A stretch of 64,000 bases of DNA from contig NC_057719.1 of NCBI RefSeq assembly GCF_004010195.1, positions 43,392,732 to 43,456,731 on the forward strand, read 5' to 3'. The stretch comes from Chiloscyllium plagiosum (taxonomy: Eukaryota). Positions 1 to 64,000 of the stretch are shown here, piece by piece; positions within the stretch are counted from its first letter, which is position 1, and every line of letters starts with the position of its first letter. The position numbers and the translations under genes were made by a program. The notes under the pieces were generated by a model. That model saw nothing but the letters and a program-made list of their open reading frames with translations. It made no database searches and was not told where the DNA came from.

Positions 1-227
1 ACCTATTGTACTCTATGCTACTCTCTCCCCACCCCCACCCTCCCCTAGCTTATCTCTCCATGCTTCAGGCTCTCTGCCTTTATTCCTGATGAAGGGCTTT
101 TACCGAAACGTCAATTTTGCCTGTCCTCGGATTTTGCCTGTCCTCAGATGCTGCCTGAACTGCTGTGCTCTTCCAGCACCACTAATCCAGAATCTGGTTT
201 CTAGCATCTGCAGTCATTGTTTTTACC
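1..227 (+). mobile_element. Penelope-like element terminal repeat fragment with degenerate hammerhead motif (86-112)
   Basis: Pyrimidine-rich tract, CTGATGA AGGGC...CC GAAACGTC, then GATGCTGCCTGA...CAGCATCTGCAGTC tail shared with other copies. Confidence 0.75.
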
Positions 228-229
228 AT

Positions 230-1060
230 TTGACTGAAGGCAATTGCATAGCCTCACTGAGGACATGCTCTGAACAGAAGAACTCTAGGTCATCCCCCAA
301 CAAAACCCCAAAACAAAACCAAGCCTGGGACAAACAGTTAAAATCTTAAGGTCCGGCTAGCCAGCTATTGTAGTTGCTGCCGGTATGTGTACTTGAGACA
401 GCCAAAAGAAAAGTCCCACTAGACCTAAATAGAATAAGAGAACTCAAAGGCTGGTATCAGGAGAATGCACACTCTGAAAAGTCCACCTACATCTGGTGTG
501 GAACAGTTAAATAGCTTAGCAACATCCAAATCAGAACCAATCAGAATAAACATTCAGTTAAATGGTCACCCGGTTCTAATGAAAGTCAATACCAGCATGG
601 CCATTTCAGTGATCACAGAACTAGTCTTCAACAAAATTAGCCCTGGACTCCAGAGTTCTTATATTTATGCAAGACCTCAACTAGACTAAGAACCTATACT
701 GGGGAACTTTTATAGATTAAGGGTACAACTTCAGTTCTGGCCTCTTATGAGAAGCAACCTACTTGAGCTACAGAGTGAACAAGACCAGATTACACAAATG
801 GGAAGATAAAGTGAGGGTGATGAAAGGTCAAGTGCTGTATGAAGTTTCCTAGGGATGGTGAATTATTATTGAAAGTTCATACATAACCTAGCCTCCATCA
901 TTTCACATTTGCATCAAAGAGTCAGCCTTGGAAATGGTTGTGTAGCCAAGCCACAACTTTCAGGGAAGTGAAGAAACAGGTATCATCCTCTAAGGTTTTG
1001 GCACACTATGATCTACTTTTGACATGTGATTCATCTCTGTACAGCATCAAGGTAGTATCA
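230..1060 (+). mobile_element. Degenerate Ty3/Gypsy LTR-retrotransposon pol remnant
   Basis: ORF 465-689 resembles an aspartic protease (LNGHPVLMKVNTSMAISVI, decayed DTG motif), followed by RTYTGE and later LAHYD-like pol segments; frameshifts and stops. Confidence 0.6.
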
Positions 1061-1074
1061 GCTCATCATGGAAT

Positions 1075-1362
1075 CCCTACAGTGTGGAAACAGGCCCTTT
1101 AGCCCAACAAGTCCACACCAAAGAGTAACCCACCCAGATCCATTCCCCTACCCCTAATAACCTACACTATGGACAATTTAGCACAGCCAATTCAACTAAC
1201 CTGCACATCTTTGGATTATGGGAGGAAACTGGAACACCCAGAGGAAACCCATGCAGACATGGGGAGAATGTGCAAACTCCCCAGTCGCCCAAGGCTGGCA
1301 TTGAACCCAGGTCCCTGGTACTGTGAAGCAGCAGTGCTAACCACTGAGCAGCCATGCCGCCC
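1075..1362 (-). mobile_element. HE1-like tRNA-derived SINE (V-SINE)
   Basis: Minus strand has A/B boxes (TGGTTAGCA..., GGTTCAATGCC), central V-domain-like sequence and CR1-type tail. Confidence 0.8.
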
Positions 1363-1381
1363 TTATTATCTTTTAAATATT

Positions 1382-1682
1382 GTAACTGTACTTAGTATCT
1401 CACACTTCCTCTAGCAGCTCATCCCACATATGAACCAATCTGTATGAAAAAGTTGCCCCTCAGGTCCCTTTTAAATCTTTTTCCTCTCATCTTATACTTA
1501 TGCCCTCTAGTTTCGAACTTTCCTAACCTTGGTAAAAAAAATTGTTATTCATTTTATCTATGCCTCTCATGATTTTATACACCTCTCTAAAGGTCATCCC
1601 TCAACCCCCTATGTTCGAGTGGAAAAAAAGTGCCAGCCTATCTATATAACTCAAATCCTCCAGTTCAGGTAACATCCTTGTT
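1382..1682 (-). mobile_element. CR1 LINE 3' fragment
   Basis: Reverse complement of the CR1 ORF2 C-terminal region seen elsewhere in the window. Confidence 0.7.
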
Positions 1683-4033
1683 TGAGATGTTTAACTGGTG
1701 AAGGTACAAGACAGAACTACTTCCGTGTCAGATTAAGCAACAAATGATAGAAAGGGCTAAGTGATTTCACAAACATCAGATCGGATCTAAGCTTTGCAGT
1801 CCTGCCACATCCAGGTATGAATAGTGGACGATAATTAACTCAGCGCAGAAACTGGCTCCACCAATGTATTCACCATTAATGATGGGTAGCCCAGGACATC
1901 AATGAAAAAGGTTGAAAAATTTGCCACAACCTTCAGTCAGAAACTATTGTGTCTCCAGCATTACAGATTCCACTCTTCAACCATTCAATGCACTCCATGC
2001 GAGGACAAAAAATGGTTGAAGGAACTGGATACTATAAGGTTTATTGGACAGCATCTCCAGTACTATTGCCAAAGTATTGTATGTTCCGGAACTTGCCATG
2101 CTCCTAGTCAAGCTGTACCAGTACAGCCACAATGGCATCTACCTGGCAATGACGAAAATTACTCAGGTATGTCCTGTACACAAAGAGTAGGAAGAATCCA
2201 ACCCAGCCAAAGTACTGCCATTCCTTCAATGTCACTGGGTAAAAATCTTTGGGTCTACCCAAATGGACTGCAGTAAATCAAGGCAGCAGCTCACCACGAC
2301 GCTCTCAAGGGTAATTAGGGATGGGCAATAAAATAGTTAAGAATTCATATAAAACTTCAACTTATGTTTTTTTTAAGAAATAACAAATATTCAATTTAAA
2401 TATTAAACTTTATACACATTCATTTGTCTCATTCATTCATGTGAAGCCTTTTGACTTCACCAAAATTACTCCTTTTATCAATTTAGTCTTAAAACAGACA
2501 TTTCCATCCATATATTTAGCCGGTCCATCAACTTCATCAGAAATTTTAATCTCCAACAAGACCAATGACGATTTGCTTGTCTCCAATATGCTAACATCTA
2601 CGTGATCAAAATGAATGTTGCAAAGTTATAGAGAAATTCTGTCACTCAGCTAAGCCTAAGATATGGTAAGAATGTTATAATATAGGATAACTTTTAAAAG
2701 GTACATTTTTAAACAGCAGCAAGAGCCTCACAATAAAAGCAGGCAGAGCTGTAAGCTGCAATTAGCTATACTAGACTTGGCTTAAAAGTGCTTTTACTTC
2801 ATACTAAATGCCTAAAATAAAAGACTGGTACATATCAAAACCAACTACAATTCATGGATCATGCTGTATTGAAAATATGCTGTTGACATCCTTTTTCCAT
2901 CTATGAGACTGTACAGAAATGCAGTGAACAATCCAATTGGTTGGAGGTTTTGCGGAGGGTGGGTATACCTTTCCCAACGGCTGTAAAGTCTAATCCTGAA
3001 GAGGCATACTCTGTTGCAAGCATCACATACCTGGCACCTGTTTCCAAACTGCAGCCAGTGGTCATTCTGGTCATGCATATCAGTTACAGGAGTTGGTTCC
3101 TCTTTCACCAGCTATTAACACTCACACGTTACAGTCAATGTGTAGGGTTTGCATATCATGCTTGAAAGTATTCTTGTAGTGAAACCTTTGATATGAAGCC
3201 TTGTTTCTATTGACACACAATTGATGAACACATTTAATAATTGTAGAATTTAAAATTACTGACTTCAAATAAACATATTTAACCCAAGAGTCAGACATGG
3301 AAAGTTAACTTTCTTTACATTTGGCTTCTCCTATATGAATGTGCCAACTGTAATTAATAACAAGGTATATTTAAATGTTTGTATAAAACTCAAAATAAAT
3401 AAGATTACATAACAAAATAACCTATAGTTTAGGCAAATTTAACAAAGTTGAAATAAACTAACTAATGCCTACATCTCAAAGGTTTACAGGAGAAGTGCAA
3501 AATACATGTGTAATTATTCAATAATTTCATAATTAGAGAATTTCAAAATCAGGTCATTTGCAAACCTGCATTGAATATATTGTGCCTATTACCATTACAA
3601 AAAGGTTACTAAAGCAGTTTTCAAACATGATCAACAATATTCTTGTTGAAAACCAACCAAACTTAGAATTATCTTTTCAGAGAATTTTAAGAAAAATCCA
3701 AAAGAACAATGGTCTCAGAAAGTACCAGGGATCCATCAGAATTCAGCATTAAAATGTGCTGTATCACATCACAACTCATGACAACAAACCTACAAATGGA
3801 AACCGGAGAACAAACACCTCTTTCCTACAATATTATATAAATTAACTGCAGTTTCAACCCAATCAGTAACATAAATGATACAGCTTGCATAACAGCCAGG
3901 ATAAATGCTAGAAATGATAATATTGATGACAACTGAAAAGTAATAATGTAATGTAATTACATTCTATGAAGAACAGAAAGGCGACATCCACAGGACTAAA
4001 TGTCATTTCACAATGTGTTTAAAAAAAAAAATA

Positions 4034-4039
4034 TTTATT
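4034..4039 (-). terminator. Candidate VCPKMT polyadenylation signal AATAAA
   Basis: AATAAA on the minus strand ~93 nt after the stop, followed by a U-rich run. Confidence 0.5.
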
Positions 4040-4131
4040 TCTGTAGTGGTTATTGATAATAACACTCTTATAAGAACTGCCTTTTTACATCATGGTTGAA
4101 ACTTTTTGGTTATTTGAAAACAAAAGCAGCC

Positions 4132-4242
<111 letters not shown>

Positions 4243-4419
4243 CTAAATAAAACAAGAAAAGTTAACATTGAAGTACATGCAATCAATACATAAAGAAAGT
4301 CTGAGTTCAAAACCAATTGAACATAAATCTCTTTCTTTTTTAAAACAGTTAAGCTGAATAAATAATGTACAAAAGTCTAAACCCTATGGACATCTACATG
4401 CCTAGACAGTAACTGGGAC

Positions 4420-4685
4420 AAAGTGAGGACTGCATGTGCTAGAGAGTCCATCTTCCTTCCCACCTATCCGCTCCACTCTCCACACCAACTTATTACAATC
4501 AGCTCCCACCTCCATCCACCTATCGCCATCCCACCTACTTTCCCCAGCCCTACCCCCCATTTACCCCTTAGCCTCCTTTTCCCTCCACAGTCCTGATGAA
4601 GGGCTTATGCCCGAAAGATTGACTCTCCTGCTCATTGGACGCTGCCTGATCTGCTGTACTTTTTTTTGCACCACACTTTTCAACT
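4420..4685 (+). mobile_element. Penelope-like terminal repeat with hammerhead motif (4589-4624)
   Basis: AGTC CTGATGA A GGGC TTAT GCCC GAAA GA TT GACT; short inverted tail piece at the 5' end. Confidence 0.75.
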
Positions 4686-5007
4686 TGGTACAGTAATGCC
4701 AACAGCAACATGGTCTTCAACATCTTGACCGCTAAAAATAATTTCTCTTTTATATATGGTCAAACATAAATCAATCTTAGGTTCAACCACTAAGGAAAAT
4801 TAACTCAAATTAAAAATAGAAATGTCTCCCAAATACTATGCAAGTAAAATTATTGCTATCTTTCTGACTACATTTTACAAGTGATCTCAGCGAGCAACAC
4901 ACCATAGAAGCAGACTATTTGTCCCACCATTTTCTTCATAAATTTATTATGGAGCAAATTCTAATTGCTGGTTTGTTCCTACTAAAGCTACAGCATTAAC
5001 CAGATTA

Positions 5008-5235
<228 letters not shown>

Positions 5236-5454
5236 TCAACTCTCACTAATAATGTCAGAAAACCTGAACAATCACATAGTAGAATTTTGGTATTCTTACA
5301 AAAAAAGTGTTAAAGGAATTTAAACTCATACAAAACTGAAAACTTAGGAATTTCTAACTTGAAAACTTTACGAAAACAAAGATCATTTGATGCAAGATTA
5401 AAAGTGCTATTTTATTTTGAAATGCCATCAATAAACAGAGCACAATAGTACTTA

Positions 5455-6830
5455 TATAGAAACACAGAAAATAGGTGCAGGAGCAGGTCATTCGGCCTTT
5501 CGAGGCTGCCATTCAACATGACCATGTTCATGGCTGATCATGCAATTTCAGTATCCCACTCCCGCTTTCTCTCCATACCCCTTAATCTCTTTAGCCACAA
5601 GTGTAGGCCCCAGTTCCCTCCTGAATACATCTAACGAACTGGTCCTGACAGCTTTCTGTGGTAGACAATTCCACAGATTCACAACTCTGAGTAAAGAAAT
5701 TCTTCCTCATCTTAGACTATGACCCTATAGTTCTGGACTTCTTCAACATAGGTAACATTCTTCCTGCACCAAGCCTGCCCAGTCCCATCAGGATTTCAGG
5801 CATTTCTATGAGATTTCTCCCTTATTCTTCTAAATTCCACTGAGTGCAAGCCCAGTCGATCCAGGTTTTCTCCATATATGTTAGTTCTGACATCCAGGTC
5901 TGGTGAACCTTTGCTGGACTCCCACAATATCAAGAATGTCCTTCCTCAGACTAGGAGACCAAATTTGCACACCATACTAGACGGGAGGCCTCACCAAGGC
6001 CCTGCATAACTGCTGCAAGACATCCCTACTCCTACACTTAAATTCTCTTGCTATGAAGGCAGACATGTCATTAGCTTTTCACACTAACTATTGGACCTGC
6101 ATATCAACCATCAGCAACTGTACCACCATGACATCCATGTCTCATTGCACCTCCCCATTTCCTAAACTTCCACAATTCGGATAATAATCTGCCTTCCTGT
6201 TTTTGCCATCAACGTGGATAACCTCACATTTATTCACATTATATTGCATTTGACAGGTACATGCCCAGTCAGCCAGCCTGTCCAAGTCACTAGGCTTTTA
6301 GCATCCTCCTCACAGCACACACTGCCACCCAGATTAGTGCTGTCTGCAAACTGGAGATATTGCATTCAATTCCTTCATCCAGATTATTAATGTATATTGT
6401 GAACAGCTGAGGTTCCAGCACTGAACCCTGTGGCATCTCACTCACCACTGTCTGCAAGTCTGAAAAGGACCCATTTATTCCAACTCTTTGCTTCCTGTCT
6501 GCCGACCAGTTCTTTATCCACATTAATACATTAACTCAGTTATCATGACCTTTAACCATGCTTACTATCTCTTGTGTGGGACCTTGTCAAAAGCCTTTTT
6601 AAAGTCCAGCTATACAACATTCACTGATTCACCTTTGTCCACTCTCTTGGTCACATCCTCAAAAGATTCCAAAAGATTAGTCAAGCACGCTTTTCCCTTT
6701 AGTGAATCCATGCTGACTTGGACCAATCTTATCACTGCTTCCCAACTGCTCAGTTATTACAGCCTTAATGAATGATGCCAGTATGTTCCCCACCACCAAT
6801 ATCAGACTATCGTGCCTATAATTTCCCCAT
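5455..6830 (-). mobile_element. CR1 LINE, 5'-truncated, degenerate RT
   Basis: ORF 6290-6523 KQRVGINGSFS...PQGSVLEPQLFTIYIN; (TTCTA)n-like tail at ~5455. Confidence 0.85.
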
Positions 6831-8167
6831 TCTTATGTATTGTTTTCTGGCCAAGCTATGTACTTTCCACTATGCTCTTTGAATTAGCAAAGAAATTTTG
6901 CAGTTAGATTTCAACCAATGAAAATCATGTTTGAGAGCTCTGCCCATCTTCAAAATGACCGAAAAATGAAAAAGTTAAAAAATAAATCAAGTTGGATTAC
7001 ATAAAAATAATAATTAGTTTATATACTGTTGTCGTGCAGACTCGAAAACATTGCTTCCAAACAGAGTTTTATTACTCTAATCAGGAGTGTGTAAACTCTA
7101 ATCTTATAATCCCCAGTTGACTCAAATGATTCGAAGATTTTGTTGAGATCACCCACCATAGAAACATTGAAAATATAGCATGAAGTGAAATAAAGTCTGA
7201 AATATTCATAAGGTCAGACCGCACCTGTGAAAAAGGGAGGATTCTGACAAAAAGTCACTAGCCGGCAATATTGACCCTACCTTCCTTCTCCACAGATACT
7301 CCATGATACACTGATTTTCTATTTATACTCAAAATAGAAATATCTGAACCACCAAAAAACCTGCACAAGTGAACATTCCATAAAGTTTTGCTACATTCAA
7401 TTCCAACTTTTTTATCAAACTCTTCAGGTATGTAATATAACATGACTCTGTGGCAGGTGGGACCTGACAGCACAACTGCCTCATAAACCACCTACATACT
7501 TAATTCTGTAAATTCAAGCTGAACCATTAAAATCAAGGGTAACTCAAAACTTCTGCATTCCTAATCTTAATCAAATGGTACTGCAAGTCTAAATACTATA
7601 TTTGTGCAAATATAGTTCAAAAGTTGAACTTTATAAATACCATGGAGGATAATAGAAAATTATGGGAAGATAGTACAGCAGAAAGTTTCGTTTTGGGTGG
7701 CTTTAATGAACAGCCAGGCAAAACAATGGATTCCTAATCAATAAGCATCTATATTTCTCATTTTACCAAGAAATGAAGATTAATGCATTTATCGGCATGG
7801 ATGGGTTGGACCGAAGGGTCTGTTTCCATGCTGTACATCTCTATGACTTTATGTATACATTAACTTTACTGTCAATGATGTACTATCAATGCACAATTAG
7901 AGTTTGTTCGTTGCATTGTATAAAGAAATATATTTTTAAATTTCTCACATTTCAAATTCAAAGATATACTTAAGCTGAATGAAGAACCATTACGAAATCA
8001 ATCACATTTACAGAAATCACATTCATCATCTGGTTTTTTGCATAGGAGAAGGAGAAAACAACTTGATTTTTCTGCAAAAATATTTTCATTGCACGTATCA
8101 AAGTAAAAACAAAGTTCAAGAGCTTATAAAATGTACATTAGTTTGGGAAAATCAAAAGTGCACATAC

Positions 8168-8240
8168 CTGCTCATAGTAAATACAGTCTGCCACAAGAAT
8201 GTAGTCTAGGTCAGATGGAAGGTCTTTCACACTTTCACCC
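8168..8240 (-). CDS. VCPKMT: VCPKMT coding exon 3
   Basis: ttttcag|G; GESVKDLPSDLDYILVADCIYYEQ (DCIY motif); donor CAG|GTATGT; 73 nt. Confidence 0.95.
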
Positions 8241-8599
8241 CTGAAAAATATCACAGTAGAGATACATTACAGCTGCAATTCTGATACAGAAAGAAAAATA
8301 AGTAATTTATTGTTTTGAGCCTGCTACCATTCAATGAGATATTAGATTATCTATACCTGAACTTCATTTATCCACCTTATGCGTGCAAGATTGCACTGTG
8401 AATTTACTCCAAAACAGCACAGACATAATGTTAAACTTCTTCCTGCTTGCTATGCATTGCTCAAGAGGATATTAAGTAGATTTGTGCCACTGAAGTGGCT
8501 TTCTGATAATGTTAGAAGTCACAGCTATGTCATGTTTTGAAAGAATTGATACCTCATCAAAAAACAGCTAAAGTAGACCAACACACAACAGATCTAATC

Positions 8600-10060
8600 T
8601 AGATCTTGCATCAATGTATATTAAGCTTGGAGGCAATCTGCAGTACTTGCACCATTCAGCCAGGTCACCCACACCACGAGGTCCTCAGCAACACAAACAT
8701 TGATTCACTCTGTGTGATATCAAGAAAGAGTTAAAAGGACTGGATACTCAAAAGCCATGGCTCTGACCTCATTCTGAAAACGTGTGCTCCAGAACTATCC
8801 AAACCCTTAGCCAAGCTGTTCCAGTGCACCTACAACATTGGCATCAGCCTGGGAATGGAAAGTTGCTTGATATGCCCATTCCACAAGTATCATAATAAGT
8901 CTAAACCAACCAAGTAGAACCCTACCAGTCTACTCTCAATTTTCAGTAAAGCAATGGAAGGGATCATAAACAATGCTATCAAGCTACATGTGTGAAGGAA
9001 TATGCTGCTTTTCACTGTTGCAGTGTTTAGGAATAACTGTGCTCCTGACCTCATTATTGCCTTGGTCAAATGTGGACAGAACAGCTGAACAGCAATGACC
9101 GTTAACATCAAGGCAGCATTTGATCAAGTACAATATGACATCAAGGAGTCCTACCAAAACTGAAATCAATGGGATACATGGGATAAACCTTCTATTGGTT
9201 GGAGTCATATCTAGCACAAAGAAGATAGCTGTGGTTTTTGGATGTCAAGGACCATCACTGCAGGTGTTCCTCAGGACAGATATTTTCTAATCAACCTGTT
9301 CAGATAAGGTAATACACACCTCTGGAGAAGGAGGACTTCAACCTTCAGATTCGGGACACTACCACTGCACCACAATGGTCCCTTGTTCTTCAAGATAGAT
9401 ATTCTTGAATCAACCTGTTCAGAGATGTTATTACACACCCTGAAGCAGGCGGGACCTGAACCCAGAACTTCTAGTCCAGATGTAGGGACACTACCATGCC
9501 ATAAGAGACCTTACTTTCTCAGGATAATGTCCCAGGTCTTAATCATCTTCAGCTACTTCATCAATAATTTTCTATCCAGTTTGAGGCTATAAGTGGGAAT
9601 GTCCACTGATGATAACACAATCTTTATCACCATTTGAGACTCCTCAGATAAGAAAGCACATCATGTCCAATCGCAGCTAGACCTGGACAACAATCAGGCA
9701 TGGCTGCTAAGAGGCAAGTTAACATTCACACCACCCAAATGCAAGGTAATGATCCTCTCTAATGACACAACCTAACCAATCACACCTTGATGTTCACAGG
9801 TACCACCATTGCTAAATTCCGACTACCAACATGGGGGTGTGGCTTTCCACCACTTACAAGCTACAAAACAGAAGTATGGTGAAATATCCTCCCCTTGCGT
9901 GGATGGGTACAACTCCAACAACTTTCAAGCAGCTTAAGGACTGCAGTTTTTTTCAGAAGGCAGCTCAGCACCACGTTCCAGCACAGTTTGGGATTGGCAA
10001 TAAATGATGGCATAGTTAGCAACAATGACATTTGATGAAAGGATAAAAAAGAATTCCCAG
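8600..10060 (+). mobile_element. Old CR1-clade LINE fragments (related pieces at ~1750-2330, ~11800-12880, ~23290-23640, ~44180-44640)
   Basis: Decayed RT segment PLAKLFQ..YN.GI...and shared GGCAATAAATG 3' tail; boundaries approximate. Confidence 0.6.
9292..9510 (-). mobile_element. Tandem pair of short tRNA-derived SINE units
   Basis: Two ~110-nt units with TGGTAGTGTCCC, B-box-like GGTTCAGGTCC and a TCTGAACAGGTTGATT tail. Confidence 0.6.
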
Positions 10061-11588
10061 CTCAATCTAGGATTGGTGTGCCACCCAATACTATGATGCC
10101 ATTTTTGCATATCCAAATCACAATATACACTGATTCAGAAGTGGGAGGTAATTGCAGAGATATTAAAAAAGTAGCCATTAGGCACTCTGTAAAATGGTAA
10201 CTATTTATAACCCCAGTTCAACAATATTTATACAACAGGCATCCCCTCCATTTCAACAAAATAATCAGGTTTACACACAAATCTTCTACATTTTTGCAAA
10301 ATCAATAGAAATCATATACAAACCATTCCATTATCAAAGATCAAAGACACAAACTAAACAAACTCAAAGCCCTTGAGAAATATTTTGATCCTAACTCCTT
10401 TCCTGCATCCAGTTTTTGAATGTCAATAGAACCAAAACAGTTTAGCACATTTGGTATTCTCTCAATTGGTAGCGCTCAGTTCAGCAAAAATGTTGTGCTT
10501 TCAAGCCAGTTTTAATACTTGCTTCCAAGGCTCAGTATTGTATGAAGAATCGATACATTTCAAAGGAAACATTACATTATATTTCAGAATGTTTATCTTT
10601 AAAGCAAGGCTTTCACCTTCCAACTATCCATCCTAAATCACCAAAACCTGCATTAACTTATTTTGCTCTGGTGGGATTCTCACTGAAACAAACTACATTT
10701 TTCCCCATGAAGAATTTCAGAAGTTATTAATTAGGAAACTGTTTGTGACTGTTACAGAGTGCTTTAAGTTTAAATGAATTCTCCTGAACGTCCATATACA
10801 TTCACAATAAAATTTCTGAAACAAACATTGATTGCCTGGACAAAAAGAACCTGACCAAAAGACTTAACCTAGATATATTCTTAACCTCTGTTTCTATACA
10901 TGTGGAATAAGAAAGTGTAGGTGGGGGGCCTACTAGACTCCTGGTCTGAACAATGTTTCATCAATCATATTTAGATAAATACCAAGTATTAGTGCACATA
11001 CTTCCTGAGCCCGTACCTGATCCACAAAAGCTTCAAAATTAATTTTTGTTCTTTGACTGTTCAGGGATATTACAACTATTAACACAAATAATTATTTATT
11101 CCTTCTTTCCCATCCACGATAAAAAAAATTTTCAAAGCAACAAAGAAAATGAGACGAGCAAAACCTAAGAAAAACAAAATTATTTGGGTTCAAGTTTCCC
11201 TCAAGTGGTACACCTCTCTCTCACCTTGATTAACTGATAAGGCTGGAAGAACTGCCTGAAAAATTCCTCTTCTTGGAACCAAAGTTGTCAATACCAGCTG
11301 GTGTCAGTAGGAAGAAATTATAGTTTGGAACTAAAGAACAGATTAATTGTTCATCTAAAGATATTCATGTACTGACAATAAAAAAGGAGTTAATGGAAGT
11401 GATCCAGGGGAAGTATTTCTGTATCTTCACAGTAAAATAAAACACAGGTTTCAAGAGAAATATTAAATATCTTGACAGATAAATCCATGTGATGATTTAT
11501 CCTCTTCCATTTAATACTCTCCCTTCACAAACTTGATTAAACATCTGGCATGCAGAAGATAATGAACAATTACTTTATTTTAAAGTTA

Positions 11589-11744
<156 letters not shown>

Positions 11745-13099
11745 TTAAAATCAAAAATTAAACTTAAAATGACTTACATTTGATTGTGCAACTGCATTTA
11801 TCTTCAGTCAGAAATGCCATGTGGATGATCAATTGCCAACTGCTGCTGGAATCCTCTCCATCAACCCAGATGCAAATCTTCATCCAACTCAATTCACACC
11901 AAATGATCAAAAAAAAACCCGAGTGCACGAGATACAGCAAAGGACAAAGATCCTGCTAACATCTAACTGTGATGTGGAAAAATAGTTCTTGAGAACTTAT
12001 TAGCCAAGCTGCTCCAGTACAGCTACAACACTGGCATGTTGTCAACAATGTAAAACTCAACCAATTGTATCCTAATTACAAAAGGCAGGGCAAATCTGAT
12101 CTGGCTTACTGCTTTCATGCCAGTCTACTCTCAATAATTAGCAAAGTAATAAAAGGTAGTGGCAACAGAACTACCATTTGGTAAATATATTCACAAATAA
12201 TGTTCATTGGGGCTTAATTTGGTTCTGTTAGTCATTTGGCTACAGATTTCATTACAATCTTGGTCTTAACTCAAGAAACTAAATTCCCGAGGTGAGATTT
12301 TGAGGCAGTATTTCACCAAGTGCAGTATGAGGAACTTCAATAGGATTGAAGTCAATGGGAATAAAGGGGAAAACTCTCCATTAGGTAGTGCAGTAGAAGA
12401 AAGGATGATCACTATGGCTGTGGAAGTCCAATCATTTCACTCACAGGGCAGTGCTGCAGGAGTTTCTCGTGATAATGTTTTAGGCCCAATCATCTCCAGC
12501 GACCTTCCCCTTTCCCATAATAAAAAGTCAGGATACGTTCATTAATGATTGCACAATGTTTATTACACTTTGCAACTTCTCAGGTGCTAAACAAGTTGAC
12601 ATCCAAATGCAGCAAGATTTGAGTTTGAATTAGTAAGTACCTACTTGTGTTGCATAAGTATCAGGCAATGGCCATCTCGAACAAGGGTGAATTGAAGATC
12701 CTCACTATGAAACTCAACAGTATTGCCATTACTGAATCCTCCATTATCAAATACAAAGGGTTAGCATTGCCCAGAAGCTGAACTGTGACTACAAGTCAGA
12801 GAGCAGGAATTTTGAGGTGAGTATCATTCCTGACTCCCCAAAGTACATCATCCACTTACAAGGCCCAAATCAGAAACATCCAGCAGCATATAAAAAGTCA
12901 GAGCTAAGGGTACTGATGTTTTGATAATTAACTAAAAGTTCAGAGGCATTTGACCCAGAGCTGAGTATTCATCCCGAGATCTTCTTTATCACAAAGGACC
13001 TAACAGTACCAATCCCTGTCTCAGCTTATCTGCAGATGAAGCCCTTACCCACACTTTTGAAACCCTATTCTAAAGCTTCCTTACACGTTCAACCTGCAT

Positions 13100-13580
13100 A
13101 ACTTTGTCCAGGCCTTGCTATAGGAAGCATATTATTAAATTGGAGAGGGTTCAGACAAGATTTACACAGGATCTTGCTGGGACTGGAGGGCTTGAGTTAT
13201 AAGGAAAGGCTGGATAAACTGGGACTTTCTTCACTGAAGCTTAGAAGGTTGAGGTTTATAAAATCATTAGGGGTATAATGATTTTAAGCAAAGTCTTTTC
13301 TCCCTGCCTTTTGGAGGTTCAAAACAAGGAGGCATACGTTTAAGTTGAGAGCAGAAAGCTTTAAAAGTGACCTGAAGGACAACATTTCCATGCAGAAAGT
13401 GGTTCATAGGAAGTGGTAGATACAGGTACAGTTATAACATTTAAAAGACATTTAATAGGTGTATGAATAGGACGGTTTAGATGCCAAATGCAGACAAGTG
13501 GGACTAGTTTAGTTTTGGAAACTTGGTCAGCATGGACAAGTTGGACAGAAGGGTCTGTTTCTGTGCTGTATGGCTATGTC
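13100..13580 (+). mobile_element. CR1 LINE 3' fragment
   Basis: LERVQ..FT..L.GL pattern and GGACAGAAGGGTCTGTTTCTGTGCTGTA tail. Confidence 0.75.
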
Positions 13581-13814
13581 CTAACATACACTAAATACCA
13601 TTCATCACCTTTCCATCTCTGTAACCTCCTTCAACAATACAATTCTGATATCTCTGCACTGTTCAATTTTTGCCTTTTCTGCATCCCCAATTCTCATCAC
13701 CCAGGCCTCTTCATTAGTCTTAATACCTCATTTGCAGATTGGCGTCATTTTTTTGTCTGATTATGTTCCTTTGAACTATATTCAAGATAGTACATAAATG
13801 CAAGTTTTTGATAT

Positions 13815-14135
13815 GGGTAGGTAATGGCATCATGGCATTACCACAAGATTATTACCCAGGTATTGTTCTGGGAACCTGGGTTTGAATGCTGCCATGGCAG
13901 ATGGTGGGATTCAAATTCAATAATAACCTGAAATGAAGTTAAATGATGACCATGAAACAATTGCAGGTTGTCAGGGGAAAAAAAACATCTGGTTCACTAA
14001 CCATCTGGTCCTTTAGGGAAGGAAATCGGTTATCATTACCTGATCTCCCCCGACCCAGAGCAGAGCAAAGTGGTTGATTCTTTACTGTCCTCTGGGCAAT
14101 AAATGCTGATCCAGTCAATCATCCCATGAATGAAT
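13815..14135 (+). mobile_element. tRNA-headed SINE sharing the GGGCAATAAATGCTG tail (second copy on minus strand ~51590-51820)
   Basis: Two mutually similar copies; B-box-like GGTTTGAATGC; tail like that of the old CR1 family. Confidence 0.55.
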
Positions 14136-14683
14136 TGAAACAAAAACAGCCATAAAACATCAGTAAATTGGTTATGTAGCTACAATTCACCCAATAATCT
14201 ACAGAATGAACACAAGTTCAGTAGGGGTAATGGTCATGACACTTGCAACATTTAATATTTAGTGTAACCAATAATGTCCTGAAGATACAGCATGTAGAAT
14301 GCAAGTTGCTTAAACGAAACAAAGTATTGGAGACACTCAGCATGTGTAGAGAAACAGAGTCGACATTTTCAGTCCCTGTTTGTCAAGAGGTTCTGATAAA
14401 GTCACTGTTTGTCAAGAGGTTCTGATAAAGGGTCACTGGATTCGAAACATTTAATCTAGTTCTGTGTACCAATGCTACCAAACCAGAGTTCCTCCAGCAC
14501 TTTCTGCATGTGTTTCTGATTTTCAGTATCTGCAGTTGTTTGTTCATGCACGTTACTTATCTCAGTTCATCTGAAAAAAAGTGAAAGACCAACAATAATC
14601 TATTCATTCCCATGAGTTCTTCAGAAGGTGACTACAGCTTGGAATTGGTTTCAATTTTAGGAATAGGCCTTGCTCTGACATTA

Positions 14684-14813
14684 GGCGAAAGTGAGTACTG
14701 CAGTTGCTGGAGATTAGAGTCAGGAGTGTGGTGCGGGAAAAGCACAGCAGGTCAGAGCAGCATATGAGGAGCAGGAGAATCAACGTTTCGGGCAAAAGCC
14801 CTTCATTAGGACT
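14684..14813 (-). mobile_element. 130-bp hammerhead-headed PLE-derived element with 15-bp TSD
   Basis: TSD CTTGCTCTGA(C/T)ATTA at 14669-14683 and 14814-14828; minus strand begins AGTC CTAATGA A GGGC TTTT GCCC GAAA CG TT GATTC. Confidence 0.8.
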
Positions 14814-15091
14814 CTTGCTCTGATATTACATATACATCTAGAGGACCCACAACAGCTGTTTCCTATACTACTGAATTGGTGAGGGCACCTTTCTGTAGCA
14901 AAGGAAAGATAAAAGATCTTTTAAGACGATAAATTTTAGGGGAATTAGGAGTAGGGTTAATCTATTAGGGCAACATGGAATAGAGTGGAAGCGACTCCTA
15001 TACAGCATAAAGATTGATACTGTCCGTCTAGCTTGTTTCAGGAAATTCAGGCATCACCACGAACACAAAACTAGTGCAGAGGCGAACTTTA

Positions 15092-15337
<246 letters not shown>

Positions 15338-15670
15338 TTAAAATTCGCTTGCGATAAACAGACACCGAGGAGCATGCGCAGTAAGCCCACCCCGCCTAGT
15401 AAGGGCGAGAACTGTGGAAAAACCCGGATGTGGGGTGGAGGGTCTGCAGCCAATCTCCGCTCCGCGTATATTCAAATAGCCGGGCGCGCGACAGCCTGCG
15501 CGAGCCGTTGGTTCCATGCGTCCGTTACACGCAGCCGATCACCGCGGAGACGCTGGTCTCCTGTATGCGCTGTCCGTCATCAAACAGGAGGAGGCCAAGA
15601 AACTACGGCGAGTAATGATATCTGCTCTCTCACTAAAGCGGGAGTGGTCCTCACTCCTGAGGCGAGGGGA
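15338..15670 (-). promoter_or_regulatory. CpG-rich VCPKMT promoter/5' region
   Basis: Most CpG-dense non-repeat stretch seen in this AT-rich window; NRF1-like GCATGCGCA (15372-15380), ETS-like CCGGATGT (15424-15431), CCAAT (15450-15454), TTTGAA on the minus strand (15471-15476). Confidence 0.75.
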
Positions 15671-15671
15671 C

Positions 15672-15996
15672 AGAAAAGATTTACAAGGATTAATAGACCC
15701 CTGGGGTCGGGGCGTCCAGAACTAGAGGTTGAGAGGGAAAGATATAAAAGAGATCCAAGGGGCAACGTTTTCACACAGAGGGTTGTACGTGTATGGAATG
15801 AGCTGCCAGAGGAAGTGGTGGAGGCTGGTACAATTGCAACATTTAAGAGGCGTCTGGATGGGTATATGAATAGGAAGGGTTTGGAGGGATGTGGGCCGGG
15901 TGCTTGCAGATGGGACTAGATTGGGTTGGGATATCTGGTCGGCATGAACGAGTTGGACCGAAGGGTCTGTTTCCATGCTGTACATCTCTATGACTT
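15672..15996 (+). mobile_element. CR1 (HER1-like) 3' fragment abutting the CpG-rich promoter
   Basis: RYKRDPRGNVFTQRVVRVWNELPEEVVEAG; tail GGACCGAAGGGTCTGTTTCCATGCTGTACATCTCTATGAC. Confidence 0.9.
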
Positions 15997-16042
15997 AAAC
16001 AAAATCCATACTCCTGCCACCCTTGTTGCGATTCCAGGTCAG

Positions 16043-16227
16043 TGAAAGTGAGGACTGCAGATGCTGGAGATCAGAGTCGAGAGTGTGGTGCTGGAAAAGC
16101 ACAACAGGTCAGGTAGCATCAGAGGAGCAGGAAAATCGACCCTTCGAGCGTTTGCCCAAAATGTCACTTTTCCTGCTCCTCAGATGCTGCCTGACCTACT
16201 GTGCGTTTCCAGCACCACACCCTTGAC
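16043..16227. mobile_element. Degenerate palindromic PLE-derived element
   Basis: Inverted arms of the same tail family; decayed ~16-bp flanking repeat (16027-16042 / 16228-16243, 3 mismatches). Confidence 0.7.
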
Positions 16228-16615
16228 TGCAATTCCAGTTAAGCTGAATATGCTTGTAATATGGTCTTGTACAAGATGCCTTTGGATAGAGTCAAACTTC
16301 AACATTTGTTTCCTCACTATACAGAATCAAACTATTTGACAATATACAGACACACCATATATATATGTTTTTTAAAATGAAGAATGTATACTTTTAAAAT
16401 AAAGAGAATGCATCTTGCTGTGTAGTAGGGTAACTGCTTGGTCCAACATGGTACAGGAAACCACTTCCTTGGCTCAGTAGAATAGACATTTGTATTGGAA
16501 CAAGTATATTTCATGATAGCAACTAATTTCATACACGAGCTACATTGAATGCTGTGCGCTTTTATTCCCATTTTCCATCGTCTGTCAGGTTTAATCTGGA
16601 TATTAATAGCCCCAA

Positions 16616-17388
16616 CTGAAAATGTGTTGCTGGAAAAGCGCAGCAGGTCAGGCAGCATCCAAGGAGCAGGAGAATCGATGTTTCGGGTATGAGCCCTTCT
16701 TCAGGAATGAGGAAAGTGTGCCAAGCAGGCTAAGATAAAAGGTAGGGAGGAGGGACTTGGGGGAAGGGCATTGGAAATGTGATAGGTGGAAGGAGGTTAA
16801 GGTGAGGATGATAGGCTGGAGTGGGAGTGGGGGCAGAGAGGTCAGGAAGAAGATTGCAGGTTAGGAAGGTGGTGCTGAGTTCGAGGGTTGGGACTGAGAC
16901 AGGGTGGGGGAGGGGAAATGAGGAAACTGGAGAAATCTGAGTTCATCCCTTGTGGTTGGAGGGTTCCTAGGCGGAAGATGAGGCGCTCTTCCTCCAGCCA
17001 TCATGTTGCTATGGTCTGGCGATGGAGGAGTTCCAAGGACCTGCATGTCCTTGGTGGAGTGGGAGGGGGAGTTCAAGTGCTGAGCCACGGGGTGGTTGGT
17101 CTGGGTGTCCACCTTCCTAACCTGCAATCTTCTTCCTGACCTCTCTGCCCCCACCCCCACTCTGGCTTCTCACCCTCACCTTAATCTCCTTCCACCTATC
17201 ACATTTCCAACGTCCCTCCTCCCTACCTTTTATCTTAGCCTGCTTGGCACACTTTCCTCATTCCTGAAGAAAGGCTTATGCCCAAAACGTTGATTCTCCT
17301 GCTCCTTGGATGCTGCCTGACCTGCTGCGCTTTTTCAGCAACACAATTTCAGCTCTGATCTCCAGCATCTGCAGTCCTCACTTTCTTC
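16616..17388 (-). mobile_element. 5'-truncated Penelope-like element with inverted terminal repeat, GIY-YIG C-terminus and 15-bp TSD
   Basis: Minus strand HPVAQHLNSPSHS..DMQVLG (frameshift) ...LEEERLIFRLGTLQPQGMN; ~250-bp inverted arms, each with a hammerhead motif; TSD TATTAATA(G/C)CCCCAA 16601-16615 / 17389-17403. Confidence 0.88.
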
Positions 17389-19504
17389 TATTAATACCCC
17401 CAAGGTAATTCTAACAACAGAATATGCCCAATTTTTTTTATTAAAGCAAATTCCACTAAATAATGCAAATGTCTTCCCAAATTATGCTTATACTCACAAA
17501 ATGAACCCTTTTATGCAAAATTGTCTGAAGATCGGACTAGAACAGGTGATCAGTGTGCTCAGTCTCAACTTCTAGGCATCGATCAAATGACCTCTTCCCA
17601 AAGCAAGCTGATTTTTGCTGTGAGGCAAAGCCCTTCTTTGTACTCTTTCCAGAAGCTATGTATTTACACTCTTGACGTTGTGCAATCTCCAGCAAAATAT
17701 CAGTTTGGAAACACATCATAAGTATGTCATTTTCCACACTGGTTTGATTAATGAACTCATTAAGACTTGCTAGTGTCTCCTAGGAAAGAGGCTGAAAGCT
17801 TGCTCTTAATGAACTCTGAACTCGGCTTAGTTTACGGACTCTGATCACTTTTATGTCAGGCAATTAACAGTATGATATTTGTACAGCACAATTCCATTAA
17901 AATTCAGCTGAAAAATAGTCAGACCCGATTCATTCTTTTAAACAAAATTTCAACTTGAGTTACTGTGACAATTCAGTCAATTACTGCTGAGTTACAAAAT
18001 TTGATGTAAACACACATTCCTGAGCAAATCAGACGCACTTTAAAATCAATGACATCTTTAAACCCCAGGCTTTATATGTTTCTCCATTCTGTACCCCAGC
18101 TTTTCTGCTCCTGAACGTTAAATTCACTTGTGACTTTTGTACCATTCCAGCCACCCTCTCACCTTTCAGCCTCAATTAAGGTCAGTACAGTCGACATAAC
18201 TGTGCGTCCTTACTCTCATAGAAGTTCCATTAAGCCATCATCCATGTACTGACTGGCCTACATTAGTCTATATTGAGTGCAGCAACTCAATTTAAAGATT
18301 CTCACCCTCATTCTTAAATGATTTCACCCCAATTTCTTCAAACTATACAAGCCATCAAATCTTTGCACTTGTCCAGAACAGTCGAAATCGATCTCCAGAC
18401 TTTATGTTTCTTAAATGTTCACCAAGTTCTCTCTCTTTGACCAAGCATTTTTTCATCAGACTTGATATCTAATTCAGTGTCATATTTGATAATGAATTAC
18501 TGAAGCATTTTGAAATGTTCTTTCTTGAAGGATTTATAATACAAATGAATTTATAATACTATCCACTGATTTACTAGTTGGTGTTCATGATTTTTTCATG
18601 CAGAGGGTGATGAGTATATGGAATGAGCTGCCGGAGCCAGTGGTGGAAGCTGGTACAATTACAACATTTAAAAGGCATCTTGATGGGTATTTGAATAGGA
18701 AAGGATGTGGGCCAAATGCTCAGAAAGCTGATTACAGGTTGTTCTGCTCTAAGACACATTTCCTCAATGTGAATTCACTGTAACATGATTGATGAATTAG
18801 GAATGCTGTTCCTAAAGCACGAACTTTTAAAACATGTGTTGGCTATAATGTATTAGATCGCCAACACTTTAAGTGCGATTTTTCTACAGTGCAGGGTTGC
18901 ACAAGACCAAATGTATACTTATTTAGGATATCTGGTCATCTGTTTCCATGCTTGTACAATTCTATTACTCTAAGTCTACTCTGTAGGTTGTGCACTGTTT
19001 CCTCAGTGTAGACAAGTTCATAATCACATGGTAAACTCGAGAAACATCTTACCTGTTTCAAATAGCAAATGGAACAAATCAAAGATCATCAAATCACTAC
19101 TATATTCAATGATCTAGATTTACCTCATCCATCATGCACTGGCATACAAGATGCATTAGTAAGACAATGGAGATTATTAATGATATCTAGTTACCTTTCC
19201 CAAGAAATACCGTACTATCCATTCTGTACAGTCTACCCCTCAGTAACAAGAATATAACTGACCTATTACAAACACAATATCCTCAACAATCAAATGCAAA
19301 ATGCCACATTTTCCATTCCCTTACATATATAGCCAGGTCTTAACTGTTTCAGTCATACTTCCAGCTGAGGGCTGAGTATGTCATCCAAATTGTCAAGGCC
19401 TACCAATTCTTCTAAGGAAACCTTTTCAGAATAAATTTACGATTTGCATCTCTCAACATGAAAATCTTCAATAAGGTTTGACTCTTATGCAAAGATGAAA
19501 ACAT

Positions 19505-21352
19505 GCATCTGTAGCAGAATGTCAGTTTATTTAATGTTTAAAACATAATTGAAAGTTATTTTTGTAGCCATGTCATCTTTTAACCCTGTATTCGAGATAT
19601 GTATTTCCCTTCTTTGCTAAGTAGTTCTCATCTTGTTTCTGATCTTCACAGAAAATAATCTTTATCCATTTTCTGTCAGAAATCATCTTTTATAATGCTT
19701 AATTTTAACATTCATTTTCAGCTACCATCTTACATCTAGAGATGGTTGAATACAATCCTTCAGATCTAAACAATGTGTCTAATTTGAAGCCCAAAACCAA
19801 ATAAACACAAACAATAAACCTGGTTGGCTGCAGCCATATTCAAAGAGTTTCAGGCTCCCAGTTGAATCTTTTGCAAACTAACTCAATTTACAAAACGGTA
19901 AAAACTCCAATAGCAATACTTCAGCAGAAACAACTGCGTTTCCCAAATATACATAAAAAGTAATGTCAGGCAAATATTTAAAAACATTAATGTTTAGTAA
20001 TTCAGATACATTCAAAAGATTTTTTTTTTAAAGTGACACAGGCAATTTTAAATGCTTAAGTAAAAATTAAGACTGGACAATTTATTAATCTTATTAAAGT
20101 CACAAATACAAAGTACAAATGGAAGGCCACATTACATTAAATGAAAAGACCATCATAAGTCACTTCAGGAAAGCAGCTACAACACTACTGGTAAACAACA
20201 AATTCTTCACCTTTTCATACACCACGAGTTATGGCAAGTAGGCAATTTTAGGTCATGGCTACTATATTTAATTTATTTTTAGTAAAGTTTGAAGTGTATT
20301 TTGGTTCAAATACAATACTGAAAGAAGTCTACAGGAGATTTAATAAAATGCTACAGCAGAGCCAGTTTAGCACTGTGGTTTGCATCAGAAGAATTTTGGT
20401 TGGTTTGTTCTTGATCCACAGCAGTTAAGATTTTGATGGAGTATACAGATGGCAGATTGTTTATATTACTCCATTCAGTCCATACAAAACAGGTGTCATC
20501 TATATGTATACAGTAAAAACAAAACTGTACATTCACAATCATTTTTGTTCTCATTTTTGAGTTCTTAGGTGACTTGATAATTGAAGATAATCTTGTTTAC
20601 AAATGAAATCAAAAGGCACATCTGAGAAAAGATGCATGCTCACAAGAAATATTGAAAGAAATCCTGATCTTGAGTTATAATTGCTTGTTTGTTTACAAAC
20701 TGACTACATCATTTTACATATTGATGCAGGTTAGACAGCTTTTTTCTTTCAAAACCTCTGATTAGTGTTACAATTTCTTCTCTAAAATTTGAAGCAGTCA
20801 ACCAATAGAACTTGATTACAGAAATAAGTTGTATAAAGCGCCACATTTCAGAAAGTTTGTCCTTAGGTGATCGGCATCAAATATTGAATTTCAGTAAAAG
20901 ATCTATAAAGCTCATTCTAACAAAATGAAAAGTCACTCAGGATCAGCATTATAATATCCTTCCTGATGTCTGTGAAATTCCATCACTTGACAAGGCCACT
21001 AGAGCTCAAATATGTCTCAAAGATTCATCTTGTTGGCTCAGTGCAATGATTGGTTCAAATAAGTTAATTCATTTGTACAGTGCAAATGCAAACTTGTTAC
21101 ACTTCAAGGTAATTATGTTGGCACTGTAAGTCTGAGGAAAGAAAATGCTACTGAGAGGAGATCACAATAATGTCCCATTCTGTGGTCTGAAAGAAACAAA
21201 GATTCAGTTTTACTCCAATACCAGTTTCTCAAGTGCACAATCTTCACAGTGCACAATTATTAACAAGATGACAAAAGAAGTTAAAGACAGCAATACATTT
21301 TCTTGCCCCAGTGTCTTAATACAGATGCCCGATTTCCCACAGTGCTTCAAAT
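19505..21352 (-). other. Probable SOS2 3' UTR with several candidate poly(A) signals
   Basis: AT-rich and repeat-poor; AATAAA on the minus strand at 20272-20277, 20081-20086 and 19526-19531 (last followed by U/GU-rich sequence); distal end approximate. Confidence 0.55.
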
Positions 21353-21838
21353 TTAGTGTAAGTGTGGAATTTCTGCATTTTCCAGCAATGGCAGTCCACC
21401 TCCGTGCAAAGGAGGATGCGATAATTCTCGTTTGTAAGTCTTTGGTGGAAGTTTTGGCAGCAGTGGACTAGAGTTCTGTCTGGGAGGTATAGGAGGAGCA
21501 GAGGAATAAATAGGGTTATTGTGGTTTGAACGTCGTTTAATCATGGGAGATGGTGTTGGAGGAGGAGTCCTGGGGGAAATAAGATTTGTGCCTGATTCTC
21601 TGTACCAGTCTTGATCTCGATATAGGTGGCTCTTTGGTGCTGGCTGGATATTGAAAGGATCGTTCATGAAGTGCTCAGGAGGCCTTAGTGGTATGGGTGG
21701 AGGTGTATCAGGCAACGGATCCCTCGGAGGAGGTGGAGGAGGACTGTGCAGTAGCCCATCTGAGTGAACATGTAATCCAGGAACCCGAGGCAACCGAGGT
21801 GGAATAGCAGGAGGACTATCTGGCATATTTGAAGCTGT
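21353..21838 (-). CDS. SOS2: SOS2 exon 23 coding part (proline-rich Grb2-binding tail, stop)
   Basis: [50 protein letters not shown] and LPLLENAE are SOS2-type; adjacency to VCPKMT as in human supports SOS2 over SOS1. Confidence 0.95.
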
Positions 21839-21974
21839 CTGTAAATAAAGAGATGAAATTCTAGTCAGAATTCCTTCCAATTAATTAAGTTGAAATGACA
21901 AAAACATGAAATTGAGAATTCAACAGAACAATCATTAGTAATTGTAAACCTAACAACAATGAAGCAAATAAAAA

Positions 21975-22150
21975 CCCGAAAGAGCTGTGGATGCTGTAAA
22001 TCAGAAACAAAAACCGAAATTGCTGTGAAAGTTCAAAACGGGGGTTCAGTTCTGAGGAAGGGTGATTTGATCTGAAATAGTAACTCTGATCCTTCTCCAC
22101 AGATGCTGCCAGACCTGTTCAGCTTTTCCAGCAATTTATGTTGTTGTTTT
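21975..22150 (+). mobile_element. Older PLE-derived element with decayed hammerhead (22048-22085); relatives at ~14290-14545, ~7200-7320, ~30335-30450
   Basis: AGTT CTGAGGA A GGGT...ATCT GAAA...AACT followed by CCACAGATGCTGCCAGACCTG tail. Confidence 0.6.
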
Positions 22151-23749
22151 TGTTTGTAATAGTTCAATGTTCAGGCAGGAATCCACTTCAAGAAAAGATC
22201 AGAATTGGACATTTGCAAGTGTGTTTCACACAAATTATATCACTGAAAAATTACACAACTTATATTAGGATAAAAGTGAAAAATAGCAGGAATACCTGCA
22301 GGAAAACTAAGTAGCACATTGTGCAATGTGGAACTAAACCAACTAATGGGAAGATATTAGGTTCAATCTTTTTATTTTTCCTTTATGGGATGTGAGCAGT
22401 TATTAGATGACAAACATTTTATACCCATCCCAGGCTATCTTTTGAGTCACCTTCTGAACTACTGCAGTCCAGTGGTATAGATATACACATAGTGCCACAA
22501 AGAAGTTACAAGTTTTTGATCAAGCAACCACAAAGTACAGCAACACAATTCCAAGTCAAGATGGGAGAGGCTTGGTAGACAACTTATAGTTAGCAGTGTC
22601 CCATGTACCTGCTGTTCTTATCCTAAGTGATAGAGGTTGTAGAATTGGAAGATGGTATCAAAGGAGCCTTAGCATGTCTACTTCCCTCATTAACAAATTT
22701 GCTATCACTATCTTCCACACTTCTTCCTCTCTCTGAAGCTCCAAAACACTGATCTTGAATTGCTCCAGCTGGAGGCATTGCCTGCACACATTGTTATCCA
22801 GACTGCCAGGACAGTTGAGGGTTTCCCAGATAGTGCAAGATGTGAAAATCACAGGCCTGAGCTCCCAAACATACTTTAACTAAATAGAAAATAGACTTTT
22901 GCTTTTATTTTACATTTACTCCTATAAAAAAATCTTATTCCTGCTTATAGACAATAGAGTTCCACTTAGGGAAACTGGAAATTAGGTCTTCACAGTTGGT
23001 AATCTCTGGATTACTTACCTTGCCCACTCTTATTGACGATGGTGTCTGCCTTTCACAGGGTCCTCTTAATGAGGTAGGGCTCTCATTATGCAACGATCAA
23101 ATGGATGATTCAACCCGGTTTGTCAGACTAGTGAGTTATTGGTTTTATAATAGTTACAAAACTAGTGCCAAGCAGTGATCATCTTGAAAAAGAGAGAACC
23201 TAATCTGCTTATCTCTATATTCTATTGTATTACCACCCTTGAATTGTCCATCAGCTGCATTCTTAAGTTTCAAAGATTTAACTATTTCACACAAATACTC
23301 TGGCTGCAAGAGCAGGACAGAGGCTGGGAATTCTCAAGTAACTCATCTTCTGACTTTCCAAAATCTATCCACCATCTACAAGGTACATTTCAGGAAAACT
23401 GTGATGGAATACTGTCTCCACTTATCTGTATGACTGCAGCTCCAACACTTCAGAGGCTCAATGCAATTCAGTACAAAGCAATCCACTTAAATTGCATCGT
23501 CTACCATCTTAATGCTTTCTCTTCCTCCAGCATGCGGGAATAGCGGCAGCAGTATATATCAGACGCACTGCAACAACTTGCTAAGGCTCCTTTGACACCA
23601 TTTTCCAAATCTACAACCTCAATCACTTAGGATGTCATGGAACAGTTGCAGGGCATTCTGAAGCAGAAGGGTGAACAGCCAGTGACCATGATCCACATTG
23701 GCAGCATATGGAATATATTTTAATGACACTGGGTTAAAGATAAACAATG

Positions 23750-23974
23750 AGGAGAAAGTGAGGTCTGCAGATGCTGGAGATCAGAGCTGAAAATGTGTTG
23801 CTGGAAAAGCGCAGCAGGTCAGGCAGCATCCAGGGAACAGGAGAATCGACATTTCGGGCATAAGCCCTTCTTCAGGAATCCTTAAGAAGGGCTTATGCCC
23901 GAAACGTCGATTCTCCTGTTCCCTGGATGCTGCCTGACCTGCTGCGCTTTTCCAGCAACACATTTTCAGCTCAG
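23750..23974. mobile_element. Near-perfect palindromic PLE-derived element with two back-to-back hammerhead motifs and a 15-bp TSD
   Basis: Arms 23784-23877 and 23879-23972 (94 bp, 2 mismatches, 1-nt loop); TSD TAAAGATAAACAATG at 23735-23749 and 23975-23989. Confidence 0.92.
23843..23882 (-). ncRNA. Minimal type-I hammerhead ribozyme motif (sense in SOS2 pre-mRNA)
   Basis: GGATTC CTGAAGA A GGGC TTAT GCCC GAAA TG TC GATTC: intact core and stem II, GUC triplet. Confidence 0.68.
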
Positions 23975-24830
23975 TAAAGATAAACAATGTTTTGCAAACA
24001 GACTTTAAGGAGTTAGATAAGAAACTGGAAATTAGGTCTTCAAAGCTAGTAATCTCTGGATTATTCCTGTTGTCATGCAGTAGCGAGCAGATGAACGGGT
24101 GGCTAGACAGATGGTGCAGGAGGGAGTTGACTTTATATTCCTGAGGCATTGAGGCTGTTTCCAGAGGGATTGGGAACTGTACAAGTAGAATGAGTTACAT
24201 CTGAACAAGAAAATGACGAACATCCTCACAGGAAGGTTTGCTAAAACCGTTGCTTTGGATTTAAACTAGATTGACAGGGGGAATGGGATCCCAACAGATA
24301 AGGAGCCATTAAGATGGAATTATTTGTTAAAATACAAACAAGCGAATCTGGAAGGCAGAGAAAACTTAAGCTGGATAAGAAGGATGGGAGTTTAACAAAT
24401 ATATGGTGTACATTTTAATGTAAGGTGCCTGAGGAATAAGACAGACAAGTTGAGGGCACAGAAGGTGAGTATGATATGGTAGCTATAGTTATGAATGAGA
24501 TTTGACTGAAAGGCAGACAGGATTGGCAGCTCAGCATTCTTGGTTACCGGGTATTCAGATAAGAGTGTGTCGAATAGAGGAGGCAAGGGAGGGGCAATCA
24601 TATTGATCAAGCAATCAGTGATTTCTTGGAAAGATCATCAAATGTGTCCATATGCATAAGAGCCAAGATCACAAAAAGGGCAATCATTGCTGGAAGTTTA
24701 CTACAGATCTCTAAACAGTCATGGAAAGATGGAGGATCAAGTATGTAATATTACTACACTTCTCTGAAATTTTAAGGCAGTAATAATATTAAGGGATTTT
24801 AGCCACCCAAATAGTATCCAGGATACTGGT

Positions 24831-25680
24831 TGGGGTGACTTTGGTTTTGGCTTGAAGGTATCAGACATTTAATCATTTCCCACAGGTTCTGTAAATTAGC
24901 TCCACTCCAGTGAGGAGCTGGTTGGCAATGAGATCAAGCATTGCAACAAAGTAGACCAAGAATAGTGTTGGGGCAGTGATGCATCCCTGCTTGACACTGG
25001 TCCAAATGTTGAATGATGCCTGCATATATGCATTCCTAGAGCACTGTCAGCACCTTTAGGAGGCACGTGAGAGCATGGGCCTCATCCTGAATATGCACAA
25101 GACGACGGTCCTCCATGAACCTGGCTCGGCGCTGTGGAGTGAACCTCAATCATTAAGGTTCATGGGGAGACCTTAGAGAATGTTGATCACTTCCAACACC
25201 TTGGGACCATCGTGTTGGCCAAAGCAACTATTTAAGATATCCAGCACCACATCCACTGTGGTGGCGCAGCCTTCGGTCACCTGAGGAAAGGGATCTTGGA
25301 GGACAACAACATCAGATCCAACACCCAGATCATGATTTAAAGAGCTGTGGTGGCTTCTGCCTTCCTATATGTTTCTGAGATGCGGAATGTCTGCAGCAGA
25401 CAACTCAAGGTGCTGGAACAGTACCACCAAAGCTGCTTGTGTAAGATCCTGTGAATCTGCTGGGAAGACAGACACACTAACACCAATGTTCTTGATCAGA
25501 CCAACATCCCCAGCATCGAGGCACTGACCATCTTTGATCGGCTTTGATGGACTGGGCACTGACACGAGACACCCCCAAGCCTGCAGTAGCCACACTGGTC
25601 TGTACAGCCACCTAAGGATTCACCCTGAGTGGAAGAGAGACATGCTCACCTCCGCCGGACTGCCAATGAATTAATGAATC
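24831..25680 (+). mobile_element. RTE (BovB-like) LINE fragment with 5' inversion
   Basis: 24831-25014 on the minus strand gives SVKQGCITAPTLF...TGVELIYRT...LQAKTKVT; 25015-25680 on the plus strand gives HGETLENVDHFQHLG and a downstream RTE C-terminal pattern. Confidence 0.75.
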
Positions 25681-26728
25681 TGGGGGATAATCTTATTATG
25701 AAATATAGGGAGGGAACAAAATTCTTAAACTGCATCTAGAATAATTTTAGCCAGTATGTAAAAAACCCAACAAGACAGGAGTAATTCTGGGCCTAATACT
25801 GGGAAATTAGCCCAATAATTGAAAGGAATATGAGTAGGGGAGCATTTTGGAGATGGTGACTATAACTCAGCTTTAGGATAATTGCGAAATAGGACAAGGG
25901 TAGGTCAGGAATAAAAGTTACAAATTGGGAAAGACGAATTTCACTGAGATAAGATACAATGTGGCCTGAGCAGATTGGGAGCAAACACTTGCAACTAAAA
26001 CAATGTTGGTGGTTGGTGGTATCCAAGGAGGACATCGCAAGAATTAACGGCCAATAAATTCCCATTATAGCGAAGTTTGGGACCAAGACTGGAAATTCTA
26101 ATTTTCAAGGGGCATAAAGGTCAGGATGATGAAATCAAGTCAAAAAAAAAGTTTATGGCTGATACCAAGAGTTCAATACAGCAAATTCTCATGAGGAATA
26201 ACAAGTGCAAGGGGAAATTTAAAAAGAAAATTAGGAAAACAAAGAGAATGTATGAGAAAGCATTGACTGGTAGAACAAAGGAAAATCCAAAGGTTTTGTT
26301 TAATGCATGAAGAGTGGGGGAAGAAAAAACTATGGAATAAGTAGTGCCCATTAGAAACCATATAGTTAATGTATGTGTGGACCCAGAAGATGCGGACAAT
26401 GAATACTTTACGTTTGTCTTCACAATGGAACAGGTCGCATCAGGTATAGACATCAGGATAGAAGACTAGGCTTGGATGAGATGTCTCCTCGGTTGTTGAG
26501 GGAAGCATGGGAAGAGATATCAAAAACCCTAGTGGTTTGCAAATTCTCTCTGGCCACTGGTGTACTTCCAGAGGACTGGAGAACTGTTAATGTTGTCCCA
26601 TTATTAAAAAAGGAAGGAAGGGATAGACCGGGAAATTACAGCCCAGTCAGTCTAATCACGATGGTATGGATGAATTCTGAGGGTTGGATCATTTCTATGC
26701 TTGGAGAGACAAGGATTAATCAGGGATA

Positions 26729-26810
26729 TGATTTGGAGCGTCGCTCTGAAAGCTAGTGTGCTTCCAATTAAACCTGTTGGACTATTACCTGGTGTTGTGT
26801 GATTTTTAAC
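26729..26810 (+). mobile_element. 82-bp PLE 3'-end insertion with 13-bp TSD
   Basis: TSD TTAATCAGGGATA 26716-26728 / 26811-26823; insert matches ~40855-40930. Confidence 0.85.
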
Positions 26811-27414
26811 TTAATCAGGGATAGTCAGCATGGATTTATTTCGAGAGGGTTGTATTTGAGAAATTTGATCAAATATTTTGAGGAGTTAACTAGGAATACT
26901 GAAGAGGGCAATGCATTTGATGTGGTATTTTTACTGTGTGTCTTGAAATAATTGTTGATTTCCTCACCACCTGCCACAGGCTCATTCTGGCATCTCTGTT
27001 TTGCAGGATTCAGCGCATTTGGTCAGTAAAGATACAACCAAGGTGAACAATGAAATCTTCCAGCTTGTGTACATTCTGTGCCCTTGCCACCCTTAAAGCT
27101 TTTTCCAATTGGTGTTCAGCATAGAGGAATACTGATTTAGATTCATCAGCAGCTGCTGGGGCGGGGGGTGTTCTAGGATATGGCCAGTGATGGTAATGCT
27201 GCTTGCCGCGTGGTACATAGTCACATCACAGAATCACAACAGACTGTAAGGCTATTGATCGAGTATATTGTGCAACAACTCTCCAAATGTTGGCACAAGC
27301 CTTCAGCAGTCGGTAGGTTAGACTTATTCCTAAACAATGTAATGGAAGTTCAATGAAGAAGGAAAGTGTTATTTCAGTATGATTTCACATTGTACCACGA
27401 GATACTTTCTTTAC

Positions 27415-27518
27415 CTTAGAATTTAACAAATCTAAAGCAGGCTTATTTCGTTGAGGAAGAGGTGGAGGAGTAGATGAATCTTCACTTGAAGTATGATAAC
27501 TTGAACTTGAGTGAGGTT
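27415..27518 (-). CDS. SOS2: SOS2 exon 22
   Basis: tttccag|AA; PHSSSSYHTSSEDSSTPPPLPQRNKPALDLLNSK; AAG|GTAAAG; 104 nt. Confidence 0.88.
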
Positions 27519-27834
27519 CTGGAAACAGAGTGAAAGCAGAGATTAAACTCCAATCATTTATTTCATGTTTACATTTTAGTGGCTCAACAGCTCCAGCAAT
27601 AACTTGCATCTATATAGCCCTTTGTAACTTGGAAAATGCTCTAAAAGAAAGTAATTTCACAATCGGTGCCAAAAACTCATACTGACCTGCAAGAGAAATG
27701 CAAGACAGGGTGAAGGAGGTGAATTTTAACAAGGCTATCCAAGAAGAGGAGGAGAAGCAACAAGAAAGAGTTTGGTCAGGAATTACAAAACATGGGGCTT
27801 CAGCAACTGATAACATCACCTTCAGATAGTGAGG

Positions 27835-29210
27835 CAAAGGAGTGCAAGGTTAAAGGTGGATAAATCCCCTGGACCAGATCAAGTGTACCCGAGAACTCTG
27901 TGGGAAGCTAGAGAAGTGATTGATGGGGCCTCTTTCTGAGATATTTGTATCATCGATAGTCACAGGTGAGGTGCCGGAAGACTGGAGGTTGTCCAACGTG
28001 GTGCCACTGTTTAAGAAGGGCGGTAAAGACAAGCCAGGGAACTATAGACCGGTAAGCCTGACCTCAGTGGTGGGCAAGTTGTTGGAGGGAATCCTGAGGG
28101 ACAGGATGTACATGTATTTGGAAAGGCAAGGACTGATTAGGGATAGTCAACATGGCTTTGTGCATGGGAAATCATGTCTCAGTTGTGAAACTTGAAAGGG
28201 TTCAGAATAGAATTACAAGGATGTTGACAGGGTTGGAGGATCTGAGNNNNNNNNNNNNNNNNNNNNNNNNNNNNNNNNNNNNNNNNNNNNNNNNNNNNNN
28301 NNNNNNNNNNNNNNNNNNNNNNNNNNNNNNNNNNNNNNNNNNNNNNNNNNNNNNNNNNNNNNNNNNNNNNNNNNNNNNNNNNNNNNNNNNNNNNNNNNNN
28401 NNNNNNNNNNATAAATGTGAGGTGCTGCATTTTGGGAAAGCAAATCTTAGCAGGACCTATACACTTAATGGTAAGGTCCTAGGGAGTGTTGCAGAACAAA
28501 GAGACCTTGGAGTGCAGGTTCATAGCTCCTTGAAAGTGGAGTCACAGGTAGATAGGATAGTGAAGAAGGTGTTTGGTATGCTTTCCTTTATTGGTCAGAG
28601 TATTGAGTACAGGAGCTGGGAGGTCATGTTGTGGCTGAACAGGACATTGGTTAGGCCACTGTTGGAATATTGCGTGCAATTCCGGTCTCCTTCCTATCGG
28701 AAAGGGGCTGTGAAACTTGAAAGGGTTCAGAAAAGATTTACAAGGATGTTGCCAGGGTTGGAGGATTTGAGCTACAGGGAGAGGCTGAACAGGCTGGGGC
28801 TGTTTTCCCTGGAGCGTCGGAGGCTGAGGGGTAACCTTATAGAGATTTACAAAATTATGAGGGACATAGATAGGATAAATAGACATAGTCTTTTCCCTGG
28901 GGTGGGGGAGTCCAGAACTAGAGTGCATACGTTTGGGGTCAGAGGGGAAAGATATAAAAGAGACCTAAGGGGCAACTTTTTCACAGAAGGTGGTACATGT
29001 ATGGAATGAGCTGCCAGAGGATGTGGTGGAGGCTGGTACAATTGCAACATTTAAGAGGCATTTTGATGGGTATATGAATAGGAAGGGTTTGGAGGGATAT
29101 GGGCTAGGTGCTGGCAGGTGGGACTAGATTGGGTTGGGATATCTGGTTGGCATGGACAGGTTGGACCGAAAGATCTGTTTCCATGCTGTACATCTCTATG
29201 ACTCTATGAT
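27835..29210 (+). mobile_element. CR1 (HER1-like) LINE spanning an assembly gap
   Basis: VPEDWRLSNVVPLFKKGGKDKPGNYRPVSLTSVVGK, RPLLEYCVQF; CTCTATGA tail. Confidence 0.92.
28247..28410. other. Assembly gap (164 N)
   Basis: Run of N. Confidence 1.
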
Positions 29211-30685
29211 TATACACTAAAGCCAGTGTCAGAGAAACAGTGAGAATGTTTCTTGGATTAGAGAAGGTTAGAGGTAGGGGAAAGGCCTTTGAGAGTTTTA
29301 AACACAAGAATATATTGAGGAATAATGACAAGGAATTTTAAATTTGCAACATTGAGGGACCTTACGTCCATGTTGGTCATCATTAGCTGACATAGAAGGT
29401 AAGTGGAATGAGGTGAGGAATAAGATATTAGAAGTAGAGTTTTAAATGAACTGAATCTTACAGAAGGAAACTGAACAGCACTGAAACAGCTTCGTAGAAC
29501 AAAAATACCAACATGATAAAGGCATGAGTGGAAGATGTCCAAAGGCACGAAGCAAGTGGGTGATATTACAGTTTTGGTGTTGGGGAGCACATGGAGTAAA
29601 ACAAACATTAAACTTTAACTCAAAAAGGATGCAAACTGCCTAGTTCATCTTGAGCAAAGAACCAGGAAAGACAGGTGGAATCATGAGGTTATGGAGCCTG
29701 GGGTTTGCTGAAGTTAATAGTTTTGAACTTTACAATATTTCATTCAAGAAAAGTTTGGCCCAGTTACAACTAGATACTAGATACTAAGAGCATCTTTAGA
29801 AGAGGTGAAGAGAGACAGTCGAGAGTCTATATCATTACCATATATGTGCAGACTGATCCCCATATTTCCCAATCATGTTGCCAAATGGTAGCATCTGAAC
29901 CGGAAGATGACAAAGCCCAAACTTTCCTCACTTTCTCCAAAGCCCAAAGGTAGATCTATTGCGATTCAAAAGTAATGACACAACGGCAGGAAGACAGGCC
30001 ATTGCTAGAAATGCACTGATTACAATTTGATACACGAGTGTAAAACCAAATGAGGGCAATCCCATTAATCTGACATTGGAAGAAATTAAGTCAGTGTCAA
30101 AACCTGCGGAGATTTTAATGAATGTAGCCAGTCAATGACAATGTCATTTATGACGTTATTTAGGTTATTTTTGGTGGTGTGGCAGGGATAGAATCTAAAT
30201 AAAGATTCAAACAATGAGCTGTGGGGGTGGAAATACAGGCATAGTTTTGGAAGGGAAGAATACAATTAAGGATACAAAAAAAGGAAATCTGGAAAGAGGC
30301 ATAATAGCTTTCAATAACAGAAAGACCAAGGATTAAAGCAAAATATTGCAGATGCTGAAAATCTACAACAACCACAGAGAAACTCAGCAGATCTGGCTGC
30401 ATCTGTGGAGACAGAAACAGAATTAACATTTTGAGTATGGTTTACAGAATCAAGGAAAAGACTTTTGAGCAGGTGGCTGCTGATAGTTTTTAAAGGGGAA
30501 CCAGAAAGTGGAAGAATCATATGTGACATAGCTAGCACAGAAGACAATTAGATGGTGAACAGCTTATGAGAATGGGGAGCAAATTTGATTGATGAATTAT
30601 CTTAAAAAAAGGAACAGGAAAGAGAAACTAGAGCAAGATGCAGGGATAAGGGGAGACTGAGGAGAAGTTTTGTTTGATAAGCACA

Positions 30686-30995
30686 GGCGGCACGGTGGCA
30701 CAGGGGTTAGCACTGCTGCCTCACAGCGCCAGGGACCCCGGTTCAATTCCCGCCTCAGGCAACTATCTGTGTGGAGTTTGCATGTTCTTCGTGTCTGCAT
30801 GGGTTTCCTCCGGGTGCTCTGGTTTCCTCCCACAAAGATGTGCAGGTTAGGTGAATTGGCCATGCTAAATTGCCCATAGTGTTAGGTGAAGGGGTAAATG
30901 TAGGTGAGTGGGTCTGGGTGGGTTGCTTTTCGGAGGGTCGGTGTGAACTTGTTGGGCCGAAGGGCCTGTTTCCACACTAAGTAATCTAATCTAAA
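30686..30995 (+). mobile_element. Full-length HE1-like SINE
   Basis: A box TGGCACAGGGG, B box GGTTCAATTCC (30740-30750), CR1-like tail GGGCCGAAGGGCCTGTTTCC, (TAATC)n end. Confidence 0.88.
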
Positions 30996-32472
30996 AAAAC
31001 AACGATCTAAGTATGGTTTTAGTCTTAGTGGCAAAGAACCCCATAAGAACATAAAAGAAATGGGTTTATTGTGTGTTTACCTTCGAATAGATTAGCTAAC
31101 AGAGCAACAAATACTCAGAATTTGAAACTGCATCAGCAAGAAATGAAGGTGAGAGTAGCAAGAATAAATGTTCTTAACCTACTGGATGGTGGCAGCAGGA
31201 CAGATGCAAAAATGGTGTTACTACCTGTAAAAGAAAATGACAAATGGTTTAAAAATGTCACCAGCAATTAAGTTGTAATCATATTTAAGTTATACAAGAA
31301 CTGCAATATGTGGCCATGTTTTAGGATACAGTGATTTATATAAATGGATTGTCTAAAACTTGAAACTTTTAAATTCTATTCTGCATAACACAATTAAGTT
31401 ATAAATTATGTTCGATGGTGTAAATTCTGCCAATCCTGCCTCAGTGAATGTCACATATTTCAACATCAAAGTAATATAACTATTAAGTTGTCTGATCTCC
31501 CACCCAGCCTGACCTGGAGACAACAGTAGTCTCAGTCTGAACCAGGGAGAGAAGCACTTTGGGGATTGGTAAGTGTAAGATAGCAGGATAAACAGGGGAA
31601 CTGAGCTTCAGAAATGAAATTAACAACCTTTGGATCTTCAGAGAAGTGATGGCTCAAAACATTAATAAACAAGAAATTGCTGGAAATTGTTTTAAGAGTT
31701 TTTTTTTAAACAGTAGTTTGGTGTTACAGCGAGATTTAATACTTTTTATCTCAAACGTTAATCTTTTTCACAGTCCTCTATAGAAGGTTTTAAGCTTAAT
31801 ATTTAGCTGGGTCAGAAGGTATTAGGGTGACCAACAAGCCAACATGAAATATAATACTATATGACATAGCAGTTAATTTATGACAGTTTGGTTGATCTTG
31901 GGCATAGTCAGTGTTAAAGACTAGTCTAATTCATTTAACACATCTGTTATTTCAGCAAAATAGAACTATTTTTCAAATACTTATGTCACAGCTTTGTTTA
32001 TTGTGCCACCTGGCACATGTAGGAAGTGACACAAGCCTTTTAATTCAATATGTAATTTTTAGTATCTGCATAACGTTACAGCTCTAGTGTTGATGTAAAC
32101 CTATGCTTTGCATTAGGATTCAATACTTGCTAACTTAATGCAACAAAATGAACAGTAACAGTACACTTTAATTTCACTAAGTGAATGCAACTAAATGAAG
32201 GAAGCCACGTAAAGTAAATTCTCTTCAGTGCCATTTCATTGTAATTATCGGAGCAGATCATGAGAATGATCAAACATTTTGTTTTGGATATCAAGCAATG
32301 AAAAATGTATTCAAATTTATTAAAATCAGATGAATGCAATTATCTGTTAATCAACCACAGCCAGACAAAAGCAGTATTGTTACAATTAGTAAGCAGATGC
32401 TGTTGAGTCAAGAAACAAAAGCAAGCCAACAGCATGAGTGGACATTAAAAAACCCAGCATGAGCTGCCATAC

Positions 32473-32526
32473 CAGCACCAATGTGAACAGGAGCAAAGAT
32501 CGTGGAACAGACTGAACTTGAACTAC
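32473..32526 (-). CDS. SOS2: SOS2 exon 21 (small symmetric exon)
   Basis: tcttctgcag|GT...SSSSVCSTIFAPVHIGA G|GTATGG; IFAPV matches SOS2 SIFAPV; 54 nt, phase 1-1. Confidence 0.8.
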
Positions 32527-32617
32527 CTGCAGAAGACACAGGAATAAATGAAAGTAAAAGCACAACAGCTAGAAAATCAGCCACACTTAATGTGTCTAAT
32601 TTCTGCAATGCACGTAA

Positions 32618-32834
32618 GTCAAGAGTATGTTGCTGGGAAAGCATAGCAGATCAGGCAGCATCCAAGGAGCAGGAGAATCGACATTTCGGGCATAATCCCT
32701 TCATCCTGATGAAGGGCTTATGCCCAAAATGCCGATTCTCCTGCTCCTCGGATGCTGCCTAACCTGCTGTGCTTTCCCAGCAACACACTCTCGACTCTGA
32801 TCTCCAGCATCTGCAGTCCTCACATTCTCCTCCC
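32618..32834. mobile_element. Palindromic PLE-derived element with 10-bp TSD
   Basis: Inversion centre CCCTTCATC-CT-GATGAAGGG (CTGATGA at 32706-32712); TSD ATGCACGTAA 32608-32617 / 32835-32844. Confidence 0.88.
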
Positions 32835-33260
32835 ATGCACGTAACCAAATATTTACTAATCATTGTATTTCCAGTAAGGCAATTTTCAATTTTAAAATTA
32901 ATTTTAACCGTTTCTCCTTAAAATACCAGCATTAGCTGAGAAAACATCAGGTCAAAGATTAGATTGGTTTTCCAGTGCCTCAATGTCTTCTTGTGTACAA
33001 ACAAACTGATGTTTCAGCACATACTTCAAATTAAATCTGCAACCATCTGGTCTGTTAGTAAATTAGTCAGTGTCATGACCTATGTGATTTCTGTGGCGCT
33101 ATGAGGAACACACTCAATGATTTTGAAATTTTCTTCAAAAAGATGTCTTGAGTCACATACTTGTCACTTGAAACTTTAAGGTTTTAGAAGGGCAGCTTAC
33201 TTAAGTTTATTAACCCAGTATCAATATTAATGACATGTTACAGAACAAAATGACACTCAC

Positions 33261-33507
33261 TGGTAGGGCTGGAAACATCTCCATCAAACACATTGAACTC
33301 AGGAGAAGCAAATACACTTGGAGTTGATGGTGTATTTGGGGAGTTTGGGATAGACAATGTTGAATCATTTTCAGTTTCAGGAATTCTGCTGAAGCTGATC
33401 TTGCATGGTTCCTGTATAGGATTCTTTGGGATTGCAGAGGTAGAGGCATGCCTTGAGGGATTTGGTCTTATTCCTGGAGACTTTAAGGAATATGATGTTT
33501 TTCTTGG
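33261..33507 (-). CDS. SOS2: SOS2 exon 20
   Basis: [20 protein letters not shown]...[14 protein letters not shown]...[10 protein letters not shown]...; ctctttag| and A|GTGAGT; 247 nt. Confidence 0.92.
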
Positions 33508-34499
33508 CTAAAGAGAAAAGGTAAATAAGATTATTGTCACTGCTAAAGTTAACATCACTTCTTGCAGAATAGTAAAATATAACTGATACCTGATCCAATA
33601 ATATTAACACTTTTAGATCGCATGAAGAAAAGGTACTGTAGTAGACATACCCAGCAACAATGTTGGGTTATTTCATTCCTCATTCCCAATACCCTTAGTG
33701 TTTTTTTTTATTTTTGTGCCTTCTCAGCACAGATGGAGAATACAAGTGATGTCAGATTTTGATGGGACTGCTCATTGGTTGAACTCCTTCAGAACAAAGT
33801 CATAACTCATTAAATAAAATTATTTTCATCATTTTGAACTACAAAACTCATTATTTTTAATCAGAACCCTACAAATAATGTCTCAAGGCTAAACAAAAGA
33901 ACAGAAGAATTCAGGATCTGGAGTTTTATCAAACTGTCACAATGTCAGGACAAATTGTTTTCTTCAATAAAGGTAATCTAGTGATGGATTCCCTACCCAT
34001 TCTTGAGAAGACTCAATTGGAAAGGTGGTTTCCACATGATTTGCTCGTCCAGCATAGATACTGGTATGGATAAATGATATAATTCCATTCAATTTAGTAT
34101 TATTCCTTAGGCAAGAGGAAACTTAATATTTCCACAAAACGCAAAGAAAGTTTACTTTTGGCTGATCAGTCAGCAACACTGCTATTATCCAGCAATGATA
34201 TCTGGATAATAAGAATAATCACTTTTTAAGTAAACTATTTTCATGATATAACAACATGATTTTAGCATTCACTAGAAAAACATTAAGATTTGAAGTCCAT
34301 CATTTGTTGTGAAGAAATCAATCTTACAGAAGGTGCAACTATGAAATATTATAAATTCACTGAGATATAGGTTTACATTGTATATAGATGAACACAGCGA
34401 GTTACTATATTCTCATAACTTTACAGAAAGTTAACTACTGAAAGAATTCCAATTTACTGTAACATGTAACAATCTAAACAATCATAGCGAAAAAAGGAG

Positions 34500-35350
34500 A
34501 TGGTTGAGATAATGGATGCCAGGACCAGATGGCACGTATCAGAAGCTGCTGAACAATGCAAGAGTGGGAATTAAGAGATCCTGACCTTGGTGCTGAAAGA
34601 TAAAAGAATTGTAAAAGCTACATTGCTTTTCAAAAAAAAAGGGGACAAGGATAAACATAGCAACTATGGGGGAGTCAGTTCAACCTTATTGGTGGAAAAG
34701 TGTATTGAATCAAGAATCCAGGATAAAATTAACAATCACTTAGACAAGAATGGATTATTTAAGGAATACCATCATGGATTTGGTAAAAACAAATTGTGGG
34801 CAACTAACCTGTTTGAGATTTTTTTGATGCGGTAATAGAGAAGGTTGAAAGTGTAAAGTAGTTGATATGGTATACATGGATTTCAAGAAGTGTTTTATAA
34901 TAGATTATGATATATATTATATATAACATGTATAAAATATAATAGAATTTCCAGCAAAGTTGAACTCCATGGAATTAAAACTAAACAGTGACAACACAGA
35001 TACAAAATTAGCTAAGTTACAGGAAACAAAATAGTGGTGGATGGCTTGTATGTAGAATGAACTGCCAGAGGAAATGGCGGACGCAGGTACAGTAACAACA
35101 TTTAAAAGCCATTTGGACAGCTACATGAATAGGAAAGGTTGAGGGGGATATGGGCCAAATACAGGCAAGTTGGACTGGTTTAGTTTGGGAAACTTGGTCA
35201 GCATGGATGAGTTGGATCGAAGAGTGTTTCCATGCAAATGACTCTAATACTCTATGGTAAGCCTATGGAATTCTCTATCACAGAAAGCAGTCAAGGCCAA
35301 AACATTGAATGTTTTCAAAAAGGGTTTGGATATAGTTCTTAGGGCCAAAC
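34500..35350 (+). mobile_element. Degenerate CR1 fragments
   Basis: LLFKKKGDKDKHSNY...HHGF..TNLFE pattern and a CR1 tail at ~35200-35255. Confidence 0.7.
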
Positions 35351-35358
35351 GGATTAAA

Positions 35359-35607
35359 CCCTCCAAAGAGTAACCCACCCAGACCATTTCCCTCTGACTA
35401 TTGCACCTAACACTATGGCCAATTTAGCACAGCCAATTCACTTGACCTGCACATCCTTGGACTGTGGGAGGAAGCTAGAGCACCTGCAGGAAACCCACTT
35501 AGACACGGGGAGAATGAACCAACTCCACATAGACAGAGGCTGGAATCGAACCTGGGTCCCTAGTGCTGTGAGGCAGCAGTGCTAACCACTGAGCCAAATG
35601 CCGCCCC
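35359..35607 (-). mobile_element. HE1-like SINE (3'-truncated)
   Basis: A box TGGCTCAGTGG and B box GGTTCGATTCC on the minus strand. Confidence 0.8.
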
Positions 35608-35849
35608 AAATGCTATGGGGAGAAAGCAAGAACAAGGTAGGATCGAAGGCCAAATAGTTTACTCCTGCACCTATTTTCTACATTGCTGTATTTTTAAAAA
35701 GTGAATTAAGCAATAATGTTTAAATGTAAAACCAAGTGGCATACTTATCGACTTTAAGCCAATACCCTCAAATGAATGCAAATTGACTGATGTTCTTCTC
35801 CTCAACTAATGCGACTACTAAAACAAAATCAAAATTATGGGCAACTTAC

Positions 35850-35966
35850 AAAGCGTGGTGGCTGTTTGCAGTTTCGTGGTTCAATTACCAATGATTTGTT
35901 GAACAAATAGTCTGTAAACTCTTTTTCATTTCTGTTCTCCATTGGATTCAGATTTTCAAAGAATTT
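35850..35966 (-). CDS. SOS2: SOS2 exon 19
   Basis: [48 protein letters not shown]; 117 nt; preceded by a 111-nt intron. Confidence 0.95.
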
Positions 35967-36077
35967 CTATGCATTAACACAAACAGATCTTTAATGACTT
36001 TGTGAACTATGTAAAAAATTTATTCTAAAACTGGTAATAAAGGATGAACTTTATGAAAGAAGCACCAAAATAACTAC

Positions 36078-36250
36078 CTTTATGTCAGTCTCCACTTGTA
36101 GGCAGTAGGGCTGATTCTGATACTGTTGAATTTCGCCCGTGATTTCAGCTACTTTCCTTCGTTTGCTAAAATTTATTAGTTCTTTCCCGCATCGTTTTAG
36201 AAAATCTGGATTCCCCACTTCGGTTTTAAGAATATTTGTCAAGTAAATAC
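36078..36250 (-). CDS. SOS2: SOS2 exon 18 (CDC25 helical hairpin)
   Basis: [61 protein letters not shown] acceptor, donor GTAGTT; 173 nt. Confidence 0.95.
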
Positions 36251-36360
36251 CTTTGATCAGAAACAATTCATAAACATTGGTCTTAAAACTTGTCTCCAAT
36301 ATACTTAACTAATTATAAAATAAACTTATTTGGAAGCAACACCTTTTGAAGTGCTTAGGC

Positions 36361-36720
36361 TTACAAAATTATGAGGGGCATGAATAGGATAAATAGGCAA
36401 AGTCTTTTCCCTCGGGTCAGGGAGTCCAAAACTAGAGGGCATAGTTTTAGGGTGAGAGGGGAAAGATATAAAAGAGACCTAAGGGGCAACGTTTTCACAC
36501 AGAGGGTGGTACGTGTATGGAATGAGCTGCCAGAGGATGTGGTGGAGGCTGGTACAATTGCAACATTTAAGAGGCATTTGGATGGGTATATGAATAGGAA
36601 GGGTTTGGAGGGATATGGGCTAGGTGCTGGCAGGTGGGACTAGATTGGGTTGGGATATCTGGTCGGCATGGACAGGTTGGACTGAAGGGTCTGTTTCCAT
36701 GCTGTACATCTCTATGACTG
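36361..36720 (+). mobile_element. CR1 (HER1-like) 3' fragment nested in the PLE
   Basis: ORF 36371-36643 TRGHSFRVRGERYKRDLRGNVFTQRVV; CR1 tail. Confidence 0.9.
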
Positions 36721-37044
36721 TAGGTGGTTGTGGAGCAGGACCATAAGACACAGAATTTCTAGCAAAAGGTTACAGTATAATGCGGTTGAAATATATTAAA
36801 AAACTGATATTAAGTCTCACCTTTTTGAATGGTTTTCCTAGTTTTGGTTTGTTAATATGTAAATCCCAGAACTCCTTTGAAATCACATTCTCAAGATAAC
36901 TTCTGATTTTCTAACAAAATGTGTCATCTCAGCTCAGACGATGTATTAAAGGTGTGAGAATAATGTCTGTCTGTGTCCCAACCTTGAGACAGACTGGTTC
37001 GATTTCTGAATTGGGATTTACAGAATCTTACATGAATTAACTGT

Positions 37045-39835
37045 GTCTCAGAGAGGGTGCCGAATGTTCTCAAAGGAGAGAGGGACCAGCAGGAGGGCAT
37101 TGTACATATTGGTACCAATGACATAGGAAGAGAAAAGGATGAGCTTCTGAAGGGAGAATATAGAAAGTTAGGCAGGAATTTAAAAATGAGGTTCTCGAGG
37201 TTAGTAATATCTGGATTACTCCTAGTGATACGAGCTAGTGAGGGTAGGAATAAGAGGATAGCACAGACGAATACATGGCTGAGGAGCTAGTGTATGGGGG
37301 AGAATATTCCTGGAACTACATCCTGGGAGGTTATTTGGGTGGAACTCAGAAATAATATAGACCCCCTAATAGTCAGCGGGAAATTGAAAAACAAATTTTT
37401 AAGGAGATTTCAGTTATCCCAAACAATAATACGGTGGTTATGGCAGGGGATTTTAACTTTCCAAACACAGACTGGGTCTGCCATAGTGTTAAGGGTTTAG
37501 ATGGAGAGGAATTTGTTATGAGTGTACAAGAACATTTTCTAAGTCAGTATGTTGATGTACCTACTAAAGAAGGTGCAAAACTTGACCTACTCTTGGGATA
37601 TAAGGCAGGGCAGGTGACTCAAGTGTCGGTGGGAGAGCATTTTGGGGCCAGCAAACATAATTCCTTCAGTTTTAAAATAGTGATGCAAAAGGATGGTCCA
37701 GATCTAAAAGTTGAAGTTCTAAATTGGACGAAGGTTAATTTTGATAGTATGAGGCAAGAACTTTCAAAAGCTGATTGGTGCAGATGTTCGCAGGTAAAGG
37801 GATGGCTGGAAAATGGAATGCCTTCAGGAATGAGATAACAAGAGTCCAGAGACAGTATATTCCTGTTCGGGTGAAAGGAAAGGCTGGTAGGGTAGAGGAA
37901 TTGAGGGTTTAGTTAAGAAAAAGGAGGAAGTATATGTCAGGTATAGACAGGATAGATCGAGTGAATCCTTAGAAGAGTATAAAGGAAGGAGTATACTTAA
38001 GAGGGAAATCAGGAGGGCAAAAAGGGGACATGAGATAGCTTTGGCAAATAGGGTTAAAGAGAATCCAAAGAGTTTTTACAAATACATTAAGGATAAAAGG
38101 GTAACTATGGAGCGAATAGGGCCAGCAAGGCAAAGATCAGCAAGGCAACCAATGTGTGGAACCGCAGGAGATGAGGGAGATACTAAATGAGTATTTTGCA
38201 TCAATGTTTACTGTGAAGAAGGACATGTAAGATATAGAATGTGGGAAACAGATGCTGACATTTTGTAAAACGTCCACATTACAGAGGAAGAAGTTCTGAG
38301 TGTCTTGAAACGCATAAAAGTGGGAAGCTGGGAAAGTGATTGCTGGGCCCCTTGCTGAGATATTCATATCATCGATAGTCACAGGTGAGGTGCCAGAAGA
38401 CTGGAGGTTGGCTAACGTGGTACCATTATTGAAGAAAGGTGGTAAGGACAATCCAGGGAACTATAGACTAGTGAGCCTTGACTTCGGTGGTGGGCAAGTT
38501 GTTGGAGCGAATTCTGAAGGACAGGATTTACACATGTTTGGAAAGGCGAGGACTGATTTGGGATAGTCAACATGGCTTTGTGCGTGGGAAATCATGTCTC
38601 ACAAACTTGATCGAGTTTTTTGAAAAAGTAACAAAGAGGATTGATGAGAGCAAAGCAGTAGACATGATCTATATGAACTTCAGTAAGGCGTTCGACAAGG
38701 TTCCCCAAGGGAGACTGGTTAGCGAGATTAGATCTCATGGAATACATGGAGAACTAGCCATTTGAATACAGAACTGGCTCGAAGGTAGAAGACAGAGGGT
38801 GTGGTGGACGGTTGTGTTTCAGACTGGAGGCCTGTGACCAGTGGAGTGCCACAAGGATCGGTGCTGGGTCCACTATTTTTCGTCATTTATATAAATGATG
38901 TGGATGTGAACATAGGAGATATAGTTAATAAGTTTGCAAATGACACAAAAATTGGAAATGTAGTGGGCAGCGAAGACGGTTACCTCAGATTACAACGGGA
39001 TCTTGATCGGGTGGGCCAATGGGCTGAGGAGCGGCAGGTGGAGTTTAATTTCGATAAATGTGATGTGCTGCATTTTGGAAAATCAAATCTTAGCAGGATT
39101 TACAAACTTAATGGTAAGGTCCTAGGGAGATTCCTTGGAATGCAGGTTAATAGCTCCTTGAGAGAGTCACAGGTAGATAGGATAGTGAAGGCTGCATTTG
39201 GTATGCTTTCCTTTAATGGCCAGAGCATTGAGTATAGGATTGGGAGGTCATGTTGCGGCCTTACAGGACATTGGCTAGGCCACTTTTGGAATATTGCTTG
39301 CAATTCTGGTCTCTTTCCTATCGGAAGGATGTTGTGAAACTTGAAAGGGTTCAAAAAAGATTTACAAGGATGTTGCCAGGGTTGGAGGAATTGACATATA
39401 GGGAGATGCTGAATAGGCTCAGGCTGTTTTACCTGGCGTGTCGAAGGCTAAGGGGTGACCTTATAGTGGTTTATAAAATCATGAGGCGCATGGATAGAAT
39501 AAACAGACAAAGTATTTTCCCTGGGGTCGAGGAGTCTAGAACTAGAGGGCATAAGCTTACTGTGAGAGGAGAAAAATAGAGAAGGGCCTAAGGGGCAGCA
39601 TTTTCACACACAGGGTGGTGCGAGTATGGAATGAGCTGCCAGAGGAAGTGGTGGAGGTGGTACAATTGCAACATTTAAAAGGTATCTGGATGGGTATTTG
39701 AATAGGAAATGTTTGGAGGGATATGGGCCAAGCGCTGGCAAATGGGACTAGATCAGGTTGGGATATCTAGTTGGCGTGGACAAGTTGGACCAAAGGGTCT
39801 GTATCTGTGCTGTACATCTCTATGACCTTATGACT
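37045..39835 (+). mobile_element. Long CR1 (HER1-like) LINE nested in the PLE: ORF1 esterase-like region, APE and RT, disabled
   Basis: VHIGTNDIG/VISGLL (ORF1), MAGDFNFP/LDLLL (APE), GVPQGSVLGP and FANDTK (RT; FADD mutated); frameshifts and internal deletions. Confidence 0.92.
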
Positions 39836-40840
39836 GTACGTTATGTATTTTTTGAACAAAATAAAATATAATTCTGCAAATACACATTCAATCCATAAAC
39901 TTATATGTGTGTGCATGCAGGAGAGACAGAGTGAGTGTGTCTGTGAGAGTGTGAGTGAATGTGAGAGTGTATGTGTATGCATGGTAAAGTATGTGTGTGA
40001 GTGTGATGGGGTATAAGCCTGTGAGGGTGCGTGCATGGGTGTGATTGTGGGGCGTGTATGTGTGCCTATGAGAGAGGGTGTATGCTAGTTCAAGAGAGCG
40101 CATATAATGTAGTGGGGTCACCTATAGTGTGACATGAACCCAAGGTCCCGGTTGAAACCATCCTCATGGGTACTGAACTTGGCTATTAGCCTCTGCTTGG
40201 CCACTTTGCATTATTGCTTATCCAAAAGTCCACCTTGGAGAATGTCCCAGGCCGGTGAAGTATTCCCCGACTGGGAGGGAACACCCTTGCTTGGTGATTG
40301 TTGCGCAGTGTACATTCAACCATTATCGTAGCGTCTGCTCTGTCTCGCAAATGTACTATGCCCCAGGGCATGTCTCTCACACATTCTTTACCAAGCTTAC
40401 ACATACACGTATACACTCTCGCTCACATGCACTCACACTGACTCTGTCTCTCCGACACGCGCACACATATGTTTATGGGACTAATCTGTATTTGCAGAAT
40501 TTTATTTTGCTCAAAAAATGCATAACCTCCAGTCAATCCATATAAGATTCTGTAAATCCCACTTTCGAAATAAAACCAGTCTGACTCAAGATTGGGACAC
40601 AGAGTTACTTTAACCTCACACCTTTAATGCACTGTCTAAGCTGAGATGACACATTTTGTTCGAAAACCTAAAGTTATCTTGAGAATGTGACTTAAAAGGA
40701 GTTCTGGGATTTACATAATAACAAACTGAAACTAGGAAAACCATTCTAAAATGTGAAAGATTTTAAGTGCTTAATATATTTCAGCCGCATGATACTGTAA
40801 TCTTTTGCTATAAATTCTGTGTCTTATGGTCCTGCTCCAC

Positions 40841-40881
40841 AACCACCTGATGAAAGAGCAGCGCTTCGAAAGCTAGTGGTT
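40841..40881 (+). ncRNA. Minimal type-I hammerhead ribozyme motif in a PLE terminal repeat
   Basis: AACCAC CTGATGA A AGAGC AGC GCTTC GAAA GC TA GTGGTT: 6-bp stem I, intact core, palindromic AGCT stem III, CUA triplet; A-C mismatch at the base of stem II. Confidence 0.7.
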
Positions 40882-41216
40882 CCAAATAAATTCTTTGGAC
40901 TATAACCTGGTAATGTATGATTTTTAACTTTGGCCACCTGAGTCCAACACCAGCTCCTCCAAATTATAAAATAAGCAAGTCACTGATTTCAATGTTATTA
41001 ATTATAAAAAGTGCAAACTAAGTTAGTGAGAAAAAAGACTTTGGGTAACAACCAACTTGACATTCTGTACAAGTTTTTATATATATTGTGTATGTAACGT
41101 AGCTAATGGAAATAATGTGCAGTCATTTACCAATACACTACAGAAGCAGGTATAATGCATAATACATTGTTAAATCACATCAAAATACTAAATTGATAAT
41201 TAGTTGTATTACCTAC

Positions 41217-41334
41217 CAAAGAAAGGCACACAAGGTGGATTTATTGACTTAAGTTTAGCTAGGTACTTCTTGAAATGGTCTTGACTTAGGTCCACTGCTT
41301 CTTCTAAAACTTTTTTCTTTCTCTCAGGCAATGC
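41217..41334 (-). CDS. SOS2: SOS2 exon 17 (CDC25)
   Basis: [46 protein letters not shown]; 118 nt. Confidence 0.96.
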
Positions 41335-41599
41335 CTATGTAAAATATGTAATAAAAGGTGCTCCAATGTAGTTTAAAGAAATCAAGTGCTAGATAATTTT
41401 AAAAAAATACCGGGAAGTCAAATTCCTTTAAAACTGACAGTTATGATAGAAATTCAACATTTATTTGAATTAAAAGTAGTTTGTTTTCATTTTCTTATTA
41501 ATAACAGCATCTCTGACATTGCACTCTGATTTTTCATACAGGATTCACATTTGTCAAACAAGAAAAGAGAATAGGTTTTTTTTTATTCCTAAAAGGACA

Positions 41600-42620
41600 C
41601 AAGATAAACCGAAAACAGGGTACTTAGTTTAACCTCAGTGTTGGAAAAGCTTTTAAAAATATTAAAGCAAAATAATTACAGACACTTGAACAAATGTAGA
41701 TTAATTAAGGAAAGTCAACACAGATTTGTTGAAACTAGATCATGCATAACTAATAGGTTTGTGCATTTTTTGGTGAGATAATGCGGGGGGGGGGGGGGGG
41801 TTGATGACGATAATGCAATTAAGTTGGTGTACATTCACTTTCACAATGGATTATAAGATAAAGCCATTAATAAAGTTGCAAAATTGGCAAATAATTGGTA
41901 AATAAAGTTTCAACAAATAAATGCATCGTCACAAATTTTAATAGGAAGAATAAGGAGGTAACGTGTTACTTGGAATTTGCAAGTCTAGGTAGGTAGAGGG
42001 GATAAGGAATCTCAGAATACAAACACACTGATTACAAAGTTATGCCACAAGTCAACAAGGTAAAAAAAAACAAAAAGTAAACCATTCATCTGATCTTATT
42101 TTTAGAGGCTCAGCATTTAAAAGTAAGGAGGTTATGTTAAATCTGTCTCCAACATTGCCTCGACCACACAGGGTATGGTGTATAATTCTGTTTTCCCTAT
42201 TGTAGAAAGGATAGAGACATACTGGAGAGCGTACAGAGATGATTTATAGGGATAATACTAAAAGGGTGAGAGTATTTGAATCAATGAAGGATCAACAGGC
42301 TGGTCTCTTTTATCGTGAAAAGAGGATGAGATTTCAACATTATGAAAGATTTTGATAGAGTAATGTTTCTCTTGTAGCGAGAAGCTAACAATATAAAATA
42401 ATAACCAAGACATCCAGAAAAAATTTCTTTCCCTTACATGATTTTGCTAGTAGAGGTGAATATAATAGTTCCATTCAAAGATAGACCACCACATGAAAAG
42501 AAAGCGGATTAGAGGGTTACAATGATTGGAATTAGATTAGTAAAGGTGGGAGAAGGCTCGAGTAAATCATCTATTTTGACATGTACTAGTTGAGCCAAAT
42601 AGCCTGTTTCAATGACAATT
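41600..42620 (+). mobile_element. Highly degenerate CR1 with an internal G16 run (41785-41800)
   Basis: Residual KESQH.FV..RSC.TN and LE.VQR.F patterns. Confidence 0.55.
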
Positions 42621-43511
42621 ATCCTGTGTTTAATCTCAGTCAGTTTAAAATCCACAAATTTCTCTCCATTCTGTGAAACACTGACCACTCTTAAATTTAC
42701 ACACATTGTAAAGACAAAATTAGGAACAAAAAAAGAGGGACACCACATCATCACAAACCACAAACAGACTCAGTGTCATTCAAAGAAGTTTTTAACTTTG
42801 TGCACATCAGATGCTATCAAGTGAGAACCTCAACCAGGCAGAAGTAACTGACTACATTATTCTTTTAAATCATAAGAAGGAGAATGTGCATGACACAACA
42901 ACACAATCCCAGCTAAAATTGGGAACTTCTGAAAACATTTTCTCTTATTTAAACTCCCCCTCGCCTCTCCCTACCTCAAGCTGTTAGAGTTAATGTTGTA
43001 TAATATTGAGCAAGGGTAGGAAGGAGGAAGTGACGAAGAAGAAAAATAAAGGAAAACACTTACATTAAGATTACATTACACTTAAATTAAAACACAAATT
43101 AAAAAAAAAATCACCTTAGCATCACCATCTTTTAAATCATTGACAAATAATGGTGAATAATGGTGAATGGTGAAACGCAGGAAGAACAAAATCAACAGAA
43201 AGCATTTTCTGAATTGTGCAACTTTCTCCAAGTAGCTGTTAATTGATCTGTTATTATAATGATATTTTATATACAGGTTCAAACTATAATTGGTCATTGT
43301 TGTACATACTGGATGAAAGATTCAGATTTATCAGATTTGTTCCATATAGGTCAATTACAAATAAGATGATTAACTGCCTAACATATATTAATTGAATATT
43401 CAAATAGCAGCTGATAAATTGACTGACAGTTATATTTAAAAATGAACAGTGCTTTTTACTTGAATAATAGAAATAATTGCAAATATTAATTGATCAGGAG
43501 GTGCAAAACTA

Positions 43512-43862
<351 letters not shown>

Positions 43863-45562
43863 TCAAGTGTTGTAAAGATAGTAAATAGAGGTGCCTGATT
43901 ACCATATATACTCAGTTAATAGTCAATCTTGTCTACAAGTCCATCTTGACTTTTGCCAAAAAATTCCAACTTTTTTTACTTGCCATCTTCATTGTCAAAA
44001 TCAACTTGTCCTCGTGCAAACCTGCTCGTTCAAAGGTAAATAGTCAGCTCCTCTTGTCTGCATAGAGTAATAAAAATATTTTGAGTCCTTTTGTGCTCAA
44101 CATGGAGACGGGGTTGACAGGAACAGTCTCTGACTTTGCAACTCTTATAATCAGCTGAGGTACTGTTTGCAGCTTTTTAAAAAATATTCATTTATTGAAA
44201 ACGAGATCACTGGCTGGGCCAGCATTTGTTGCCCACCTCCAAGTGCCCTTGGAAAGGTGTTGGTGAGAACTCCCAGGGCTCTCCCTCCTGACTCTACACT
44301 GGTGGCACATGACATACCCAGGGTAGTGATCATGTTGTCTGGGTCTTGTGAGTATGACTACATTAGGCGGTTTCTGCATGTGGAATAGCTCACCCAATTT
44401 TAGCACTAGCCCCCAGACGTTGGTGAGGAGAACTTGCAGAGTTAGTAGGGCTGAGGTTATCATTGTCATTCCGGTGCCTACGTTGATGCCAGAGGGCTTG
44501 CTTGATTTTAATCCTATCGTGAGATTTTTTTAAATGGGTTGATACAACTGAATATCTTTTTATGTCATTTCAGAGGGTGGTTGAGAGTCAACCACATTGA
44601 TGTGGGTCTGCAGTCACAGACTAGACCAGACATAGATGAGAACCTCTGTCGCTAGCATGTTACCTGGGTCTCTGCATTATTAGTCCAGTGACAATAGCAA
44701 GAAAATGGAAGAGGATAAAGAAGAATACTTGCATACAATGGATTCTTACTTGACAAAATCTTGGTAGAGAAACAGAATCCCAAAACAAGCATATACTTTG
44801 AGTTCTTGGTAAAGAGTGGCTTACTGGCTTAAGTCTCCTTAATGTCCCACTGGACAGGACATGGTGTTTGTATACATAACATTAAAGTATGGAATAAGCT
44901 GCTGAAAAGTGATAGATTTATATATGTATATATTACCTTTTTAAGAAGTCAGATTTTCAAAATAGTGGTACATGAGTGTGGTTATTTTTGTGAAGGGTTA
45001 ATTTAAGAAAAAACTAGGTCAGATAGTCCTTCTGGAACAGCAACCTGATCTATATGCATGAGAAAGTATTAGCCCCTAAGATGTTAACACTGAATGTTTC
45101 ACGACAAGTGGAGGAAACATTGAAGGCCATTAGCTTGTCTTTAGAATAGAATAATCAAGGATTGAAAGTTCCAATGTGAGCTCTAAGGAGACCTGACTAG
45201 AGTCAGAAGAAAATATAACCTCTCTTCAAGGAAGAGTTTCATCCAGAACAGTTCAAACAATAATTTATCTCAATAGAAATGTTTAATTTGTGCAACTTCC
45301 AGTCCAGGAATATTTAGCTCGAAATTGGCTGGTTATCAGAAGCTCTCAGGTGTATGGTTATAATTGTAAGAAAACTTCACAGTTCACAAGAAACAAACTA
45401 GGGAGAATCAATTAACTCAAATTTGAAGTTTGACATGGAAATATAATTTCTCTTGATGAATTGTTACAAAGTGATGATGGTGGGAAATAGACTGAAACTT
45501 TGTTTTGGTGGAAAATTTAACATTTTTCGAACTGTGATTTATATCTACGTAGATTATTCTTT

Positions 45563-45835
45563 TTAGATTAGATTAGATTAGATTACAGTGTGAAAACAGG
45601 CCCTTCGGCCCAACAAGTCCACACCGACCCGACGAAGCGAAACCCACCCATACCCCTACATTTACCCCTTACCTAACACTACGGGCAATTTAGTATGGCC
45701 AATTCACCTGACCCTGCACATCTTTTGGATGGTGGGAGGAAACCGGAGCACCCGGAGGAAACCCACGCAGACACGGGGAGAACGTGCAAACTCCACACAG
45801 TCAGTCGCCTGAGGCGGGAATTGAACCCGGGTCTC
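45563..45835 (-). mobile_element. HE1-like SINE, 5'-truncated just before the B box
   Basis: (TAATC)n tail, high similarity to 30686-30995, B box present, A box missing. Confidence 0.88.
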
Positions 45836-46915
45836 AATTTCTGTCATGTTGTTTAAATAAAGCTCTGTAGCCCTACATAACTACCTACAATGAATGACCA
45901 CCAAGTTTATTAAAATAAAGACAAATAATCTGTCAGGTGAAGTTTCATTCTATGATCTGACTTGTCTAGTAGTACCATCAGCTGGGATCATAACAGAAAT
46001 ACTTGACTTGAAACGTGGTCATGACAGGAGACTCCCAGGAGGATAATGAAGATATTTTAGAGATGTCATCAAAGCATAACCCTGAACAGGTTAAACATCC
46101 ATCATTGCCTCATAACCAACCAAAATGGAGAAAGTTAGTTTGTGAAGGCACCAAAAACAAAGTATTTGTCAGATATATACTCAGGCAACGTCCAGACACT
46201 GGAGAAAGCACACAAATCATCAAACAATTTATCTATTTACCTCCCTGCATGTGACATGTCTGTAGATCGCACATTGAATCGATCAACCATTTCAGAACCC
46301 TCTGAACCCGAATGAAAGCAAATCATCCTCAATCTCAAGGGATTGCCTAAAATAATTTTTGTTTTTAAAAGGGTTATGGCTATAGATGCAATTTAAAGTG
46401 AGCAGTTTAATTTGGCTCCTATGTCTCTTTACTGTCTTATTCTTAACACTTTAGAAATTATGTTTAAAGGGAGCCAGCACAACCCAACATGTCACCAAAA
46501 ACGTTTCCAATTATCAAACATAAACCCAGTTTCTGTGGAAATGCAGAAGGCAAGAAAGAAAAGTCAAGCCAGATAATATAACAGAACAAAATATTACAAA
46601 ACTGGCGTTTAACCAGCCAAGTTAAAGTTTTTCAACTCTTCCAGTGGCTGTACCATTTTCTGTGTTGGACTATTATAATGACAAGAAATGCTCCCTTAAA
46701 AAATGTCTGATTGAACATAATCATGGAAGGCTGCAATTTTTTGATAGGACCATTGCATCAATAAACATCCAGATATTCTTACTTTCATTAAAATGATTCA
46801 GGATAATACGCTCAATCAAATTATTTTCCGATCCCAAGAGGACACAAAAAGCATCACTGTCGAGTCAAGGTACAGCACTTAATTGATGATCAATGATTCA
46901 ACTACTCTAGCCAAT

Positions 46916-47531
46916 TGTGATAACACCATAGCTTTCAGAGGTGCATTTTCTTCTGGTCTTTTTAATGAAGAAATGTTGAGACAGAGATGCCAATCAGTCT
47001 GCTCAAAGCCAATAAAGAAAACAGCTTGAGGCGCCTTGGGAATTTTTTTAAAACTTGGAACAACAGAAGCAGCTTGAATGGATGGGGTCAAGCTCCCACA
47101 CAACCAGGATTTTTAATTTTAGCTTTCAGCAATTGCTGGGGTCTTGACATTGGATGTGGAAACTCCTATTCCTCTCTGTTACAGCTAAAAGCTGGGGTTC
47201 TCTTCCTGCTGCTAGAATTGCATGTGAGACAATCTAATTTACTGAATTTGCTTTTGCCAAATTTGCCTTTATTTATGGGATATTACTGTACTGGAATATT
47301 TGATTTTTTTTAGCATTTCAATAGTGTTATGGTTAAGCCAATTCTTTTACTTTAGTGTTACTTTGTCTGTATTTTAACAGTGTAAAAATAAAGTGCTTAA
47401 AGTCAAGTAGTTTGACCAATCAAATTGCATCTGGAATGCAATGTCTTATACTTACCTTTAAAATAAGAAGAGTTAGGGTCAAGGCTATCTTCTTAATATA
47501 TTTTGAGGGAGTTTGGTCTGGTTCTTTTACA
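46916..47531 (+). mobile_element. Solo LTR
   Basis: TGTGA...TTACA termini, 4-bp TSD CAAT (46912-46915 / 47532-47535), internal AATAAA near 47387. Confidence 0.65.
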
Positions 47532-47535
47532 CAAT

Positions 47536-49820
47536 ATAGAACATAGATAAATACAGCACAGAACAGGCCCTTAGGCCCACAATGTTGTGCTGAGATTTAA
47601 TCCTAATGTAAAATATAGTAACAACCTATGCACCCCTCAACTCTCTGCTATCCATGTGCATGTCCAGCAGTCGCTTAAATGTCCCCAATGACTTCGCTCC
47701 CACCACCTCAGCTGGCAATGCATTCCATCATTGACAAGTCTCTGCGTACAGAACTTACCTCTGATGTCTCCTTTATACCTTCCTCCTAATATCTTCAAAC
47801 TATGATTTCTCGTACTAGTCAATCCTGCCCTGGGGCAAAGTCTCTGGCTATTGATTCTATCCTCTCATTATCTTGTACACCTCGATCAGGTCTCCTCTCT
47901 TCCTTCTTCTCTCCAGAGAGAAACGTCTGAGCTTATTCAATCTTTCTTCATAAGACAAGCCCTTCAGTCCAGGCAGCATCCTGGTAAACCTTCTTTGCAC
48001 CCTCTCCATAGCCTCTGTATCTTTCCTACAGTAGGGCGACCAGAAGTGGACCAAAAGTATTCCAAGTATGGCCTCACCAGGGACTTGTAGAGCTGCAGCA
48101 AACCTCGCAGCTCTTAAACGATCCCCCAGTTAATGAAAGCCAAAACACCATATGCTTTCTTAATAACCCTATCCACTTGGGTGGCAACTTTGAGGGATCT
48201 GTGTACTTGTACACCCACATCCTTCTGTTCCTCCATACTGCCAAGAATCCTGTCTTTAATCCTATATTCAGCATTCGAGTTCGACCTTCCAAAATGCATC
48301 AATCACTTTGCATTTATCCAGATTGAACACCTTCTGCCATTTCTCAGCCCAGCTCTGCATCCTGCCTATATCCCGCTGCAGTCTGCAGTAGCCTTCTATA
48401 CTCTCGACGACACCTCCAATCTTTGTGTCATCTGCAAATTTACTAACACACCCCTCAACCTCCTCATCCAAGTCATTTATAAAAACTACAAAGAGCAGAG
48501 GCCCAAGAACAGAGCTCTGCGGGACCCCACTCAGCACTGTCTTCCAGGCAGAATACTTTTCATCTACAAACACTCTGCCTTCTGTCAGCCAGCCAATTCT
48601 GAACCAGATAGCCAAATCTCCCTGTATTCCATACTTCCTGACTTTATGAATGAGCCTACCAGGGGGAACCCTATCAAATGCCTTGCTGAAGTCCAAATAC
48701 ACCACATCTACTGCTCAACCCTTGTCGACCTGTCTTGACACCTCCTCAAAGAACTCAATAAGATTTGTGAGGCATGACCTGCCCCTCACAAAGCCATGCT
48801 GACTGCCTTTAATCACACTATGCTTTGCCAAATAGTCATAAATCCTATCCCTCAGAATTCTTTCCAAAACTTTGCTGACCACAGACGTGAGACTGACTGG
48901 TCTGTAATTGCCAGGAATTTCCCTATTACCCTTCTTGAAAAGTGGAACAACATTCGCCTCCTTCCAATCCTCCGGTACGACTCCCGTGGAGAGTGAGGAG
49001 ACAAATATCCTCGCCAGTGGCTTAGCAACCTCCTTTCTCGCTTCATGGAACAGCCCAGGATACATCTGGTCTGGCCCGAGGGACTTATCAATCGTAATGC
49101 TTTCCAAACTTTCTAGCACATCATCGTCAACAATCTTGATCTGGTCAAGACTGTATCCCAGCTCCTCAAAGTTTTCATTTACAACAAGTTCCCTTTCCTT
49201 GGTGAAAACTGAAACAAAAAACTCATTTAACGCTTCCCCTATCTGCTCAGACTCCATGCATGAGTTCCCTCCGCTATCCCTGATCGGCCCTACCTTCTCC
49301 CTGGTCATTCTCTTATTCCTCATGTATGAGTAAAACGCCTTTGGGTTCTCCCTAATCCTTCTTGCCCAGCCTTTTTTGTGCCCCCTCCTGGCTCTCCTCA
49401 GTCCATTTCTGAGCTCCTTTCCAGCAAGCCTGTAATCCTCCAAAGCAGTGCTAGATCCTTGCTTCCTCCACCTTATGTAAGCTGCCTTCTTCCTTTTGAT
49501 GAGAAGGTCCTTTGTTCTTGTCATCCAAGATTCCTTAATCTTACCCCTTCTTACCTGTCTCAGAGGAACAAATTTGTGCATCACTCGCAACTGCTCCTTA
49601 AATAGTCTCCACATGTCTGCTGTGCCCTTTCTGTGGAACAATTTCTCCCAGTCTGTACTTCCCAACTCCTGTCTGATAGCGTCATAATTTCCTTTTCCCC
49701 AATTAAATATCTTCCCTCGGTAACTGCTCCTTTCACTCTCCAAGGCTATGCTAAATGTGAGGCAGTTGTGACCACTTTCACCAAAGTGCTCTCCCACCGC
49801 AAGATCTGACACCTGAACAG
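47536..49820 (-). mobile_element. CR1 LINE (second subfamily), 5'-truncated
   Basis: ORFs 48715-49866 and 48268-48705 (YLDFSKAFD, FADDTK); (TTCTATG)n tail. Confidence 0.93.
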
Positions 49821-50021
49821 ACCATACTCCTTTAGTATTAACCCAAAGTGATAAAGACATTAACAAAACAGATTAGGTTCAGGTGGGAATTAATGGAACC
49901 ATAGAAACCAAAGCTGTAAACATGCAGGTCTGAAAGTAATATTACAAACCTGTGGTTTTAAACAGTTACTTTCCAGGAACACAGTCACATTCATGTATAC
50001 AGTAGATCAGCATTCTACTTA

Positions 50022-50204
<183 letters not shown>

Positions 50205-51074
50205 TCATAAGAACAAAGTCACATCTAATTATCAGGAGGTCTGAGAACAAAGTTTAGTTCCTCAAATTTTATTGAAAGACTAAAACATTTATGCTGTGGC
50301 TATTATTTTTCATTTTTACAGAGGTCTTAAAAAACAAACATCCAAAAGCACTTGAATATTATCCCAGTAAATAATTTTAATTGCTAGAGAAGGATAGAGT
50401 TTCAGTAATAACAATTTATGTCAACATTGATATTACAAGTTAGGCATGCACAAAATTGGAACAATTATTGTCTGGCCCCAATAACCCAATTGGAAATAAT
50501 CATTAAATCAAATAATAGGAGAGACTTGGCTCAAACCCACTATGTTTGACTGCAAGCTGACCACTTCTGCATTACATCAACACACTTTTCTTAAAAATAT
50601 AGACTGCTTACAGAAATAATAATACATTATAATTCAACCAACTATTTTATTGATGGTTCCCTTTTCATACACTTTATATGTTTGGAATTCATTCAGCTTT
50701 CTCATTAAGCTCGTATTATATGTGACATGAAGTGCATCTCAACCCCCTTCTACCCATAGCAATATAACAGGGAAAAAAATATGACTTGAAACAATAATCA
50801 AGAAAGCAAGATTTTTAAAATTAAAATATAATTGCACAAGTATTATGCAGAACTGCAAGAATTTTGACATTACCTGTATTTTTAAAATGGATTATTACAT
50901 TTTACTGTCAATTGACGTTGCAAGAGACTACCTTATAATCAAATACCATCTTCTGCAAAGTAAAAATTGTACAAAGGCTACTAAAATTATATGGGTTCAC
51001 TACTGAATTAGCAGAAATTATTTTTGAACATACTTTTCTTCCTGCAAGTAGTATGTCTGAAAGGTGAACAAGGT

Positions 51075-51290
51075 AAAGGGAAGGTAAAATTGACATTGTC
51101 TGACCAGACCATAGGGCTGCTCCCTCATTAGAGACAGACTGGTGATGGTTTAACTTTCGGGTCAGCAAGCCTCAGGTGAGGGGAGAGGTTGAGAAGGAGA
51201 ATCCTCAGCCAATGCGGGAACTGAACCCAAATTATTAGCAATCTGCATTACAAAACAGCCAACCAAACAACAGAGCTAGCCAACCCCCAA
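51075..51290 (-). mobile_element. tRNA-derived SINE of another family
   Basis: Minus strand starts GGGGTTGGCTAGCTC and has B-box-like GGTTCAGTTCC; both ends recur joined at ~51520-51560. Confidence 0.5.
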
Positions 51291-52254
51291 CCAAGTGAAT
51301 AAAACTATATGTAAACAAGTATTCAATTTTATTTATCTTTTCTCTCAAATAGTATCCACGTTTTAAGCAATTAGCTTATCACTTGTGCCATGATAGGTGA
51401 GCCATTTTAGGATCTATAGAAAATGATATTTAAGTGTAAGAATGTTTAAAAAAATTTAGAATTCTCACTTCATCGAGTTTTACAATTATTAATTCAAAAG
51501 GAATTTATTTGTTCATAAAAGGTAAAGTCGCCATAAGCCAGCAACTGAGCTGACTGACCTCTTTATTTCTTTATGTACTGGGCATTTTTTGTTTATTCAT
51601 TTACGGGATAAGAGCATAGCTGGCTAAACCAGCATTTCTTGTCCATCCCTAATTACCCAGACGGCAGTTAAGAGTCAAGCACATTTCTGTGGTCCGGAGT
51701 CACATGTAAGCCAGACCAGGTAAGGATGGCAATTTCCTTCCCTGAAGGACATTAGAGAATCAGATGAATATTTCCAACAATCAACAATGGATTCATCGTC
51801 ATCATTAGACTCTTAATTTCTAGATCAAGATATGCAAATAAGATATATATTGAAGTAAGTCTAACTCATTTTATGAATATCATTGTTCAGAATAAAATTC
51901 AAACAGAAGCAATAAGGCAATTGTTTTACCACAGAATCATTAAAACAAGATGGTGCTATCATTCATAGAAGAGCAGATGGCATTTGGGTCTCAAGAACTA
52001 TAGATCAGGTGGTGGTGGGGCAAATGGAAACAGCCAGTTTCATTGAAAAGCTGTCAACTAACTGAATGGGACAAAGTCAGTAGGACATCCTTCTACTACC
52101 TGGAGAGAGAGACCAAAAAAATACAAGACATCATGTGTGAGGTCAGTCACATCAGTTATGTCTAAAACAGACATTAACCAAACGAGGGAGGATTAGTTCA
52201 TCTAAAGCTCAGAGTTTACTAAACAAGCAGGCTAGATTGCTAAAGTTAAAATAA

Positions 52255-52545
52255 TGAACTTGCATTTATGATGTTCAAGGTGTCTCAAAGTATATCATTC
52301 GCAAAAAAAAGTAATCATTGTTGTCATCGAGTATGCATACAGCTAGGTCCCATAAATGGGATGAATAATCCATGAACTGTATTACTAATGTTGTACGTGA
52401 GAAATAGTTGACAAGAATGTTGGAAAAATCAACCTTACTTTTTGAATAGTGTCATGGAACCTATTAAATCCATTTTACTTTAATATCTCTTCTGAAAGTA
52501 AGCTAGTCATTAAGAATAGTATTATAAAAGTGTAGCCTGATTTTT
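52255..52545 (-). mobile_element. Degenerate DeuSINE (SacSINE1-like)
   Basis: Resembles my recollection of the consensus (AACTTGCATTTA..., GAATAGTGTCATGG, TTTAATATCTCTTCTGAAAG); not alignment-verified. Confidence 0.4.
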
Positions 52546-53022
52546 TTGGACATCATGAAAGATTTGAAATTAGTTAAGGGGAGATTTGATTCTAACTATT
52601 ACTAATTACAAACATCAATTGCCAGGTGAAACTAAAGCAACTGATAATTCAATTCAATTGTTTCAAAGTATTTTGAGGTAGTCTATTGAAGCACTGGATG
52701 AGGCCCTAACGTTATGTCCCAAGCCTATACTGTTCTGACATTTTCTAATACAGTAAACATGCTCAAAACCATTAACACTACTTTTAGAGACTTAAAAATA
52801 CAAATCTAGAATTTGTATTTTTACAACTAATTACTGAGGAAGTATTGCATTAACAGTGAGCATGCCAATATGCAGGAAATTTCTGTTATTTAACTTGTCC
52901 TGGAAATTATTTGGTAATTATCTTTTGGATCTCATATTTCAACAACTGTATAAAGCGTTTGTGCTGAATTTTAATAAAATCCGAAGCTGAGATCCTTTAC
53001 ATTAGCTAAATTACTACTTTAC

Positions 53023-53245
53023 CTGTAAAGGTCAGATTCTAAAAGTGTAAGCTGTCGTGCTATTTCAATTGGATGAAGAGTCATAAGATCGAATGTCTCA
53101 ATTTGCCCGGGTCGACTAATATGCCATTCAATTTGAGGTAGTGGATCCGGAAAAGTAATAGCATGACTGATTCCATTTACTTGAGTTTGTCTCTTGCGGT
53201 TAATAATTTTTGTAATAGATTCTACCCACTTTTTCATGGCTTTCC
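53023..53245 (-). CDS. SOS2: SOS2 exon 14 (REM-CDC25 junction)
   Basis: [15 protein letters not shown]...[22 protein letters not shown]; 223 nt. Confidence 0.96.
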
Positions 53246-53880
53246 CTGGAAAAATAAATATTAATTTGTATTATTCAGAATATAGATTTTAAAAACATTT
53301 TCAAACCTGAGCAATCAGGCATAAAGTAGCAAGGACGAATCCTGTCTGCATTGTTTAAATATTCATTAACACTTAGACTTGCATGGATTGATTTTCTCAC
53401 TTGGGTTTAAACAGATTGCTGGCACCACAGATGAGTCAACATATTCAACTTCTTACATTTAAGCCTTACAATGAGTCAGAGGTCCAAAGATATGACTCTC
53501 ACAATGAGTTGATATTTCATACTATTGCTGTGGATTTACACATACGTGGACTTAGATAGGACTGCAGGAGGGCAGGGCATTACTGCATATAACATATAAA
53601 CAAATTCTTTAAATAGTTTTTTTTTGAAAAGGGAAAACATACAAATAAAAGCATTCCAACAAAGAAAATTGAAGTTGCAACTAATGTAAAAGTTCTGGCA
53701 GAAAAGATCATAGGAAATTGACAAAAAACTGAGTTTTTCATACTACATTAATTCAGTTGAATAAATTAGTATTGAAGTAATACATTTACAGCAATGATAT
53801 GAAACACCATAGATTCATCGGAAACTCTTTTTCCAAAAAAAAGCCATCCTCTAACAGATCTAATTTTCCATAATACACAC

Positions 53881-53984
53881 CTTTTACACTTGAAATAAAT
53901 GCTTCCAACCTATTAAGTAGCATGTTATCCCTCTCAAAGTCATAAAAATGATGTTCTACCCAATGTCGAAACACATTTAGCACC
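53881..53984 (-). CDS. SOS2: SOS2 exon 13 (REM)
   Basis: [34 protein letters not shown]; 104 nt; G|GTGTGT. Confidence 0.95.
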
Positions 53985-55271
53985 CTAAAAAAGAAAACGA
54001 GTTGTTAAACCAAATAATAAAACACTACAATACCCTTTAAGTTTAGATGCTTATCGGTAAAAATATACAACTTTCACACTGCTCTACAACTAACAATAAT
54101 CTTTTAAACAGAAAGTACCAGCTACAATTATAAACTGAACAATCAAATGTGCTGCAACCATCTTGTGTCACCTGTATGCGCCCATTTGGAGCAGAATCTT
54201 TATCAACAAGCAGCTAAACATGACAATCATACCCTGTGGAAGAATCTACCCAACAACATCATGACAAATCTACCTCGTACTGTAAAATTGTTCCTTTATT
54301 TTACAACAGTTTTGTTGATACCAAGATGGATACTTAAGAAAGATCACACCATACAGTGTTTAACAACTTGCAGTTAGTTTAAATGCACACATTTGTACCA
54401 ATTTACTTCTTACACTGAAAAACAGAAACAAGGAAAATGCAACAATAAGAAATACAAAGAGTTCACTGGAGATTACACCAAACATTTTTTGCATGTAAAA
54501 TACTATTGATGCTTTAATGTGATAGGTTTTCAATGCTGTCTTCAGATATTGGTATAGGTGAAAGCTGGGGAAGGAAACTTCTTTTTGTTGCTCTTTGTTG
54601 TTTATGCTGAACTCAACCAGGTGTCCTGAAATGCACACTCAAGCAATTTTCTGAATCAATTCTGTGCGCTTTCTATATGCTTGCCAAATAACTTATGTGT
54701 GGAGGCTGGAGGAAAACTCTACATTTTCAAATCACTCATACACATGCACGCACACACACATATGGACATCCTTTATCTTTTCTCCCTGCAGTACTGAATT
54801 ATTAATAAGAAATGGCTTTTTCTGAGCCCCAACAGTTCTTAGAGCTCCTACTGAACCCCTACTCTTAGCAGAAATCTAGGAGGTGCTGCTGAGTCCTAAC
54901 AGTTCCAAACCTACAGTATCAGCAGCTTTATGGGATTAAGCCTCTGCACCCTGCTTTGAAAAGCCTTGCTGCCTAGCAGCCCAAAGACAGGATCTCTCCT
55001 CTGATGACCTCGGTAAAATTGCCCAAAACTGACTGTTCAGTAACCATCGAACCACTCTGGGTGAGCCATTGAAAACCTTACATCAAGGCCCATCTTTTCA
55101 TGGGCAGCTGAACATAGCTAATATTTTGGAACAGCAAACATACAAACCACTTGGAAATGGGGTACAATATCCAGAGATTCCTAGCTTGCAAGGTGCAAAA
55201 GAAATGTAAAAGAGGATTTCACAAGGTACCAATTGTGACTCTATTTCTATTTTAAAAAAGTAAATGAAAAC

Positions 55272-55394
55272 CTGAGTTGCACTGGCTGAATGTACTCCTT
55301 ACGAAACCGCTTCAGTTCTGCACTAATCGACTGTTCACCCTTCTCTCTGGCGAGCTTATCTGCCTCAGTGGGCTCTGGGTCAGGTATTTCAAAC
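55272..55394 (-). CDS. SOS2: SOS2 exon 12 (REM)
   Basis: [41 protein letters not shown]; 123 nt; weak donor AG|GTTTTC. Confidence 0.94.
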
Positions 55395-55640
55395 CTACAC
55401 AAAACAAAAATTACAAGTTTAACAAAAAAAATATAGTACAAACGTAAAACTCCAAAAGTTAAAAATAAAGCCTAACAAAAAAGTACTGGTAATGATGCAT
55501 ACCAACATTTATGATTTTATAAAAGCCAACTGACAAACACTACACCATCTTTTAAGCATCTTTCTTGACAACATTTTACAGGGCGCCTAATAGTTTTTTT
55601 TTTAAACAGGATCTAGTTAAAACTTTAATTTATTATTTAC

Positions 55641-55722
55641 CTTTCTATTAACAAGCTCATCAGTTCTTGGGGTTTGCAGAATGAACGATATGTTGTCAGA
55701 AAAGTGCGCACAAAATTAGGAT
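55641..55722 (-). CDS. SOS2: SOS2 exon 11 (REM)
   Basis: [28 protein letters not shown]; acag| and AG|GTAAAT; 82 nt. Confidence 0.95.
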
Positions 55723-56083
55723 CTGTAAATAAATATCAAATTACTTACACTGCGAGTACAGTAGCAGCACATTTATCAAAAAGTTATATTACAAAATAAT
55801 GACTACTTGTGTACAAATTAAACTGATTATTGAAACAATGTAATTAGGTGCACCAGTGATGCAGGGTAGATTACTAGTCTTTTAGATTAATGGAATCTGG
55901 TTTTGAATCTAATCGAAGCTGACTGATGAAGTATCATCTCTCAGATAGCTAAATGTCAAAGTGAAATTAGGCAATGTAGTGACAATTCCTTGCAGCTGTA
56001 ACTCCACAGGACAAAATCAGCAGTATTTAGATTGTTGGAGAAAACCAAGTATAAACTCAAAACAAATCCCACCTTCTTCAGAA

Positions 56084-56340
56084 TTGTGTAATAACACCTG
56101 TGAAGAGGTTCATCAGAAAATACCTACAATCAAAACTGTAGGGTACTTGTTGCACAGTGATATTGCCCATACCTCTGGGCCAGGCATCCTAGGTTCAAGT
56201 CCCAGCTGATCCAGAAAATTCTGGGGTTCTTGTGGTGAAGTGGTAGTGTCCCTAACTCTGAGTCAGAAGGCTTGGGTTCAAGTCTAAACTGCTCCAGAGG
56301 TGTGCCATAACATGCCTGAATAGGTTGATTAGAAACATCT
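56084..56340 (+). mobile_element. Tandem array (~2.5 units) of the same short tRNA-derived SINE as at 9292-9510
   Basis: TGGTAGTGTCCCTA, GGTTCAAGTC twice, CTGAATAGGTTGATT tail. Confidence 0.6.
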
Positions 56341-57976
56341 CCAACAAAAACCATAACAAGCAAGCAAAAAAAATCACAACAATACAACGAAAGGTATACT
56401 TGAAAGAAGCAAACTGATGAGGCAATGTGATGTGAATTATATTTTTAATTTAAATCATACTACATGTGACAAAGATCAAGAGACAAGATAAATCAAGTAA
56501 ATTGAGTTGTGGAAGAGAGAAATAGAGGGGGAGATGGGAAGTGGGTGGAGTGTACAGGACCAGATAGGGAGAGAGGAGGAACAGTGATGGGGAGGTTAAA
56601 GGGCAAGAAACTACAGTCAGAGTATAGGGTAAATGTGGTGGTAACAGGGTCACAAAAAACTTGACAACAACGAAACGACCCGAAAAGTGAAAACCAGACA
56701 AAGATGGATAGGTGAGCAAGAACAATAAAGAGCAACAAAGAATACTAATGAGGAGAAACTTGCAGAAACAGAGAATAAAACACAGACTTCAGTAAAGGAT
56801 TAGTTTAAAAGACAGATATAGTAAAGAAGAAATAAATGTGTACCTCACAATCAGTTATGAAATTTAGAGCATGGAAAGTGGTCTTTCGGCCTACTGTGTC
56901 TGAGAGCCATGTGAACATCCAGTGCAATCCCACTTCCTAATTCTAGGAGCCTAGCCTTCAAGTGCACATCAAAACACTTGTCAAATGTTATGAGGAGTTC
57001 TGGTCTTACCATCCTTTCAAGCAATGAGTTCCAGAACCTAAACACTCTGGCTAAAATTATTCATCCTCAAATCCTTCCTAAACATCCCACTTAATAAACT
57101 ATAATTATGTCCCTAATATGAACTCCTCAACCAACAGAAAAAGATTTCCTAATGATAATATTTTGTTCCCCACTCACATACACTGCATACAGGCCTCCAC
57201 TCAGCCTTCATTTTTTCAATGTACTTCTTTTGTGCAGAGGGTACAATCATTGTCTAAAGTTTCGATATGGGACACATCATTTATGTAAATAAGATAGGTA
57301 CATTGTGTACACATGGATCACTTTAATGCATAAATCTCATGCATCTGTGAACCCCAGTACTACATGTTGGAACTTATCACACTTACAAATTATCCTTAAC
57401 CCATTGACTTAGTTTTCAGTTCTCTGAATTACTTGTAATTCCTGTCCAAGACCAGTGTTGTGTGGCTGTTTAATTTTAGGATTCACACTGAAGTGTCAGA
57501 AGTGTAAGGATTGGGTAAGGGTTGAGAGCCCTTTGTGACAGGTGTACAAGGCTAGCTTTTTATTTTGTTTTACCTATGTGTCAAACAAATTTATACTCTG
57601 TTTCTATGTGTGCGATAATTAAAATAATTCAGGTAATTAAAAAAAGTAATTAAAAATTAGCTTCAATTCAGTGGCATAGCTGCCAACCCACATAAGACCA
57701 CCATGCCAGAAATTTATTCAAGAAATGACATTTACAGCTAACTTCAGAAAAATAGAACATTTAAATGCTAAACAAATACATTCTTCCTTACTGCACATTC
57801 ATTTATTTTGATGTGCAACTCATTTTTAAACTGGCTTGTTAAAACACCCTGATCAATACTATATTGTGCAACAGAGTTGATTAAAAGTGCATCTTGTAGA
57901 CAAATTATTAAAATGGCTAACATGAAAGCCATTAAAGTTTTAAAGAGAAGTTCCATCTGTTCAGCCAGACATTTAC

Positions 57977-58632
57977 CTGCATACATGTGGTATGTCAGCC
58001 TCTCAATCAGTTTTAGCACACTTCCTCCTTTTATAATTGGTATTCCAGATTTAGCTTGTACACTTTCTTCAAATACTATGTTCTCTTCAGAATCTTCTTC
58101 CGCAAAGTTATATACATCTGGACTGGGTAGTCTCAGTGGTTGCTCCTTCTCCTCATGTAAAAGAACGGAGTCTAACATTCGCTCCAATGTACTCCGATAC
58201 TGAAGTGAAATCAAAGCTGCCATCCAGTTGTTTTTATCTTCTGCAGATCTGGCAGCAAATATTACACTGTTCTCATCCTTGGAGAGGATTTCAAATGTAT
58301 GCTTGCATTCACCAGAGTTATCTTTGTCAATGATTTTCACTTTTCGCATTAGAAACTTTTCTTTGAGCCGATATTCGACGTTGCTACAACCAGGTAACCG
58401 GGACTGTCCATGGTTGATCCTGCAACTGATCATTAGTCCATCAAAAAGAAAGATGTGCCTCTCATGCTTTGCTCCTACACGTGTTAGTGTTCCTTCCATT
58501 ATAAATTCATTGCAGCACTGTCCAATATCTTTACCTTCCCATCCATCAATGTTTTTCTGGATTTCATTCATTTTCTTGATGGCAAGGTGTTTACTTCTTA
58601 TCTGGTGGTTGTAGAGGCGAGGTAAAGGCTGA
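57977..58632 (-). CDS. SOS2: SOS2 exon 10 (PH domain, helical linker, start of REM)
   Basis: [32 protein letters not shown]...[13 protein letters not shown]; tgtag| and G|GTAAAT; 656 nt. Confidence 0.97.
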
Positions 58633-59529
58633 CTACATAATAGAGAAAGTCAAATATCATTACACTCCTTTACATAACAAACAATCCAGCAAGAGAACAA
58701 GCTAAGCTATTTGCATGATTTTTAGTGGAAGGATTCAAAGAAAATAATTACAAAAGAAATCATCCACAAAAGTACATTAATCACTATCAAGATATCAGTG
58801 TTGGGAACTGGAAAAGATTTTCCACTTGAGTAAATATTAAGCAGTTACAAGAAGAATACGGTTTAATGCAAAGTAAAACTCATCCGACTCTATCCTATCA
58901 ATAGGCTTATGGTTCCTCTGAATACTACATCCTATGACTTGTTCCTCATCCCACACTAAACATCCACTGTCTCAGTGAGACAAATGACTAAATACAACTT
59001 CATGTTGGTTAAGGACACTTTCTACTAGGGGCAGACTTACACTGACAAAGATCTTGAGACAATCTACAGCCTGTAAAGACTTTTGATTTGCCAATTCTGT
59101 GCTGAATTAGAGTTGCAGTTTGAATGATGAACTGTATATGATTTTCTTTATCCTTTCTGTTCGTACAATTAACTAAGGCTTTGATCATCATTTAACATTT
59201 AGAAAGATCCAAATAGTATTCTCCTTTGCTTTCAATATCCAAGCAGGCTTTTCTCATTTTGGTAATATCAGTAATAACAAATTCATTAAAGGAATGGCAT
59301 CTGCAGTTGGCATTCCTGTTCATATAACTAAAACATTCTACTTACGTGTACATGTTAAAAATGACACCCAATAATAAAAATGAGGTAATTCAAGTTCAAA
59401 ATACATTTTAAAAATTGGAATATCTACTATTTTAGTGCAATGTGAAGTCTTCTGAATGAAGATAATTGTGGTCTCTCAACCAAAATGGTTCCTATGCAAG
59501 AGTGGAAACACTAAAATGATTTAGCTTAC

Positions 59530-59657
59530 CCTGCCCTGCGTTTAGGTAGGTGCTTGTTGCAGATACGTTCCATACTACACTGAAGATTCAGCAAAGTGGT
59601 AATGGCTTGTTTCAAACACTCTCTGTCTTCTTCATCTTCACTTCGCTCCTCTAGTTG
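59530..59657 (-). CDS. SOS2: SOS2 exon 9 (end of DH domain)
   Basis: tgtag|[54 protein letters not shown]; 128 nt. Confidence 0.93.
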
Positions 59658-61431
59658 CTACAATTTTACACAAAAGCATTGAAGGTTTGGAGTAAAACTA
59701 ACACAGGTATCTAACAGTGTAAAAACAAAAACATTGAAATAGTCCCTTTAAAAGCATTTTTAACATTTTACAGAAACTAGTGACCATATGACTGTACCTT
59801 CCTGTATCGATAAAGGAAATTGCTGCTTGACTAATATTATGCTCATGGGGAAAAATAAGCGGCAGAAAAACACGAGAACACAAAGATAAAACTATCATGA
59901 AAGCCAGTCAACAGACAGCTATAAAATATGATAGTTCTTGTCAGCGTATGTGGCACTCTAAAATGATGCAAATAACAAACAATGAATTTTTAATCAAATA
60001 AATCCTACTTACAAACGTAGCTTATACTTTCCAACAGAAGACACAAATCACTGTAAATCTTTCAAAATGACATCACTGGTCCCTGAATACAAGGGTCTGT
60101 TTGTAATTAAGTTTCCCTATGTCTAATGACCATGAAATATAAGGCACATGTTATAAGTCAGAAAAGAATTGAGAATCCATTAAACTGTTAATCCTATGCA
60201 ATAACGAGTTATACGAGTTATTAAAGGATTAAGACGAGAATCAAATTTTTAATCAGCTGGGATGACGAGGCTATCTTCAGTTCCATGACTATCTCCTGAT
60301 ACCCTCCCTCTTCATCCCCCACCTCAGCTACCCACTCAGGTTCTCTCGTCAAGTGCTGCTTCCTGTCCCAATGGCTGACTCAGACTCCACATAGCTTTGC
60401 AGACTTTGTAGACATCCTCCAGGGCTCCAAATCCCAGTGGATGTTGGCCAAGGGTAGCTCAGCAGTCACAGCAGTGATCTGGCTGCCAGCCTCTACACCT
60501 GTTGATTCTTTGAAGAGGAACTGTGAAGAATTTGTACTGCACAAGATTAGGTATATGCGCATACTGAATTTTAATTATCTAATATTGCACTTGTTTCATT
60601 TATGAGCATTTTATAAACTTTAATAATATGCATCTCTTTCCAATCTTGCTGATATTTGCTTTCTAGCTTTGCAAGTGGCAGTCTCAAATGGTTAAGACTT
60701 AAATCTGAGAAATTGGTGATTGTGAAAGAGATCCCTGGTTCTTTACAGGACTTCTATAGAGAGGAGTGTGTGAAGGGAAAAAAAGAGGCATAGTGGGCTT
60801 AACAAGCAATTGCTAGATAGACATGGAGTTTCCCAGCAACATATATCACTGGTGGTGCAATGGCCACACAATGTTCCTCCTCAAATGAAGAGACTCTGCA
60901 CCTCGGCACAAATCTCAAACGCAAAGTGAGGATCAAACATACAAACTTCTTAAGTAGAGACAACCACCTCCTAGGGTAATAGAAATCGCTAATTAAGAAC
61001 TCCCAGAAATAGTACTGAGTAAATGTCTTTCGCACAATTAGGCAGGGAAGCAGCTGTAAGGTTTCAATACTGCCATTTCTTCAACCTATTTAATTACAAC
61101 TATGATTTCACTTAGCTTTCATTGGTGAGTTTGTGGAAGTCCACGTATATACAGGAAATTTCAATAGTCCCTTAAGTTAGCCCTTTGAGCACCAGATCAT
61201 AAATTGCTATGTCACCAATTTGAAGATGACTTACACAGTTAAACACAGAAGTTGGTGGATTAGAGGTAGGATTGCAAAAAGCAGTCAATTTCTGCACTTC
61301 TAAACCTCAACCTCCTCTGTAATTTCCAACAGTCAGTTGGTTTAAGTTCTCTCTATTGAATCAAAACCCCATATTGTTCAGGCATTGATCAGGGAGTTGG
61401 GCCTTAAGTGACTCTCTTCCTCTAATTTTGT

Positions 61432-63453
61432 GAATTTGTTCCTCTGAGACAGGTAAGAAGGAGAAAGACTAAGGAACCTTGGATGACGAGAACAGAGGAG
61501 CTTCTCGTCAAAAGGAAGAAGGCATCTTACGTAAAGTGGAGGAAGCAAGCCTCTAGCACAGGTTTAGAGGATTACAGGCTTGCAAGAAAGGAGCTCAGAA
61601 ATGGACTGAGGAGAGCCAGGTGAGGGCATGAAAAAGGCTTGGCAAGAAGGATTAGGGAGAACCCAAAGGCATTTTACTCGTACATGAGGAATAAGAGAAT
61701 GATCAGGGAGAACGAAGCACCGATCAGGGATAGTGGAGGGAACTTGTGTGTGGGGTCTGAGCAGATAGGGGAAAGCCCTAAATGAGTTTTTGTTTCAGTT
61801 TTCACCAAGGAAAGGGAACTTGTTGCGAATGAAAACTTTGAGGAGCTGGGATACAGTCTTGACCAGATCAAGATTGATGAAGTTGATGTACTGGAAAATT
61901 TGGAAAACATTAAGATTGATAAGTCCCCAGGGCCAGATCAGATTTATACTAGGCTGCTCTGGGAAGCGAGAAAAGAGGTTGCTAAGATGCTGACAAGGGT
62001 ATTTGCCTCCTCACTTTCCATGGGAGTCGTACCGGAGGATTGGAGGGAGGCGAATGTTGTTCCTCTTTTCAAGAAGGGCAATAGGGAAATCCCTGGCAAT
62101 TACAGACCAGTCAGTCTTACATCTGTGGTCAGCAAAGTTGTGGAAAGAATTCTGAGGAATAGGATTTATGACTATTTGGCAAAGCATAGTGATTAAAGGC
62201 AGTCAGCAGGGCTCTGTGAGGGGCAGGTCATGCCTCACAAATCATATTGAGTTCTTTGAGGAGGTGACTAGACAGGTCGACAAAGGTCGAGCAGAGGATG
62301 TGGTGCATATGGACTTCAGCAAGGCATTTGATAAGGTTCCCCCTGGTAGGCTCATTCATAAAGTCAGGAAGTATGGGATACAGGGAGATTTGGCTATCTG
62401 GATTCAGAATTGGCTGGCTGACAGAAGGCAGAGGTTGTTAGATGGAAAAGTATTCTGCCTGTAGGCCAGTGTTGAGTGAGGTCCAACAGGGCTCTGTTCT
62501 TGGGCCTCTACTTTTTGTAGTTTTTATAAATGACTTGATGAGGAGGTTGAGGGGTGGGTTAGTAAATTTGCAGATGACACAAAGATTGGAGGTGTTGTCG
62601 AGAGTATTGAGGGCTACTGCAGGCTGCAGCACGTCACAGACAGGATGCACAGCTGGGCTGAGAAATGGCAGATGGAGTTCAACCTGGATAAATGTGAAGT
62701 GGTGCATTTCGGAAGATCGAACCCAAATGCTGATTATAGGATTAAAGACAGGATTCTTGGCAGTGTGGAGGAACAGAGGGATCTAGGTGTGCAAGTACAT
62801 AGATTCCTCAAAGTTGTCACCCAAGTGGATAGGGTTATTAAGAAAGCATATGGTGTTTTGGCTTTCATTAACAAGGGGATTGAGTTTAAGAGCCACGAGG
62901 TTTTGCTACAGCTCTACAAGTCCCTGGTGAGACCACACTTGGAATATTGTGTCCAGTTTTGGTCGCCCTACTATAGGAAAGATGCAGAGGCTTTGGAGAG
63001 GGTGCAAAGAAGGTTTACCAGGATGCTGCCTGGATGGAGGGCTTGCTTTATGAAGAAAGGTTGAATAAGCTCAGACTTTTCTCTCTGGAGAGAAGGAGGA
63101 AGAGAGGAGACCAGATCGAGATATACAAGATAATGAGTGAAATAGATAGAGTCAATAGCCAGGGACTTTGCCCCAGGCAGGGTTGACTGATACGAGAAGT
63201 CATAGTTTGAAGATATTAGGAGGAAGGTATAAAGGAGACGTCAGAGGTTGTGAATACATGGAATGCGTTGCCAGCTGTGGTGGTGGATGCAGAGTCATTA
63301 GGGACATTAAAGTGACTGCTGGACATGCACATAGACAGCAATGAGTGGAGGGGTGCGTAGGTTAAGTAATTATATTTTACACTTGGATTAAACCTCGGCA
63401 CAACATCATAGGCCAAAGGGCCTGTTCTGTGCTGTACTTTTCTATGTTCTATG
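61432..63453 (+). mobile_element. CR1 LINE, same subfamily as 47536-49820, opposite orientation
   Basis: VPEDWREANVVPLFKKGNREIPGNYRPVSL, RPHLEYCVQFWSP; TTCTATGTTCTATG tail. Confidence 0.93.
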
Positions 63454-64000
63454 ACTCGCGACCATGGGTAAATGGATAATTGATTGCATTTATTGATTGC
63501 TCATTTTCTGAAAAGAAAAATACAGCTTCATAAGAAATTTATTTACAGTAATATCTGGATACTTGCTTGATAAAATTCATCAACCTGAGTATACAATAGC
63601 CATCTAGACAAAGTGCAAAAATACCTGTAGAAAAAAACCAGACAGTTGAGGCAATGTTCCCTCTAAGCTGTGTGCATGCAACCATTCAGCAATTAAAAAG
63701 CTGCAAAATAAATTACACACATCATCTTCTTTAAGAAAATGCATGCGTGCAGATGCACATAAACATCTTTCTGAAATCGTATATTTAGCTGTACAGTCTG
63801 TTTATGCGCACAGAGCATAATCCAGAAACATTTACATTCTGCAAAAAAAAAAAAGAGGAACTGAGGATATAAGAACAAAAGCAACACCCATGAATTACTG
63901 AGAAGTGATAAAATGTCTTTAGTAGTCTGGTGGAAAAGAGGCATCAAACTAATCAACTGGCAACTTCAAAAATACTTATGCAACTCAAAGTGCCTGTTCA

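Follow-up and report, generated by a model that had tools for sequence, protein, structure and literature searches.

Decayed minimal hammerhead ribozymes in terminal repeats of Penelope-like elements of Chiloscyllium plagiosum and the probable origin of most genomic copies from uncut RNA

The hammerhead motifs in a 64,000-nt stretch of Chiloscyllium plagiosum DNA (the window) are decayed minimal type I hammerheads in terminal repeats (pLTRs) of at least three families of Penelope-like elements (PLEs). Most genomic copies are probably short cDNAs made by run-off on uncut RNA, whose predicted start is the first base of stem I. Uncut RNA starting at stem I is the likely template because the 5' ends of the copies cluster at the motif's front edge, with only a weak excess at the cut site.

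An initial annotation had proposed about ten dispersed minimal hammerheads in the window. A sequence check confirmed position and strand for all ten, and family profiles built from the C. plagiosum genome also matched 10/10. Eight motifs belong to superfamily A, one to B, and one to C; the proposed minimum of three ribozyme-bearing families therefore holds, though 8/10 motifs fall in one superfamily. Each of the ten sits in the pLTR of a PLE. Further copies were found at 14418+ (B), 32705- (partner arm of 32706+), 16157-/16147+, 26735+ (C), and 30441- (B). Hammerhead-bearing units lie in or beside host genes, including an SOS-like gene. All units are listed in Table 1.

Table 1. Hammerhead-bearing units and related fragments in the window
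Feature	Position	Strand	Remarks
Family A pLTR end	82..227	+	core starts 86; damage in stem II and in the first pair of stem I; upstream part toward window left end
Inverted tail fragment	4420..4445	-	upstream of 4589 copy
Old family A pLTR	4508..4705	+	hammerhead 4589-4624
Family B copy	14418..14538	+	not in initial annotation; core at 14422, G8 to A
Solo family A stub	14682..14813	-	starts exactly at A 4 nt before core; G5 to A
16-bp target-site duplication of solo stub	14669-14684 / 14814-14829		directly abuts stub start
Head-to-head family A pair	16041..16237		truncated within hammerhead; 11-bp duplication 16027-16037 / 16228-16238
Tail-less family A arm	16616..17112	-	GIY-YIG ORF end (16920-17107), upstream pLTR part, hammerhead; core at 16704, with a mismatch in stem II and without the palindrome
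Tailed family A arm	17109..17390	+	core at 17264; G12 and G10.1 to A
16-bp duplication	16601-16616 / 17389-17404		around whole two-arm unit
Family B copy	21988..22149	+	core at 22052, U16.1 lost; inverted tail fragment upstream
Head-to-head family A pair	23748..23975		joined in 5' stem I strand; predicted single long hairpin; sole difference of minus arm (core 23875) at 15.2; plus arm (core 23881) G5 to T
17-bp duplication of this pair	23735-23751 / 23975-23991
Family C stub	26735..26815	+	truncated in stem II; 15-bp duplication 26716-26730 / 26811-26825
Decayed family B tail fragment	30378..30441	-
Head-to-head family A pair	32617..32832		joined at core start; plus arm (32706): G12, U16.1 changed
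Partly matching duplication of this pair	32603-32617 / 32830-32844
Family C upstream pLTR part	36722..37043	-	ends at hammerhead core start; no hammerhead or tail left
Inverted GIY-YIG fragment, family C element	40117..40370	-	tblastn E 7e-16 to L107 ORF
Family C pLTR	40385..40965	+	TATA-like box ~40 nt before core, hammerhead, tail; core at 40847; G10.1 to A; AGCT palindrome kept

Searched with a strict type I descriptor, the window gave one perfect match (C3 at 4593) and 40 dinucleotide shuffles gave none. With one core mismatch allowed, eight matches were obtained against a shuffle mean of 0.58 (maximum 2), only four of them members of the repeat families. In an unbiased genome sample (140 10-kb stretches, 1,347,475 non-N bases) a looser descriptor matched 132 times versus 8-12 times in five shuffles, and 49 times versus 0-2 when stem I had at least 3 bp. 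A search with the Rfam covariance models gave no hammerhead match in the window at E up to 10. The same sample (1.35 Mb) held 433 family copies, which extrapolates to about a million genome-wide. The very high density suspected at the outset is therefore real, and the window is no richer than the average of the C. plagiosum genome. Some copies are young, with about 1% divergence.

None of the ten hammerheads is intact. Read against the subfamily consensuses, every copy is substituted, as had been claimed: five have core changes (G5 at 14813- and 23875+, G12 at 17260+, U16.1 at 22048+, both G12 and U16.1 at 32706+), and the five that keep the core have a damaged stem pair or stem III palindrome. 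The palindrome is retained in four copies (86+, 14813-, 23875+, 40841+) and, except for the G12 change, at 17260+; the copy at 32706+ lacks the 5' strand of stem I. Best preserved is 4589-4624(+), in which core, stem I (AGTC/GACT), and stem II are all perfect but the stem III palindrome is lost (GA for CG); its predicted fold is the hammerhead secondary structure (z -3.0). The expectation that most copies are inactive applies to these ten, but of the 114 family A copies in the sample that extend as far as the 5' stem, 38 retain the complete minimal motif. G12 is mutated in 19 of the 114, as CpG decay would predict. Neighbouring copies cannot be mutual dimer partners, because they lie head to head, on opposite strands, and pair with each other in long hairpins.

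The fold itself is conserved. All 12 subfamily consensuses (subfamilies of at least four copies; B15 is a U3-A8 variant) have the core boxes CUGANGA, GAAA, and UH; the extra base between 9 and 10.1 and the closing pair G10.1-C11.1 are present. Stem III is a palindrome at 15.1-16.1, ACGT in A, B, and D and AGCT in C. In A30/A42 stem I has one U-U mismatch. Among ten representatives, hand-picked by us and also the source of the structure (family C was left out, being misaligned by MAFFT), 9/11 pairs of stems I and II changed on both sides, and 92.7% of the cells were paired versus 67.4% after shuffling. In all 20 B15 copies U3-A8 replaces the core pair C3-G8. Since the stems covary between families and one subfamily carries this swap, the master elements kept the fold; the U3-A8 subfamily is good evidence that the masters were selected for the tertiary fold. 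The covariation claimed initially thus exists between families, but two of the three stem I pairings cited for it, GAATC/GATTC and AACCAC/GTGGTT, are single-copy artefacts; the third, AGTC/GACT, is the one perfect at 4589+. For GAATC/GATTC, the 5' strand at 23875+ is the mirror of the opposite arm and the extra G at 14814 is part of the target-site duplication; the consensus of the subfamily concerned is ATTC/GATT (one U-U mismatch) or ATTC/GAAT. At 40841 a copy-specific change lengthens the pairing to AACCAC/GTGGTT, whereas the family consensus pairs CAC/GTG only.

The PLE origin that had been proposed is shown by GIY-YIG fragments flanking two window sites and by long genomic copies that pair reverse transcriptase (RT) and GIY-YIG with the motif. 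Long copies of families A and C elsewhere in the genome encode RT and GIY-YIG with a Neptune-type linker. The ORFs L100 (754 aa; RVT_1 E 9e-8, GIY-YIG E 2.5e-4, just under the cut-off) and L101, both beside a motif, contain RT plus, at the C-terminus, GIY-YIG in one frame, and L107, likewise beside a motif, matches RVT_1 (E 3e-6). The linker C-x4-C-x2-C, of the CX2-5CXXC type between RT and EN, is found in L091, L100, and L101; in the single copy L107 the first linker cysteine is changed. A homologue search with the element protein returned only unnamed or uncharacterized proteins. From linker and host range we provisionally assign families A and C to the Neptune type and not to Nematis. Among the long copies no complete intact start-to-stop ORF was recovered, families B, D, and E had no linked ORF, and no autonomous partner of family B was found. 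The pLTR with its tail continues into the 5' UTR and ORF start (9/29 loci retrieved by ORF N-terminal DNA); the family A ATG lies ~35 nt after the tail and some 165 nt after the core. The pLTRs are direct or inverted, with a 30-40 bp tail at one end, and 6/13 window units examined have target-site duplications of 11-17 bp. In 30/40 head-to-head pairs one arm is tailed and the other tail-less.

The 5' ends of the copies were located in the unbiased sample by alignment extension, with an error of a few bases, and counted from C3. In family A 111/212 ends fell at -12..+8, with the mode at -4; the young subset had 52/85 there and 0/85 at -34..-13. Family C had 35/73 ends at the front edge (mode -9), and family D (18 copies) had no clear pile-up. 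The stop rate per base was 0.10 at -6..-1 versus 0.005-0.011 elsewhere. Front-edge ends were found in 48/121 solo non-inverted copies, and 37/40 head-to-head pairs have at least one arm ending there; a duplication was found by our script for only 12 solo family A copies. The excess at the cut site was twofold (16 ends at +25..+32, Fisher p 0.03).

Promoter-like motifs were judged by general promoter consensus patterns and spacing, in long copies that include similarity-picked loci and hence are not independent. Of 118 long family A copies, 106 have YYANWYY with its A at -4; the AT-rich, TTTAT-type box that precedes it by ~31 nt starts at -35..-37 (97 matches). Long family C copies have BBCABW with A at -8 (59/79) and a TATA-like hexamer at -38..-40 (49 matches), and 20/20 long B15 copies combine a TATAAA-type box at -33..-38 with A at -4. 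The family A box, TTTAT, departs from the canonical TATA, and Initiator motifs are common in pyrimidine-rich DNA. An AT-rich box stands 30-33 nt upstream of the predicted start position in three unrelated upstream sequences (A, B, C), and between families A and C the pile-up moves with the Initiator.

We propose that this box and the Initiator-like motif in the pLTR would direct Pol II to begin transcription 4 nt ahead of the core in families A and B and 8 nt ahead of it in C. RT, primed at nicked target DNA, would start downstream of the ribozyme, at either of two sites separated by ~35 nt, copy 100-135 nt through the uncut ribozyme, and run off the RNA 5' end. A single cDNA would give a solo stub, and two cDNAs from two nicks would join to a head-to-head pair; making a long copy would take either a jump, from the 5' end onto the 3' pLTR, or a tandem transcript produced by read-through. 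The ribozyme of the master element is predicted to be a slow, protein-assisted, or dimer-dependent cutter maintained by selection, with the inserted copies as decaying passengers. For the anole element PAc two RT start sites downstream of the ribozyme are established in vitro, uncut RNA is the dominant substrate there, and insertion without a hammerhead is possible (PMC11167929). The promoter layout of the shark elements is not universal, since Penelope of D. virilis has a TATA-less internal promoter and an intron before the hammerhead (PMC2377424, PMC4209133).

In a model put forward by Cervera and de la Pena (2014; PMC4209133), the copies would come mainly from hammerhead-processed RNA: two motifs in a tandem precursor pair via the stem III palindrome and cut, after which the monomer, closed into a circle by ligation, templates more-than-unit cDNA. 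The catalytic fold conserved between families, including U3-A8 and the ACGT and AGCT palindromes, speaks for this model, as do the twofold excess of ends near the cut, the partial tandems (L252, L275), and weak dimer cutting in vitro (PMC4209133). However, linear cut RNA should leave ends at +28 and a circular template should leave no fixed end, whereas the dominant end is -4, and 11/16 near-cut ends belong to inverted pairs, where a TCGA palindrome offers microhomology. We therefore consider processed RNA an unlikely main source; it may be the route to the minority of long copies. It also seems improbable to us that the front edge is a barrier to RT, formed by the folded ribozyme or a bound protein, instead of an RNA start. 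Such a barrier would agree with the peak at the motif edge in A, B, and C, with the many ends a few bases inside the core (33/212 at 0..+8), and with 1,565 reads of one poly(A) single-cell run, in which neither orientation gave a peak of RNA starts or ends, a result that counts against our predicted RNA start as well. But RT enters the structure from the 3' side (+28..+32), where stops are few, stem I has just 2-4 bp, and the peak tracks the Initiator (-4 versus -8/-9) behind the AT-rich box shared by the unrelated upstream sequences.

The edge would be a 3' splice site, and the copies derived from spliced RNA or intron products, if the case resembled Penelope of D. virilis, whose intron ends at helix I (PMC4209133). 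Family B indeed has an upstream pyrimidine tract ending in AG at -4/-3. This AG is absent from young A subfamilies and from family C, it is itself included in most short B15 copies, and the stubs abut flank, duplication, or mirror arm and have no common upstream exon, which makes splicing very unlikely. Finally, some of the ten could be working intronic ribozymes adopted by the SOS-like gene, given their position in or beside host genes and the predicted fold of 4589+. We give this hardly any credence: all ten are altered in core, stem, or palindrome, the G12 losses match CpG decay, only two arms lie in the sense of the SOS-like transcript, both within head-to-head pairs, the one such arm that was folded is locked in a -194 kcal/mol hairpin, and the density in the window equals the genome average.

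Run-off from uncut RNA, our preferred reading, can be extended, though we offer the extension as a tentative idea somewhat less likely to be right than wrong. The hammerhead of the shark Neptune-type elements could be the literal RNA 5' end, its stem I doubling as Pol II Initiator. RT starting just downstream would give a retrovirus-like strong-stop cDNA, with about a million aborted ones in the genome. Full copies would arise by a jump of this cDNA to the 3' pLTR, while the hammerheads at the 5' and 3' ends, paired via their stem III palindromes, hold the RNA ends together, and the cut in the 3' copy would leave a 32-nt terminal redundancy. If so, the pseudo-LTR would be an analogue of U3-R-U5 and not only a by-product of tandem insertion.

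The hammerheads as such are an instance of an already published class. Their value lies in a large natural data set, with hundreds of thousands of copies, several families, and some young members, in which the genome can show where PLE RNA starts, where RT starts, and whether the ribozyme cut; the function of PLE hammerheads has been called unclear (PMC8557442). The copy ends argue that the copied RNA was mostly uncut, with a predicted start at -4 or -8.

Minimal hammerheads (min-HHR) are known from metazoan PLE pLTRs, those of Xena, Poseidon, and Neptune in fish among them (Cervera and de la Pena 2014, PMC4209133). The shark copies share with them the core boxes, the extra base between 9 and 10.1, G10.1-C11.1, the palindromic 15.2-16.2, a short helix I, and the mostly solo arrangement, with pairs on opposite strands 100-700 bp apart; the U3-A8 variant of B15 is published for Schistosoma. 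They differ in stem II, 4-5 bp versus 7-8, and in number, with intact-core motifs extrapolated to ~3 x 10^5 versus ~9,000 in Xenopus and 4,000 in coelacanth, counted with different descriptors. The available part of that survey names no cartilaginous fish, the group of our host, and does not tie copy ends to the start site, as is done here. Non-LTR retrozymes likewise carry type I hammerheads in animal non-coding repeats linked to PLEs, and they occur in one chondrichthyan genome (Cervera and de la Pena 2020, PMC7229834; Li et al. bioRxiv 10.64898/2026.07.22.740005). Their units are arranged in head-to-tail tandem, whereas the window copies are pLTR fragments with ORF remnants, dispersed singly or in head-to-head pairs; same-strand copies in the window are 1.1-17 kb apart with unrelated spacers, and a retrozyme assignment was rejected for them. 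Our elements resemble Neptune-clade EN+ PLEs (Craig et al. 2021, PMC8557442) in having RT, the CX2-5CXXC linker, a C-terminal GIY-YIG in which two cysteines lie between GIY and YIG, pLTRs, partial tandems, inverted copies with 5' truncation, and a tail on one end. PAc of Anolis carolinensis, a Poseidon element (Frangieh et al. 2024, PMC11167929), differs from shark families A and C, which carry the Neptune/Nematis-type linker, and its ORF starts inside stem II, whereas the family A ATG follows the tail. As proposed for our elements, its hammerhead lies upstream of two RT starts that define a 30-40 bp tail, uncut RNA serves as substrate, and both target strands are nicked and extended.

The ten minimal hammerhead motifs proposed in the initial annotation are all present at their positions (10/10), and all were matched by profiles built from this genome. 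That they are hammerheads of Penelope-like elements (PLEs) is close to certain. A strict descriptor found one perfect match in the window (core base C3 at 4593) versus none in 40 shuffles; with one core mismatch allowed there were eight matches versus a mean of 0.58 (40 shuffles), and four of the eight are repeat-family members. Chance motifs were ruled out, since the descriptor matches exceed the shuffles both in the window and in a genome sample. An Rfam scan of the window gave no hammerhead match; its miRNA-like matches are fold-back insertions. Retrozyme arrays were rejected as an explanation within the window.

At least three ribozyme-bearing families had been postulated. Self-comparison of the window indeed yielded three, but eight of the sites belong to a single superfamily, A; the site at 22048 represents family B, a relative of A with a common downstream stem, and the site at 40841 family C. 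Every copy is substituted, as had been noticed: none of the ten equals its consensus, five having core changes and five a lost stem pair or palindrome. Two of the stem I forms were revised. GAATC/GATTC is a product of the fold-back joint (23875) and of the flank (14814), and AACCAC/GTGGTT extends, in a single copy, a real stem of only 3 bp. The plus-strand copy at 86 contains, as a single case, a 17-nt tandem duplication (113-146) that begins at the base right after the predicted cut site.

Features located in the window
Feature	Position	Strand	Basis
SOS-like gene exons (PH, RasGEF, proline-rich tail)	21353-21880, 43509-43862, 57768-58649	minus	domain matches
Methyltransf_16 lysine methyltransferase exon	15092-15334	minus	E 2e-16
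Match to L100/L107-type element proteins	16920-17107		
Match to L100/L107-type element proteins	40117-40370		
Further hammerhead copies	14418+, 16147+/16157-, 26735+, 30441-, 32705-	as marked	profile
Long CR1-like copy	47536-49872	minus	
Long CR1-like copy	61433-63452	plus	

The majority of the window's hammerhead copies lie in introns of the SOS-like Ras exchange factor, and the methyltransferase exon presumably belongs to VCPKMT (human synteny with SOS2). CR1-like LINE fragments are numerous. The two long copies are inverted, about 90% alike and 12-16 kb apart, and one of them includes an open frame of 385 aa that matches RVT_1. The PLE insertions at 36722, 39830 and also 16002-16044 begin no more than a few dozen bases from the 3' end of a CR1 copy, possibly through a target preference or, at such repeat density, by chance. 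A run of 164 N lies inside a CR1 copy (28246-28410 region); assembly gaps also occur in many of the long PLE copies fetched, so that complete elements are under-represented.

The long copies were reached by searches with motif-adjoining DNA and then with reverse transcriptase (RT) fragments (69,971 and 25,770 first-look candidates). At the locus L100, a frame of 754 aa matches RVT_1 (E 9e-8) and, with a score slightly below the cut-off, GIY-YIG (E 2.5e-4); it includes a C-x4-C-x2-C linker, and a family A motif is situated behind it. L107 is its family C counterpart, with 30% identity to L100 and an inverted 5' terminal repeat (pLTR). By their linker, the family A and C elements would fall in the Neptune or Nematis clade, as described in PMC8557442. 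The nearest named relatives of the element protein come from Chiloscyllium punctatum, at 82% identity, and Rhincodon typus, at 70%. The family A ORF had no match among PDB sequences (E up to 1), Pfam found no PLE domains on short ORF fragments, the long ORFs alone scoring, and no ORF linked to family B was found. Target-site duplications of 11-17 bp were present at 6 of the 13 units examined. Among 29 loci fetched by N-terminal DNA of the ORF (L261 counted from coordinates), at least nine show the hammerhead and the tail, a short segment at the downstream pLTR end, continuous with a 5' UTR and then an ATG about 35 nt past the tail. L254 starts 4 nt upstream of the core on unique flank, and L252 and L275 retain the upstream portion of the pLTR.

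The genome (3.56 Gb) was sampled on its large contigs by taking 140 10-kb stretches, each placed at a round coordinate, giving 1,347,475 non-N bases. Intact-core descriptor matches numbered 132 versus 8-12 in shuffles, and profile matches 433 (A 236, B 104, C 75, D 18). Scaled to length, the profile matches come to about 320 in every Mb and 20 in every 64 kb, so the window is average; the very high density claimed initially holds. Extrapolated from the large contigs sampled, the genome would contain some 1.1 million pLTR fragments; copies with core and stem II intact would number about 3 x 10^5, and complete family A motifs about 10^5 (from 38 of 114 copies reaching the 5' stem).

Of the 433 copies, 313 had sufficient length for clustering, and 149 fell into clusters of at least four. 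The subfamily consensuses keep the core and vary the stems: stem I occurs as ATTC/GAAT, ATTC/GATT, AGTT/AACT, AGCT/AGCT, CAC/GTG and GCA/TGC, stem II as GGGC/GCCC, GGGTC/GACTC, GGAGC/GCTCC and one bulged form, and the palindrome as ACGT or AGCT. That stems differ while pairing is kept was borne out by both-side changes in 9 of 11 pairs among ten hand-picked representatives. Paired cells amounted to 92.7%, compared with 67.4% after shuffling and 16-42% when partners were slid, in a set that excludes the misaligned family C and whose structure was read from the same sequences. Single copies decay at CpG sites, among them G12, which is changed in 19 of 114. These sequence patterns indicate that selection acted on the master elements, the sources of the copies, rather than on inserted copies. 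In A29, the youngest subfamily (1.1% from consensus, perfect 4-bp stem I), folding the first 42 nt from -4 yields both stems and leaves the core open, though the fold is no better than shuffles.

Subfamily B15 has U3-A8 in place of C3-G8 (7 copies in the 1.35-Mb sample; 20/20 top matches fetched), a swap reported for Schistosoma (PMC4209133). Its copies (L164:7848, L182:353, L246:5964, L280-L299) pair AGCT/AGCT in stem I and have an evident TATAAA box; no autonomous partner was found. One family C-like copy (L191, minus, 6845) also has U3 with A8, in this single instance indistinguishable from decay. Two families outside the window, D and E (L147:9877, L197:5696, L213:7221, L188:1218-1259), have a stem II that is longer and bulged, with TATAAA some 53 nt upstream of the core, and are possibly of Poseidon type. 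Families A and B have in common a long-range GATGCTG/CAGCATC stem downstream of the hammerhead, with two small hairpins enclosed by it (window 23925-23940 and 23765-23775 region; L101:5957-6020); it is a candidate RT-binding or initiation element.

Copy ends were counted from C3, the predicted cut lying between +27 and +28. For family A, 212 of 236 copies were mapped, 24 having been set aside because of Ns, edges or a missing anchor. The start falls at -12..+8 in 111 of them (mode -4), at +25..+32 in 16, at -44..-13 in 13 and further upstream in 36. The stop rate per base is 0.10 at -6..-1 versus 0.005-0.011 elsewhere. The window stub at 14813 starts exactly at -4, right after a target-site duplication. 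In family C, 35 of 73 copies start at -12..+8 (mode -9) and one near the cut; family D (18 copies) gave no clear peak, and for family B, where long references were lacking, the start was judged by inspecting 88 copies. Starts at the front-edge peak occur in 48 of 121 solo copies and, for at least one arm, in 37 of 40 head-to-head pairs, two of which are duplicates in L166 and whose arms are not independent.

We considered several reasons why copies should begin here. Missing references do not explain the pile-up, since 52 of 85 young family A copies start at -12..+8 and none at -34..-13. Ribozyme cleavage would place ends at the cut site; an excess exists there, but it is twofold (p 0.03), and 11 of the 16 ends belong to inverted pairs beside a TCGA palindrome. 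A splice site was rejected as the main cause. A folded hammerhead could also act as a structural barrier to RT. Initiator and TATA consensus patterns and their spacing served as reference for promoter geometry. In family A the modal start is the A of an Initiator-like YYANWYY at -4 (106 of 118 long copies), and a TTTAT-type box lies 31-33 nt before it; family C has BBCABW at -8 (59 of 79) and a TATA-like hexamer at -38..-40; B15 has a TATAAA-type box about 32 nt upstream of the A at -4, and similar boxes occur in several long B copies. The long A, C and B15 copies scored are not independent of one another. As three unrelated upstream sequences show the same geometry and the peak shifts with it, a transcription start site is favoured over a barrier. 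RNA reads from one poly(A) single-cell run occurred in both orientations with no start or end peak, and a further run yielded 0 reads.

We regard run-off at a start site as fairly probable. Transcription would likely begin at stem I; RT would begin 100-135 nt downstream, copy the uncut motif and run off the RNA end. One cDNA would give a solo stub and paired cDNAs head-to-head stubs, and long copies would require a template jump or tandem read-through.

The ten window copies are predicted to be inert, because the two arms in the sense of the SOS-like transcript both sit within head-to-head pairs and the pair at 23750-23975 folds as a single hairpin (-194 kcal/mol). Host adoption of the window ribozymes was rejected. 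Two-molecule folding gave a domain-swapped dimer, the method did not yield a double hammerhead, and the 4-bp palindrome duplex reached -1.7 kcal/mol.

The class of PLE hammerheads is already published, and the shark copies are a further instance. No report of shark PLE hammerheads was found in the literature covered, most subscription papers, Repbase reports and part of the PMC4209133 supplement, which may list shark motifs, lying outside its scope; within the same limits neither a strong-stop model nor a report equating copy ends with start sites was found. Published motif counts, obtained with descriptors that differ from ours, amount to about 9,000 in Xenopus tropicalis and 4,000 in coelacanth (PMC4209133); in axolotl, as many as 120,000 retrozymes are reported (PMC7229834). 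By analogy with known systems the shark ribozyme is likely slow and would be aided by protein or a second copy: hammerhead dimers are reported to cleave weakly (PMC4209133), a dimer claim of Lunse et al. 2017 is cited in a review (PMC6765202), and the hammerhead of PAc, the Poseidon element of Anolis carolinensis, is described as assisted by protein and as not required for insertion in vitro (PMC11167929). In 30 of our 40 pairs one arm is tailed and its partner stops about 35 nt earlier, an offset that matches the two RT start sites described for PAc (PMC11167929).

What the first reader, a model, noticed from the sequence alone, without database searches (positions are those of the whole stretch)
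23735..23989. 94-bp-arm near-perfect palindrome of two back-to-back hammerheads with a perfect 15-bp TSD
Seen: the arms differ at only 2 positions, the loop is 1 nt, and the centre falls at the 5' edge of the ribozyme core. One arm extends ~34 nt further into the tail, so this is not a classical MITE with symmetric TIRs. The long TSD fits endonuclease-primed retrotransposition. It lies in SOS2 intron 22, so the pre-mRNA would carry ~94 bp of dsRNA (ADAR/Dicer substrate, cruciform-prone DNA) that should also block folding of the nearly intact minus-strand ribozyme. Inference: a foldback PLE-derived family readable as the same element from either strand.
Basis: partly seen in the sequence, partly recalled or inferred. 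Interest (0 to 1): 0.72.

Follow-up and report, generated by a model that had tools for sequence, protein, structure and literature searches.

The report
Mirror-image Penelope retrotransposon stub in shark
This hairpin in a shark SOS2 intron is a real, young insertion of two short end-pieces of a common Penelope-like jumping gene set head to head, an already described layout, and it was likely built on the spot from two separate DNA copies of the element's RNA rather than spread as a ready-made palindrome.

Summary
A related organism holds the empty site with one TSD copy, so this is a 240-bp insertion. The arms are the hammerhead-bearing end of an abundant endonuclease-positive Penelope-like element (PLE): a longer copy in the window runs into a GIY-YIG coding end. 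A head-to-head inverted copy, a one-sided 30-40-bp tail and a TSD form the published PLE layout. A self-propagating foldback family is not supported: the window's 4 foldbacks have 4 different junctions, and all 23 inversion joints displayed from public contigs differ (symmetric junctions are hard to see there). One ribozyme has a core mutation. Editing and small RNAs could not be tested. Likely mechanism: both target nicks prime cDNA, starting 34 nt apart; the copies often stop at the hammerhead's 5' edge (possibly the RNA start) and are then joined. In one neighbouring copy each arm has sequence the other lacks, which simple fold-back cannot give. The scan reported this kind of element before on other shark DNA (8 notes shown). 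Ordinary structure; modest mechanistic interest.

The parts
23735..23749 (.). Left copy of the 15-bp target-site duplication (12 of 15 A/T)
   Evidence: single copy in the empty site of organism B
23750..23783 (-). 34-nt PLE 'tail', present on this arm only
   Evidence: family 3' ends pile up at 23750/23751 (389+194 contigs in X2) and at 23783 (112)
23784..23879 (-). Left arm: 5'-truncated PLE terminal unit, starting 4 nt before the hammerhead core at the A of an Inr-like motif
23848..23875 (-). Minimal hammerhead motif, catalytic core intact, C->U at position 15.2 (window 23851); same strand as the SOS2 pre-mRNA
   Evidence: motif definition from PMC4209133
23878..23880 (.). Head-to-head junction, 1-nt overlap between the two arms' 5' ends
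23879..23974 (+). Right arm: tail-less 5'-truncated terminal unit plus 2 non-matching nt
23881..23908 (+). Minimal hammerhead motif with core G5->U (23883), predicted inactive
23975..23989 (.). Right copy of the target-site duplication
21842..27414 (-). Host context: last intron of SOS2 (approximate bounds)
   Evidence: exon tiling with P0001
16601..17403 (.). Longer sister insertion of the same subfamily: tail-less 493-nt arm reaching the GIY-YIG coding end, tail-bearing 281-nt arm, 15-bp TSD with 1 mismatch

Best explanation
It is a 240-bp insertion of two short end-pieces of a Penelope-like retrotransposon joined head to head between a 15-bp target duplication, likely made in a single event in which both nicked target strands each primed a short DNA copy of the element's RNA. 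Shown: insertion, TSD, PLE origin, one-sided tail, variable junctions among copies. Inferred: the GIY-YIG endonuclease nicks both strands 15 bp apart. Each 3' end is extended by the RT from one of two start sites 34 nt apart, giving tail and no tail. Both cDNAs run off or stop at the hammerhead's 5' edge, which may be the RNA's 5' end. Their ends are then joined with 0-5 nt of microhomology. One private substitution per arm arose later. The copy has no ORF and is likely an inert dead end.
For: Empty site in organism B. Sister copy 16616-17108 encodes the end of a GIY-YIG domain matching P0121, an RT-then-GIY-YIG protein of Chiloscyllium punctatum (22 of 24 identical residues, then a frameshifted continuation). 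All 4 window foldbacks have the tail on exactly one arm and different junctions; a fifth TSD-flanked copy (14669-14828) has no inversion. In the 16.6-17.4 kb copy the tail-less arm reaches about 240 nt further 5' while the other arm alone has the tail, so neither can be a copy of the other. Both focal arms share two alleles absent from the other 9 window segments; one of them is under the 8% listing level in all 4 runs, consistent with one RNA source. One arm ends within -6..+9 of core C3 in 11 of 14 and 6 of 9 displayed inversion joints. In vitro, an Anolis PLE protein cleaves and extends both target strands and starts RT at two internal sites that bound the tail (PMC11167929).
Against: No experiment on this family, and no genome was available for a copy census. 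Joint tables show only 15 of 550 and 15 of 59 joints. In one search the reference itself ends at the hammerhead edge, which inflates that cluster; symmetric junctions are largely invisible in both calls. For the focal copy alone the tail-bearing arm is the longer one at the junction, which also fits fold-back self-priming, the published interpretation (PMC3846280). The Inr-like motif is weak evidence: 5 matches in the 281-nt monomer, background 0.013 per position. Shared alleles could also come from gene conversion between arms or from one active subfamily.
Confidence: 0.65

Rival explanations
1. Fold-back self-priming: one cDNA (or an antisense template) is made, its end folds back at a short microhomology and copies itself, giving the second arm.
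For: Published interpretation of PLE head-to-head palindromes (PMC3846280 Discussion). Focal arms are nearly identical and the tail-bearing arm is 2 nt longer at the centre. The 16.0-kb copy turns inside the hammerhead's own stem II hairpin.
Against: The 16.6-17.4 kb copy has arm-specific sequence on both arms. A 1-nt loop is a poor primer hairpin (inference). It needs a separate rule to stop the second arm 34 nt short of the end.
Confidence: 0.18
2. Self-propagating foldback family: the palindrome is itself the mobile unit, transcribed and re-inserted, and readable from either strand.
For: Near-symmetric junctions recur: the 32.6-kb copy turns within about 4 nt of the same point, and X5 has a 91-nt contig crossing a similar centre with 8 differences. 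Arms share minority alleles.
Against: Those similar junctions sit in copies about 9-12% diverged and are not identical. All 23 displayed joints differ. Arm lengths form a graded series and a non-inverted copy exists. A 94-bp RNA duplex would likely bury the RT start region (inference).
Confidence: 0.1
3. Deletion remnant: a longer inverted PLE insertion collapsed after integration by cruciform cleavage or recombination between arms.
For: Longer inverted copies exist (16616-17389), and long palindromes are unstable (general knowledge).
Against: The insertion is young (1 private change per arm; absent in organism B). A non-inverted copy at 14.7 kb has its 5' end at the same base, which deletion between arms cannot explain.
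Confidence: 0.05
4. Assembly artefact (hairpin chimera).
For: No locus-identical contig spans the centre; no long reads were available.
Against: Oppositely oriented outer junctions appear in X2 and the right one in X5 from another study; perfect TSD; empty site in organism B; arms not identical.
Confidence: 0.02

Closest known systems
Insertions of endonuclease-positive Penelope-like elements with inverted pLTR, tail and TSD (Pen2a_Av of Adineta vaga, PMC3846280; general scheme PMC8557442 Fig. 2 legend)
   Same: Head-to-head inverted 5'-truncated copy, 30-40-bp tail on one end only, TSD, hammerhead in the terminal repeat.
   Different: No ORF at all between the repeats; arms of only 94-130 nt; TSD 15 bp versus 8-10 bp in the A. 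vaga examples read; junction clustering at the hammerhead's 5' edge is not mentioned in the passages read.
Poseidon PLE of Anolis carolinensis (PAc) in vitro (PMC11167929)
   Same: Two RT start sites bounding the tail; both target strands cut and extended; AT-rich target; uncleaved hammerhead RNA used as template.
   Different: The main text read does not describe joining of two products into a palindrome. The shark element may belong to another clade (Neptune-like linker, inconclusive).
Minimal hammerheads of metazoan PLEs (PMC4209133)
   Same: Core motif, extra nt between 9 and 10.1, G10.1-C11.1 pair, no helix III, palindromic 15.2-16.2 in the family majority.
   Different: Those are proposed to work as tandem same-strand dimers; here the two motifs lie on opposite strands and one core is mutated.
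Non-LTR retrozymes (PMC7229834, listing only; bioRxiv 10.64898/2026.07.22.740005, abstract and passages)
   Same: Short, non-coding, hammerhead-bearing, PLE pLTR-related.
   Different: Retrozymes are tandem head-to-tail arrays; this is one inverted pair between a TSD.
L1 twin priming (recalled, not read here)
   Same: Two priming events from the two nicks give an inversion within a TSD.
   Different: In L1 the second primer anneals internally and only one part holds the 3' end; here both arms hold the same terminal unit.

Membership tests
EN+ Penelope-like element insertion | Terminal unit belongs to an element coding RT followed by a C-terminal GIY-YIG endonuclease | tested here: met
   Indirect: the sister copy (120 of 130 nt identical over the unit) continues into sequence matching residues 306-359 of P0121. 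P0121 has RT motifs then GIY-YIG (Pfam GIY-YIG E=0.0046, below the curated cut-off). The focal copy has no ORF.
EN+ Penelope-like element insertion | Two cysteines between GIY and YIG (CCHH motif) | tested here: met
   Read in relative P0121; definition PMC8557442. This part is not present in the window.
EN+ Penelope-like element insertion | Minimal hammerhead in the terminal repeat | tested here: met
   Motif in window copies; majority letters give an intact core. No Rfam hit. Cleavage not tested.
EN+ Penelope-like element insertion | Inverted 5'-truncated copy adjacent head to head | tested here: met
   PMC8557442
EN+ Penelope-like element insertion | 30-40-bp tail at one end only | tested here: met
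   34 nt; 4 of 4 window foldbacks; two 3'-end pile-ups 33 nt apart
EN+ Penelope-like element insertion | Target-site duplication at an AT-rich site | tested here: met
   15 of 15 identical, 12 of 15 A/T; empty site
Neptune/Nematis clade of PLE | CX2-5CxxC zinc finger in the RT-EN linker | tested here: inconclusive
   P0121 shows a CxxC in the linker but no clear first cysteine; no RT tree built
MITE (class II) | Symmetric terminal inverted repeats at both element ends, related to a DNA transposon | tested here: not met
   Outer ends differ by the 34-nt tail; sequence derives from an RT/GIY-YIG element
Non-LTR retrozyme | Tandem head-to-tail hammerhead-bearing units | tested here: not met
   Only direct repeat at the locus is the TSD; hammerheads lie on opposite strands
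Self-propagating foldback family | Identical central junction at many loci | tested here: inconclusive
   Not met among 4 window foldbacks and 23 displayed joints, but symmetric junctions are poorly visible in contig lays and no genome was held
ADAR/Dicer substrate | A-to-I edits or 21-23-nt reads from the hairpin | not testable with these tools
   Raw RNA run X22 laid 0 of 8,328,510 reads, which is no test; contigs mix many thousands of copies

The most novel reading that the evidence does not exclude
These stubs are the genomic footprint of PLE 'double strong-stop' integration. A dimeric RT-endonuclease primes both target nicks at once, one subunit at each of the two start sites, copies only the RNA leader up to a transcription start just in front of the hammerhead, and the two cDNA ends are joined. 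This would explain in one step why PLE inverted repeats are head to head and why the tail is on one side only, replacing the published antisense self-priming idea. Abundant young shark copies would make it testable from sequence alone.
Probability: 0.45. Interest if true: 0.5.

Novelty: new member of a known kind. Interest (0 to 1): 0.2.

Why it matters
As a locus it matters little: it is one of very many copies, and four such hairpins lie in this 64-kb window alone. As a class it bears on an open point, how PLEs make their inverted ends, which PMC8557442 calls still undefined. Minimal, young, TSD-bounded copies with known empty sites are clean records of single integration events, and their arm ends can discriminate twin priming from fold-back. 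They would also be a large source of intronic dsRNA in sharks; Penelope inverted repeats yield siRNAs in transgenic Drosophila (PMC3681739, passages), but this is untested here.

Tried and rejected
Whole-genome census: no genome held. Rfam at gathering threshold: 0 hits; at E<=10, 8 hits, of which the one at the locus is a generic miRNA-hairpin match far below its cut-off (33.6 vs 104 bits), rejected. RNA evidence: no RNA holder listed; X22 laid 0 reads; X7 and X17 are only guessed to be RNA and are contigs, so nothing is concluded on expression or editing. Idea that arms end at the hammerhead cleavage site: 4 of 23 displayed joints have an end at +28/+29, but by inspection three of them can be explained by short microhomologies (helix I, or a motif in the older subfamily), so it is not claimed. 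Protein searches with short pieces of the broken ORF: Pfam 0 hits for the 81-aa frame; no hit for the 52-aa piece; no usable Atlas hit; one unnamed 81-aa hit, not followed; P0121 has no PDB relative. Literature: searches for Penelope+hammerhead+shark, Penelope+palindrome+non-autonomous+MITE+shark, Penelope+twin priming, Penelope+Chiloscyllium and Neptune+pLTR+transcription start+strong-stop listed no paper describing this shark family or twin priming for PLEs, judged from listings only. The library lacks most subscription papers, and Repbase/Dfam were not searchable, so the family may already be catalogued. Supplements were not read; those of PMC11167929 (Figs S1-S2) may bear on junction structure.

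Full report
Observation. The palindrome is as described. Arms 23784-23877 and 23879-23972 are 94 nt long, 98% complementary, with 1 nt between them, and a 15-nt direct repeat lies at 23735-23749 and 23975-23989. The mismatches are 23851/23905 and 23873/23883; the left arm has 34 extra nt and the right arm 2. A contig of organism B (run X14) joins 23629-23734 straight to 23975-24200, that is, the empty site with one copy of the repeat. Flank divergence is 16 of 466 nt. This establishes a 240-bp insertion with a true TSD. Contigs of organism A carry the outer junctions: both in X2 (which may be the source sample) and the right one in X5 from another study, though with only 21-27 nt on the element side. 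No locus-identical contig across the centre was displayed.

Host context. A 211-aa exon translation is 100% identical to SOS2 of Chiloscyllium plagiosum, so the host is a bamboo shark or close relative. Tiling that protein gives 16 coding segments on the minus strand; the insertion lies in the last intron, between about 27415 and 21841. That is intron 22 or 23 depending on a 13-codon mini-exon (numbering recalled from human SOS genes).

What the arms are. The unit is a very abundant repeat: 83,965, 51,035 and 63,380 contigs were laid from three runs (this is not a copy number). The window holds other copies. These are a long foldback at 16616-17389 with a 15-bp TSD (1 mismatch), foldbacks at about 32.6-32.8 kb (10-bp TSD) and 16.0-16.2 kb (11 bp, 1 mismatch), a non-inverted copy at 14.7 kb (15 bp, 1 mismatch), and two longer non-inverted fragments. 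The long copy's upstream part encodes the end of a GIY-YIG endonuclease. It matches P0121, an RT-then-GIY-YIG protein of C. punctatum, at 22 of 24 residues and continues in another frame. [quoted passage not shown] The arms are therefore the terminal unit of an EN+ Penelope-like element. Clade assignment (Neptune-like linker) is inconclusive.

Ribozymes. The family majority reads as a minimal type I hammerhead as defined in PMC4209133 (passages; letters). Rfam does not detect it. In the focal copy the plus-strand core has G5->U, where about 97% of family depth has G, and is predicted dead. The minus-strand core is intact, with a C->U at 15.2. It is of little consequence, since a single minimal motif tested in PMC4209133 showed no detectable cleavage.

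Is the foldback the mobile unit? Probably not. The four window foldbacks have four different junctions and arm lengths from about 80 to 490 nt. Of 15 joints displayed out of 550, 14 are inversion-type and all differ; of 15 displayed out of 59, 9 are opposite-strand and all differ. The limit is that a symmetric junction like the focal one is not shown as a joint and is likely hidden in hairpin contigs, so its genome-wide frequency is unmeasured, and no genome was held. Near-symmetric junctions do recur, in the 32.6-kb copy and in a 91-nt X5 contig with 8 differences. They occur in diverged copies, which fits repeated formation at a preferred point better than descent from one master.

Mechanism. 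Shown: two preferred 3' ends about 33 nt apart (389+194 contigs at 23750/23751 and 112 at 23783 in X2); tail on exactly one arm in 4 of 4 window foldbacks; two alleles shared by both focal arms and absent from the 9 other window segments; and a preferred inner end. One arm ends within -6..+9 of core C3 in 11 of 14 and 6 of 9 displayed joints, and none of the 9 ends in the 150 nt upstream that the reference offered (the figure is inflated by the reference ending there, and upstream depth is lower). The focal left arm and the non-inverted 14.7-kb copy both start at the same A, four nt before C3. In the young subfamily that A is the +1 of an initiator-like motif (consensus recalled; 5 matches in 281 nt, so weak). 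The most informative copy is 16616-17389: its tail-less arm reaches about 240 nt further 5', into the coding end, while only the other arm has the tail. Neither arm can be a fold-back copy of the other, so two cDNAs are needed. From the literature: an Anolis PLE protein, predicted to be a dimer, cleaves and extends both target strands, starts RT at two internal sites that bound the tail, prefers AT-rich targets and uses uncleaved RNA (PMC11167929, main text parts 1-2 of 4). Inferred: both nicks prime, the cDNAs stop at or near the RNA's 5' end, and they are joined with little microhomology (0-5 nt at the joints; 1 nt here). The rival, self-priming on an antisense template (PMC3846280 Discussion), cannot be excluded for the focal copy alone.

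Comparison with what is known. An inverted 5'-truncated copy next to the unit and a 30-40-bp tail often at one end only are described as typical of PLEs (PMC8557442, passages). Pen2a_Av has an inverted pLTR, a 31-bp tail and a 9-bp TSD (PMC3846280, passages). The finding meets every PLE-insertion feature tested and fails the MITE and retrozyme tests. Penelope inverted repeats give siRNAs in transgenic Drosophila (PMC3681739, passages), so the dsRNA idea is plausible and precedented, but it could not be tested: the one raw RNA run laid 0 of 8,328,510 reads. Five literature searches (listings only) showed no description of this shark family or of twin priming in PLEs; repeat databases were not available.

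Earlier scan notes. A look-up by sequence returned nothing. A look-up by words returned 8 notes on the same kind of shark element, 2 from this genome and 6 from others, most proposing twin priming or run-off at the RNA start. My reading recorded before that look-up was a PLE stub joined at insertion. I wrote down the twin-priming and RNA-start steps only afterwards, so those notes are credited as shaping that wording, and they are not independent support.

Verdict. Real, young, and an instance of a known structure. Interest 0.2. The mechanistic reading has probability about 0.45 in its full form and would deserve about 0.5.

Noticed in passing
window 16601-17403: Long asymmetric foldback of the same young subfamily (493-nt tail-less arm including the GIY-YIG coding end, 281-nt tail-bearing arm, 15-bp TSD with 1 mismatch); the best single argument for two separate cDNAs.
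   Followed up: yes
window 32608-32844: Older-subfamily foldback with a 10-bp TSD lying about 80 nt upstream of the acceptor of a small SOS2 exon (about 32524-32471, minus strand); a hairpin this close to the branch-point region could affect splicing.
   Followed up: partly
window 16027-16238: Older foldback whose turn lies inside the hammerhead stem II/loop II; 11-bp TSD with 1 mismatch.
   Followed up: partly
window 14669-14828: Non-inverted tail-bearing copy with a 15-bp TSD (1 mismatch) whose 5' end is at the same base as the focal left arm.
   Followed up: yes
window 40843-40885 (+): A minimal hammerhead motif with a different stem II and a 4-bp helix I, probably from a second PLE family; no TSD or inverted arm found nearby.
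   Followed up: partly
window 21999-22155: Diverged inverted repeat (38 nt, 76%) around a decayed hammerhead-like motif at 22052, about 160 nt into the last SOS2 intron from the final exon; probably an old PLE family.
   Followed up: no
window 31184-31222 (-): 13-codon mini-exon of SOS2 present in the C. plagiosum isoform X1 protein; it shifts intron numbering.
   Followed up: partly
window 22620-22677 and 23576-23633: 58-nt inverted pair (91%) 898 nt apart in the same intron, from another repeat; a second possible dsRNA stem.
   Followed up: no
public contigs laid on 23750-23783 and 17355-17386: Joints that go back about 31-33 nt from the tail end, i.e. copies with a tandemly doubled tail.
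   Followed up: no
window 28247-28410: 164-nt N gap inside a LINE-like reverse transcriptase fragment; several more such fragments at about 26.4, 37-39.6, 48-49.9 and 61.8-63 kb (CR1-like by recall).
   Followed up: no
run X22: A raw RNA run carrying the same species label laid 0 of 8.3 million reads on a repeat that draws tens of thousands of contigs in other runs; it may be mislabelled or filtered.
   Followed up: no
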